Assembly (NCBI GenBank): GCA_048013815.1
Contig: CM106586.1
Span: forward strand, 14,074,001 to 14,137,868
Direction of reading: 5' to 3'
DNA: 63,868 bases
Source: Setoptus koraiensis
Lineage: Eukaryota; Animalia; Arthropoda
Positions 1 to 63,868 of this stretch are shown here, in pieces. The translations under genes were made by a program, and so were the position numbers. The stretch's first letter is position 1; each line of letters starts with the position of its first letter. Below the pieces are notes generated by a model that made no database searches, had not been told where the DNA came from, and worked only from the letters and a program-made list of their open reading frames with translations.

Positions 1-851
1 ACTTTGTTGGCGCTCGCTGATTGGCCGAGTGGCGCCACTTGCGCCGGGCCGTCGCCCGAAATTGGAACTGGTTTGTGTCACCCGGCTTGCGGGCCGGCGG
101 CCGGCCGAGCGAGCCGGCCGAGGGGGCAAGCGGCCAGAGTTAATGGTTGAGAACAGGCTCCACGGCAATAATAATAATAATAATAATCATTGTGTGTGAT
201 GGCGGTCTTAGCAGCGCTAATGCAGTGCGCACTTTGAGCGTCAGTCAAACAAGTCGGATGTTCACGATCGGGCCGGCGTCTAATTAAATGAGTTTCCATC
301 TCGCTCGCCGCCAGTCCCGGTGGCTGCCAGTCTCAGTGGCTGCGAGTGCCAGTGGCTGCGAGTCTCAGCGCGAATCGCACTGCGAATCTCGCTCGATTCG
401 CAGCTCGGCGCGAAGCTCGCCGCCGAGCTCGCCGCCAAGTTCGCTCGCTGGAGCTGCGTTCGGCCGCGCTGGGCCGGCTCCATTAACGAACGGAGCTCGG
501 GAGCAAGTTACAATTGCAAGTGAGCAGCTTCTGGCGCCGCTTGTGCCCGCCGAGCAACTGGAACAAAAGTGTGCGCCAACTCATCATGTGATTATGCGAT
601 CATGATACGCCGATACCGAGACCATGATGCGCAAAATTAATCATTTTCAATTATGTAATCTCGTTTGAGCGAATGAGTTGCGTTATGAATCATCTGCATA
701 CTGGTACAGACAAACGCCAACGGTAACAGAGTATCGTGTGATGCAAGTTTGTTGCGCTGCCGGCCGAGACGCGACACGACGCCCTCAGCTTGAGTCGGAT
801 CGAGCGGCCACTCATCATGTGACACTCTCATTTTGATTGCGCCCCGGCACT

Positions 852-912
852 GCGTCCGTCCGTCGCGTCCGTCCGTCGCGTCCGTCCGTCGCGTCCGTCC
901 GTCGCGTCCGTC
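852..912. repeat. 13-bp tandem repeat GCGTCCGTCCGTC, about 4.7 copies
   Basis: Read directly. Confidence 0.9.
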
Positions 913-1350
913 GGCGCGGGCCGGTGGTCGGTGTGGCGCCGGCTCGACTGGCGCTCGCAGCGGCCGGCGGTCGGAGCGCAGTCTCGCCAAATAGTTCAAC
1001 ATGTATGTGTGTAATTGTGTAAACAGCGATGCGGTGAAAGGTCGCGATTAATCATCGTTGATTCTTGTCACATCGCACGCCATTTGATGACTCTAACAAC
1101 ATTGATTGCCGCTCCTTCGCCCGCTCCTTTGTCGCCCTCCGCCTGCCCGCTCGCCCGTTCGTATGCCGGCCGGCCGGCCATCGTGTCTCACCGTGACATG
1201 CCATTGCGTCATTGCTGTGCCGCGCCGCTATCGAGCACTGCAAATCAGCTGACCACCGGGCCGACGCCAATTGCGTAACTGTAATTGTGAGTGCCGGTTG
1301 CACGTGAACTACATTTGTGTTGTTACGTTGTACCGTTTCACTGTTGCAAT

Positions 1351-1420
1351 TCTCGGCGCTTCTCGGCGCTTCTCGGCGCTTCTCGGCGCTTCTCGGCGGC
1401 TCTCGGCGGCTCTCGGCGGT
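1351..1420. repeat. 10-bp tandem repeat TCTCGGCG(CT/GC/GT), 7 copies
   Basis: Read directly; variants are grouped in adjacent units. Confidence 0.95.
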
Positions 1421-2139
1421 TCTGTGCGATTCTCTGGGCGATTCTCGCTGCGAACGCCGGCGCATTCGCAAGCCGAAACGGCGGCACAACGAGCGAATAA
1501 ATCAGCGTGGAATCTTCTCTCGCCGCTGGCCGTCCATCTATCATTCATCATTCTAAACGTTCTTATTTCGTGCCAGCGTAAGTGCGTTCTTTCGGCCTTC
1601 TCTGGGCCTTCGCTCGGCGTTCTCGCGCCGCTCGTCCGCTCGTTGGCCCGACTCTTTGCGTGTAAGCGCCAAATTAACAACGCGCCGCGAACGCACAGTG
1701 ACAAATAGGTGCCCAGTTTGTGTGTGTTTTAGTAGTTAGCGAGCAAACAACTCGTGTGATTGGCAACGCGCAAACACGCTCATGTTGCATTATCCATCAT
1801 TATTGCCACTCGGGTCCGCTAACTAACAGCCGCCGTCCGCCGCTTGTTCGGGCACCGGCTCGCCGCTGCAAACGGAAGTCGCGCGCCGCCCGGCCGGCCG
1901 GGCCAGCCCGACGCCAGAGCGCATACGTGGTTCCGTTTGGGCAATTGCAGCCCCGTTGGCAGCAGCGCCCGCCAGCGATAGCCGCTCGCTGCCGGATACA
2001 GGCCGCTCACAGGCGACAACTAGCGCCTAAACAGACAACGGCCAGACAATGAAGAGCACAGGTGAGCAAGTTTTCAGTTATTACGTAACGACGCCCAAAT
2101 TTTGCGTGCTCATTAAGCTCTTTGTTTTTCATTGTGTGC

Positions 2140-2170
<31 letters not shown>

Positions 2171-3190
2171 CAACTGGGCTTGCGGCTCGGCCCGAGCGCC
2201 GGCCCGCTGGCCGCGCATAACAGCCGAGTGCAGTCGTATGTAACGACTGCGCCGGCAACGTAAGTGCCAATTTTGACCGCAGAGCCGCACGAGGTCGCCG
2301 CTGGCTCTTGTAATTAATGTGCGCCCCATTGAAAAGGTATTCGATCCCTTGGATCAGCGTTGATTTCGAACCGGAAGAAGTCATTTTTGGTTACTTGTCC
2401 CCCATTTTTCATCTGATGCCCAGGAGTGTTCGAGAGTCTGTCAATGAGAGGGCGGCAAATCGCTGTCGTACCCAGGTACGCGGAATGTGCCGATTTTGCA
2501 GACAGGGCAGAATTTCGGGAGCTTCCCGAAGAGATGGAGCTCGTGTAGCGACATAGAAATGTGAGCAAAAAAGTTGCTTGAAAATCTGCGCGATTTGTAG
2601 GTGATTGTTGGGCAATTTTTGTTGAAAAATTGTTGAAAAATTGTTGAAAAATTAGCTTCCAGAGCTGATATCATTGATGAGCCAGTTAGAGCTGTGAAGT
2701 GTATCCAGAATGAAACAAGTCGAATGCGAATCTAGTTGATATTTCTCAGCCAAATGGCCGTATCTCACAAGCGGACAGCAGGTCGTGAACGCACATTGTT
2801 TCTAATCAGACGAAAGGCCCGAACCCGAGGAGAAAAGAAGACGCGCACGCACACCTTGCGAAGGGCGCCCTCTTGCCTGTCGTGTCGTGTGCTGCGTCGC
2901 TGGCCGCTAATGGTGTCTCTGTGGGTCTCGGTGCGGCCGGGCCGGGCCGCACCGGGCCGGGCCATTGCTCTAGCAGCCGCTCTGCTAGACTCTAGCAGCT
3001 AGAGCAATGGCTGCGCCTCGACCGGGCGACCAATGGCGAGTATGGAGCGAGACTAGCGAGAGAGATCCCGACCGATAGATAAGCACACCGCTGCTATCAC
3101 TAGTACATCACCTGTTCGCTGCTCGGCGCTAATGGTCGCCTGCATTGTGTGCCGGGCGCCGCATTCACCTGCCGCCCGGCTGTTGTGCGT

Positions 3191-3268
3191 TGTTGTTGAG
3201 CGTTGTTGTTGCGCGCTGTTGTTGAGCGTTGTTGTTGCGCGCTGTTGTTGAGCGTTGTTGTTGTGCGT
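3191..3268. repeat. 26-bp tandem repeat TGTTGTTGAGCGTTGTTGTTGCGCGC, 3 copies
   Basis: Read directly. Confidence 0.9.
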
Positions 3269-5435
3269 TGTTGGCGGCTTGCGAGCTCGCCGGCCGGCCG
3301 GCCGACAATCGGTCTTGTCGGGCGAGCAGGCCGGCGAGTGAGCGAGCCGGAGATTGGGCGCCCAGCGACAACTTGTTGAGCGCCGCTCGGGCGCTTGTTG
3401 AGCGGGCCGGCATCGGGCGCTCGCATATCGCGTTGTATCGCCGGACAACAATGTGCATTTGCGACGAGCCGGCATGCTGCGCCGCCAAACAACGGCCAAC
3501 AGCGCAACACACACACACACGCACACACACATGAACAAAGCGCAAAATTAATTGCGTTAATTAACGCCGGATGTTGGCTCACGAGGACGAGATATGATCT
3601 ACGGCCGCCAGTCGGCTCACCGATCATTACGCAACTGATCCGATCTACCTGTGCAACGCTTACCTGTGCATGGCTGCGTGCGCTCGTTTGTTTGTTTGCG
3701 AGCTCGCTTGATTTATCTGGTGTCAAGCGCACGGGCACACACACTGGCAAAAGCGAACAAAAGGCGACCCCCGATGCGTCGCCCTCGCCAGTGTAAGGCA
3801 ACCAGATATCAATAACAACGGGATGGGCGCAAGCCGGCACAGGAAATCTGCATATGCGCAACACAGTATTACCATATTACGCAATATAACAATATTACGC
3901 AATATAACAATATTACAATATTGCGCAATTCTACACAATATTACACACATTATAACAATATTGCGCAATATTGTGATATTACATAATAATATTGCACAAT
4001 GTTATATAACAGTGTACAGGCAACAGGGTCGTTGCTGGTGCAGCCGGCCGGCTAACTGGCCGCTGACGAGCCGAAAAGAGGAGCAAAGGTAAACATGAAG
4101 GCCAATACGACAACAATGGCGGCACAGGCAGCGCAATTTAAATATATTCAGCATCACACTTTTGGCGCCGCTCACCGAGCGCAAGGTGGAGGCGTCCAAA
4201 GTCAATTAGCGCTGGCTCGTCCAGGCGCTTTGTTTGTGCTCACCTGAGCTCACCTGTGCTCACCTGTGCACACGCCCCGGCTCGCTGCAGCGTAACATGC
4301 GCATAATAGTTTGCGTTGCGTCACAGACGATACACCGACGCTACACCGACGTTACACCGCTGATATACCGATGGTACACCGATGATACACAGAGAAATGC
4401 GCAGCGGACAGCGGAGGCATGACGCGCGGTAACATGAGCTTGGTCGGGCAGCGCCGGGCCGGCGCTCGCATTTCGGGCCGCCCAACTCAGCCGTAACAGC
4501 CGTAACAGCCGGCGCAGAGGGCGCAAGCGGCGCAAGCGGCGCAAACGTCGCAAACGTCGCAAGCGGCCGGCCGGCCGGCCGGCCGACCATTAATAGATGA
4601 GATGCGCTGATTAAGGGCCAATTCTCACGATGTTCATGATGATGAAGCTATGAGTTTTCACTGCTCTTTATTGGCGCTAATAGTGTAAGAGCCTAATGGC
4701 CGCGCTGCAGCGCCAGTGACGCAATGGCAAATGGACCTGTATAATTGTTGTTGTTGTTGCACCCGATGATTTATTTGATTTGTCAAGAGTGAATCCCATT
4801 ATCTCAATCTGCCCTCGCCGGCTCGACAAGCCAGCGAGCCGGCTAGACGGCCACACGAATGACCTTCTGGCCGGCGCACCGGCCGGCCGGCCCGCTCAAC
4901 GGGTCGCTGGCGGGCCGGCCGGCCGCCAAACGGCCGCTCTGCATCATAATCGTGGCCGCAGCGACTGGACTACATTCAAGCAGCAGCATTGTGTCCGACA
5001 ACAAAGTCCGGCTGCAAGTTGCGGCGCTTGCGCAACTTTTATGCTGGCTCATTTGCATGGGCAAATTTGTTTGTGTCGCTCATTTGCATTGGCATTTGTC
5101 TCGTTTGCGCTGCTCACTCGCCAGTATTTGGCCAGCGCCTGGCTAGTGACAGTAGTCGTTACGTAACATGCACATTATGTAGTGTGTGTATTGCAGGGCG
5201 CTCCAATTTAGACCGTAAGCCGTGCTCAACCGGGCTCACGAGGCCACATGGGCGCACCACGACCAGCTCACCTTGTCGCTGGCGCCGCTGTCAAGCTTGC
5301 GCGCTGCGCCAACTGTTGGCACAGGGGCGCGCGCAGTGTGCAAGTTTGCGTAACAGCAACCTACTGTTAAAAATAGCCAAACATGTGGGGCGGCCATTGT
5401 GTTGCTGGCATCGGCCGCTGCCATCGGTCCGCTGA

Positions 5436-5524
5436 CCCGACAATGTCCGACGGCCCGACAGTGTCAGACGGCCCGACAGTGTCAGACGGCCCGACAGTGT
5501 CAGACGGCCCGACAGTGTCAGACG
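5436..5524. repeat. 18-bp tandem repeat CCCGACAGTGTCAGACGG, 5 copies
   Basis: Read directly. Confidence 0.95.
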
Positions 5525-6297
5525 ACGCTCGGATAATGGCAAACACATATGCTGCTGCTGCTGTCATGTTATTATCCGACGTCGGATAATAACACTCTGC
5601 AACTCTGTGTGAAGCTCGCTTTTTTTTAAAACTGTTATCATTATCCATGATTATCCAACGGGACCCCTGCTCGCTTGCTGTGCTTTATGCGCACAGCACG
5701 CTGGAGCGAGAGAGCAAATACAATGGCGCGCGCATTCCACGCAATGCCAAATTGGATAATACATTGGATAATATGCTAATGAGCCAGTGGCATGGGTGCT
5801 ATTGTTAGTGTGGTCGTTACAGTGATTTGTTTGCCACTTACACGACACATTGTTTGTCGTGCTCACAGCTTGTGTGCCGTGACTCTGACTCGTCGACGCT
5901 GTGTGACGACGACGGGCTGCCGCGACTTTCGCCCGCCCGCCCGCTCGACCGACAAACAGACCGACCGATCGACCGACCGACCGACCGACCGACATTCTGC
6001 GCGCCTGGCATTGGCTGCTCATGGGCCGCCCGATGTCGGCCCGCCAGCCGACACCAATGTCCGGTGTTGGCGCCCGAGGCTCACCGACCAAAACAATTAT
6101 GCGACTTGTGTGCAAATTAGGTGGCGGCCGGCAGCAGTCAATTGAAATGGTGCAAATGAACGCACAAACTCGACAGGAAGGCAACGACTTAATGGAGCCA
6201 GCAGCGACATTTACACACAATTTCACACCCTCTGTTGTCTGTGGCGCTTGCTCCGGCGCAACAACCGCCGCACCGCAGATCCCGTGACAGCCGCCAG

Positions 6298-6442
6298 GTA
6301 ACAGCGACGACGCTCGTCGGGTAGCAGCGACGACGCTCGTCGGGTAGCAGCGACGACGCTCGTCGGGTAGCAGCGACGACGCTCGTCGGATAGCAGCGAC
6401 GACGCTCGTCGGATAGCAGCGACGACGCTTGTCGGGTAACAG
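6298..6442. repeat. 23-bp tandem repeat (G/A)TAGCAGCGACGACGCTCGTCGG, 6 copies, each with an internal hairpin
   Basis: Read directly; CGACGA-CGC-TCGTCG stem-loop in each unit; no spacers. Confidence 0.95.
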
Positions 6443-7177
6443 GTGAGACGCGCTAGTTTGTCGCCCGCGAGCCGCCAAAACTGGCCAACTGGCGGCTCGA
6501 GTTGCCGAAACTGCCCACTGGCGCACCGACATGACCGACAGCGCCGAAACAGGACCCGTCGCCATTACTCTCGCATGTCTCACAATCGGGCCAGCAGGCG
6601 CCGCTGGGGTGCCGCTCGGCACTGGGCTCACAATTGTCAGTGTCGAGCTCAGTGCCGAGCCGGCCACTAACGTGAGGGCTCTTGCCTGTGTCGCCGCCGG
6701 GCCCGTCTCTGTTCCGGCGAGCTGTGCCCGCTGTGCGTGCCGGCGCTCTGTTCCCGCTACAAGGGGGCACATTTTGTATTTCAGTAATTGCAATGCGACA
6801 CAGTTGCACGTGCAAATCGGCCATATATACGTGGCAACGCTTAATTTGGTAACGTCTTCACGTCGCGCCATTCATGACTTAACAGAATGGCGCACAACAG
6901 ATCAATGGAGCGCAAGACAAACACACTCACACCAATAATACCAACCAATGTGAGAGTGGATAATTAGAAACGTGACGCAATATGCTTATGCATCAACGCA
7001 CAACGCACAACATGTAACATGTTATGTAATATGTAACATAATGTTGCTAACAGTAATAACGATAATGCCCGCGATGATATAATAATAACGACGATAGCGG
7101 GGCCCGATTTGGCTGGCCTTGAATTGAACAATGAAACCCTGTTGTGTTTTTCCGTGTGTGCCGGTGGTTTATTTGCC

Positions 7178-7265
7178 ACTTACCTGTGTGATATATCGGT
7201 TGGCGGGTGTTGCGGGCGATTGCGGGCCATGGAAGAAGTAATAAGAGCATAATAAAAATGGTTAG
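7178..7265 (-). other. Candidate recursive splice site (ratchet point), junction 7184/7183
   Basis: Minus strand: CTAAC (7265-7261), catttttattatgctcttattacttcttcc, AG-free for about 75 nt, then acaCAG|GTAAGT, a perfect donor consensus. Confidence 0.65.
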
Positions 7266-8153
7266 ATATTGCGTTTTAAGCGGGGCCTTTATTTAAGCCT
7301 TTGTAGCGGCCAATATCTGGCAGGCGATATCTGGCAGGCGATATCTGGCGGCCAATATCTGGCGGCCAATATGTTGGCGTAAACGTTGGGCCCGTGCCAA
7401 CGTGTGTTTGCGCCAATATCCTTCGTAGCATAGGGGGCGTTTGTTGTTGTTGCTGGCCGAAATCAGTTCCGACAACAACAGCAACAACGAACATGCACCT
7501 ATATCTGTATTTATATCTGTACATATACAATATATTTATATATTTGAGCTTAGCCGGGGCTTAGCCGCCGCTCGCCAGATTATGTAACAATGTACAGGTG
7601 TGTGCAGTGTACATTGTTATGCAATGGTGGCCAGGTAGGCAACAAAATTTTGCAGTTAATGTGTGCGAGCTGCAGCCGATTTAGTGGTCGACTCGACACG
7701 GTTGCTCGGTGTGTCGATGCGCCCGGCAACGAGGGCCAAAGGGGAGCAAAGGTGCATTGTCTTAATTGGTTTTTGCTGCTCGGGTTTTAGATTTACGATA
7801 TTGACTAGTAACTAGATCATAGAGAGATTAAAATAGCAGCATAGCTCTGCTATTAGAGACAGAGAGAGAGAGAGTACAAAGTGTAGAGAATAGAGATTCG
7901 GCCAGAATTGTAGACCAAGTCACGAGTTGTGCCTGTCATAGATTCACCTGTTGACTCATCATTAATTATATCATCATCGTTTGATCGTGTGATCATTAGG
8001 CAGTTACCGGCAGTTTAGTGGCGCTGCTGCTTGTTCTCGCTCACACAAGTGTGCGCAACGTATGTCTCTAAAAATAAATCTTGTTATTACATAATATACA
8101 TACATAATATATTGCTGGTGGTGCCAGCAGTCACCTGTTCAGGTAATATCGTT

Positions 8154-8234
8154 AGTCGATGGAGCGAGAGTCGATAGGGCGAGAGTCGATAGGGCGAGAG
8201 TCGATAGGGCGAGAGTCGATAGAGCGAGAGTCGA
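8154..8234. repeat. 15-bp tandem repeat AGTCGATAGGGCGAG, about 5 copies
   Basis: Read directly. Confidence 0.9.
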
Positions 8235-11200
8235 ATGGCATGAGATTGGCAGAGATTGGCAGAAATCATTGGAATAATTGGACAGTGAGCGAGCCATTGA
8301 GCGAGAGCGGAGGGCATGATCTTACTGTTCATTGTGGTGCCGGCAACAACCGGCAAGTGTTGTTGTCGTTGTCGTTGTTGTTGTTGCTGATGCTGCGGCC
8401 AACTGCACAGCAACAACAGCCGCGGCAGCAACAACAGCCGCAGCAACAACAACAACAGCAACAACAACAACAGCAACAACAACAACAGCAACAACAGCCG
8501 CAGCAGCAAGATGAGATAAGATAAGACGCGGCGGATAGAAACAAAACAACAAGCGAGAAACAAAAATAAAAATTAAATGTCTTTGTTGTTGTTGTCGTCG
8601 TTAGGGCTATTCTCTCAATCGGTCATTACACACTGCACATTATCTATTTTATTATACGTTATCTTATCTACTGCTGCTGCCACAGTCACTAGTCGTCCTC
8701 TAATGATTTGTCGTCGTGATTGCGCAATCTCCATTGTCAAATGATTAACGCATATCGATAAGTCCGTCTCACTCTGCGGAGCTTGTCTCTGTTGTTGTTG
8801 TTGTTGCCGCCGCCGCCGCTGTTGTTGTTGTTGTTGTTGATAACAAACAGCTGATACTAATAGTATCAGCTGTTCTTGCTACACTAACATGTAAAATGTA
8901 GTAGTGTGATTGACCGTGTTATGGCGCAGTGTGGCCGCCAAGACCACATTGGGCTACTCTCACACAATTGCATCATTAAATAAGCGAGTTTTAAGTCGAG
9001 CAGCAGCTTACTACGTTATGTAACATGGGTTGCATAACATGACGCTTGTGTCCAAGATGGCAATTACGCACACTGTGATACAGTGACTGTATCGATCGGT
9101 GCCGCCTGTGTCGAGTCACTGCTATGACGGCTACGCGCGGGCCATCGTTGTTGTTGGTGCGGCCCGCCATCGTCCGGGCCGGCCGCCATGTCGGGCAGCG
9201 TCGAGCGGCCGATTGCGCCGGATGGGGCGCCTGACATTTGCTGCTGCGCTCGACACACTTGGCCACAATTCACATATTTTCGCCATCCCGGGTCTGGGTG
9301 CCGACGTGAGCCGATGTGAGCCGATTTGGGCCGACCGGCCATAATTAATAAACCATCGTGGGCAGACAGTGCCCAATGGACGGCACCAGTTTCAGTTTGA
9401 TTTCGCCGGCTCGCTCCGCCGCTCGGATCGGACGTTGGCCCGCTCAGATCAGTTGCGGCCCTCGGGCCGCTCGGTGGCCGGGCCCGGGCCGAGACACTAG
9501 CGCGTTGGCAAGCCAGCGAGCGAGATCATTTAATCTTCATCATCAATTACAGCAGACGTGCTCGTCGGTGGCTGCCAAGATTTTATCGCCGGCCCGGCAT
9601 TCGCAATACAAATTTTATATGCCATGTATACAAATGTTTTGTCTATGTACATATACAAAGGAACAACCGGTCACACAAACGCAAACAAACAAACAAACGA
9701 ACAAACAAACAAACGAGCGACGCGATCTTGGCCGCCGCCGCCGCCGCGGAACAATGGCCGGGCGGCCCACACGATTCCGCATGATTCCGCCGGCGTCCGG
9801 CGTCCGGAGCCGCACGGAGCCGCCCGAAGCCGGTGTCCCGGCAAGCGAGTCGGCCAAACCGAATTGGCACGCCAAAGTCCACTCCGACGACCGTGGCCGG
9901 CCGGCCGATCGAGGGCCGTCGAGCGAGCGCATGACTGGCGCTTGTTAATAGGTGATGATGGCCAATGATGCAAATGAAACAGCCGGCCAACGGCAGCTCG
10001 GCAAACAGCATTGTAAAACAATCAACAAGTTGTTTTAGCCGGCTCGCAACGCCAACTGCCAATGTCCGAAGCTATTAGCGTCACGGCGCGGTCGTTGCGC
10101 GCGATCACCTTGATTTTGCGGCTTTGCGACCAACGTTGGCCAAATTGAGCCGTCGCTGGCAAGCCGCTCACGGCCGGACACAAGTTTCAATTGAAAGCGC
10201 CGAGCTGTCGGTGTGACTCGCCGGCGATCCAATAATCTAATAATGGCCGAATAACAACTGCAAACATGACCGCCGTCGGTCGCCCGACCCACCGCACTCG
10301 GTGCCACCCGGCCGGCACCGCGCTACGAGACCGCGCTACGAGACCGCGAGGCGAGACCGCGCGAAGCGCGACCGATCGCATATCCGGCCCGCATGCCGCG
10401 CGCATCCGCGTCGCGCTGGCTGGCGTCCCGTCTCGGCGACAGGCTCTCGGTGGCGGGCTCTCGGCGGCCGCGTGGCCCGCGGTGGGCTCGGCTCGGCGGA
10501 CAATTATAATTTAGCCAGCGGCCAACAATATGCAAAATTAGACTGATAGATAAATTTGCGGATATGGCCACATTTTGTCGCGCGCGCGCCATTTGCAGCG
10601 TGCGCAGCCGGCACACGCACGGCGCAGCGCACATCGTGTGCCGTATTGACAATACGGTATTGACAATACGGTTTTGACAATACGGTATTGTGTCGTAGCG
10701 GGCCCCCGACAACGGCGCCGCGCCACGACGGGCGCACCGGGATGGCCGTGACCGGGGCCGGCTCACCGACGGGCCGGCGGTCGGGCCGGTTGGCCGGCGC
10801 GCTCGCTCGTGAGTGCGCTCATGCCCGCGAGATGGATGCAGAGATAAGCGAGCAAGACGAAGCCGTTGAGTGCGCTGCTCCACTTACTGGCCCGATGTTG
10901 TTGCCGTTTGCCTATTGGCTGCAATTCTCGCGAATTGCGATCCATTTAGGGCTTGCGAGTATCGCCGAAGCGTCGCCGTCGGACACACACAAAAAACATG
11001 TCGAAATGGCCAATTGGAGAACGGAATTTGCAAGACACACACACACGACGGGACGGTTGCGGCTCGGAGCGGACCCGCGGACAACAAAGAACCGGCGTGT
11101 GCGTCACACAGCAACGACAGCGGCAACCATGACTCAGCGACGGGCCGCGCTGACCACCGGTCGACCGGCGAGCGGCGCTGGCGCGGCCCGGCGCCGGCCG

Positions 11201-12116
11201 ACTGGCCGCGACCGACACAACAAGAGCGAAGCCCATGATTTAATGATGACCAGAAACATCGTTTGTATGACAAGTTGCAGCGGATAATTTATTGCATGGG
11301 CGTGTCTAGCCAAGAGCCAAGTTTCAGTTTGTGCGCAAGTGGCTGCTCGGGCGCCGCTCGCTGCCTGTTTGGCATTGTTCGTCGCCGCTGTCGGTTGTTG
11401 CTCGGCCGTTCGGTCGCCGGTCGCTCGGTCGCTGCGTCGGTCGGCCGTTCGGTTGCCCGGTCGCTGCGTCGCTCGACCGACCCGACGGCCGAGCCTCAAC
11501 AAGCGCGCCAACGACAGCGCCAACAACCATGAGACGACGACACCGTGAGCATGTTGTTGTTGCCGTTGTTGTTGCCGTTGTTGTTGTCGTCGTTGGTGTT
11601 GTTGCTGGCGTTGTTGCTGCTGTTGTTGTGTTGCCGGCGCAAGTTCATTAGCAGCGGCTTCTCACAGTTCGCGCCTGTTTTGCGATTCGCCGGCCGGCCG
11701 GCCGGCATTCCGACAACTCATGTCATGTTGCGAGCCGGGCCTCTCGTGAGCCGGCCGCGACGGGCCGCGTTCGCTCGTGAACGACAGAGACTCTCCATCA
11801 GAGACTCTATTAGAGAGGTCGGGCATGCCGCCGCGGCCGGCCCCGTACCCGTCGGGCAAGTGCAGGGTGCTGCACCAGTCAGGCCCGGCGAGCCGGTGCC
11901 GGTCGACGGCCACCAGCGTGCATTGTTGTGCGGTACCCATATCAATGATATGGGTATCAGGTTATCGCCGGCATTCATGTTGTGCCGGTACTGGCCGGCA
12001 CAACATGAGGCGAGCACGGCACGTTTCAGGCGGGCAAACTTGTGCGCCGGCCAGTGGACAAACAATAACAATCTCGCCGGCGATAATAATAATAATGATG
12101 CCGAGCACGCTCTCTC

Positions 12117-12189
12117 ACCTGGCGGCGTTACGTAACCTGGCGGCGTTGCGTAACCTGGCGGCGTTGCGTAACCTGGCGGCGTTACGTAA
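12117..12189. repeat. 18-bp tandem repeat ACCTGGCGGCGTT(A/G)CGTA, 4 copies, each junction forming TT(A/G)CGTAA
   Basis: Read directly. Confidence 0.95.
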
Positions 12190-13044
12190 GCTGCCAGCGA
12201 CCGGTCGAGTTGCACAAGACAAAAGAGCGGCCGGCAATCAGACGGATGAGATCGCGAATCGGATGGGACCAAATTGTGTGGCGTTGCGTCATTATTGAGA
12301 GAGCACTGTTGCCACTTCATCATGCCACGACATGCGGCATGATGAACAACAACAATGATAATAATGATAATGATAATAATAATGCGCCGTAATACACAGT
12401 AATACCGGCGACACATAATTGATATCGATGACGGGGTATCCGCTGGGTACGGGTCGGCCCGGTCGGTAATTGGTAAGCAGATGGCCGGCGATGCATGCCG
12501 GTCATGGCGGCCAACCGGCGGCGACACCGCTCAACGAGCGGCCCACCGGCAAGCGCGCACACAAATAGGCCGCCAGCAGACAATATGGAGCAGCTGACTG
12601 GATAGGCCGACATTCGAGAGCATTTATCCGCATTTATCTGCATTTATCCGCATTTGCGTACATGATTGGCTGGCACACAGTGTGCGCAAACGTGAACAAC
12701 AAATAAATTGCAATGAAATAATAATAATAAAATGATTCGCAACGAAATGAAATAAAATCGAAATGAGACCGAGCTCGAAACGAGCGGCCAACAGAGGCCG
12801 GCCGCGGGCCACACCCACGGTACAACCTTGCGCGGCTAATGAGACTAACCAGCTCTCGCTGCGAGCGCCAACAACAACGCCAACAACAACAGCAAGCACG
12901 TATGTTAATCTGTTAATTATAATCGTAATTAACATGGACACGATGATTATATTGATGATGATGCTGATGCTGCTCTCCATTTGTGAGTGCACTGTTTGCA
13001 AATTGAGAGAATAGGATAGTCGCAATAGGAGCACACGTCATACG

Positions 13045-13100
13045 CCCGACTGACTCGGCCCGACCGACTCGGCCCGACCGACTCGGCCCGACCGACTCGG
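13045..13100. repeat. 14-bp tandem repeat CCCGACCGACTCGG, 4 copies
   Basis: Read directly. Confidence 0.9.
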
Positions 13101-14214
13101 CCGGCCGCATCGGGCGACCCAAGCGGCAACTTGAGCCATTTGCATCAGGCATTTGGCACACAACACAACGGCAGCCGAGAGAGCAAACCTGTCGTCGTGG
13201 TTGCGCAATTGTTGGCGGCCACTCGCCTATTCGCTCCATTCCGGCGCTGCCATGAATCGAAGCCGCCGCGATGACGCAATCACTGACGCCGAATCAGCGA
13301 TTATTCGGCGCCAGTGATAATTCGAGCTTCGACGACTGCTTACATCGGTAACAACATTCGCGATATCGCGAAACAATTAGAATGACTCACATCACTGGCT
13401 TGGCACACATTGTGCAGCAGTGTGCTGCAACCAATCCGCTGCAGCCCCAAACCGGCGCACGAATCGGGTATCTTTTATTCATTGTTAGTACTAGATTTAA
13501 TCTTTGTCGGGCATCGAGTCGGCCCCATTTATTAGAAATCGGCCCAAGTTTAACAGTTTGAGTTTGCACTGACATTAGTACGGAATCAAAATTCAATTCA
13601 CAATTCGAGTTCAACTTGAACTGTTCAAGTGTTAGCTCGGTGATCGAAGAGAGCCGAGCGAGCCAGCAAATAGCCGAGTTGTGACACATAGTTATGCAAC
13701 AGCCCATATTGCGGCGCACATTTTAATGATGGTGGGTGCATCGATGAGTCAGCTGTGCGCATGATTCAAACAATTCCTAGAATCACTGTCACTCCTATCA
13801 TGCCAGTCACCAGCTGACAGCTGACCCATGACAGGTGACACATGACGACACATGACGGGTGACAGATGACAGATGAAAGAGGCGAGCGTTGCATTACGCA
13901 ATACATGGTTGTTGCGTTGCGTTCACTGCGCACTGCTCAACAACCACTGACCACTGACCACTGACCACAAGGCCAACACGCACAACATTTGCTGCATGAG
14001 CGGCCGATGACGCAAAAGTGTGCCCCCTGTGTGCATCATCGGCTCGACACGGCGACGATATTGCTGCTGCTGCTGCTGCAGCTAATTGGTCAGCGAGCCA
14101 ATTAAAGCGACTCGGAATTAGGGTGCCCAGAGGCAAGCCGAGAGTCTCGATCACGATTTAGCGCTCACTGTGTGTGCCAGCGACACTTGCAATAAGGCGC
14201 TTGCTTGATGTGAT

Positions 14215-14320
14215 ACGATCGCCAGTGGTCAGCTGACGATCGCCAGTGGTCAGCTGACGATCGCCAGTGGTCAGCTGACGATCGCCAGTGGTCAGCTGAC
14301 GATCGCCAGTGGTCAGCTGA
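14215..14320. repeat. 21-bp perfect tandem repeat ACGATCGCCAGTGGTCAGCTG, 5 copies
   Basis: Read directly; the repeat forms GTCAGCTGAC and CGATCG palindromes. Confidence 0.97.
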
Positions 14321-17300
14321 TGATGGCTATCGCGGGCACTGCGGCAATTGGCGTAGTGGCCGCCACTTGTTGATTGACAGCCACTCGATAATTAGCGACA
14401 CCTCAAATACCAAGTGACAGCCGTACGGTGCCGCATATAATTGGGGCTGCCGATTCACGGTGGCGCCAGTTTGGTGGTGGCGCGAACTGTGCAATGCGAT
14501 GACACAATAATTAGCACGCAACAAATTGTGTGCCGATGGTTGTGTGCCGATGGTGGTGTGCCGATTGTCGTGTGCAGCCACTTGCAGCAACAGCAAGACT
14601 CTCTGCTCCGGTCCGAACGGCATTCATGCCACGAATTTCATGGGCATGGGATGCGGCGGGAGGGAGATGGATCCATTAGGGAGATTGTTGGGCATGTTTG
14701 GCGCACAAGCGAACGACGACCAAATAACAAATGGCAACCGTTAATTATGCATAATAGTGGCGGCAATGGAGCATGCATGACGCAACCACCATTATCCGTT
14801 GATTGCGCGCACTGGCAGCGGCACTTGGCTGCGCATATGCGCATATGCGCATATCAGCGGAGCACAGACAGACGGACAGGTGGACGGGCGACCGGGCGAC
14901 CGCGAACGGGCAACCGCGACCGGGCGAACAGGTGATCGGGTGAACAGGTGAACGAGACATGGGAAACACACTTGCGATGGGATAGGCGCACATGACAGGC
15001 GCACACGACGGGCGCACACGACGGGCGCACAGAGCGGAGCACAAGGGGAGGCGCGATGCCGAAACGGCGCCGCTTTGAATGGCGCTGGCAGCACCCAAAC
15101 GCGGCCAAATGACCAGCGCTGCATCGGCTAATGATTGTCAAATTGACCACTGGCGCTGGTCATCATTAGCGCCGACAATTGCGCAGTGTGTGCGCGGCCA
15201 TTATCTCTGTGCCTTACATAACAATAATAATAATGCTATGATCTAATAATAGGTGATGTGTCCGTGTGTGTGTGTGTGTGTGCGACAAGTGCAAGAAAGT
15301 TACATAATCCATGGCCATGGCTGATTGTGTTGGCCTGGCGTGTCGTTAATTGCTTATTTGGCGCTTACTTTGCATTTGCACACGACGGCGTTGATTGCGC
15401 AACATGGGCAAACAATGCGCTCGACAATGCGCTCGACTATGTGACACAAATGTGACAAATATACCGGCAATAGCGCGCAGTTGGATGCAATTGCCGCCAA
15501 TTGTCGAGTTAGCAGCAAGTGTCTCGTTGTGCGGCTCTCTGTCTCGGCAGGTGAGTTGGCGCTGTTGTGGCAGTCGCAGTGAAAATGCGGCCAAGTCGCT
15601 GTCCGACTGTCACACTAATAAGCATGCACAAACAACCACGCCAATGACGCAATTTTGGCTGCCGCTTCCTATTTGGCGCCACTGCCCTATGGCCTGTGAT
15701 GCTGTCACAATCGTTGTGCAACACAATACAGCACGGCGGCCCATTGTGACGGTGGCAATGTTACGCATTACGCAACATTGTTGCATTGCTGCATTTTAAG
15801 TTGTAATAAGTTACAAGTTGCATTTTACAAGTTGCGACAGCCGCTCACTGTTGCTGTCAGCGCCGCTTGCGCCAGCAGCTAATTGAAGGCTCGCCGTCAC
15901 CGCGGCCGGTCTTGCCAGCCCTGCGACACACACATCAACTGTGGCCCGAGCGGCGCACAGGTGAGCGCAGGTGAGCTCGGGTGGGCCGAGCGGCGAGCGC
16001 CCCAACGTGAGTGTTACGCAAATAACAATTAAATGAGCAGTCAATTTATTCTCGGCGCTCGCCTCCGACGAGTAACATTGCGATTGTTTGTCGCTCTTTT
16101 GGCCACCACTTTGACTACTGCTGACCCATGCCATGTGGCCACGCTATCGGCATGCCATGGCCGCCGCACAGGTAGCCGGCCGGCCAGCCAGCACAGGTAG
16201 TTGCGCAATGAGCGTCTAATGATACACACACACAACGTATATATTATTATATATTACGTAATCTAATTGTGGAACAAGCGAAGCGTTGTCGCACACTTAT
16301 CATCAGCATCATGTTTGTCATGTAAATCGAGTTGCGCTCGTCGCCCATTCAGTCTCTTCTCCACTCACCTGTATTGTGGCTCGTCTGGCCAGCTTGGCAT
16401 ACACAACGTATACATTATGTATATATTATGTATATACATGATGTATATACTATGTGTGTATGGGGCATAATAGGTGGCGCGCTGTTCATTTTGATTTAGA
16501 TCGAGCGCTCACTTCATGTCACAATGGCCGGCCGGCCGAGCCGATTCGGCGGGCCGCCAATTGCTGCTTGCAAACGACCAAAACTGCGACCGACCAAAGC
16601 AAAAGCGGCCAAAGCAAAAACGGCCGAAGCAAAAGCGACCAAAGCAAAAATGACCAAGGCGAAAATGACCAAAACTGCGACTGGCCAAGGAACGCGCCGA
16701 CCGACCGACCGACCGGCCGACAAACATCGCGAATCAATTCTTCAGAGCGAGAAACAACCAACACATCAAAATGGCCGCTGCGCGCCGCGTCGGGCCGGTG
16801 TCAGGGCCGGCAAAAAGTCATTTCATTTTATACTCACTGTCTCTGTAATATAATATCATATAATGTTGTATAATAATAATGTTATACAATGTTATATAAC
16901 AACTACAGGTTTGCTCGCTCGCCTAACGCAAGCTCGCCCGTCCAGGCCGGCACAGCCGACGAAAGGTGTACGAATGGCCGATAGACTGGCCGAGCTCATT
17001 TTATTTTATTGCCTAATAGTTGGCCAGTTTCTGCTGGACAACAACAACACCAGCAACAACACCAGCAACAACAGCAACAGCCACAACAGCAACAGCCACA
17101 ACAGCAACTACAGCAACAACAACAGCAACAACAACAACAACTTGTAATTGTAATTGTAATCCTACAACTACACTGCTCGTTAGTTGTAAGCACAAGTTAA
17201 CTATCACAATTAGTTGTTGTTGTTGTTGTTGTAGCTCAACTTTATAATTAACACACTAAGGTCAATGTGCTTCGCGCTCCCCCGCAATGGCCCGATGGCT

Positions 17301-17913
17301 GCTGCGCCCAACAGTGCCGGCCAGAGTCGGGCCGCGCCACGCCTCCGCTCTCTAGCGGACCGATTTGGTCCCGTACTGGTTGGACCGGAAGTGGTCACAT
17401 CCAATGAGCAAGGCAAACCGACACAAGCCGACACAGGATGCCAACAGGTGACAACTGATTCGCGCTCCTGCTGCCGCTGCCTTTGCCTTTGCCGCCGCCT
17501 CGTCAGCTGATTGTCAGTTGGGCAACAGTTTGACAGTGCGCATGACCGTCGTCCACTGGCCACTGTGCGAGGGCCTCCCCTTTTCGGGCCTCACTGCTCG
17601 CTTCGGGCCCCGCTGCTCGCTTGTGGCCCGACAGCTGATCGGGCCCATCCAAGTACAAACTGTATAATGTTTCTCCGCAGAGGCACAGAGTTGCGTAATG
17701 GCGCACACACACACAAATAGTATCACAGTTTATTGCATCAATTGTGCGTTGCGCGATTGGCGTCACGTAATGCACGTAACGTCAACTGCGCACCGTTATT
17801 GTAACATTATTTCTACTGCCGTTGTTGCTGTTGTTGCTGTTGCTGTTGTTGTTGTTGCTGTTGTTGCCGTTGTTGTCGTTGCTGTTGTTGTTGTCGTTGC
17901 TGTTGTTGTTGTC

Positions 17914-17953
<40 letters not shown>

Positions 17954-20900
17954 TTGCTGTTGCTGTTGTTGCCGTTGTTGTCGTTGATGTTGTAGTTGTC
18001 GTTGTTGTTGTTGTTGCCGTTGTTGGCCGACAACAACGGCCACCGACAACGGCCTTGTGTGGGGCGCCCAGAGAAGATTATCGATTGACTTAATGGAATT
18101 ATTTTGTATTCATTTTGCCGTTTGGCCGCTCGGCTCGCCTTGCCAGAATGGCTGCTGCTGATTTGCTCGCTCGCTGGCTCGCCGGCAGGGGACGCTTTCG
18201 AGCTGGCCAAGTCACGATTTGCGAGCGACGAAATCGGAGCGTATGAAGCGCCATAAGTGACACACACACAAGGGCGACACTGGCGCAAATTGTCGCCCGG
18301 CACCTCGCTTGCCGTTGTTGTTGCCGTTGCTGTTGCCGTTGTCGAGTGGCCCCGACGAGCGGCACAGTGGCAATCGCGGGCGCAGAGTCAGCCACAATCT
18401 GTGCCCCGGCCGGCAGATAGCGAGACGGCAAACACTTAGTTACTGGAGCCGCTTTTTATTATTGTTGCTGCTGTTTGCGCGCCTAATGCACACAACGTAA
18501 CAGTATAACGGCGCACCGAGCTCAGGGGCGAGCTCGGCGAGCTCGCCGGGCCTGACGGGCAAAACGGGATCCGGTTATTGCGGGCCCGTTGCGTCTGTTG
18601 TGTTTTGGTCGTTTGGCGGCGCCGCCGGCGAGACGGCCAATGATGGTCGGCAGTGGAGCGCGGGCTAATGCTCCCATTGCACAGGACTGGCACGACATAC
18701 AAACTGGCGCACATGTGCCGAGGGCCAACTGTCAACCGGCCGGTCAGCTGATCGGAGAAGTGCCCCAGCACTGGCCCAAATTGCAAACGGCGCATAGACA
18801 GTGAACATAAATTTTGAGCGCCCGCTCGACAGTCGGACGCGTACAACGCGGATTCACGCTTGAAAATCGGGCTAAATTCTCTCCAACTGACCACAAGTGT
18901 TTTGAACCAAATTTGTATGGCTGGCTGGCCGGCCGGCGAAAATGCCCCCCCCCCAAAAAAAAAAAAAAAATGGCTGGCAGCTCGCCAATTGTCGGCCGCT
19001 CATCAGCTGATTGAGTTGACAGGCAGCTGGACACGTCAGTGGGGCTGCGTTGGTAGTATGCAAATATGCGTTTGCGACACTGTGCTGGCCTGCGCAACCG
19101 GCAACAATCCGTTCGGGGGCCGCTAGCTCGGGCTCGCCAGTGCCCGCCAGCGCACAAAAAGCCCCATCGCGTCTGTGCCGGCTTGCGTCTGTGCCGGCTC
19201 ACTCGGGCCCCGGCAGCCAAGCTCCATTGGCAGCGGCTATTCATTATGTCGCGGCCCATAGCGTCACGCTTCACTAGCTGTGCGCCACATGTGACTGTGC
19301 CATTGAGTCGGCCCCAAATGCCGCTGGCCACTACGCCGGCCCGGCGGCGAGCTCTGTGCCGCGCTGCGCCACTAGGTGCTGTTTGAGTGCACAGCAGGGC
19401 GACTATAGCGGCGATTGCGACTCGTGCGCGTCATGTTATTGCGACTTGTGTGCGCCATGTTATGGCGCTCGCTGATCGCGTTTGATCGCGATAACGGCTT
19501 ATAACGGGTTTGCGCACACACGCACAACAGAACCGTTATGGGCCCCGTTATGTGTGTGCACAACTGCAGCGCGGCACAAATGACCGGATGCCGGGCGCAT
19601 CGAGGTGGCAGGCTTGCGCTGCCGGCCCAAATGCTGCGCCTCAAATGGCGCTCCGGCCAAATGGGCCCGTGGCACGGGCTTGCGCGGGGCGCCGGCCAGC
19701 GGGCATGGATTTTTCAAGTTGTAAGTTGCAATTTGCAACGTTGTACCAACTGGCGCCAGATCATTTCAGATAATTATCCGACGGCGGGCCCAATGTGGCG
19801 GGCCTCGCACAAGCGCCCGCGCTGGCGGCCCGTCTTGGCTGGCGGCGCCGGCCGGGGCCGGGCCGAAAAAAGTGGACTGCGGCGCAGACAAACAACGGAA
19901 TGTCACTGCTTGTAGCCGGTCCATTATTATCTGGAGGCCGGGTACGATATTGCAGTGCACAACTACTTTTATAAGTCTCAAATGACCCATAAAATGAGCA
20001 AAATAATTGGCTCGGCTGGCCTCTAAGCACACGCGCACAAACACGTACGCGGGCCGCACAACGGCGCGCCGTTGCTTGTCGGCGAGCTTGTGCTGTGCGT
20101 GTGGCTGTTGTTGCCGGTTTTGCGCTGTTGTTGCCGGTTTTGGGGCGCCCCAAAACCGGCAGTCAACAGCGCAGTCAAGCCGGCGCGCACTAGTTGTAAT
20201 GGCGGGCGGGCCGCTAATGGTGCCCGGCCAACTTATAACTTGCTTTGTTGTGTGCGGTGATATATGTTTTTGATTGGACCCGGCCAATGGTCGCCAATGG
20301 TTTTATATCTGGCAATCTAGCCATCGAGCGATCATCATCGGCCCCACTGGCGGCTCCGCTTGGGCCCCGTTCTCCGCTGCAGCTACGACTAGCGCGCCCC
20401 TACATCGTAGAGTGCGCAACTTGTCTTGTGTCCGGTGGCGAGTCGGCTCGAGGGCTACTCATCATCATCGGCCGCTGGCGCGACCCGGCAAACGCTGGCG
20501 AGCGCACAAAAGAGCCGAGCGAGTTACATAACACCGGCGACGGCAGCGGCTCGCCCATTACGCAAGCAAATGTAAATTGAGTAAAATAATCTGAGTGCGG
20601 ATCAGGTACGCGCACGGGCTTTAATGGCGGCGCCCGGCCGCTCGCCGGCCCGAGCAGCTTGCCGGGTGGCCGCGGGCGCCCTAGGCCGGACACTGACTAT
20701 GAATGAGACAGACACCGGGCCAGACAGGGCCGCCAAATGGTGTTTACCCGTTGGTAACTTTTCTCAAAAGGGGGGGCCCAGCCAGCACGAATTTGGCCAA
20801 CAACAAACACGGAATGGCTCCCTTTTTGTCCGCTCCCGTCTCCGCTCACTTGTCTCAATTGGCCCACCAGTGAGTGCCTGATCAAGCATCAACGATAAAA

Positions 20901-22834
20901 GTAATATTTAAGTTTATTTTTCGTCCAGTCTACAATTTATAGGCAAACAATTTATTCATGTCCATGCCCGAGCCGGCGCCCGGCACCGGTCCGCTGTGTG
21001 TTTGTCTTGCATGCCCGGCGCAAAAAGCCGGCCAGACCCGAACAGGCGGCCGGGCGCCCCAAAAGAGGCGAAGATGGAGAACGGGCAACGGTTGCACGGC
21101 CGCCATGCGCTTCCTGACGCGCCCCGCGACAATTTCCGACGTTTCGCGGCCGGTTCCGTGCGGGCCGGCCGGCTCCACTGCTGCTTCGGCCGGCCCCACT
21201 TGTGCTTCGGCCTGCTCCACTGTGCAGCCCGGGCGAGCGGCCGACCGAACAAATTTATGGCCGGCCAGATATGTATTGCAGTCAGGTAAGCGGCGGGCCG
21301 GCTCCGCTGGGCGCCGTACTGATCCGCCGTTTGAGCGGTAATTTATACACACCAATAACTAGCAATAATTGGACGACTCTCCTTTTCTGTCGGGTCTGTT
21401 GCCCCGTGGGCCAGTGCGCCACAACCGCCCAGACCAACGCCAAGATGACGCCGATAGCTGGCAGCTTTGTTTGCTCATTTGGGCGTAGCTCTGTTTGTTT
21501 TCACTCGTTGATAAACAAACTGCCAAGTCGCCAATTCCGCCGACATCCGAATCATCGCAACTGCGCCGCTCGATATTCGGGATATCGCGAAAATATCGAG
21601 CCGATATTCGGGATATCGGCGAAATGCGAACGATTCACAAATGAATATTGTTCTTGTTCCGACCGGCAGTTTGCTCTTTTTTTTTTGTTTAAACAAATTT
21701 AAAAAATTGCAACAACGACCGTTTCATGTTTGTCGGGCCGCCACTAACCGGGCCGACAAGCCCGTCGCCCGTTGCGATCTGTCACAAGCGCCAATAGTGA
21801 TGTCAGCCAAAATGATGTCGGCAATAAAGATGAGTTGTTGTCGCAACTCGCGAAATTAAGCGCACAAATGTCACAACCTGGCAAACTGTTGGCGCAAACT
21901 GTTTTGCCACAAACGTCAGCCGCATTCGCCAGAAATACGAGAGATCAGATAATCAATAATATCTGATATCTATCCCTCTGATATCGAGAATGGTGCGTTT
22001 GCGCTGCGATCGAGCGACGCAAATTGCGGCCGCCAGTCGACGGGCGCATTGATTGCGCTCAATCAATTAACGAGCAAGCCCGAATGGGAAGTTTAAATTA
22101 TGGTAATGCATCCAGCGACAGCGGCCACAGATATCGGGTAGCCGGCAAGGGGCGTGACTTGTGCCCGCGGGTGGGCGCGAAACCGGGCGATCGGACGGAT
22201 ATGGCGCAGTTAATATCCGTTGGCGGGCTCCGTCCCGGGAACGTTGTAACGATGCTCGCTGTAAATGGGCACAAACACAAAAGTGTTCTCTTTGATGCCA
22301 AACACACACACACACACACGCACACGCTTCCTTTGGTGCGGGCCCGCACCGTGGACCCGTGCGGCATTTTGGTGGCCATGATGGTGATCAGCGTCATCAT
22401 TTCCTCCACAATGATCCGTCCCTTTCTCCGCTCCCTTTCAGTTGTTGCCTCTTTGCCTCCCGCTCTCTATATATAGCTCCCTCTCTCTCTGTACACATCT
22501 CCCTCTCTCTGTATATTGCTCCCCCTCTCTGTATATAGCTGGCTCTCTCTCTCTCTCTCTCTCTGGGTTGGCACGCAAAAAACAGATCGCTAGGTACTTG
22601 CGCCGGGCCCATGCTAATAGAGAGATAACAACAAAAACGGGGCGCCGATCTAACGAGCATCAGCGCGAATTTGTCTCTTATCAGATGGGCCGGCATTGTC
22701 ATTGGCTGGCTGGCTGGCTGGCCGTTGGGCACGACGCGACTAAACGGGCGCCCGGCGAAGAATGGAGATTTTTTCAACGGGCGCCAGATTCGTTTCTTGG
22801 GGCGACAAATGAATCGGATGATCATTTAGCCGTG

Positions 22835-22876
<42 letters not shown>

Positions 22877-25486
22877 TACACGCGACCGACCAAATGGGTT
22901 CCGCGGATCCGATCGGTCCCCAGCCGTCGGTCATGCCGCGCGACGACGGCCGCCAAAAGCCTCGGGCCGCCCATATGGCCCGACGCATTATTGTGCGCGG
23001 CGGAGACGTTGCCAACACTCACTAACGACTTGAAAAAAAGTAACCCATTTCCATGGGCCGACACCGTCGTTCGCTGGGCACCACATATATCTGAGCAATG
23101 CCGGTTTTTGTACCGTGGCGGCTAGGTGCCGGGCGCCGGCCAAAACGACGGCTCTGGGTGTGTCAGCCGCTGACTTGTGAGCTGCCAAAAGCAGAAAAAT
23201 GAGATTAATGCCAGATTAATAGTTTTTTCTCCCGCTTTCTCTGGGGTTTTCGAGGCGCCGTCGGCGCGGCCTCGTCTGCGAAGTTGGACGGCGCCCGTTC
23301 GTGGGGGCGCCCCAGGTGCTTGTGCACCGTCCACGGCCCTCTATTGATGGCCGGCTTGTCCGCCGAGATACGCCGGCGCCACTCGCCAGCACAACAACGG
23401 GCCAGCCAATTTTAGGGCCAATTTTGGGCCGCCCAAAGCGTGGGCCGCCCAGACCTGGGGCCGCTCACAAAGACAAAGACCGGCCTAATTCAGTCCTAAT
23501 TCGCTAGCGTGCCCGTTCGTCTGGCCAGCGGGATTATATTATTATGTTGTCGTGTGCGCGCTAAAACGTCGTCTGATAAAACTGGCCTATCTTGTAATTG
23601 GTCGCCTAGCGCTAATAGCCGTTGGTGGCGGCATCATGTAAGCGCCGGCCCGCTATCTAGCCCGTTATCTCGCCCCCTAGTCGGCCCGGACTGCAGTCGG
23701 CCCGTGCGGACTGTCGGACCACAGACTCATGCAGTCGGGCCTGGGCGCCCGACTGTATGAGCCGTCCGCTCAGCCGACCGGGCCCGACTCATCCAGTTGG
23801 CTCGGGCCCGGTCGGTCCGGCGCGGCGCAGTGCGGTCCAGTGGGCGGCCGGTGGTGTCGGCGCCCATTGTCGCTCGGCGCAATATGTTTGGCGCAAGCGC
23901 AACATATCTGTGCATCGAGTCGGAACGGGCCCGACTATGCCAGACACGGATTTAGAACTGCACACGACAAGACAAAGTGCACGATTGTTTCCGCTTTGTC
24001 TCGGTGATGCCGTCTATCAAGTTACAAGCCGGCACGCACATCACACAACCGGCACAGCGCCGCCAAAAGTGCAATTATGTGCCGGCGCTGTTTTTGTTGG
24101 CGCGCGTATGCGTATTGCGCACTGCGGACAGCGGATTGAAATTGCCCGCGGATGCGCGCAACACTTAGCCGGCCTGGCGGGGCGGGCGGCAATTGCAATT
24201 TTGGGGCGCACAAGTGTAGCGAAATCGTTGAAACGAAACGAAACTAAACGCTACAAAACGCGCACCGCCGCTCGCTTCCTCTGAGCGGGCCGCCAAGACG
24301 CACGCAGCGCGCCGGCCCGGCCAGGGGGCGCTCGGGCCGGCGCTGACCTTGAAATTGCCATCGAGCCGGCGGCCAGTTTGTTGGCCAGATCGGCCAGCCA
24401 GATAGTTGGCTGGCGGGCTTAGAAGGGGGATTTATCTCGTTGCGTTGTGTGGCGCCACTGACACTGGCACGCGTTTAAGCACGCTCCTCGCGGCTGCTAT
24501 CAGTGCCCGTTGGCTTTGTGTTGGGGCCCGTCGAGCTTGTTAGATCTCGTCGATCTTTGTGCGCTTCGTGTCGCCTCGCTCGCTGGCTGGCTGGCAAGCT
24601 CGCTCGGGTGTGTGTGGCTAACTGTCAATTACTGTCACACACACACACACACACACACACTCACTGCTGAAAATACCCGCATGCTCTTGGGAGAGGCGGC
24701 GGCGAACAATGGGAGCACAACAATGCGACAGCACGATAATGCCACAGCGACAATGGGAGAGCGGCGGGAGGCCAGTGGGAGGCGCTGGGAGACGGTGGGA
24801 GAAAGCGCTTGCGGACAGCGGCCGGCGGCTTGTGTGACGCAATGGCGTTTTGTGTGCCGGTTGGCGGCCCGGCCACACCAAAACGACCGAATCAGCTGAC
24901 AGCGGCTGTCGGTGGGCAAGGCCGGGTTGGCAGCCGGCCAACGAGCAGCGCCAGTCGCCATGGCGACCGCTAGATTATGCCCGGCGAGCCGGCCGGCCGC
25001 TCACTGGCTGACAAGCGCCGTTTTGGGGGGCTGTGGCTGCCCCCGAAGCAGCGAGCACATTGTAATGGCACAACAATAAGTAATAGGCGCACAGTGTGCG
25101 CGCCGGCCGGCAGCCACTCCTTCCTGTTTCTTCGAGTTTCGCGTACGTTAGTTATTACATAATACAATACGTATAATATAATGTAGCAACGACAACAGCT
25201 AACGGCGCCGGCTGGCGGGGGCCTCAGCGCGGGCTCGACTGGCGGGGCCTCAGCGCGCCGGCCAGACAGCGCCGGACGGACAGCGGCGGGCGCACGGCAG
25301 CGGACGGGTGCGCCTGTAAGGGAGCGCACAGGCAGACAGATAGGTTTTGTTGGGGGCGCACGTCATTCATTGATGTCACACGCATTCACATTTGGGCCAA
25401 TTGCCAGCGGAATAACATTTAGCGTCGGGCGCACCGTTTAGCCGGCCTGGCCGGCTTAGCGGCCCGACGTAGCCGGCGACACGACA

Positions 25487-25573
25487 CAAACGCAACAAAC
25501 GCAGCAAACGCAACAAACGCAACAAACGCAACAAACGCAACAAACGCAACAAACGCAGCAAACGTAACAAACG
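25487..25573. repeat. 9-bp tandem repeat CAAACGCAA, about 9.5 copies
   Basis: Read directly. Confidence 0.95.
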
Positions 25574-26537
25574 AACGGGCGACTGGCAGCCTGTGTCGCC
25601 CCCATTCGTTATCTAGCCGCTAGTTAAATTGCAATAGCGCCGACCGCTGGCCGGCCCGGCCCGACTGGTCACTTTGGGGTGCCAGCGCCAGTTGTTTGGC
25701 GGCGCTGGCGACTGCAATTGGCGGCTGCAAACGGCACTGCCAACAATAACTGTATGTGTGTGTGTGTGTGTGTCCACTGGGGCAATGGCAAACGACCAAA
25801 GAGTGATTATGTAAGCGCTAATTTGCCAACTACACACACGCACACGCACACACACTCACACACACACACACGCACGCACGCACAGTATATAACAGTGTGC
25901 AACAAAACCGTTATGTTGCAGCGGCTAGCCCGACGGCAAGGCGAGTTTGTTTATGAAAGTTGTGCGCTGCGTTTGTTGGCCAGTTGCAATGTTGCAACAC
26001 GGGCACGTCACAATGGGGCCCGGCCGGTCAGCTGACCGGCGGCCGGCACAGCACACAGCCAGCGCTGTTACGTAATCTTATTTCGTCAGCTGTGTTTTTT
26101 GTTGTTTGGTGGCGTGGTTGTTGTTGCTGTTGCTGGCATCGTGTAAGCCGGCCATGTTTTTGTCGTTGCTGCTGATTGTGTGTGCGCGCCATAAAGCTGC
26201 CAGTGCCGGTGGTAACAGTTGACAGTTATTTCTGTCGAGCCAATAAGTTATTACGCAATATCAACAAGCGCAGATTCGCTTATCTGCTCGGCCAGACCGC
26301 TGGCCGTTGCCGGCGCTCGCACAAGCTGGCCGTTGCCGGCGCTCGCACAAGCTCGCCAGTTTCGTCTGGGCGAAAGCTGGCAAGCTTGTCGCTGGCGCCG
26401 AGTCGCCTGTCAGCTGACCGGCGGCCGCAAGTGGCGCCGGCCGACAGTGTGTGCGCCGCAGAATCGTCGACAGCCTCGGCCGGGCATCGGCGGCTAAGCG
26501 TCCGCCGAGCACGGGCTCAAAGCATGCGAGCCAAATG

Positions 26538-26598
26538 TCGGCTAAATATCCGCTAAGTATCGGCTAAATATCGGCTAAATATCAGCTAAATATCAGCT
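26538..26598. repeat. 11-bp tandem repeat GCTAAATATC(G/A), about 5 copies
   Basis: Read directly. Confidence 0.85.
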
Positions 26599-27298
26599 GA
26601 TGTGTGGCCGCTCTGCCAGCGCACAGCGCCGGGCGACACAAACATGCGTTGTTACGCAACACAAATATCGGGCCAGACTCGAGCCGCAATTGATGTTGTT
26701 GCATAATATCGGCGGCGCAGCCAATATGCACGACGGCCAACGTCAGATTAAGCCACACACATAAACAAACGGGGGGGGCGGCCTTATCCCCTGGGCTCGC
26801 TCTGGCCGGCGTCACGGCTGGCCGTTATATCATTTGTTTATGTCGGCATTAGCAGCGAGCGGCCGCTTCAGCCGGCCCGGCGCCGCTATCGATGCCCGGT
26901 GGCCGCATTAGCCGGCCCGGCGCTGCTATCAATGCCCGGTGCCACGGGGCAACACTGTCGGCTGCTGGCGCGGCGTCTCGCCAACAATGCGCTTATGCTG
27001 TGTTTATCACCTGAGCCGGCCGGCCCGCCAACTAATTGCCTCCAGCAAACATTTATCGCTCACATTTATCCGGCGACGCATTACAATGGGGGCAGGCGGC
27101 GGAATTCACTCTGAGCGGATTGTGTGTGTGTGCGTGTGTGCGGTCATATTTAGCAGTTAGCCGGGCGACACACACATGCGATAATCTGATGCTCGCCGGC
27201 CGGCCGGCCAGCGCTGGCTTTGGGCGACAAAAAGGGTGCCCAAAGACGACAATTTATTCATTGATTAGCAGTAATCAGTGATTAGCGATTAGCGGTTG

Positions 27299-27404
27299 TC
27301 TGGTCCGGTCTGGTCTGGTCTGGTCTGGTCTGGTCTGGTCTGGTCTGGTCTGGTCTGGTCTGGTCTGGTCTGGTCTGGCCTGGCCTGGTCTGGTCTGGCC
27401 TGGC
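27299..27404. repeat. (TCTGG)n pentanucleotide microsatellite, about 21 units
   Basis: Read directly. Confidence 0.95.
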
Positions 27405-28342
27405 CGGTCGCTCCGCTTGGCGCCCGGTATTTTTCGGCGGCCCGCCAGCGAGCCAGCCGGCTTTCAATAGCGCGGCCGGCGGCACTTTACCGGCCGCTCG
27501 GATAGTGAAATTGCGATTGCGCTCACTAGGTGAACGTAATCAAGCTACTCACGACATACAGACCCAATGAGATCAGGCCAGACACATCGGGGCCCGACAC
27601 GCAGCCGCTAATCCAACCGTTGCAATGTATCCGCAAGCCACCCGGCGCAATATGCGACATTTTAACGGATTATAACTCTTATAGGATGAATTACCGGTAG
27701 CAGTTGCGCTCGCAAACAACAGTCGAGCTCAGTTGATTAGATGATTGACTGCTGGCCAGCTGCTAATATCCAATATGCTAACAAGCTTGCCAATGATATG
27801 TATTATATAATATCACAACAGCTGACTGGGTGGCGGATCTTGTTGGCTGGCTGTGAGTGGGCCAATGGGCAAATTAAATGTGGCCACTTTAACACGGCGA
27901 CAATGTACGCTGGCCATCGAGTGCGAGCCACTGCAAGAGTCGGGCCCCACTTGAACGACCGCCAATTCATTGATTGTTGATATAGTTGGCCGGCCCACCC
28001 GATAGTTTGCCGACAGTGCCCAGGGTACCGTCGCGAACTGCCCCGTCGCGGAGAGTGCCCCACTGCGGAGAGTGCCCCGCCGCAAAGAGTACCCAGGGGC
28101 AGAGATGCACCGGCGGCAGCGGCGCGGCTGCATCTCGGCGGCACGCAAAGATGGCCGGTTGTTCAATTAATTAGTAGTGAGAGGGGCGTTTGCTGTCCGT
28201 TCGCATTTGCTTACAATTGTTAGATCGGATCAGTTGTTGTCAGACGTTTGTGTTATTCGGTGGCTGTCGCGCGGGGCCAGCGAACAAGGAATAAATAAGG
28301 GGGGCACCAGACAATGCAAACGATGGATATAATGATAGTGAT

Positions 28343-28398
28343 ATTTACCTAAAATGACATGACAATAAAGAGGGGAAAGAGACGAAGAATAAGATTAG
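28343..28398 (-). other. Candidate recursive splice site (ratchet point), junction 28349/28348
   Basis: Minus strand: aaCTAATcttattcttcgtctctttcccctctttattgtcatgtcatttTAG|GTAAAT. Branch motif, about 45-nt AG-free pyrimidine tract, and an acceptor directly followed by a donor. Confidence 0.68.
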
Positions 28399-29055
28399 TT
28401 TGGCGTTCGCTGGCTTTGTTATTAGTTGAGTAATGCGAGTGGGCGAGGGCGCACGCCGTTCGTACGGGCGGCGGCGGCGACCATCGCGCAGTTTCAAGTA
28501 GATAAATACTGGAGATTAATTGGACACCCAAAGTATATATACACGCTATACACAGGCTTCTGTGTCCGTGCCTCGTGTCCATCGGATAAAGATGGACTCG
28601 CGCACACCGGCGCAAGATACACGCTGATATATAAACAAGTTATAAGTTACATAAGAGATCTCTCTCTCTCTCTATCCGTTTGCTCGCCGGCCGATCGCTT
28701 GTTTGTTTTGGGGCGCCCAAATCAGCGAGCGACGCACACAAAGAAATGATGGGATTATTCATTTTGGGGCGCCTATCTGGCTGCAGACGCGCGACACCTG
28801 GCGACAATCAGTGGGCGGCCGCGGACGGGCAATTTAGTCGCAGTCAGCTGGGGCCGGCCAATAATAAGTTGAGTATTATTAGGTGCATAACTGGCCGCTA
28901 GTGTGCGTGGCCAATAGTCGGCGCGCCCGCTGGTCGGCGCGCCCGTCCAGCCGGCCCAAATGAGCCGCCGCCAGCTCAACAGTACCCCAGGGCAGCCCGT
29001 CACATTAATGAAGGTGCCCCGAGCGGCGACACTCGATATCGGCCAGACGTGTCTC

Positions 29056-29068
29056 GTGTGTGCGTGTG

Positions 29069-29137
<69 letters not shown>

Positions 29138-29166
29138 GTGTGTGTGTGCGTGTGTGTGTGTGTGTG
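29056..29166. repeat. (TG)n microsatellite with CG interruptions
   Basis: Read directly. Confidence 0.95.
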
Positions 29167-31836
29167 GCGGGGGAAGCCTGTGCGTTCGCGGCAGAAGCTC
29201 AACGCAACCGACGAGCTTCTTCGCGAAGAGGCCCGCCAGTTCGCCGGCAAGGGGCCGCGCCAGAGCGGGCCCCGTTGGGTTTTAATGCTGCTGCAATGCG
29301 CCACCGACTGGCCCATTAAATGCGGCACACTTGAGATGTGTGTATTTGTGAGCGCGTTCGAGAAAACGCGAGGGCACCTAGGGGTGCGCGCATTGTGCTT
29401 GTGCCGGCGTGTCGCAGCGGCTCGCCGGCTCCTCGTGGTGCGTGCGCGTGCCACATACGCGCTACGTGGCAAACGTGCAGCCATATACCACACAAATAGA
29501 GCGCATAGAGCACATATACGCCATATACGCTCATATGCCGCATATATAGCACGCGCCAGTGTGGCCATATAGCACGCGGATACCGCGGACGCACATATAT
29601 TACGTAACGCGCGCGTTGCGAGGCGCTGTGGCACTTTCGTGTCGCTCTGGCTGGCAAGCGGCTCAGTTTATGGCAGCCGGTGGCTAGTTAGCCGCTGCCA
29701 TTGTGTGTCGGCGGCCAGGGGAGATGGGGCGAGATTAAGAACGCGCTCGCACAGGAGCAATGGGAGGCAATCAACAATCAAATTGAGTAGACAATAAACA
29801 AAGTAATTCACTTTCTTCTCCCCCTGGCTCCCTCATTGTGGGCCGGCCGCTCTCTCGTGGAGCGCGTGCTCGCATTCTTATCGCGCCTCGTCCGGTCGGT
29901 GCGGCCCGCCGAGCGGCTGTAATGGAGCGCCGATAGCGGCGAAATTTGACGCCCAACGGAGGCCGGCCGGCCGGCCGGCGAGTGCGCAGGCTGGGCGCCG
30001 GCAAAAAAGCAAAAGTGGCCAGACAGCGGCCGGCCGGGCCAGACAGCGGCCAGCCAGCGAGCGCCGATATGCCGCGAGATGAGATGGGACGGGGGGGACG
30101 GGGGGACGAGATGAAATGAGACGGGATGAGCCGAGATGAAACGAGATGAGACGAGATGAGACGAGACGAGATGAGATGAAATAAAATGAAATGAGGAGAC
30201 ATGAATGGATCGGGCCGCCAGTGTCGGGAGAATAATAATGAAGAGATCTCGGCCGCTCGCGCACTGGCGGCCCCACTGGCGGCCTCGCTGGCGGCCCCAC
30301 TGGCGGCCGGGCGAGCAAACACGGAGACGCCGTTCATATTACAACGAGCTCGCCGGTCGCCTGCATAACATGGGGGTAATTTCGGCAAGCTGGCTCGTTG
30401 TGGGGGCGCTGCGCGAGCCGGCGCCCAAAATGAGCCGGCGACTGGCGGCGGCAGGGCGCACGACAGCGCCCAAACAGATGACGCCGGCTCCGTCATGATT
30501 GCTGCACTGGAGACGTCAGCGGGCGCGCGTTGGGTTGCGGCCGCCTCTGTTAGTTGGGGCCTCTGTTAGTTGGGGCCGCCGTTAGAGCCGTCGGAGCCGG
30601 GCCGGGGCCGGCAGCGGAACGGTCGCCGGTGGCGCTGCCACTGTGCCGGCACTACAATAAGCCATAATAATAGAGCGCGCGTTGCGACGTTGCAAGATCA
30701 GCAAGAACGTGTAGGCATTAAATAGCAACAGAGGCAAACAGTTTGAATACAAAAACAGGGCGCCCAAATTGTTGGATCGAAAAGGGAATTTCAATTACGA
30801 CGGGCGCGCGCACACACAGTGGGATCGACAATGAGGCCAAGCAGAATTCTCTCAAGCGGACAAAGAATCGCTGGCTGGCTAGCCTGGTTCGCGTTGCCGG
30901 CTCACTGGCTGGCTGTTGTAACGAGCCGCGCCAGTTGCAAGCCATTTGGGCCGTTGGCGCGGCTCGCGCTTCGGCACAGCAGCGCCGGCAGCCCGCGCTG
31001 CGAGTTGCGGGCCGCCTCGGCCCGGCCGCGGCGGCTCTAACAGCGGCGGCCCGGCCCCGGCGACTCTAACAGCGGCGGCCCGGCCCGGAGCCACCCCCGC
31101 ACCCCCTGGTAGCGGGCGCGCGGCGCGGTGAAACACTCGGAGGCTGCGGAGGCGAGCGAGCGAAAACATTGCGTCGCCAGAGCCGGCGGGAGGAAGGGGC
31201 GCCTGGCAGCGACGACCAACATTGAATATAAATTATAGATTATTGCCGCCTCCAGCGAGATTGCGAGCGCAGCCACTCGCGATCTCCAATGACAATTCCG
31301 TTTGTGCTTCGGTTGCTGGTGGCGCGACTTGTTTTCGGCGGGCTCGCGTCGCGCGCCTCATCGCCGTCGAAGGCCGCCGAGCACGCCGAGCGCCACCGAA
31401 CGCGCCGAACGCGCCGAACGCGTCGAACGCGCAAAACGGATCCGATTCGCGGGCCACCGATCGCCGGCCGTCGAACGGGGGCGACCCGCAGCGATTCGAT
31501 CGCATCGCTGTGCAGTGACTAACTGCGTCGGCCCACGCAGCGAGCGGCCGGTGGGCGCGCCCGCTCGCCGCGGCCCGCCAGCGAGCGAACGCGCGCAGTC
31601 TAGACACACACAGCGGAGCGGACAGGGCGACTTTTTGCGTTTGTGTCAGCTGGCTGGCAAGTCGCCGGCACAACAGCTGATCGGGCACTGCAACCCTAGA
31701 TGTGTGTGGCCCTAATACGTATCCGAGCGCGTTGTGTGCGCCCCCATCGGACGCCGCTTCGCGTTAGCTTGGCTGGGACGCCGGCGCGCCGGCGTTGCGA
31801 GCGCCTCACCGACACAACGGCGCTCGCAGCCGAATA

Positions 31837-31955
31837 CCATTGCGTAATACTATTGCGTAACACTATTGCGTAATACTATTGCGTAACACTATTGCGTAAT
31901 ACTATTGCGTAATACTATTGTCTAATACTAGAGCGCAAACAGTATTACGCAATGG
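31837..31955. repeat. 13-bp tandem repeat TATTGCGTAA(T/C)AC, 6 copies plus 1 degenerate, closed by an inverted copy of the first unit
   Basis: CCATTGCGTAATAC (31837-31850) and GTATTACGCAATGG (31942-31955) are exact reverse complements. Confidence 0.92.
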
Positions 31956-34900
31956 GCGCTGGCGGCTAGGGGGCGCAAAATCTCGGCACACACACAATGT
32001 CACCGTGGACATCATAATAGACGCTTACGCGACTGCTAATCGAACCGCGCGCAAAACCAGCTCGACAGCCACTCTTGGGCGCCTCTGAAACGTCGTCCTT
32101 GAGCAGTGGCCATAATCGACTTGTGTTCCGTTGCTGGCCGCTGTGCGCTTGCACGGCCCCAATCCTCAGAGTCGCCCAAGTCCGAATTCGCCCCGCTTGC
32201 CGCCATGCGTCGCTGCTGGCCGGACAGAATTGTGGCCGCTGTGGGCCGGACAAAATTGCGGCCGCTGTGAGCCGTTTGCGCCGTCCGAGTTCGAATTGCA
32301 GCGACCGGGCCAGTCAGTGGCAGCGAATGCGATTAGATTCAGGGCCACAGGCGCACTCACGCCCACTGCCGGCTCCGACCGGCCCGCCATCAGCCGGCCC
32401 GGCAAATCGAACATGGCCCGTCATGCCTCGAGCCAGTGTCTTCGTTTGGCACCATGCTCGCTGGCCCGAATTGCGCCGAATGCGACAGACGCTATTCACA
32501 CCGAGACAATTGTCATTACGCAATCGTGTCGATATCGTATCGTCGACGATATCGAGCCGACGACGATATCGACTCGATGATATCGGCTCAATATGCGCCG
32601 GCCATAGAGATGGGCGCTTGCACCCCATACACCGACCCGGCTAGCCTGGCTAGACCATGCCGGCCAATTGAAGCTGCACATCGCGTGTGCCATTGCGCAG
32701 CTCGCGATACGGTATGTGCACGTTGCGTATTGCATCATTGCGAGACATTGTGCCAACAGCAACAATGTTCCGGCCTGAAATGTGCATTTGCAAGAACATG
32801 CGCACTGCGCGCCCCGCCGGGGGACCGCCCAGTTGCGCAAGCCGAGGATATTGGAGCGAACGGTATGAGTGGCTCTTTTGTGTGCGTCCTTCCTGAATCC
32901 CGGTTGAACTTGATTCCAGACTGGCGCGCCGCCGCCGCCGCCTGTGCTCGGTGTCGGCACAGCGCTGCAGCCCCGCGCAGTGCTGACGGGCCGGTGGGAG
33001 GGGGGGGGGCAGCTGAAAGCCGTGTAAATGGTGCAAAGAACGCACAAAGAAACAGCAGTGCGCCCAGCAGCCATTAGGCCCGCCATCAACTGGCAAGCTC
33101 GCAAGCGACTGGCAAGCTCGCTAGAGACTGGCGAGCTGGCCAGCGGGCTTACGCAATAGTGGGGGCCGCGCACGCTCAGTCGCTGGGGAGTCGCAAGCGC
33201 GGAAATAAGTACGTATATGTGCTGTACCGTTAGCGCGGGCCTTGCCAAGGCGCCGGGCCCGATCAGCTGGCGCCGTACGCGGAAGGAACAGCGAGCGAGC
33301 GAGCGAGCGGCGTGGCAAGCCATTAAGAGGCGCACATGCGCATCAAATATCACCGGAAGGCACAGTAATGGGAACACGTAATGGGCTAGATGACAGGCCA
33401 CCTGGGCCTGCCCCGCGTGCTGGCTTGCCGCTGTGTGCGTGCTGCGCCACGCTGCCGGCTGCATATCCGGCAACGTGCCGCGCGCACAGTCGACAATTCT
33501 GTGCGGCTCGTTTGTGGCGCCGCCGAGACGCGTACTATAAGTTGCGCGTGCCGCGTGCCTCGCCAACAATGTTATGTAATGTTGATTAATGTTGGGCTGG
33601 CGCAAGTCGCCAGTCGGACACAATAAGCGCAAATACATGGCACAATTTGTATATTAATCCAGTGCGTGGCCGCTAGGCGCACAAGCGCCGCGTTGGACTG
33701 GACATTTTTACAGCGAAATTTTCCGCTTTGTTGTGAGTGAGCTCGCTGGCGCTCATTTGCATGAGCGGTGGAATTCATTATTATTATTACAATATAGCAG
33801 TCACGTTGTCGACAAAACCATTGGCCGGGCGGCCCAGCGGCGATATTCGCAGCGCCGCCGCTGTAATTACCGACAGAAGCGACAGTATCGTTCGCGGAAA
33901 TTACTGCGGCCAGTGGCCGATTTGGGCACAAAAAACGCATTAGACGACGGCGGCGGCACTTATGCCGGTCGAGCGCGTCGCCCGATGCCAAGTCCACGCG
34001 AGTCTCGGCAATCCGAGGCATGACTCATTCGCGTCGGAACAGCACAAATCGGAGCGGTCATCGGTGGCGCCGTATCAAGTGCCGGCCTATCGGTCAGCCG
34101 TCGATTGCCGATACTTGTAAAACTCAATAGCGAGCCACCGATGAACGAATGAATAAGTAGTGCTGCCAGTTCGGTCGGACACTAGAGTCACTTCAGGTCG
34201 GCCGCTGAAGTGACCCGTCCGGCCGCTGACGCAAATGACGCAATGGGTGCCAGTTGCGCCCATCGCTAATGACCGAATGGGTGATGAACAAGACCACTCA
34301 TTAATCACTAATTCAAATTATAATTAATGCTGATGCCATTGCACGACGACAACAACAGCGGCATCAACAGCGGCAACAGCAACAACAGCAGCAACAACAA
34401 CAGCAACAACAACAGCAACAACAGCATCAGCGGCAAACAGCTGTGCGGTTGGCGGCCAGGCGAGCGCTGCCCACGCCTCGCCGCGGGTACACCGCGGGAC
34501 GCTGACGCGCGGAGCGCTAATCGGGCTGCTTATCATTTGCATTATCGGGCGACAACAGGCCAGCTGACGGGTGGCGGCTTTGTTGTCGGTGGCTGCTGTC
34601 GGTGCCGGCCGGCCGGCCGGCCGGCGCCGCCGTGGCTGCGGCTGGCGAGATGTTTGTTTTTAAGATAAGGCACGAGAAGAAAGAACGCTCTAATGGCGAG
34701 CGAAGCGTTCTTTTATTCTCACACTCACACACTTGTTTGGGCCTGTCGAGCTCGGTGCACTACCGGCTTGTGTTTGCTGGCCGGCCCGGCCGGCTGTTGT
34801 TGTTGTTGTCGTTGTTGTTGTTGTCGTTGTTGTGGCTGCTGTTGTTGCTGGCGTTGTTGTTGCTGGCGTTGTGCCGAAAGTGTGTTAGCGACAGCGCAAC

Positions 34901-35445
34901 CATCATACTTATTATGCTGCCGTTATCATCTTTCATTGTTCATTGTGCGCCAGACACACACCAATATCGCACCGACACACAAACCAGTATCGCACCAACA
35001 CACATACACACACACACGCACGCAAGGCCCTGAACCGGAAGTGATAGCTAACACTTCTTTCTCGGCTGGTGATTGATAGAGATGTTTGGTTCAATCAACA
35101 TTTGGCCCGCGCCGGACAATGCGCGCACACAATATATTGCAAGTGCACCAAATATATCTGCTGCCGATGCACAACACCGCGTTACGTAATGAGACCGGGG
35201 CTCGCCGTTTGTTTGTCTGCCGGCCGGCACAATCTTAACAGGCCAGCGGCGCTTAAATGGTGAGTCGTATAAATTGTTGTTGTTGTTGTTGCTGCTGCAC
35301 AACAACGGTTGTGCAGCGGTCGATCGCTTGGTGCCGGGCCAATGACGGGGCCGCGGCGGGTCCCGTCGTTGCGCGCATCGACACACCAACTTGACGACCG
35401 ACTGAATTGAAATGGATGCTGTCTGTCAGACACACAAAACACACG

Positions 35446-35472
35446 GCTCACCTGCCAAATTGTTTGCGTTAG
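35446..35472 (-). other. Weaker candidate recursive splice site, junction 35452/35451
   Basis: ggCTAACgcaaacaatttggCAG|GTGAGC. The branch point is only about 17 nt upstream and the pyrimidine tract is minimal. Confidence 0.3.
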
Positions 35473-38211
35473 CCGCGCAATACCCATCTCACCCATCTGG
35501 CTAAATAACTGCCAAGCGCCCGGGCAATAACTCTCCGGCGCGGGCGACAACAACAGCCGCTCCGACAGCCGCTCCAGCGCCGGCCCGCTCCGACGGCGGC
35601 CCGATTTGAGGGGCGCGCGCACTAGCGCGCAGGAGTGTCGGCGAAAAATAAATCAACTGTTGTAATGGGGCGCGCCACTATCTTGGCAACTGTCTCTGAT
35701 TAACGTCTCGACGGGGGCCGGCAGCAACGGCAACAGCAACAACAAGACGCCGGCTCGCGCGGAGATAACATCAACATTCGATTTACAGCCGATAGAGGGG
35801 CGCTTGAGGGCGCCATTGCGCGCCCAGATCAATCTATTACCGCCCCACTGACAGTATGAATACCCGTTGGCCGCTCGCTCGCTTTTAGCGACATGATTGC
35901 GGGGTGATTGATTCGATATATATCGTATACCACTGCCATTATACTGGCGCGCGGCTAGTAATTTAAATAGGCCAGATTAGATTTTTGCTGGCGGGCTGTC
36001 GGGCCGGCGGGCCGGTCGACCGGCTGGCTGCGGCAACCGGCGACAGGCGGCCGCCGTGGCGAGATAGCGACCCCCGGCAACGCGCCATTAATAAGCGCCC
36101 GCCAAATAAATCTAGCGGGGCCGGCCCGAGATCTTTTGCAAATGATACGCCGCCGGGGCGCCGTCATCAAGTGCGCTCACTCACTGCGCCTCAGTGTCCG
36201 TGGGACTGGGCCTCACACTGCAAGTGCCTAGTGGGCCCGCTGCAACCGGCGAGCCGGCCGGCGCCCCCCAACGGATAGCGCAGGCATTGCATAACTGACA
36301 AAACGGAAATGATGCGCCAGTTTGACATTTTATCTTTCATGCCGCTCACTGTGTTTGTGTTGCACTGTCAATTATTGTCACGCCGGCTCGCCGCGGTCGA
36401 GAGCCCGCCCGGCGGCCCGGTCAGCCAGACACGGGCGGGTGCGCGGTCTTGTTAGCCAATTCAATTACATTTGCTTGTGTGTGTCGATTTGATTTGGGCG
36501 CCTCGGCGCCCGGCGCCCGTTCGAGTGGCCCCCGAACGGGATTGATTCGAATCGATTGCGCGCCGCTCGGCTCAACTCGAATCAAATCAATCGCTTTGTG
36601 GCGGCTCAGCGAGGCACGCGCGCCCCCAATTGCAGTGAAACGGAGCGACTAGGAGGGGATTTTTCAATTTCGAGCCGCCAGCCAAATGTGTGCGGATATA
36701 CGCGCCAATACCCGACATACGTAAGTGTCTGGCCGGCCGAGTGACGCGCCGGGCGCATTCCATTCGGGGGCCAGCCAGGGCGCGCGTTTGAGCGCACAGC
36801 TAAACGCGCCAGAGCCGTCCGGAGCAACAATAATAATCTCATTTATTTTTGGCCCGGCGAAGGCCGACCAACGGCGTTTTATAAATATATTATTGCTCTG
36901 GCTGTTGTTGTTGTTGCTGCTGTCGGCCCGCTCGCCGCTGCTAGCGCCGCCTAGGCCGCCCCTCGGTCGAGCTCGGTCTCGCCAATAACTGACTGGCGCA
37001 ATATGGCGCCGCATCATAGATGATATTTATCACTTTGCGCGCTGTGGGCCGCTTATTAGAAAGTCAAGTGAATATCATCTCATATAACACTAGCGCGCGC
37101 GCAAACATATTATCTAACATTTATAATAATATGATGCCGCTCGGCCCGCGCACACTCCGGCCCCTTTGTGCGCCGGCCCGGCCGCCATAATGAGGCCCGG
37201 ACGGGGCCCAGTGGCACAGCGGCACACAATGCGTTTGACGTGCCGGCTGGCCGGCTCTGGCGACGCGATAACGGTGCCGCCGGGCCGGGCCGCACCGCGC
37301 CGCATAATGGAGCCGGCACAGTTATTGTTGTTGGCGCTGTTGTTGCCAGATTACAGTTGGACTCTCTTTTTTGAGCAATCATTTCAGGCGAGGACACACC
37401 ACAACTGTCGGCCGCGAATCATTTTCGCCCGCCGCGCTAGCCGAGCGCTCGGTCCAATACGCCGGCGGATGCCCGGGCGAACGCGCTGACGGATACTGGT
37501 GCGAACGCGCTGGCGCACGGGTTCGGTCCGGAGCGAAGCAGCGCGCCGCTGAGCCACGGATGACAAAATAGTGGCGCCCGCGAATCACCGCGCGCCCAAT
37601 GACTTCCATTTGCCCCCATCATAACGCCCCATTGCTGTCGCTATATTTGTGCCCGTCGCATGTCGTTAATGCCGCTCCAATGGCATTGAATTCGAATGGC
37701 GCGCGGGCCGGCGCGGCCACATACACCGCGTGTGCCGGCCCACGCAGGCCGACCAAGCCCGAAGGCAGCCGATGGAGGCCGATAGAGGCCGGCGGAGGCC
37801 GGCGGAAGCGGCCCGCGCACGGGCCGGCGACGATCGCGGCCGCGCATATATTCTTTCTGCTCGGTTTGGCAGCGCTGATGATGATTGCCATAAGCTGATA
37901 AACAGAGAACATGATGGCGATAGGAAGAAGCGATTAATTTCGGTGCCCGCTCCCTCTCGCGGGCGCTCGCTTCTATTATTTGGCTTCCCAATAGACTGAT
38001 CTCACATGAGATGGCGATCGCGCCGGCGCCCGCCCGCCCGCCGATACCAACAGCCGCAACGCAAATGGCAACAACAGCGCCACCGCTGCTCACAGCGGCG
38101 CCTCGGGATCTAACGGGATAATGTGATAACCCCAATTGAGCCCGCTCCTCTGGCTACTGCACAGATTCCAATTGGATTCGGAATGGATTTGCTGGAATTC
38201 GCAGAGCGTAC

Positions 38212-38213
<2 letters not shown>

Positions 38214-38284
<71 letters not shown>
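38214..38284. repeat. Perfect (TG)n microsatellite, about 35 units
   Basis: Read directly. Confidence 0.97.
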
Positions 38285-38286
<2 letters not shown>

Positions 38287-41200
38287 CCATAAAGTAAAGT
38301 GCACATATGCGGCAGCCATTTGTATCGGCGGCGGTGGCGGCGACGGTGCAAGTGCACGGCCAAGTGCATGTATTTATAGCGACAATAACAACAACAATGC
38401 CGCCCGACAAACACCGCCGAGGATATAGGCGGCGCTCCCATAGGCGTCGGCGAGCCTCCCACAAGCCCGGCCGGGCGGCATCATGGGGGCCGCGACGGGC
38501 CGCGGCCATTATTATGGCGGTTATTATGTGTTATTAATGCAGCGAGCGGCCCGCTGCCCCTTTTGGAAAGCGCGCGCCGGAAATTGCCGGCCTAGGTGTG
38601 CCTCATTAGCTGCACTCTAGACTCTAGGAGTCGCTCGCTGGTGGCGCTCTCAGGAGGACACTTGGCCCCAACAGCTGAGCGGCGCCAGCAAGGAGAGTCG
38701 GCTGGCCAGACAGTCAGTTGCCGGCGTTTGACGCCAGGATGTGGCGCCAAACAGCGGCACGGATTTTCGGCCGGCAATCAAACGATTCCAACCGGCCCCA
38801 ATAATGCGGTCGCCCACACACACGCACACACACACACACGCAGACGAGGGCATGAAATTAAATAAATAAATAAGTGAGGAGAGTGTTGGACAAACAGCTA
38901 GCCGCTTCTGTATTGCATAATAGCAATAGTAATAATAATAATAATAATAATAACGCGCCATGATGCAGCGATCGCTGCAGCCCCGCCGCAACCGACAAAA
39001 TGGGGCCCCGGCGAGAATGGGGCCCATTTTCGCTGGGCCGCTTTGAGTTACCAGCTGAGCGCTCGGTTGGCAGTGACTGAAAGGGGCGCTGGAGGCAGCG
39101 AGCCTGCGCGCCGCCTGGCCCCCAGCGCACGGCGCGTCAAACCGCGCGCATACCCAGACCGGCGACGCGATCAGCTGAGCGCATTAAAGGGGCCCCGGTG
39201 TGTTGATGGGTTGCCCCTGGCGACGCAAACTCATCATGAGGGCCAAGCGCATATACGCGCAGCGGTGTCTAGACGCCGGCGCGACTGCACTGCAATGATT
39301 GCGTGATGGCTGGCCGGCCGATTGTCTGGCTAGCTCGGCATGGCGTGTAACATGATTGGGGCCGCCAGCCGTTGCACGATGGGGCCCCGTGTGGCCGAAT
39401 GAAGAGAATCCAAAAGCGGGCCAGACGGCAGACAGAGCGCAGACACACAAGCGCGCAGATTGGGGCCCGGCGCGGGTTTGTCCGCGCCAGCGGCCGCTAG
39501 CTGGCCAGCGGCGACCTTGAGCAACATCTCTCTGGCCGATAACGCCGATAACGCCGATTGCATTGCAGCGCCCGTCAGTTGGGCGCACTACGCTGGCCCT
39601 ATCGCGCCGGTTGTTGCCGAATGGGGGCCCGTGAAAACGAATGGTCGCGGCCGGCGACATGTCGAGCGCATCGGTGAATGGGCATTGCGGTTGGCCAATT
39701 TGGCGCCGGCAATGTCGTCTCGAAACGCGCTCCGCTCGGAGCAGCGTCGCGGTCGGAGCAGCGGTGCGGTCGGTTTATTGTCGCGGCCGCAGCGGTGGCG
39801 CGGTCGAGTGTGGGCCGAGCGAGAGCGCCGCCCGGCCGGCAGTCGCTGGCCGCAAAGGCCGCCGTCCGACGACATGTTGTGCCGAGACGATGATCGACAG
39901 CGCCTCTGCGATTGGCGATTGGCGATTGCGAGCGCCGGCCCGACGGAGCCGCGCGAGCGAGCGCCGCTGGCCGGACAGTGTTGCGCAAGAGCATATTTCG
40001 AGCTCTTTGTGTCGCTGTGGGCTGCGTCCAGTCGGCTGTTTCGTCGACGATTGTCGAGCGCTCGACACATGAGTCGGTGTGACGTAGGCTGCCAGCGCGA
40101 CCTGGCAAATCAACGCCGGGCAATTTTCGCCGGCCGTACCCGTCGGCCGAGCGACCGTCTGGCCGTTGGCAGCGTCGGCTTGACCGCTTGTGTCCGGCAC
40201 AGGCCGGCATTTTGAATGACGTGCGTCGTCAGAAGGGCCGGCCCGGCCAAGACTGCGGCCGGCGCTTGTTGTTGGCCGCGACGCTGGCCGGATCAACCGC
40301 TCGCCGGGATAAAAAGAGAGGGAGAGAGTTATAATTATCGATTACTGTTGCTCGCCCGGCCTGAATCAATATTTGCACTGCCGGCCAAGTGGGCCAACAA
40401 CAGCCGACGGCCCGACAGTCGGACAGCCCGACAAGCCGACGACAGGCGCACAACGGCGGCCGCCCGACGCAGATCAGCTGGCCGGCACGATCTGGCAGCT
40501 CGAGAGAGCTGGCAGCGGCGGCCAATTGGCCCTCTATTAGTCGCACTGGCCAAATGGCCAGTCCCTTTGTCGCTGGCTGTGTCGCTGTCCGGCGCTGACC
40601 GGCGCTGTTGACGGGCGAGCAAGTCTTTATTTGGCCCATCATGTCCCCGTCTGGCCGTCTGGCCGTCTGGCTGGCAGCGGACAAGAATCGATCATGACTG
40701 TCGTCTGGCGTTGTTGTTGGCGTTGTTGTTGGCGTTGTTGTTGCTGCTGTTGTTGCTGCTGTTGTTGTTGCTGTCGTTGCTGTCGTTGCTGTCGTTGTTG
40801 TTGGCGTTGTTGGCGTTGTTGGCGTTGTTGTTGGCGTTGTTGTTGGCGTTGTTGTTGCTGTTGCTGGCGCTGCTGTCGTCGGCGAGCCACGGCCAGACTT
40901 TGCACAACAATAACAACATTTTTGCTTGGCCTGTTGTCAGCTTTGGCTGTCCGGCTGTCGCTTGCCGCTCGCACTCCAAACAACTGGCAGCAAAGAGCCG
41001 CGCTTAGCCGGCACCGACCGTGCGGCAAAATTAGAGATAGCAGGTGGGCGTGTGCGGCGGCCGCAACCCGGACTGGCGCGGTTGTCGCCAGTGTCGGCGG
41101 TCGCCGGCCAACAACGAGCAAATAATATCGCCTTCTGTTCCTGCCGGCGGCACAGCCGGCGCACAGAGTGTCGGTGGCGCTTCCGAAGCAACGTCGAAAC

Positions 41201-44200
41201 GAAGCAACGTCGAAACGAAGCGCCTCCAATCGAGGCGCCTCCGAATCGGAGCGACGAAGCCATTTCAACGCTGGCAGCCGACAAATGCTCAAATGAGCCG
41301 GCCCGGCCGACATAACAAGTGGCTCGGCTCAAGTGGAGTGACGGCGGCCGGCCCACGACACACAATTCGCGACGCAATCCGCCGGCCTCGTCTATCATCC
41401 GACTCTCCATTGCGCTCTCCATTCTGCGGCCACTGCAGGCCAAAGACAGAAATATTGCCCCCTCTCTCTCTCTGTGTGTCTCGATCGACAGTTGTTGTTT
41501 TTTACAAATTAATTCAACACACACACACACACTATATAAGTTATATTATATAAGTTATATCGTATAAGTTATATAACACTTATACAACATAGCTGCCTTA
41601 CATAACACTTGGCGTAACGCATTATATAACACATTGCGTAACACACACACACACATATTATGAGCACATGGTTAATAATATAATGGTTATGATGGTCAAC
41701 GGCGGAGACTTAGGCGACACACGATGGCCATTTCATTACTTTTGCCGGCCGGCCGGCCGGCCGACTGGCCGGCTGCGCACACGTCAAGCTAGCCCTTTTT
41801 GTGTTATTATTGTTGTGCCATTGTAATTGTAATGTAATATTATATAACAATCCGCTTGGCATTGTTGTGTTACGACGATAACAATGTGTCTTGCGAGACA
41901 CACAAAACGCTCCATTCGAGCCGGCTGGCCGAGCCGCTCGAGCCGCGCTGACCGGGCCGCTCGAGCCGCGCTGACCGGGCCGGCCGAAACGAGCCGAATC
42001 GGCTGGAGCGGCCGAAGCGGACGGAGCGACTGGAGCGGCCGAAGCGGACGGAGCGGCTGGAGCGGCCGAAGCGGGCCGTCCGGCGATGCGTCGGCTCGCG
42101 TGTGCATGCCGGCAAGTGATAATAGGCGCACAGTAGCGCCTTCTGTGCGAGTCACAGCGGTCGCGTCGAGTCACAGCGAGCGAGTTTTGAGCAAAAAGTT
42201 TGAGCAAAAAGTTTGCCAAACTTTGCCGAGTCGGCGCCGAACGGTCGGGCCGCCTGTCGTTGGCGGACCGGCCGAACGGTCAGAGCCGCTTGTCGGCCGA
42301 CGAGAGGCGGCCAAAAAATACCGATCCATCGTCCGTGTGCGATGATATTATTATTTGAGACAATTGACCCAAAATGAGCGAGCCAGCAGCGGGCCAAACT
42401 AAATGTATAATATTTGCCAAATGCGCACTGCACAGGAAGGGGGTCGATAATGAGCATGCACCAGGCGCCGGCTGGCCGGGCAGAGGAGCGCCGGTCAGCG
42501 AGTATCGGCCGTTGATGGTTTAATATCGGCAGGTAGACAGACAAATTGGCCAACGAGAGCAGCCTCGCTGACCGGTCTGGGCACGCCGGCTCGGCAGCAG
42601 CTGTGTTTGGCGCAGTGGATTGAGTTGCCATCGTGCTACTCACTATTGGATAACACACTGCTGTTGGTCAGCACACTGTTGCGTAACTCACTGCTGCCGC
42701 AAACACACAGGTGAGTCGCGGCACAGGTGAGCGCCGACCATAGTGGCCGCAGTGGTCGCAGTGGCCGCAGCGGCCGCAGTGGCCTATTATTTGCGGCGCG
42801 TCGACCTGTTTGTTTCTGCAGTGTGTGCCGGCCGACAGGTAGAGCGAGCGCAAGCTGGAACAGGTAGTGTTTTAGCCGGACAGCAGCAGCACACATTGTC
42901 GGCGCCGTCCAACAAAACCCCCAAAGACACGGCGCGCCAGTCAGCTGATCGGGCCGGCCAGACGAGGCGTCGGTGAACATTGTGTAAGATTGTTGCTGTT
43001 GCCGTTGCTGCTAATGCTGCTGCGTTGTTTGCGTCGGCCGAGCCGCCAAAATTGACCCTCTCCCATAACTATCATCATTAACTGTGTGGCGCATGTGACG
43101 TCCATTATTCCGACATTATTGCGCAACAGCGCCAGCAGTGACAACCGCGCTACATATTGGCGGGGTGGCTGCGTTCACCTGTTCACTCAACCTCTCACTC
43201 TCTGTCTTCACTTGGCTTCTTCTCTCGCCCGTCCGTCCGTCCGTCCGCTTGTCCGCTCGCCCGCTCGCCAGTTTGTCCGCTCGTCCGCTCGCCCGCTCGC
43301 CCGTTTGTCTGTGACTAACTGCGTCTGTGTGAGTGCGATCATTTTTATTTTATCACTTGCCCACTTGTGCCACTTGCCAGCGCCAGCGCCAGCGCCAGTG
43401 ACGCAACACCGGCCGCCACGCCGATGCCAATCGCTGCTGCGGCCAGCCGGCACAGCCGATGCAGCAAGACCAAACAAGAACAAAGAAGCCGTTGAGTGGA
43501 GTGGACGCCATTCACCTGTTGTGGCCGACACACACACACACGGCCGGAGAGTGCCGGCCGGCCGGCGAGCACATGACACAACAGCACAAGTTACATAACA
43601 CACACGCACACAGGGCTTGGTGTGTGCAAAGGAATTAGTAGTTAGGCCGGCTGCTGACCGCAACCACCACTGACAACAGCTCAACAGCTGATTGTCGGCC
43701 AAAACAATCAGCTGATGCGACGGCGTAATGACGTAACAATTGCACATGGTGCTGGAATGTCTGCCGGCCGGTGCGTCTCGCTTATGATTCATTCGTCGTC
43801 GTCGTTGCCGTCGTTGCCGTTGTTGGCGTCGTCGTTGCCGTTGTTGGCGTCGTCGTTGCTGTTGTTGGCGTCGGCGTTACAACCTGGCATCGCGCAGCAG
43901 ACTCGCCACAGTTTTCTTCGCAACAGCAACAACAGCAACAACAGCAACAGCAACAACAGCAGCAGCATCAACAACAACAGCAGCAACAACAAGTGCAACA
44001 GCGAGCGCTAAGAGACAACGAAATTGCACAGGCAGACAATTGATACATAGTTGCGCTTTAAACAAGAGACGAAGCCCCGCTTCCTGCCCCCCCCCCCTTC
44101 TCGACAACAACCTGTTGGCTGGCCGGGTATTCATAGGTGGAAAAAATAAATGGCTGCAGCGGCAGTCAGAGGCAGCAGTCAGAGACAGAGGGCAAAAAAT

Positions 44201-46470
44201 TGGCTTTCTTTCATATTTTCATCATCATTATTATTATTACTATTACTATTATTATTATAATAATTCATCTATTGCCGCCGAAACTGTTGCTAAGCAACTA
44301 TATCCACTGGCTGGCCGCGCCGGCCGGCCGGCCGGCTGACCATTGGCAACGCTCGCACGGTGTCGCTGCGTTTCGAAGAATGAAGGACACTCTCTCGACT
44401 TGTCTCCCTCTCTCTCTCTCTCTGGCTATTGGCAACTTCTTTGCTATTGGCCACGGCATGCAGTGTTGCATCATCCGACATGGTTGCATCAGCGAGTCGG
44501 CGGATGATGCAACGTCTATGACGACGACGACGAATAATGTTGGCTAATGTTGGCATTGGCCAATTGACCAAATGCAATGACTTACACTCAGACAGACACA
44601 CACTCAGACAGACATACACACAGTCAGACGACGTTTGAGACACCAAAGTAATATGACGCAATAATAACGTTGATATATTATGAGAGATGATGACGCAACT
44701 GGCATGGGATGATGGCGCAAATGGCGGCGCAAACGCAACATGGCCCAGTCAGCCTAAAGGCTGGCCAATTGTTGATCATTGATCGCAACTGATCGACTTT
44801 GTTCATCTCATTTATCGCCATCTCGGCCATTTGCGCTCGCGTGGCCCGTACGCTGGCCGCGCTACCGGCCCGCGAGCTACGGCCGGCCAGTCGGGCTACG
44901 CCGGCCGGCAAGTGGGCAATCAATGCGCTAAGCGATCGAGCCGACAACCAATGATCAACGAGCTAAGCGAGCCGATAAGTGGCGCGACAAAAGTGGGCCT
45001 CACAATGAATTGTCAGTGTCGACGCTCAGGGGGCGCCCCAGTCGCCGCTCTAACAGCGCAACAGACAGTGCATCATGACGCTGTGGCGAAAAATTGATGG
45101 CGCAAAAATAATGGAAAATAATGTAAAGGTGGCCGGCCAACGTTTTGTTCCGCGACTGTCTAACCACGTTCGAGGCAGCAACGACAGCAACAAATTATCA
45201 GCTGGCCGAGCAAATGGGATCAGCGCCGAAGCGATAATGCTTGCCGAGCGGCCAACAAACAATGAGCGAGAGAACAACAACAACAACAACAACAACAACG
45301 CCAACAACAACCTGTTGCTCCACGGCTGCCTCTTTCGATCATCTTCAGTCATGTGTGCGACGACGACTCGGGACGATGACGACCATGATGCAACATTACA
45401 TAACAGGTAAATGTGTGTGTGCGCGACTATGATATAAGAGAAGATAAACACACAGCCGGACGAACGCTGCACTTGCAGACAGGTAAATAAAGGCCGGTCG
45501 GCGGCCAGCGACAGTTCGTGTATCACGCTCGGGCGATTTTTTCGTGGCTCGTTCCGCCGGCGGGGGCGTGTGGCCATCAGGCAACAGGAAACTGCCGGCT
45601 GCTGTGCGTCGGCTACGCGAGCGGCTCACCTATCGCGGCCACTCACTGCCGGCTGCTGCCGGTGCGATGAGCGAATGAGCGACAAGGAGAAAAATTGATA
45701 AAATTGATAAAGTTGTGACTGGTGCACAGGCTAAAAATGAGCCGAATTGGCGGCCGGTAATTGGTCAGTCGGCGCCCGTCTGGCCAGTCGGCCAATCCGT
45801 CCCGGCCGACAGTGTCGGGCCGGCTCAGAGCGATACCCGCTCGGCCGATATCGCGCACTGTCCAATTTGCGATTTGCATAACTTTGCTCATTCTGTCGGC
45901 CGCTCGCCTGGCAGCGAACAATGCATCGCAAGACCGCCGAGAGGACACAATTAGTTTGCTCCGGCTATTCGGCCGTTCGGCCGCTTGGCCGGTTGGGTGC
46001 GGCCGGGCCGCCATTAGAGCGCCGTCTGGCCGGCCGGCCAGTGAGCGAGCCGGCCGCTCGCCTGGCAGCTAGTTAGACATGACAGGCGGACATGACGGCT
46101 TCGCTGGCAAGCCGGCTATTGGATTAGCAGCAAGCCGGTAATTTTATTATTTCGCACACACATGTATACATTACATAACAACGGCAACAGCGACACGCCA
46201 CAACAACCACAACCGCAACCACCGCACAAAGACAGCTGACAGGTTTATCGGATCACCTGTGCTGTTGTGTGGCAACAGCACAATAACGAATCTGGCCAAA
46301 AACTGGCAAAAACGATCTCTATGCAGGCCAATTTGTCTTGTTGGCTGGCCAGCATTTTTATTGCGCCGCAGGTTTGTTAGTTAGGCGCAACAAAGGCCGC
46401 TCGCGACAACAGTGCGACCGTTATCGTTGCGCAACTCGGCCGCCACTGACACAAGTTGTGCGTCGCTTGT

Positions 46471-46570
46471 GCGTTGGTTGTGCGCCGGTTGTGTGCCGGT
46501 TTTGTGCCGGTTGTGCGCCAGTTGTGCGCCGGTTGTGCGCCGGTTGTGCGCCGGTTGTGCGCCGGTTGTA
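46471..46570. repeat. 11-bp tandem repeat GCGCCGGTTGT, about 9 copies
   Basis: Read directly. Confidence 0.9.
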
Positions 46571-47254
46571 CGTGCGCGGCTTGTGCCGGCTGTCGCCATT
46601 CGCGGGGCGAACCTTTTTCCATCCGCGAAACCCTTCACATTGTCAAGTTCACAATGCCTGGCGAGACTTGAAAATATTAATTTCAAATACAAAATGTTGG
46701 GCCGCCAGAACCCAATTCAGTCATGGGGCGACCGCGTTCCACAGGAGCCATAGAGGGCGCTGTGACAAGGCGGTGCTCACAAGTGACAGTGACTCACAAC
46801 GTGCGGGCCGGCTCGTCGGGCCGGCGGGCCGCGTGCGAGCCACCCAGTCGCTGGCTGGGGCCGCGGATTTGGGCCGCCCACAGCCAGCGAGCGCTTTGTG
46901 GCAGCGCGCGGCTCGTTGTCGTCTGCCTGTTGTCATGTGGTGCCAGGCCGATGTGTCGCGCGGGGTCATGACCTGTCAAAATTGCGGCCGCTTTCTCCGC
47001 CGTCCATATCATACATAGTTATGTAATATTTTTAGCTGCTATTATTAGTATGCGAACAGCTGCTGGCGCGCCAGTCGTTGCGCAAGCAGCAACAAAGCCG
47101 CCGATGATAACATGTGCCAATTGTATCATATTGTCACCTCTTATCTGGCCGAGCCTGAGTGTGTTGCGCCAACAATGCACCGACAGTGTTTGCGTCAGAC
47201 AATCGTCAGCCACATCAATGTTGCCACTTTGTGCCCACGCTGTGCCCGCATCTG

Positions 47255-47355
47255 GCCGCATAGTGCCCACATTGCCCGCATAGTGCCCACATTGCCCGCA
47301 TAGTGCCCACATTGTGGCCGCATTGTGCCCACATTGTGCCCGCATTGTGCCCACA
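47255..47355. repeat. Composite 10/20-bp tandem repeat TGCCCACATTGCCCGCATAG
   Basis: Read directly. Confidence 0.85.
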
Positions 47356-49808
47356 TTTCGCGCCGAGTGCGGCGGTCGTGCCCGCGCCGTGCCCGCGCCG
47401 TGCCCTCGCAACCGCGTACCGCGCCATATGAGCCGGCCCCCGGCAGGTAAACGGGCAAGTTCAACGGTCGCCAGAGAGCGCATCGGCGGCTGGGCGCGCG
47501 ATTACCGCTGGCGCGGTCTCGCCAGCGATTATCGCGGTCTCGCCAGCGATTATCGCGATCTCGCCAGCGAAGGGTGGACACTGGTGAGTCACCAGTTTGG
47601 AATGAGCTCGCCCGTCAGCTTGTGAACGCACGTCAACGCGACTGACGCTCGTTTGCGTGGCGCCGCCGCGAGAGGCGCGCAACGCAAACAACGATCGGCC
47701 GGCGATGATCAACAAGTGACATTGTTGACAAATAATCGGCTCATAATGCCACTTGTGTTCGCTGTGCCGGCGGCGGCGGTTTTGGCACAGTTTTGGCGGG
47801 CGCAATTTGGCCATGGACGGCGGTAACGGTCGTGGGCGCGAACGAATCGTTTCTTCTATCGCTCGACAAATGGCTGGCACTTTGCGTGGCCAATGCAAGT
47901 GAGTCGGGCCTTGTTGTCGGTGCACTTGTTTGCATTGCTGTGTTTGCGGCTCAGGTGACAAGTGACAGAACAGAGCGAGCGATTGTTGTTGTTGTCGGAG
48001 TGGCAGTCGATTTCACACTTGATAAGAGCCTGTGGCCCGGCGACCGGCCGGCCCGATAAGGAGAGTGAGACGCAACAATCGGCGCAACCGCCGACCGGCA
48101 TCGAACGCCAACCACTTGTGGCTGCGGTTGCGCTTACAGCCGAGAAACGACAACAACAGCGGCAACAGCGACATCAGCGACATCAGCGACAACAACGGCA
48201 GCGACAACAACGGCAGCGACAACGGCGACAGCGACAAATTTCCGAGAGCAAAGCTCGGCCGGCCGGCTGCCGGCAAGCGAGGACAGGCTGGCAAAAAATG
48301 TCACCGCTTGCGCATTGTTGCCGTGACAACACCGACAGCCGCAACGACGCACAGTCCGATTGTGTCGCCGTCGTCGGTCGCCGTTGTCGCTGCCGGCGGT
48401 GGCCACAACAACAGCGACAACAGTGACAGCACAACAACAGTGACAACAGCGACAACGGCCACAACGGCCACAACGGCCGATTCCGAATTTCGAACTTGGT
48501 CGAAATTGGTCGGCAGTCGCGGCCGGCGAGGTTGCCCGGCCAGACGGGGAGCGTGAGCAAACATTGAGTTGGAGTCGATGTGCTAGGTGATAATTGTTTG
48601 CGATTTGTGTGCCATTTTGACCCGCTTGCACGGCGCTGTTGCGCGCTGCCGGCCCGCGACCGGCCGGCCTGCCGGCCGGTTGCTCGGTTGGCGGGTTGCG
48701 GGTTGCGGCGGCCCGCGGCCACATCTCGGCGGCGGGCGCCCACCAAGACACGCCGCCGACACTCATTTATACATACGTCTTACAGCAGTATTATGGCGGC
48801 CGCTAACGGCAATATAATATAAGTTGCTGGCGGTTGCGCAAGCCAACAACCATTAAGGCGGCGACAAGTGTCTGGGCATGTTGGCAAACAGCGTGATTGC
48901 ATTAATTGCATAAATCAATTGTCGCCCCGCTGACAGCTTATGATCGATCGTTGAGCACATTAATTGCTCACTTCACTCTCTGCGCTGCCTTCTTTGTTCG
49001 GCCGTTGCTGTTGTTGTTGCGGCCGTTGTTGTTGTTGTTGCTGCTGCTGTTGTTGGTGTTGTTGTTGCTGCTGTTGTTGTTGTTGGCGCTGTTGTTGGCG
49101 CTGTTGCCGTTTGGCAGTTGCCTTGGCACTTCGCTGGCTGCCAGTGGCGCTGACAGGCCGCCGAGCAGCTGATCGGCCGACAGCGGCCGCGCCAAGGCCG
49201 CTCGGTCTGGCGGCCCGACGCGCTCATGAAATCGATACTCATGCTCGCCCATGTTCGTTGGCGGAGCCTCGGCGAGCTTCGGCGAGCTTTGGCTCGCTCG
49301 CAGCTCGCTCGCAGCTCGCTCGCAGCCCGAACAATCATCGGCCAAACAACAATCTTTCTGTTGCGCCGGGCGGCAAGTTGGCGCGCGACTTGATGCATCA
49401 TCGATAATATGCGATAATTATTATGCAAACAAAAGATGATTCGCTTCTTTGTCGCTGCTCGGCGTTGGCCGACGCTGTCGTTGTTGGCGTTGCTGTTGCG
49501 CCGCGATTATCAGACACATTATTATCGCCGTGGCAAGATGCTGGCGCGCCAACAAGCGACGGGCCGGCGCTGCTCGCAGCCACGACTAACAAGTTTGCGC
49601 CGACGACAGCCAAGTGCGACAAGGCCAAAAGTAGAGGCTTGGTGTGATGCAGTTGTTTGGTTTACTTTGATTTGGATTGGATTGGATTGTTTCGCTGGCT
49701 GCAGCCAGCGAGCGACGGTGTGCGTGTGTGTGTGTTGTCAGTCAGACGCTATTTTGCTAGTTTGTTTGTTTGTTGTTGCTGGTGGCGCAACTGGCGTCGT
49801 GGCCGCTG

Positions 49809-49857
<49 letters not shown>

Positions 49858-50199
49858 GTTGTTGTTGGCCAAGCAATCGACAAATCGATCATCGGGATCA
49901 CAAGTTGACAAAGACAAACTTTTTCCTACTTCTTTTGTTTTTCACTGGCCTTTGTTTATTTACTTAGCCAGCTAGCAAGTTTGCTGCTTGCAAGAGCTGC
50001 GTCTTGGCGACCCGTCCAACGTCGAGCCAACGTCGACTGGCGGCGCCAGTGGCTGACGAATCGAGTCTCGGGCTCCACTATCGGGCTCCACTATCGGGCT
50101 CCAGTATGGGCCTAGTGGCGCGCTTAATTGTGCTTGTGCCCGCTCGCCAGCTTATATTATCTGCTGCTGCTGCAGCTCATATTATCCGGCTCGTATTAG

Positions 50200-50280
50200 C
50201 TGGCGCGTATTAGCTGGCCCGCAATGGCTGGCCCGCAATGGCTGGCTCGCAATGGCTGGCTCGCAATGGCTGGCTTGCCG
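50200..50280. repeat. 14-bp tandem repeat GCAATGGCTGGCTC, about 5 copies with drift
   Basis: Read directly. Confidence 0.8.
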
Positions 50281-50867
50281 TGGCTGGCTTGCGTTGGCGG
50301 ATGCGGGGCGCCCATTTAGCCGGCCGTGTTTTAGCGCTGTCGACATCGCATTCAGCGTCGCATAGGGCACAATCAATGAGCTATGATAGCTGCGACTGCT
50401 TAAATTTTACGCCACACAAACATACGCGTATAAATACGCGGATAAGCGCAAACAGACGCCGAGACACGCCGAGCTGCCTACAGACAGATGCAGATGAGCC
50501 AACGGAGACGAAGGGGAGCGAGCGAGAGAGCGCGAGAGCGAGCGAGAGAGCGCGAGAGAACGCGAGAGAGAAGCCAAAAACGGTAGCCCAAATGGAAATG
50601 CTAAAATACAAAACTAACTCTTCTCCTCGGCTCGCCTCGCCGTGCCACAAACGGGCTGCTAATTCAAATTCGCCGAGACACACAGCCGAGACACAGCCGA
50701 GACACAGTGGAGCCAGATTAGCTAGCTGGCTGTTTATAATCGCAAAAATATGCATAATAATCATTTTGGTTGGCACATGCATTTTATTACGCTTTGACGC
50801 TCGGCTAACATACGCGCCGTTGCTTAACAAGATAGATAGAAAGTCGCAAACGACCCTAGGCACTCAC

Positions 50868-52700
50868 CTTTCTTTTTGGCTTGTTTGAGGCGCTCCCAAT
50901 GTTGACTGCTTCGTCTAAACACAATGATGATCTTGATTGGTGTTGATCGCAGTTTAATGCAGTTGTGTCTACCTCCAGTGACGCAACTTCAATCATGTCA
51001 TTCCGATCGGCTTGTTGTTGCTGTTGTTGCAGTTGCAATTGCAGTTGTTGTTGCAGCTGTTGTTGCAGTTGTTGTTGCAGTTGTTGTTGCTCGACTTTGA
51101 TCAACATTTTGGCGTCGTCGTCGTCGGCGCCAGCAACGGCAGCGGTTGCAGTTGCGCCGCAGTCCTCTTGATGCATCAGCGCCTCTTCTTGCTGCGACCC
51201 ACTGTAGTGGAGCGTGTTAGTTGCGTTGTTGTGGTTGCTGTTGTGGTTGCTGTTGTGGTTGCTGTTGTTGTTGCTGTTGCTGGTCATGATGTTGTTGTCG
51301 TCTGCGACTATGGCGTTTTCGTCGCATCGACGACCATTCATGGAATCAATGGCTTCTTCACTTGTGAGACAATTAACGTTTTGCTTGCTGCTGCTGTTGA
51401 TTATGACGTGACTACTGTGACTTTCGCTTTCGTTTTGGCTGTTATCATCATTGTGATTGTGATTATCATTGTGACTAACGCTGATGATGCTGCTCGCTGC
51501 TGTTGCTGCTGAATTTTTGTTTGCTTGATTGGATTGATAGCGATTATCGGCGATTATTATCGGCGGACTAGGACCGCTAGTAGCGTTGGCCTGAGCTGTG
51601 CCGCAGCTGGATGCTTGCGCGACGAGAGAATTTTGGCTTTGATTTTGGGGCCCAGCAATGATAACAGTGCCATCAGCAGCGGTGGCAGTATTAGTTGTAG
51701 TGGTGCTGGTGGTTGTGGTTGTGGTTGTGGTGGTGGTGGTGGTAGTAGTAGAGATATTAGGCAGACTAGCGTGATTATGATGAGATTGACATTGAGATGA
51801 TTGTTGGGTTAGTGGCGAACAAGTTGCCAATTGCACTTGCTCTGCTTGACTGGGCTCCTCCGATGTTGATTTGGCCGCTGTTGATTGATTACTGTTGTTG
51901 GCGCTGTAGTTGAGATTGGCGTTGTTGTCTTGCTTGGCAGGACTTGTGTCAAGTTGGCCGCCGCTGCTGCTGCTGCCTTTATCACCGATATTATCTGCGG
52001 TGCGTCCGGCGTCTGTAGAGGCTTGCTCGAGTTGACAAGGTGCTGTTGCGGTTGTTGTTGTGGCGGTTGTTGTCGCTGTCGCTGTTGTTGGCGCTGCCGT
52101 TGCTGTAGCTGCTGTAGCTGCTGCTGTTGCTGTTGCGAGATCTAGTTGGAGATCACTGTCAGAGTGGCCGGCGCAACCACTGGCTCGCTGGTTGCTCGTG
52201 GTGGCGCCGTCTGACGCTTTTCGCTTATCATCGTCATCGGCGTTACAATCAGCTGAAGCATTGTCAATACTTGAACTGGCAGCTTCACTGACTGTGGTTA
52301 CGCAACCCAACGAAGACGCGACTCTGCCAACTGCCGAGACAGTTGTCTTGTCAGCTGACAGCGAATCGTGTCGTGTGTTGTTGTGATCGGTGGTTTCTGG
52401 TTTGCTAGTGGTAACAGGCGTTGTCGTTGAGTTGTTGTTGCTGTTGTTGTTGTTGTTGTTTTGTTGTTGCATATTATTGGCTTGTGTGCTGGCTGGCTGG
52501 CCAACAATCATCATCACATCATCAACTGGCTGCTGCTGCTGCGGCTGCTGTACCTTGTGGCCGGCAAGCTGCTGCTGCTGGCCCCCTGGCGACGGGCCCG
52601 CATTAGGGGGACACGAGCCGAGGCTCATGAGCACCATGGCGGCCATGCAGTCGTCCATGACGCCCGTCTCTGGCTGGCCGTCTTGCAATGCGGCGGCCAT
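50868..52700 (-). CDS. Glut4EF: ZNF395/ZNF704/SLC2A4RG-family (Glut4EF-like) transcription regulator, large 5' coding exon (611 codons); zinc-finger and CR3 exons not seen in window
   Basis: MDDCMAAMVLMSLGSCPP (52658-52605) matches the family CR1 motif (recalled human ZNF395 MDEMMAAMVLTSLSCSP). The exon ends LDE...KPKRK, like LDEPAPRKRK just before the family C2H2 finger, followed by AAG|GTGAGT at 50868/50867 (phase 0). ATG 52700 is in strong context (AAATGG). Sequence between the motifs is low-complexity N/T/Q/S. Confidence 0.72.
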
Positions 52701-53161
52701 TTGCTTCGATTCGATGTGGCGGCTGCGGCTGCGATGTGATGGAACTGTCGATATAACTTGAGCTCGATGTTCGCCGGTGTGAGTCACTCACAGTGTGTGT
52801 GTGTTCACTAATACTAATACTTATTGCGTAATGTCGATCGTTTGTCGATCGGTTTGATTCAGTTCGAGAGGCGCCACAGCACTAACAATCTTGCAATTGC
52901 GTCAGACGAAAAACAATGATCGGGCGACACTCACTGCACGCTTGTCATTGTGTAGGTGTGTGTGTGTGTCGTATTCTTGTCGTGTGTGTGTGTGTGTGTC
53001 GTTTCTTGTCGTGTTTGTGTGTGTGTGTGTGGTGGCCCTGTCGGCCGTTATTGTCACTGTTGCAGTCAGTGTTTGTGTTGATGGCGTTGACGCTGTTGTT
53101 GTTGCTGCTGCTGCCGTTGTTGTTGTTGTTGTTGTTGCGCTCTCATCGACGACCAAACTCA

Positions 53162-53167
53162 AACTGA
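53162..53167 (-). promoter_or_regulatory. Arthropod initiator-like TCAGTT upstream of the Glut4EF-like exon
   Basis: TCAGTT on the minus strand about 460 nt upstream of ATG 52700; no DPE match at +28. Confidence 0.2.
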
Positions 53168-53218
53168 CGTAAGACAACGTGTGTGCAAACTCGTCGTCGT
53201 CGTTGTTCTTGTATCGGC

Positions 53219-53255
<37 letters not shown>

Positions 53256-53554
53256 GTTGGCGAATGCAAAACGAACACTGACAACGACGCAACAACTCTC
53301 GCTACACTAATGGCGCCAACGACGCCGCGCTCACTGCGACTGCGCACCAACCTTGCATGCGCACAACTAGTCGCAGAGTGTGCGGCCCGCTGCACAAATC
53401 AACTTGTGCGCATGTACCCACCATCCATTTATCTGTGCACTCGCTTGTTGGCCTTTGCAACACTCTTTTTATACACTGTAACACTGTAACACACTGTGCG
53501 AACCACGCAAGCATCTGTGCCAATACCGGCACAGATGCACTTTAACGCCAGCTG

Positions 53555-53564
53555 GCGCCATCTT
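53555..53564. promoter_or_regulatory. YY1/Pho consensus site in the divergent intergenic region
   Basis: GCGCCATCTT (reverse complement AAGATGGCGC) matches the YY1 core AAGATGGCG. Confidence 0.3.
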
Positions 53565-54773
53565 GTCTCCTGTTTTACAAACAATTTATCGGCCGTCGGC
53601 AGCGCCATCGTGTGGCATCGCACACAAGCGATTTGTGCGCGCCAAAATGTTGCAATTTAATTGTGATTTACAACACAAAAGTTGATTAGTGAACACAATT
53701 TAACTTGCCACTAACAATTGTTAAGTTGCCGGCCCCGCCAACAAAAACTGATGATAAGAAAAGCTGATCACTGCTCAAGTTTGCATTAATCAGCTAGTTT
53801 TCTTGAGTCAACACACATCACATTGATCAATTAATTAATTAGTTAAGTAGCGAGTGGCGAGCAGAAAGAGTGTTACTATTAATTGATAAATAATACATAA
53901 TAGTAGTGCCACCAAACAAACTGACGAGTGAAGCGACGACTGAAACAACTGTCGCTGTTGTGATGCGCTCGCCAGCCGCGCTCCGCAATCCATCGTTATC
54001 GCTATTGTTGCTCTACATATAGTTGAGTGGCGAAATGCAATGAAAAGGGAAATGGATGCAACACGGAGCTGCGTGATGACGATGATATGTGTGTAACGTC
54101 ATATCGCCGATCAGTAATATGGTCTCTAGTGCACATATAATGGTATCAGTAGTTGTGAAGTTGTTATCGGCAGCTAGCTCAAACACTAGCTGCCGGCTGC
54201 AACAATAACAACTAGCGCGACATAGCAGCAGCAGCAGCAGCAATACGCTATAGATACGCTTAGCTGGCGGGTATATTGTTGTCAAGATGGGCGACGAGAT
54301 AGACGACGACGACGACTTGTTGATTGTGGTGCGGATAAAGCCGTAGGAGATAGAGACGGCAGCGAGATCGCAAATGGTAGATAGAGAGGAAACAACATGG
54401 CACAGACTTGAACTCTCCATCCATTAATATCCATTTGTTATCCGTCAACGGTGTTTGTTCAATTAACGATTGCTGCAATATTACTATTTGATATCGACTA
54501 TTTGGTATAGGCTGTCTCGGTTGCTAGCTGTGTGGCGATTAATTAATTGTTGCCCACCAAGACTACCCGATTGAAAGCAACCAACGAGCAAACAAACAAC
54601 AGCAACATGGGTGTGCTCACATGAGAACATATGTGCCATGACTAAACCAATGGCTCTAGGTGTTTTCGTGTGCGCGCACGCTGACACAAATTGATTGACT
54701 GTGCGCCAATTAGCAAAGCGAGCGACACAAAGCGAGAGCAAAAGATTAACACCGGCACAGCGAGAGCAAGATT

Positions 54774-54972
54774 GTGAGTGTGACACACACACACACGCAC
54801 ACACACACACTTACACACAATGACTAATAACATTTCTCTATGCTGCCACTATTACTATTGTTATTATTACTATAACTATTACTATTGTTATTACTATTAC
54901 TATCGTTATTACTATTACTATCGTTATTACTATTACTAATGTGCCTCCACTGTAATTAATCTCCATCAACAG
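54774..54972 (+). other. Possible 199-nt intron in the GATA 5' UTR
   Basis: GTGAGT at 54774, (CA)n and (TATTAC)n filler, CTAAT at 54936-54940, then AG-free sequence to CAACAG at 54972. Confidence 0.45.
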
Positions 54973-55300
54973 GCACCGGCATTGGTATTAATTAGTACTA
55001 TTATTATTATTACTATTACTATATCTATATTACTATGCCCATATGATAATTTGCGGCAGCATCAATTCCGAAATTATTACTAGTCTTGTCGCCTCCGCCG
55101 GTGGTCACAAATCAAACATCAACATCAAAACAAAATCAAATCGCCCAGATATCAATTGGAGCAAACAACATTTATACAACAAACTTTTGAGCCAGCAGCT
55201 GGAGCAGTGGTCGCTATCGATAGGCAATAATAACAGTAGCAGCAGCAACAGCAAATCACAATAAGCAGTAAAATAGTCATAATCAATTAAAGCGATCAAC

Positions 55301-55501
55301 ATGAATTCAAGCTCCAATTCCTCGACATCAACTCAGCCGGGATCCGGCAGCGAGGGCCGCGAATGTGTCAATTGTGCCGCCACCCAAACGCCACTATGGA
55401 GACGCGACGGAACTGGACATTATCTATGCAACGCTTGCGGATTGTATCATAAAAACAATGGCTCCAATAGGCCGCTATTGCGTAATCCAAGAAAATTTGC
55501 C
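55301..55501 (+). CDS. GATA transcription factor, coding exon 1 (N-terminal zinc finger)
   Basis: [31 protein letters not shown] is a canonical C-X2-C-X17-C-X2-C GATA finger. The exon ends after GCC at a GTGAGT donor (55502), phase 0. The start codon is the first in-frame ATG after upstream stops. Confidence 0.93.
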
Positions 55502-55757
55502 GTGAGTACACAACATATATCATCATATATATATCAGCCTATATCATATCATATCATACATCATATCGCGTATATGCATTAGCCTATATGCACCGGCCGT
55601 GCGCTTTGAAACGTGACACCTCACTGCATCTCTCAACAAACCACAGCTAACATTATTATTAACATTCTCATCTGTTCTCATATATTCTCATTTTTTCTCA
55701 TATTTGTTTTGTTTTATTTGCAAAATTTATAACATTCATCAATTACAACCAACACAG
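55502..55757 (+). other. 256-nt GATA intron between the two fingers
   Basis: GTGAGT donor, CTAAC branch consensus at 55647-55651, no AG from there to the CAG acceptor at 55755-55757; splicing restores the reading frame. Confidence 0.9.
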
Positions 55758-56804
55758 AATGCACATAGACGAACAGGGATGGTTTGCGTCAATTGCTCGA
55801 CCACTATAACCCCGCTGTGGCGACGAAATCCAAACGGAGACTCTGTTTGTAATGCCTGCGGACTGTATTATAAATTGCATTCGGAAAGCCGTCCAATGGC
55901 CATGAAAAAGGAGACCATTCAGACCCGCAAACGCAAACCGAAAAAGGTTTCAGTCTCAGCTGGCTCCTCGTCTTCGGATTCCTCAAAGTCAGAGCAGCCG
56001 TCCACAACAACACCATCCATTCCAACAAGCGCAACCACTCCAACAACAACAATTAGCACCACCGCCTCCAACAACACCACCAACACTAGCAACACAAGCT
56101 CTGATGAACCTCTTTTGGCTGGTGTTTTATTTCAGGACGATCAGCATCAACTGCATCATCAGCCGATGCAACAACAACACCACCATCATCATCATCATCA
56201 ACAACAGCAGCAGCAGCATCACCAACAACAACAACAACAACAACAACATAATATGCACCATCAGCATCATCATCAGCACCCGCTACAACATCATCATCAG
56301 CACCAGCAGCAGCATCATCATCAACACTTGCAACAGCAACCACAATCGCACCACCTCAACAGTCACCAACACCAGCAACAGCATCAGCACCATCATCAAC
56401 AGCTATCATTCCAACAGCATCAACAAATTCTACAACAAACTCACCTGGTGGTGGATCATACAAATCTTGTAACCAACTCACAACCGGCACAACAACAAAT
56501 GCAAGCTCAATTGCATCATAATCAGCATTCGTCGCCATCTAGCACCCAGCATCAACTCCATCATCAACAGATACACCTGTTGGACACTTGCTCGCAACAG
56601 ATACAACAACATACAGGCGGCCAGTTGCTTCCGGCTCAGTTATACCCGTTGCAGACCCATCAGCAACAACTGCAACATTCACATTTACAGCAACAACAGC
56701 AGCAGCAACAACAATTACTTTATCAGCAACAACATCAGCAACTACTTCATCATCAGTCTGTACAACAACAACCGGAGCCGCAATCGCATGCCACAGTATT
56801 ATAG
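55758..56804 (+). CDS. GATA transcription factor, coding exon 2 (C-terminal finger, basic region, long Q/H-rich tail); GATA4/5/6 class, serpent/pannier-like; joined protein 415 aa
   Basis: The acceptor ACACAG at 55757 gives an in-frame join RNPRKFA|[10 protein letters not shown] with a 30-residue inter-finger linker. Then [32 protein letters not shown] and [11 protein letters not shown]; the TRKRKP ending marks the 4/5/6 class, versus TRNRK in 1/2/3. Stop TAG at 56802-56804. Confidence 0.93.
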
Positions 56805-56942
56805 AAACAATAATAATAATGATGATCCATATATGATATACATTTTGCTTGCTGGTTTAGCACCATTTGATATATATATATATATATATATACTTAAACA
56901 TCTAGCGTATGCCAATGCAGAACTCTACTGCACTGCATCTAA

Positions 56943-56997
56943 AATAAATAAAACATAACATAGCGACATGATCATTGATCATCAATAAACAAATAAA
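56943..56997 (+). terminator. Polyadenylation signals of the GATA gene
   Basis: Overlapping AATAAA at 56943 and 56947, and two more at about 56983-56997, 140-190 nt after the stop codon. Confidence 0.6.
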
Positions 56998-57067
56998 ACA
57001 AAACAACAGTCTCTCTAATTTGTCTGACGCTCCAGGTTGCTAGCCAGTTGTTGCGTGGTCGGCAGGT

Positions 57068-57075
57068 TATAAATA
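57068..57075 (+). promoter_or_regulatory. TATA-like box, possible NOS promoter
   Basis: TATAAATA located between the GATA polyA signals and the NOS ORF; position only. Confidence 0.3.
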
Positions 57076-57899
57076 CCGCGCTGAGCATTTGGTGCGTTTA
57101 AAATACAAGTATATATCTATATATATATATAAGCGAGCAACAACAATGGCCACTGTGTGATCTGTGACGTAAAAGAGTTGTTGTGGTGTAAAGGTAATGG
57201 TCGCGTAGTAGACATAATTGCACGGGGGGTATGTTGCGCACATTTGGCACTAATCATCACTAGTCGCTATACAAGATATATTAGAAAATTTTGTTGTTTT
57301 TGCTGTCCAAAGTTCTTGCAAAACTTCTGACTCATTTGTTGACGATTCATAGGTGGCATCGGTGACGACGCCGTATATTTAGCTGTTGCTTCGAAGGACG
57401 ATCACGTAGCGGCGTGATGCTTGTTTGTTGTTTATTTTGGATGTTACAATTGTCATGCTGTTTCGTCTACTACGTAACGTCAGCCGGGCACCACAAACAA
57501 TGGCGAGCCATTTGAGAGCGACGACGATGACGATTGTAGCATCGTGATGGTAAACAACAATTGTTTACGACAATTGTTGACTGCCCAAAGACGAGGCAGA
57601 CGAGCGACAGAATACAGGTGCTCAAAACTGCTATAAAGTCCGGCGATAGATACCATGATCGGGACAGTCCATTCAAGAAGCGCCCAAAAGCGCCAAACAG
57701 TAAACGGCTTGTTCGTGTCGCTGATAGCACAAGCGACATCGGAGAAACACACAATTGGACAGTTAAACAGTGAATTAGTTAGTTAGCAAAATTAGGGGCC
57801 GAAAAATCGCGCCAGAAATAAGCGAGTCAAGCGAGAAGTTGATTTCACAGAACGAAAAGAAAACAAAAAAGTTGTCAAGTGCGTGTGGCTCAAGCAAAG

Positions 57900-60800
57900 A
57901 TGAGAGAGGATTTCAAAAACAAGCTGGAGCCGGTGAGATCGGCGTCGTCGTCGGACACCGAGCTCGACAAAGAGCCGTCGCCGGACATGGAGCTCGACAA
58001 GGAGCGGTGGCCGGACGGACGGGACGACGTTGTTCGCAGCAACGAGCCCGATGTGGCGGACAGCGGCAGTGCAACGGCCACGGTGCACAGCAGCAAGCGG
58101 GCTCGGGTGGGCACCAATCAGCCGATCAAACTGAAGAATTACCTCACCGGGGACCAGTTCACAGATACGCTGCACATGCAGGCCAGCGGCGGTGGCCAGT
58201 GCCGCATTCAAAACTGTTGCACCGGGGCCCTGATGAACCCCGAGAGCGCCTTCGCTGGGCCGGTGTCGCAGAGGTCATTGGTGAAGGCGGACGGTGCTGG
58301 CGGTTTGAAATGCCCAATGTGGGCCGGTTGCGTGAGCGCGGACGCGGGCGCGGACGCCGATGCTGTCGCGGCCGAGCGGGACGACGTTGTTCGCAGCAAC
58401 GAGCAAGTTCTCGAGCAAGCGATCAAGTTTCTCGATCAGTACTACCAGTCCATCAAGAAGCACGGCAGCCGGGCGCACCGGGCGCGCATCGACGAGGTGG
58501 CCGAGCAGATCCGGCTCACCTCCACCTACCATCTTCTCAAGAGCGAGCTGGTGTACGGGGCCAAGCTGGCCTGGCGAAACACGGCCCGTTGCATCGGGCG
58601 CATCCAGTGGAACAAGCTTCAGGTGTTCGATGCGCGCCTCACCACCACGGCCCAAGAGATGTTTGAGGCCATTTGTACGCACATACGTTACGCAACGAAT
58701 AGGGGCCAGTTGCGCTCGGCTATAACGATATTTCCGCGTCGCGTCAAGAGCGTCAAGCACGACTATCGCGTTTGGAACACTCAGCTGATCGGGTATGCCG
58801 GATATGAGGTGCAGGACGACGACGACGACAACAACAACAACAAAAAGATACTGGGCGACCCGGCCAATGTGGAGTTTACGCAGATTTGCGAGCGGTTGGG
58901 CTGGCGCGGCGCCCGTACCCGCTTCGACGTGCTCCCGTTGGTGCTGTCGGCCAGCGGCGGCCTGCCCCAGCTGTTCGAGTTGCCCGACGAGCTGGTGTTG
59001 CGGGTACAGTTGCGTCACCCGCACTACGACTGGTTCAACGAGTTGCAACTGGAGTGGTACGCGCTGCCCGCCGTCAGCAACATGATGCTGGACGTGGGCG
59101 GCCTCCAGTTTCCGGCCGCGCCCTTCAACGGCTGGTACATGGGCACCGAAATAGGTACGCGCGATTTGTGCGACGCGCAACGCTACAACATCTTGTCCGA
59201 GGTGGCCGCGCTGATGCAACTCAACAGCCAGTCCAACGTCAGTCTGTGGAAGGACAGGGCCCTCGTTGAGGTGAACAGCGCCGTTTTGTATAGCTTTCAG
59301 CAAGCCAATGTGACCATCGTTGACCATCACACCGCTAGCGAGTCATTTATGGCGCATATGCGCAACGAGCAAAAATTGCGCGGCGGTTGCCCCGCGGACT
59401 GGGTGTGGATAGTGCCGCCCACGGGCGCGTCCACAACGGAAGTGTTTCATCAGGAAATGATCAATTATCACCTGTTGCCCAATTATGAGGCGCAAGCGCC
59501 CGCCTGGCGCACGTTCGACTGGACGGGCGCGCTGGCGGGCGCCAGCGATGCCGAGCCGCACGACCTACAGGCGGGCTCCATGGACCTGTTGGCGCTGGCG
59601 GGCGCCTATAGGCGGCCGGGCGGCACAAATTTGCGCAAATACCGGCTCAGAGAGACGGCGCTGGCCGTATCATTCAGCTGCCGTCTGTACAAGCGCATAA
59701 TGGCGCGCAGAACAAAATGCTCCATAGTGTTCGCAACGGAAACGGGCAAATCGGAGCGGTACGCGCAAAAGTTGAGCCAACTGTTTGGCAAGACGTTCAA
59801 CGTGCAACTGCAGCCAATGGACGAGTGGTGCTGGCGCACGCCCACGCAATTGCTGCTGGTGGTCGCGAGCACGTTCGGCAACGGCGAGCCGCCCGAGAAC
59901 GGCGAGGCGTTTGCGCGCTCGCTCAAGGCGCTCGTACGGAGCAAGGCTGCGCAGCCCGCCCCAATAACCTCGACCGCGACAACCGCGCACCCTGACCCGC
60001 GCGAGCTCGACGAGCGGCGCGATGACGCCAAGAGTGAGGACGCCATGAGCGAGGACGCGGCCGACTCGGTCATTGGCGACGACGACGACGACGCTGACGC
60101 TGATTACGACGGCGACAAACAGCCCGAGCTGACCGCCTTGGAAAATACCCGCTACTCTGTGTTCGCGCTCGGCTCCACCGCCTACCCGAACTTCTGCGCC
60201 TTCGGCAGGGGCGTGGACGCGTGGCTCGAGCAGGCGGGCGCCAGCAAGATGCTCGCGTGCGAGTGCGGCGACGAAATGAGCGGCCAAGAGAACAAGTTCG
60301 ACCAGTGGGCCCGACGGGTGTACAAGAGCGCCTGTGACACGTTCGAGGTGGCCTGCGACACGGGCGACTGGCTCCACACGACAGAGGAGAGACAGTGGAG
60401 CCCCGCGGACGTCAAATTCATACCGCTGGCCGGCACCGCACCGGCATCGGTGCACAGCCGGCCCGACAGGGAGGCGGCCCGTCTGCGGGACCTGATCAAC
60501 CTGACAAACAACAAGAGAATAGGCACGTTCACGCTGACGAATCGCGTCGAGTGTTCGCAGGACCAACGAACCATAAGCGTTCAATTGGCTTGCAGCGGCG
60601 GCGACAAAACGCATTTGTACGAGCCGGGCGATCACGTGGCCGTGTACCCGGTCAACAGCAGGCCGCTGGTGGAGGCCATTTTGGACAGAATGAGGCGCGA
60701 CGACAAACAAATGGACCCCGATCAGGTGTTCAAGATACTGGTGCGGCGCAACGAGGCCGGGCCGGTTGAGGCGGGCAAATTGTCGTCGGGCCGCTCGGTC

Positions 60801-62015
60801 ATAGACGAAATTGTGGGTGCGCATCAGGGGCGCGGAAAGCACAGTATCATCAGTGGCACAAGTGGTTACAATTCGGAACAGGGAAACTTCTACAGGGACA
60901 GCGCATTCTCTGACAGTGGCTCCGTGATGGGAGCGGACAACGCCAGCGTCATAACCAGCGCCACCGATCACACGGACACCACAAATCAATCCGGGTCGCA
61001 TACAAGCAACAGCGCCACCTGGGCCCCCCATGACACCCTGCCTAGCACGTCGCTGCGAGAGGCCCTGCGCCGCTATCTGGACATCAGCAGCGCGCCCAGT
61101 GCGCCATTTCTGGCCATACTGAGCCAGTTTGCGGGCAGCGCCAAAGACAAGAAGAAACTGCTGAAATTGGCCTCGCAATCGCACCTATACGAACAATGGA
61201 AACTCAACAACTGTCCGAACCTGTTGCACGTGCTCGACGAGTTCAAATCGATCAAATTCAAGGCGACACTGCTCACACAATTGCCCCTCATTCAGGCCAG
61301 ATTTTACTCGATTTCTAGCTCGCCAGCACGTGCCAGCACGAGCGGCCATGACAAGCATGAAATAACGCTCACGGTGGGCCTAGTTCAATACAGCACCAAC
61401 TCGGGTCACTCACGACAGGGCCTGTGCTCCAACTATCTCAACGAGCTGCCATTGGGCGAAACGGTGTACGGTTACGTCAGATCGGCCTCGTCGTTCCATT
61501 TGCCCGCCGGCGCGGCACAACCAACAATCACAGCAACTGTGCCCCCCTTGATACTGGTGGCCGCCGGAACCGGATTGGCGCCCTTCAGGTCGTTTTGGGA
61601 ACACAAATCACGGCTGACTGATGGGTCAAATCACATTGGCGATTTGCATTTGTACTTTGGCTGTCGAAATGCACAATCTGTGCTGTATCAGGACGAAATC
61701 AACGCAATGCTCGACAGCAACATAATCAACAGCCTGCACTTGGCGTACAGCAGAAGTGGCTCTAGCGACCACAAGCAATATGTTCAGCATAAATTGGAGC
61801 ACAATAGAGCAACAATATGCAAACAAATACTAGAAATGGGGGCCCATGTATACGTGTGTGGCGACGTGGCCATGGCAGAGGCAGTCTACAAGACTCTCAA
61901 CAATTTATTATCCGGTGACAATCAGAAACACGCCGATCAGCTCGTGGCTTTGCGCGAACAAAACCGCTATCACGAGGACATATTTGGCGCAAAGCCAACG
62001 ATTGTGTCTGATTAG
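57900..62015 (+). CDS. Nos: Nitric oxide synthase, full length (oxygenase, CaM-binding, FMN, FAD, NADPH domains), single ORF, 1371 aa from the first ATG
   Basis: Motifs in order: Zn-site CRIQNC (58200), heme-thiolate AWRNTARCIGRIQW (58569), GWYMGTEIG, DWVWIVPP, VFHQEM, CaM-type helix RLRETALAVSFSCRL, FMN ATETGKS and VFALGSTAYPNFCAFG, FAD YEPGDHVAVYP and RFYSISSSP, NADPH AGTGLAPFRSFW, LYFGCR, VYVCGDVAMA, RYHEDIFG. The ORF track starts at GTG 57879; the first ATG is 57900 (A at -3). The true 5' end is uncertain. Confidence 0.98.
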   Translation: MREDFKNKLEPVRSASSSDTELDKEPSPDMELDKERWPDGRDDVVRSNEPDVADSGSATATVHSSKRARVGTNQPIKLKNYLTGDQFTDTLHMQASGGGQCRIQNCCTGALMNPESAFAGPVSQRSLVKADGAGGLKCPMWAGCVSADAGADADAVAAERDDVVRSNEQVLEQAIKFLDQYYQSIKKHGSRAHRARIDEVAEQIRLTSTYHLLKSELVYGAKLAWRNTARCIGRIQWNKLQVFDARLTTTAQEMFEAICTHIRYATNRGQLRSAITIFPRRVKSVKHDYRVWNTQLIGYAGYEVQDDDDDNNNNKKILGDPANVEFTQICERLGWRGARTRFDVLPLVLSASGGLPQLFELPDELVLRVQLRHPHYDWFNELQLEWYALPAVSNMMLDVGGLQFPAAPFNGWYMGTEIGTRDLCDAQRYNILSEVAALMQLNSQSNVSLWKDRALVEVNSAVLYSFQQANVTIVDHHTASESFMAHMRNEQKLRGGCPADWVWIVPPTGASTTEVFHQEMINYHLLPNYEAQAPAWRTFDWTGALAGASDAEPHDLQAGSMDLLALAGAYRRPGGTNLRKYRLRETALAVSFSCRLYKRIMARRTKCSIVFATETGKSERYAQKLSQLFGKTFNVQLQPMDEWCWRTPTQLLLVVASTFGNGEPPENGEAFARSLKALVRSKAAQPAPITSTATTAHPDPRELDERRDDAKSEDAMSEDAADSVIGDDDDDADADYDGDKQPELTALENTRYSVFALGSTAYPNFCAFGRGVDAWLEQAGASKMLACECGDEMSGQENKFDQWARRVYKSACDTFEVACDTGDWLHTTEERQWSPADVKFIPLAGTAPASVHSRPDREAARLRDLINLTNNKRIGTFTLTNRVECSQDQRTISVQLACSGGDKTHLYEPGDHVAVYPVNSRPLVEAILDRMRRDDKQMDPDQVFKILVRRNEAGPVEAGKLSSGRSVIDEIVGAHQGRGKHSIISGTSGYNSEQGNFYRDSAFSDSGSVMGADNASVITSATDHTDTTNQSGSHTSNSATWAPHDTLPSTSLREALRRYLDISSAPSAPFLAILSQFAGSAKDKKKLLKLASQSHLYEQWKLNNCPNLLHVLDEFKSIKFKATLLTQLPLIQARFYSISSSPARASTSGHDKHEITLTVGLVQYSTNSGHSRQGLCSNYLNELPLGETVYGYVRSASSFHLPAGAAQPTITATVPPLILVAAGTGLAPFRSFWEHKSRLTDGSNHIGDLHLYFGCRNAQSVLYQDEINAMLDSNIINSLHLAYSRSGSSDHKQYVQHKLEHNRATICKQILEMGAHVYVCGDVAMAEAVYKTLNNLLSGDNQKHADQLVALREQNRYHEDIFGAKPTIVSD

Positions 62016-62033
62016 CTGGTTAGCTGATGCCCA

Positions 62034-62061
62034 GAGCGGTCAGTGCTCTAACTGACCGCTC
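62034..62061 (+). other. Perfect 11-bp stem, 6-nt loop hairpin 18 nt after the NOS stop codon
   Basis: GAGCGGTCAGT-GCTCTA-ACTGACCGCTC. Confidence 0.85.
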
Positions 62062-62664
62062 CCAGTTCGAATCATTGTGCCGTATAATTGTTCGATATAA
62101 TCAACATATCATTTCACGAGACCATCCAAGATGGTGAACATTGTAAACATAACGTGCAAACATAAATACATGTAATTAGCGATAATCAGCGAGCCTATTC
62201 GTGACTTTGTGAGACTACATTTTCTCTCTCTCTCTCTCTCTCTCTCTCCCGTGTGGAATCTAGTGACACGACCACTAGTGAAATCAACTTGCAAACAAGC
62301 ATTTGATATCCGCTGAAAGAGGATCGCTCGATTTGCAATAGGCAAATCTGATGTTCGACCCGTTGGCGACGCATCGCTGTAGCTTGATCCAAGTTGAACA
62401 CTTTACTTCACAAACCGACAAACCATCTATCGTTGTTATTGTGTGTGTGGTCTTCCGGCGACCGGGTGAGTAGATTTTTTGTCCGATATTCCGACAAAGA
62501 TCGGGATCATCTCTGCCCAGTGGTTTGCACTCAACTGTTTTTTGTGCTTGTGGTTTCCCCCTAGGTCTTCGTTGTTATACTTGCACCAGCTTTTGATACC
62601 GGTTGGCCAGTGGTACCACGATCTCAAGATATTAGCAAGGCGCATTGGCCACCGGGCAAACATA

Positions 62665-63006
62665 ATGACAGGACCCATCAAATGCGACGTGAATCAAAAT
62701 GATCGTTCGTCGAACGACGGCACCATTTTAGCTAAAGACGAAATATTGATTGTTCACGGACAAGTCAGCTATATGCAAAAAGTTGCACTCATTATACTAG
62801 GCAGCATTCTGATTCTAGTTGTCTTGTCATCTGTGATACATGCAATTGTCATGTTTATTAGCCACGAACAAGCTACATACAACTTCGAAAATACGGCTGG
62901 TAGTAACGCTACCAGCAAGATGATTATTGTTGACGCCGGCAACTCAAGTGTTCATCTCAGAAGTGTCATGTCAGCTTCCTCCAGTCACTGGAGGAAACTG
63001 ACATGA
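62665..63006 (+). CDS. Possible small single-pass membrane protein (113 aa from ATG 62665), function unknown
   Basis: Non-repetitive ORF with a hydrophobic stretch (VALIILGSILILVVLSSVIHAIVMFI) followed by N-glycosylation sequons (NAT, NSS). It ends inside the palindrome. No confident homology. Confidence 0.25.
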   Translation: MTGPIKCDVNQNDRSSNDGTILAKDEILIVHGQVSYMQKVALIILGSILILVVLSSVIHAIVMFISHEQATYNFENTAGSNATSKMIIVDAGNSSVHLRSVMSASSSHWRKLT

Positions 63007-63011
63007 CACTT
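62961..63011. repeat. 51-bp near-perfect palindrome (25-bp arms, 1 mismatch, 1-nt loop)
   Basis: AAGTGTCATGTCAGCTTCCTCCAGT-C-ACTGGAGGAAACTGACATGACACTT. Confidence 0.95.
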
Positions 63012-63868
63012 GATGCTCCGATAGAGTAATGGCCATCGCTACTACCGCTAACAAGACGTGCATTACCGGTCGGACCCGCCCCGTGGTTCCGACCGGTAAG
63101 GTTGGTTGCTGTGGTTGTCGCTGCTGCTGTCGATGACGCTGGCGTGCATTGCGCGTCTGGTTCTGCTGCTGGTTTTGCTACTGGTTTTGCTGCTGCTGGT
63201 TGTCTCATAGAGAGATTGCGACGGTCTGGGCATAGTAGCCACCCACGCCTCTCATGAGGCAGCAGCAAGAGCCACAGGAACAGCGACCACAGCAGAAACA
63301 ACAACAGAGACTTCTATGGAGATAGGAGATATCCCGGAGCAGCAGCAGCAGCAATAGCATCACCACAATTGCTACTATTACTATTATCACTATTACTATT
63401 ATCACTATTGCTATTATCACCATTACTATTATTATTGTTATTACTATTAGCATCACTATTAATAAAAAAACATTTAACGAGCTTGCCCGGCCCATCTTCG
63501 TTATTAGAGTGATCTAGACACAAAGAAAACATCATCAATTATTGCAGAAATCTGGAATTTCCCGGGGAAATGAAAAGAGTTTTCTTGCTCCCCAGAAACA
63601 GCCGAGTTCAACCAGCTACATGGCATGTGGATCGGCGCGTCATGGTTGGGAAGGTTTCCCTGTAAGAGAACATGATAAATAGGCCATGCTTGATTCCAGT
63701 TTCCAATAGTGGGGGCTCCAAGTACTGAATTAATTAAATTCTTCACAGCAAATTTTTCTATCTCAGTGCAGACAAGGAGTCTGCTATAAGTTTCTACCAT
63801 TGCAGGTGAGAGGTGAAGTTTTTGGTTTCCTTGACCTCCTTGAGCCATTTTTACTATCTGAGAAATTA

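Follow-up and report, generated by a model that had tools for sequence, protein, structure and literature searches.

The 611-codon reading frame and the stretch beyond it

The window (the whole stretch of DNA analysed, 63,868 nt) holds a plus-strand GATA gene, a minus-strand gene with a 611-codon open reading frame, and a 50.9-kb stretch (1–50866) in which we found no recognisable coding exon. The features that define the two genes for the present purpose are:

50868–52700, minus strand: 611-codon coding exon for a low-complexity, polyQ/N/T orphan protein (ATG 52700–52698, last codon AAG 50870–50868)
50862–50867, minus strand: putative 5' splice site AAG|GTGAGT, a consensus donor in phase 0 (G of GT at 50867)
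50783–50858, minus strand: alternative single-exon gene end (in-frame TAG 50858–50856, AATAAA 50788–50783)
55502–55757, plus strand: GATA gene intron used as control (GTGAGT...CACAG, 256 nt, between two zinc fingers)

The 611-codon frame is a single open frame across 1.9 kb. Its product has no Pfam family, no PDB match and no homologue in either a 5.8 G word-indexed search or a search of 1.84 G HMMER representatives; Atlas returned weak leads only, to Sin3-binding SAP25-like clusters. The N-terminal motif may be a KLF-type Sin3-interaction motif, and the C2H2 zinc finger guessed from it was not found on the minus strand of the window. Because the protein is an orphan, nothing requires it to have further exons.

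An in-frame stop lies 9 nt (3 codons) past the donor at 50867, and an AATAAA follows 68 nt 3' of that stop. A good acceptor-like AG at 50731, 136 nt further downstream, would permit an alternative intron of 137 nt from the same donor. Two run searches matched the exon in contig sets that are DNA-like or unlabelled only, and the contigs that hold the exon are DNA-like and run through the donor unspliced. Depth in run X3, which is not typeable as RNA or DNA, is uneven (2.9 to 88) and peaks on the 611-codon exon.

The sequence-only reading had placed a giant intron downstream of this donor, and no recognisable coding exon interrupts the intervals between its proposed splice sites. Pfam domains were absent from 139 ORFs of at least 118 aa on both strands and from 143 minus-strand ORFs of 72–117 aa, and no phase-0 downstream coding exon, marking the 3' end of such an intron, lies within the window. 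A codon-usage scan flagged (AAC)n microsatellite ORFs only. Rfam and tRNA scans gave no match, and strand skews, AATAAA counts and U1-site counts were uninformative. The stretch is rich in micro- and minisatellites.

The host genome looks very intron-poor, judging from the sequence of the intronless NOS gene. The nearest loci (L001–L005, in which NOS is 66–69% identical and likewise intronless) matched neither the 611-codon ORF nor the GATA gene.

Juxtaposed splice-site motifs on the minus strand

The minus strand of the stretch carries two candidate ratchet sites, at which an acceptor AG is followed directly by a donor GT, and several related motifs:

28343–28398, minus strand: ratchet candidate 1 (CTAAT 28398–28394, 90% pyrimidine tract, TAG|GTAAAT, junction 28349/28348)
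28209–28348, minus strand: possible cryptic recursive exon (28348–28215, 134 nt, in-frame TAA 28255–28253, donor GTAAGC 28214–28209)
7178–7265, minus strand: ratchet candidate 2 (CTAAC 7265–7261, T-rich tract, CAG|GTAAGT, junction 7184/7183)
2586–2655, minus strand: third full-build acceptor (CTAAT 2655–2651, AG 2587–2586, no GT after the AG)
35446–35470, minus strand: weak extra site (CTAAC, 17 nt, CAG|GTGAGC, without a pyrimidine tract)
8129–8155, minus strand: weak extra site (CTAAC, 17 nt, CAG|GTGACT, AG-free for 184 nt), 3' of a pyrimidine-rich 15-mer tandem repeat

The motifs named in the sequence-only reading are where it placed them, with AAG|GTGAGT at 50867, TAG|GTAAAT at 28349 and CAG|GTAAGT at 7184, the last two each after CTAAY. 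The intervals it gave as about 22.5 and 21.2 kb measure 22,518 and 21,165 nt, and its count of three minus-strand AGGTAA below 50.9 kb is right (28350, 7185 and 3665). Its statement that two of these have a complete acceptor holds for 28349 and in part for 7184, where the proximal 45 nt are only 55% pyrimidine.

At 28349, the AG (28350–28349) ends an AG-free interval of 59 nt with CTAAT at −45, and the strict acceptor architecture of branch motif, tract and first AG is complete. By a fly-type matrix this is the top juxtaposed site on either strand (9.9 versus 5.5 for the next), a score expected 0.014 times by chance before calibration. The donor half at 28348 is GTAAAT, without G at +5. Judged from its letters, 28349 has the functional-looking, juxtaposed 3' and 5' splice sites of a ratchet point.

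At 7184, the AG (7185–7184) ends an AG-free interval of 101 nt with CTAAC at −77. The T-rich tract is distal, just 3' of the branch motif, and the 45 nt adjoining the AG are C/A-rich. On a fly/human-type matrix with a proximal tract, the acceptor half is at background and the site scores no better than chance (expected number per strand 0.28, more after calibration). The site would qualify as juxtaposed splice sites only under a distal-branch build such as that of the GATA intron. The GATA acceptor, the sole verified acceptor of the window, has CTAAC 106 nt before its AG, is AG-free for 109 nt and has a proximal pyrimidine content of 55%, a distal-branch, long AG-free build like that of 7184; it is among only eight strict sites in the whole window (both strands). 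By a branch-point/AG-exclusion score, 28349 and 7184 are the top two juxtaposed sites on either strand of the 50.9 kb. The next GTGAGT after 7183 is ~250 nt away.

AG sites in 1–50866 (2,296 on the minus strand and 2,423 on the plus strand) were scored by a strict criterion: CTAAY, then 30 nt with a pyrimidine fraction of at least 0.65 and a T fraction of at least 0.4, and finally the first AG running into GTRA. Three of the minus-strand AGs and one of the plus-strand AGs are the first AG after CTAAY and a T-rich tract; the three are 28349, 7184 and 2586, the sole minus-strand sites in the 50.9 kb with the full branch, tract and first-AG build. AG|GTAA[AG]T stands at two of these three (binomial P = 2.5e-4, about 3e-4), a value that, like the other P values here, is optimistic, perhaps ten-fold, because the acceptor criteria were fixed after the sites had been seen. 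With GTRA included, the strict build occurs twice on the minus strand and not at all on the plus strand, against 0.01–0.03 expected. Block shuffles that kept local composition gave 0.010–0.017 strict sites per strand (P(≥2) ≤ 0.002). Strict juxtaposed sites were likewise absent from 96 kb of control loci and from the rest of the window.

When the tract rule is dropped, GTRA follows 4 of 37 minus-strand sites versus 0 of 30 plus-strand sites (P = 3.6e-4), and the four minus-strand combinations of CTAAY, first AG and GTRA compare with 0.16–0.34 expected. In an unbiased 5-mer scan of the DNA upstream of minus-strand AG|GTRA, CTAAC ranked first (p 2.8e-4); the best p in the corresponding plus-strand scan was 0.005. 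The earlier comparison between strands, confined to GTAA, counted correctly but drew an arbitrary limit, both donors in the window being GTGAGT. Raw motif counts are not above chance: AG precedes 2 of 19 GTRAGT on the minus strand and 2 of 17 on the plus strand, and AGGTRAG occurs six times on each. The sense-strand excess looked for at a ratchet point is present in the full architecture, by criteria that are partly post hoc.

Proposed stepwise removal of a giant intron, and its alternatives

The two juxtaposed sites exceed chance on the sense strand, and it is therefore reasonable to propose that a giant intron is removed recursively. We infer the intron itself, and likewise use of the donor, transcription across the region and every splicing step. 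The case is evenly poised that 1–50866 is all or most of an intron of a minus-strand gene (at least 48–51 kb), with recursive sites probably at 28349/28348 and 7184/7183. The gene in question would most likely be the one that has the 611-codon frame, down to 50868, as its first exon. Whether at least one of the two candidate sites is in use divides our judgement equally. What stands of the stepwise removal originally proposed is its strand-specific, above-chance motifs; set against them are a window without a 3' exon and the stop and AATAAA after the donor.

In the proposed mechanism, the 5' splice site of the exon would join AG 28349, with the CTAAT that precedes this AG by 45 nt as branch point. 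As read from the sequence, this first ligation would make AAG|GTAAAT, a new 5' splice site, which would then join AG 7184 with CTAAC, 77 nt before it, as branch point, and with the AG chosen by first-AG scanning, in the manner of the GATA intron nearby. Out of this second ligation would come AAG|GTAAGT, finally joined to the true acceptor, which would be 2586 or lie beyond the window. Acceptor 2586 might serve as the last 3' splice site, a lead only; the phase-0 ORF after it runs for 58 codons and then meets a stop. A complete three-step recursion, in which ratchets at 28349 and 7184 and a terminal acceptor at 2586 divide a 48.3-kb intron into 22.5, 21.2 and 4.6 kb, is in our view unlikely.

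The sequence-only reading had also stressed that the pieces are even, at about 22 kb. There are two intervals only, one of them ended by a candidate site itself, and two random intervals agree within 6% with a chance of ~3%, in a comparison made post hoc; we rejected even spacing as evidence.

The alternative that survives best, although we think it somewhat improbable, is that the motifs arose by chance in a gene desert, with a complete 611-codon gene beside it and AG|GT sites that are never used. The gene would end as a single exon at TAG 50858–50856, with polyadenylation after AATAAA 50788, or have a short intron to AG 50731, and the 50 kb downstream would be intergenic or regulatory DNA beside developmental regulators (the GATA gene and the 611-codon gene). 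The stop and AATAAA immediately after the donor, the acceptor-like AG just beyond, the window without a 3' exon and the orphan protein all suit this explanation, as do the equal raw counts of AGGTRAG and AG-preceded GTRAGT on the two strands, the fair scores of plus-strand CAG|GTGAGT at 15549 and 42709 and the abundance of satellite repeats. The X3 contig is unspliced at the donor and its depth drops within 3 kb, which would resemble a 3' UTR tail if the run were RNA. Chance, however, would give two full-build sites on one strand only ~0.01–0.03 times, leaves the first rank of CTAAC upstream of minus-strand AG|GTRA as a coincidence, and must also place a consensus donor no more than 12 nt from where the ORF ends (~1e-3 by our own estimate).

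We regard it as quite unlikely that the sites are parts of some other minus-strand transcript, or of several, so far unannotated. The 8136 acceptor and the 7184 donor might, for example, bound a 950-nt non-coding exon, and 28349 might open an alternative or poison exon reaching to GTAAGC 28214. The motifs for both are in place, with CTAAC, 17 nt and CAG at 8136 and, 951 nt downstream of these, the perfect donor CAG|GTAAGT at 7184, and GTAAGC 134 nt past 28348; these intervals nevertheless have no ORF or Pfam signal, and an ordinary exon leaves GTAA directly after an acceptor AG unexplained at two sites (~0.009 each). Least probable is a real long intron with silent AG|GT sites, removed in one step or through other intermediates: the sub-optimal GTAAAT donor at 28348, the lack of a proximal pyrimidine tract at 7184 and a literature search that found no chelicerate recursive splicing (a weak negative, its listing being swamped by taxon terms) would fit, but the strand-specific excess would have no reason if the sites were unused.

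If confirmed by RNA, stepwise removal at this locus would bring chelicerates into the range of recursive splicing, next to insects, vertebrates and sea urchin (the last on computational evidence only), and would place it in a genome of mostly intronless genes. This would argue that the mechanism is an ancient and general solution for very long introns and not a fly speciality. The three-step version, if true, would be the first chelicerate case, in what is probably an eriophyoid-like mite that has lost most of its introns, and would show the mechanism surviving in a streamlined genome, with distal branch points and AG scanning. Confirmed stepwise removal would also mean that ratchet sites can be built on distal branch points and long AG-free spacers, overlooked by fly-trained matrices. 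The scan for CTAAY, T-rich tract, first AG and GTRA is very specific at this locus; applied genome-wide, it could annotate long introns and the direction of transcription in this species' gene deserts.

Comparison with known recursive-splicing systems

Work by Hatton in 1998, Burnette in 2005 and Duff in 2015 is said to have described intronic ratchet points and zero-nucleotide recursive splicing in Drosophila. A ratchet point is expected in an intron of typically more than 10–40 kb, with an AG|GT core strongly conserved between related species. Ratchet sites, as inferred computationally, are enriched within large introns on their sense strand in fly, mosquito, bee, beetle and sea urchin, at a density in fly of 2.2 per 100 kb versus ~0.1 in each 100 kb of antisense strands (Shepard et al. 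2009, PMC2773006). Most fly introns longer than 40 kb have them, and they divide introns into similar chunks (Pai 2018, PMC6110457). With sense-strand enrichment and similar-sized fly segments already published (PMC2773006, PMC6110457), the novelty of the present sites is weaker than the sequence-only reading held. In Drosophila, a ratchet point can in addition have a cryptic RS-exon whose downstream donor is weaker (Joseph 2021, PMC8605326).

Vertebrate RS-exons (Sibley 2015; PMC6110456) act via exon definition and are often expressed, whereas the 134-nt segment described here is a candidate. In both, a donor directly follows an acceptor, a competing donor lies downstream, and the cryptic exon, here the possible one at 28348–28215, contains a premature stop.

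Shepard et al. (2009) pooled hundreds of annotated introns, in a set with no chelicerate, whereas we describe a single locus of putative intron status. Common to both is that (y)nncag|gtaagt-like sites are more numerous on the sense strand than on its antisense, with a density here of 2 per 50 kb.

Compared with those of Drosophila, the sites described here are candidates recognised from motifs, in a host that is probably an intron-poor mite, going by the similarity of its NOS and the lack of introns in it; the branch point of 7184 stands 77 nt before the AG, across a long spacer free of AG, in place of a proximal poly-pyrimidine tract, and the donor at 28348 is GTAAAT instead of GTAAGT. As in Drosophila, 3' and 5' splice sites are juxtaposed at AG|GT in the sense direction within a putative intron of more than 40 kb in a regulator-like gene, with one site per ~20–25 kb, the first near the middle, and a possible short cryptic exon at 28349 that has a stop and its own downstream donor.

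The 611-codon gene and its neighbours

The minus strand from 52787 to 50856 is a single open frame, with 611 codons from the ATG at 52700, rich in polyQ/N/T (window G+C ~57%). Re-reading the sequence reproduced exactly the three minus-strand junctions of the sequence-only reading: the donor at 50867 and AG/GT junctions at 28349/28348 and 7184/7183 (slashes in motifs mark the junction).

52700–50868, minus strand: 611-codon ORF; protein ends ...KPKRK, last codon AAG at 50870–50868
50867, minus strand: G of consensus donor GTGAGT, adjoining the AAG, 9 nt upstream of the ORF's stop
50858–50856, minus strand: in-frame TAG
50788–50783, minus strand: AATAAA, 68 nt after the TAG
50731, minus strand: acceptor-like AG, permitting a 137-nt intron and 3 further codons
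28349/28348, minus strand: TAG/GTAAAT, with CTAAT at 28398–28394 upstream and an AG-free tract of 90% pyrimidine
7184/7183, minus strand: CAG/GTAAGT, with CTAAC at 7265–7261, a T-rich tract just after it, then a C/A-rich spacer; AG-free for 101 nt
55301–55501 and 55758–56804, plus strand: GATA factor in two exons; the 256-nt intron (55502–55757) splits two zinc fingers
57879–62015, plus strand: nitric oxide synthase (NOS), one uninterrupted, intronless ORF of 1,378 codons that carries all four Pfam domains

Zero relatives of the 611-codon protein were detected in protein sets of 5.8 G or 1.84 G (representative). From its N-terminal stretch MDDCMAAMVLMSLGS the Atlas yielded weak leads to Sin3-binding (SAP25-like) clusters; we presume a likeness to a Sin3-interaction motif and give it no weight as evidence.

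The closest named relatives of the NOS are from scorpion, acariform mites and ants at 61–64%, and fish score alike. About 18 metagenome/Logan proteins reach 65–69%, and those with contigs examined (P0002 and P0019) likewise consist of one ORF each, which suggests massive intron loss across the clade. Eriophyoid mites are very intron-poor (PMC7738191). On metagenome contigs L001 and L004 a related intronless NOS lies beside Tmp39, RRM, short-chain dehydrogenase and ribosomal S9. The GATA gene and the 611-codon ORF are unmatched there, and local synteny around NOS is therefore not kept. In the gap that separates the GATA stop codon from the start of NOS, the AG at 57034 (plus strand; tccag/GTTGCT) satisfies the strict branch, tract and first-AG rule; a 5' UTR intron of NOS is one possible reading, coincidence in AT-rich sequence the other.

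Acceptor rules and the two candidate sites

The earlier search was limited to GTAA, which is arbitrary because both donors visible in the window are GTGAGT. The antisense frequency of such sites, proposed as a check, gave a divided answer. Plain motif counts have no strand bias (AGGTRAG, 6 minus and 6 plus; AG-preceded GTRAGT, 2/19 minus and 2/17 plus), and the full architecture is minus-strand-specific: two strict ratchet-type sites against none, counting a CTAAY branch motif, a T-rich tract and the first AG, followed by GTRA.

We scored acceptors in two ways. A fly/human-type matrix (proximal pyrimidine tract plus donor) puts 28349, at 9.9, far ahead of every other AG/GT on either strand; 7184 scores 5.5, and the top site of the plus strand 4.5. 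With acceptor and donor halves taken as independent, 0.014 sites as good would be expected, but this null under-predicts weaker plus-strand sites ~3-fold, so P for 28349 becomes ~0.03–0.06. By this matrix 7184 owes its score to a perfect donor 9-mer, its acceptor being at background, and ~0.3 or more such sites are expected.

In the second view the 3' splice site is whichever AG comes first downstream of a branch point with its T-rich tract. The two strands together gave 4,719 scored AG sites, of which only three on the minus strand (28350, 7185 and 2587) and one on the plus strand fit. GTAA[AG]T directly follows two of the three (binomial P = 2.5e-4, GTRA following 0.9% of AGs); when the tract rule is dropped, GTRA comes next in 4/37 minus-strand cases, adding the weak 35453 and 8136, versus 0/30 on the plus strand (P = 3.6e-4). 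An unbiased scan of AG-free zones upstream of AG/GTRA ranked CTAAC top of 1,024 5-mers on the minus strand (3/21 versus 14/2,296, p 2.8e-4), while no 5-mer on the plus strand did better than 0.005; the P values are to be discounted ~10-fold, leaving ~1e-3 to 1e-2, because thresholds were set after the sites had been seen. Shuffling in 30-, 50- or 100-nt blocks gave 0.010–0.017 strict sites per strand, and two sites in at most 1/600 runs. Neither the remaining part of the window nor 96 kb of control loci contained a strict ratchet-type site. At 8136 (minus strand), CAG/GTGACT with an AG-free zone of 184 nt lies 17 nt after a CTAAC created by the mutated last unit of a pyrimidine-rich 15-mer tandem repeat (8154–8234, minus strand, 5.4 copies).

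The two views disagree on 7184, and the GATA acceptor, the only verified one in the window, decides which suits this genome. Its CTAAC is placed 106 nt upstream of the AG, the AG-free zone spans 109 nt, and pyrimidines make up only 55% of the proximal 20 nt, the same build as 7184; no more than 8 sites in 128 kb of strand sequence pass the strict rule, and this acceptor is one of them. The GATA intron thus suggests that first-AG scanning from distal branch points may operate in Setoptus koraiensis.

Long intron or gene desert

Coding exons between the sites, which would have contradicted the sequence-only reading, were sought throughout 1–50866 and none was recognised. No Pfam family was found in the 139 ORFs (both strands) that reach 118 aa or more, nor in 143 minus-strand ORFs of 72–117 aa, the zinc-finger pattern was absent from the minus strand, and no acceptor-like AG was followed by a convincing phase-0 ORF. 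Codon-usage outliers were rejected as coding exons, being (AAC)n microsatellites. The at least 50.9 kb without recognisable coding sequence, in which micro- and minisatellites abound (78 rows from Tandem Repeats Finder), is therefore either an intron of great length or a gene desert; such a stretch would be unusual should the genome prove as compact as the intronless genes imply.

The consensus donor 9 nt ahead of the ORF stop, its use putative, speaks for an intron. That the AG/GT sites are coincidental and the 50 kb a desert seems to us rather unlikely. The gene may end just past the donor, at the TAG with AATAAA 68 nt on, or the AG at 50731 would allow the 137-nt intron instead; the window yielded no 3' exon, and a protein without relatives cannot be said to require a missing domain. 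What speaks against a desert is the strand-specific excess of complete acceptor/donor junctions, for which untranscribed DNA offers no easy explanation.

Run searches returned no RNA run containing the 611-codon exon. Logan contigs from two public runs were placed on the locus. Depth in X2 is even, as for DNA. An X3 contig (50074–51090) spans the donor unspliced. Across 47600–53400, X3 contig depth is 2.9 at 47.8 kb and climbs over 5 kb to its peak of 88 on the 611-codon ORF; in the second run it is flat at ~140–230 away from simple repeats. The X3 pattern fits uneven amplified DNA or, if X3 is RNA, a transcript fading within 3 kb. Its contigs total 55.7 Mb, which fits genomic DNA or RNA mixed with host-plant transcripts; the depth pattern therefore favours neither reading.

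Possible recursive splicing and known systems

The strand-specific excess of complete junctions matches the prediction of recursive splicing. Weighing against the proposed stepwise removal of the intron are the 3' exon not found in the window and the possible gene end at the stop and AATAAA. The sites stand as good, cheaply testable candidates, not a finding. We hold it evenly balanced whether at least one of them, 28349 being the leading case, functions as a ratchet point within a genuine long intron; that both do is unlikely. The claim of even pieces is weak because there are only two intervals (22,518 nt from donor to 28349 and 21,165 nt from 28349 to 7184), the second closed by the site itself. 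As a lead only, the strict acceptor at 2586 (minus strand) would close the intron with a last piece of 4.6 kb and a 58-codon tail. Nor would even spacing be novel, similar-sized segments having been described in flies. If confirmed, the known mechanism would gain a further example, of modest mechanistic interest.

Published work describes the same signature in the large introns of fly, mosquito, bee, beetle and sea urchin, at 0.5–2.2 sites per 100 kb in sense versus ~0.1 in antisense (PMC2773006). Fly introns >40 kb mostly carry such sites, usually near the middle or thirds (PMC6110457). By sequence the candidates resemble Drosophila ratchet points in their juxtaposed acceptor and donor signals, in the excess on the putative sense strand and in the predicted remaking of a donor on ligation; they differ at 7184, where the branch point is distal and AG scanning would apply, at 28348, where the candidate donor is GTAAAT, and in their host, a probable chelicerate with few introns.
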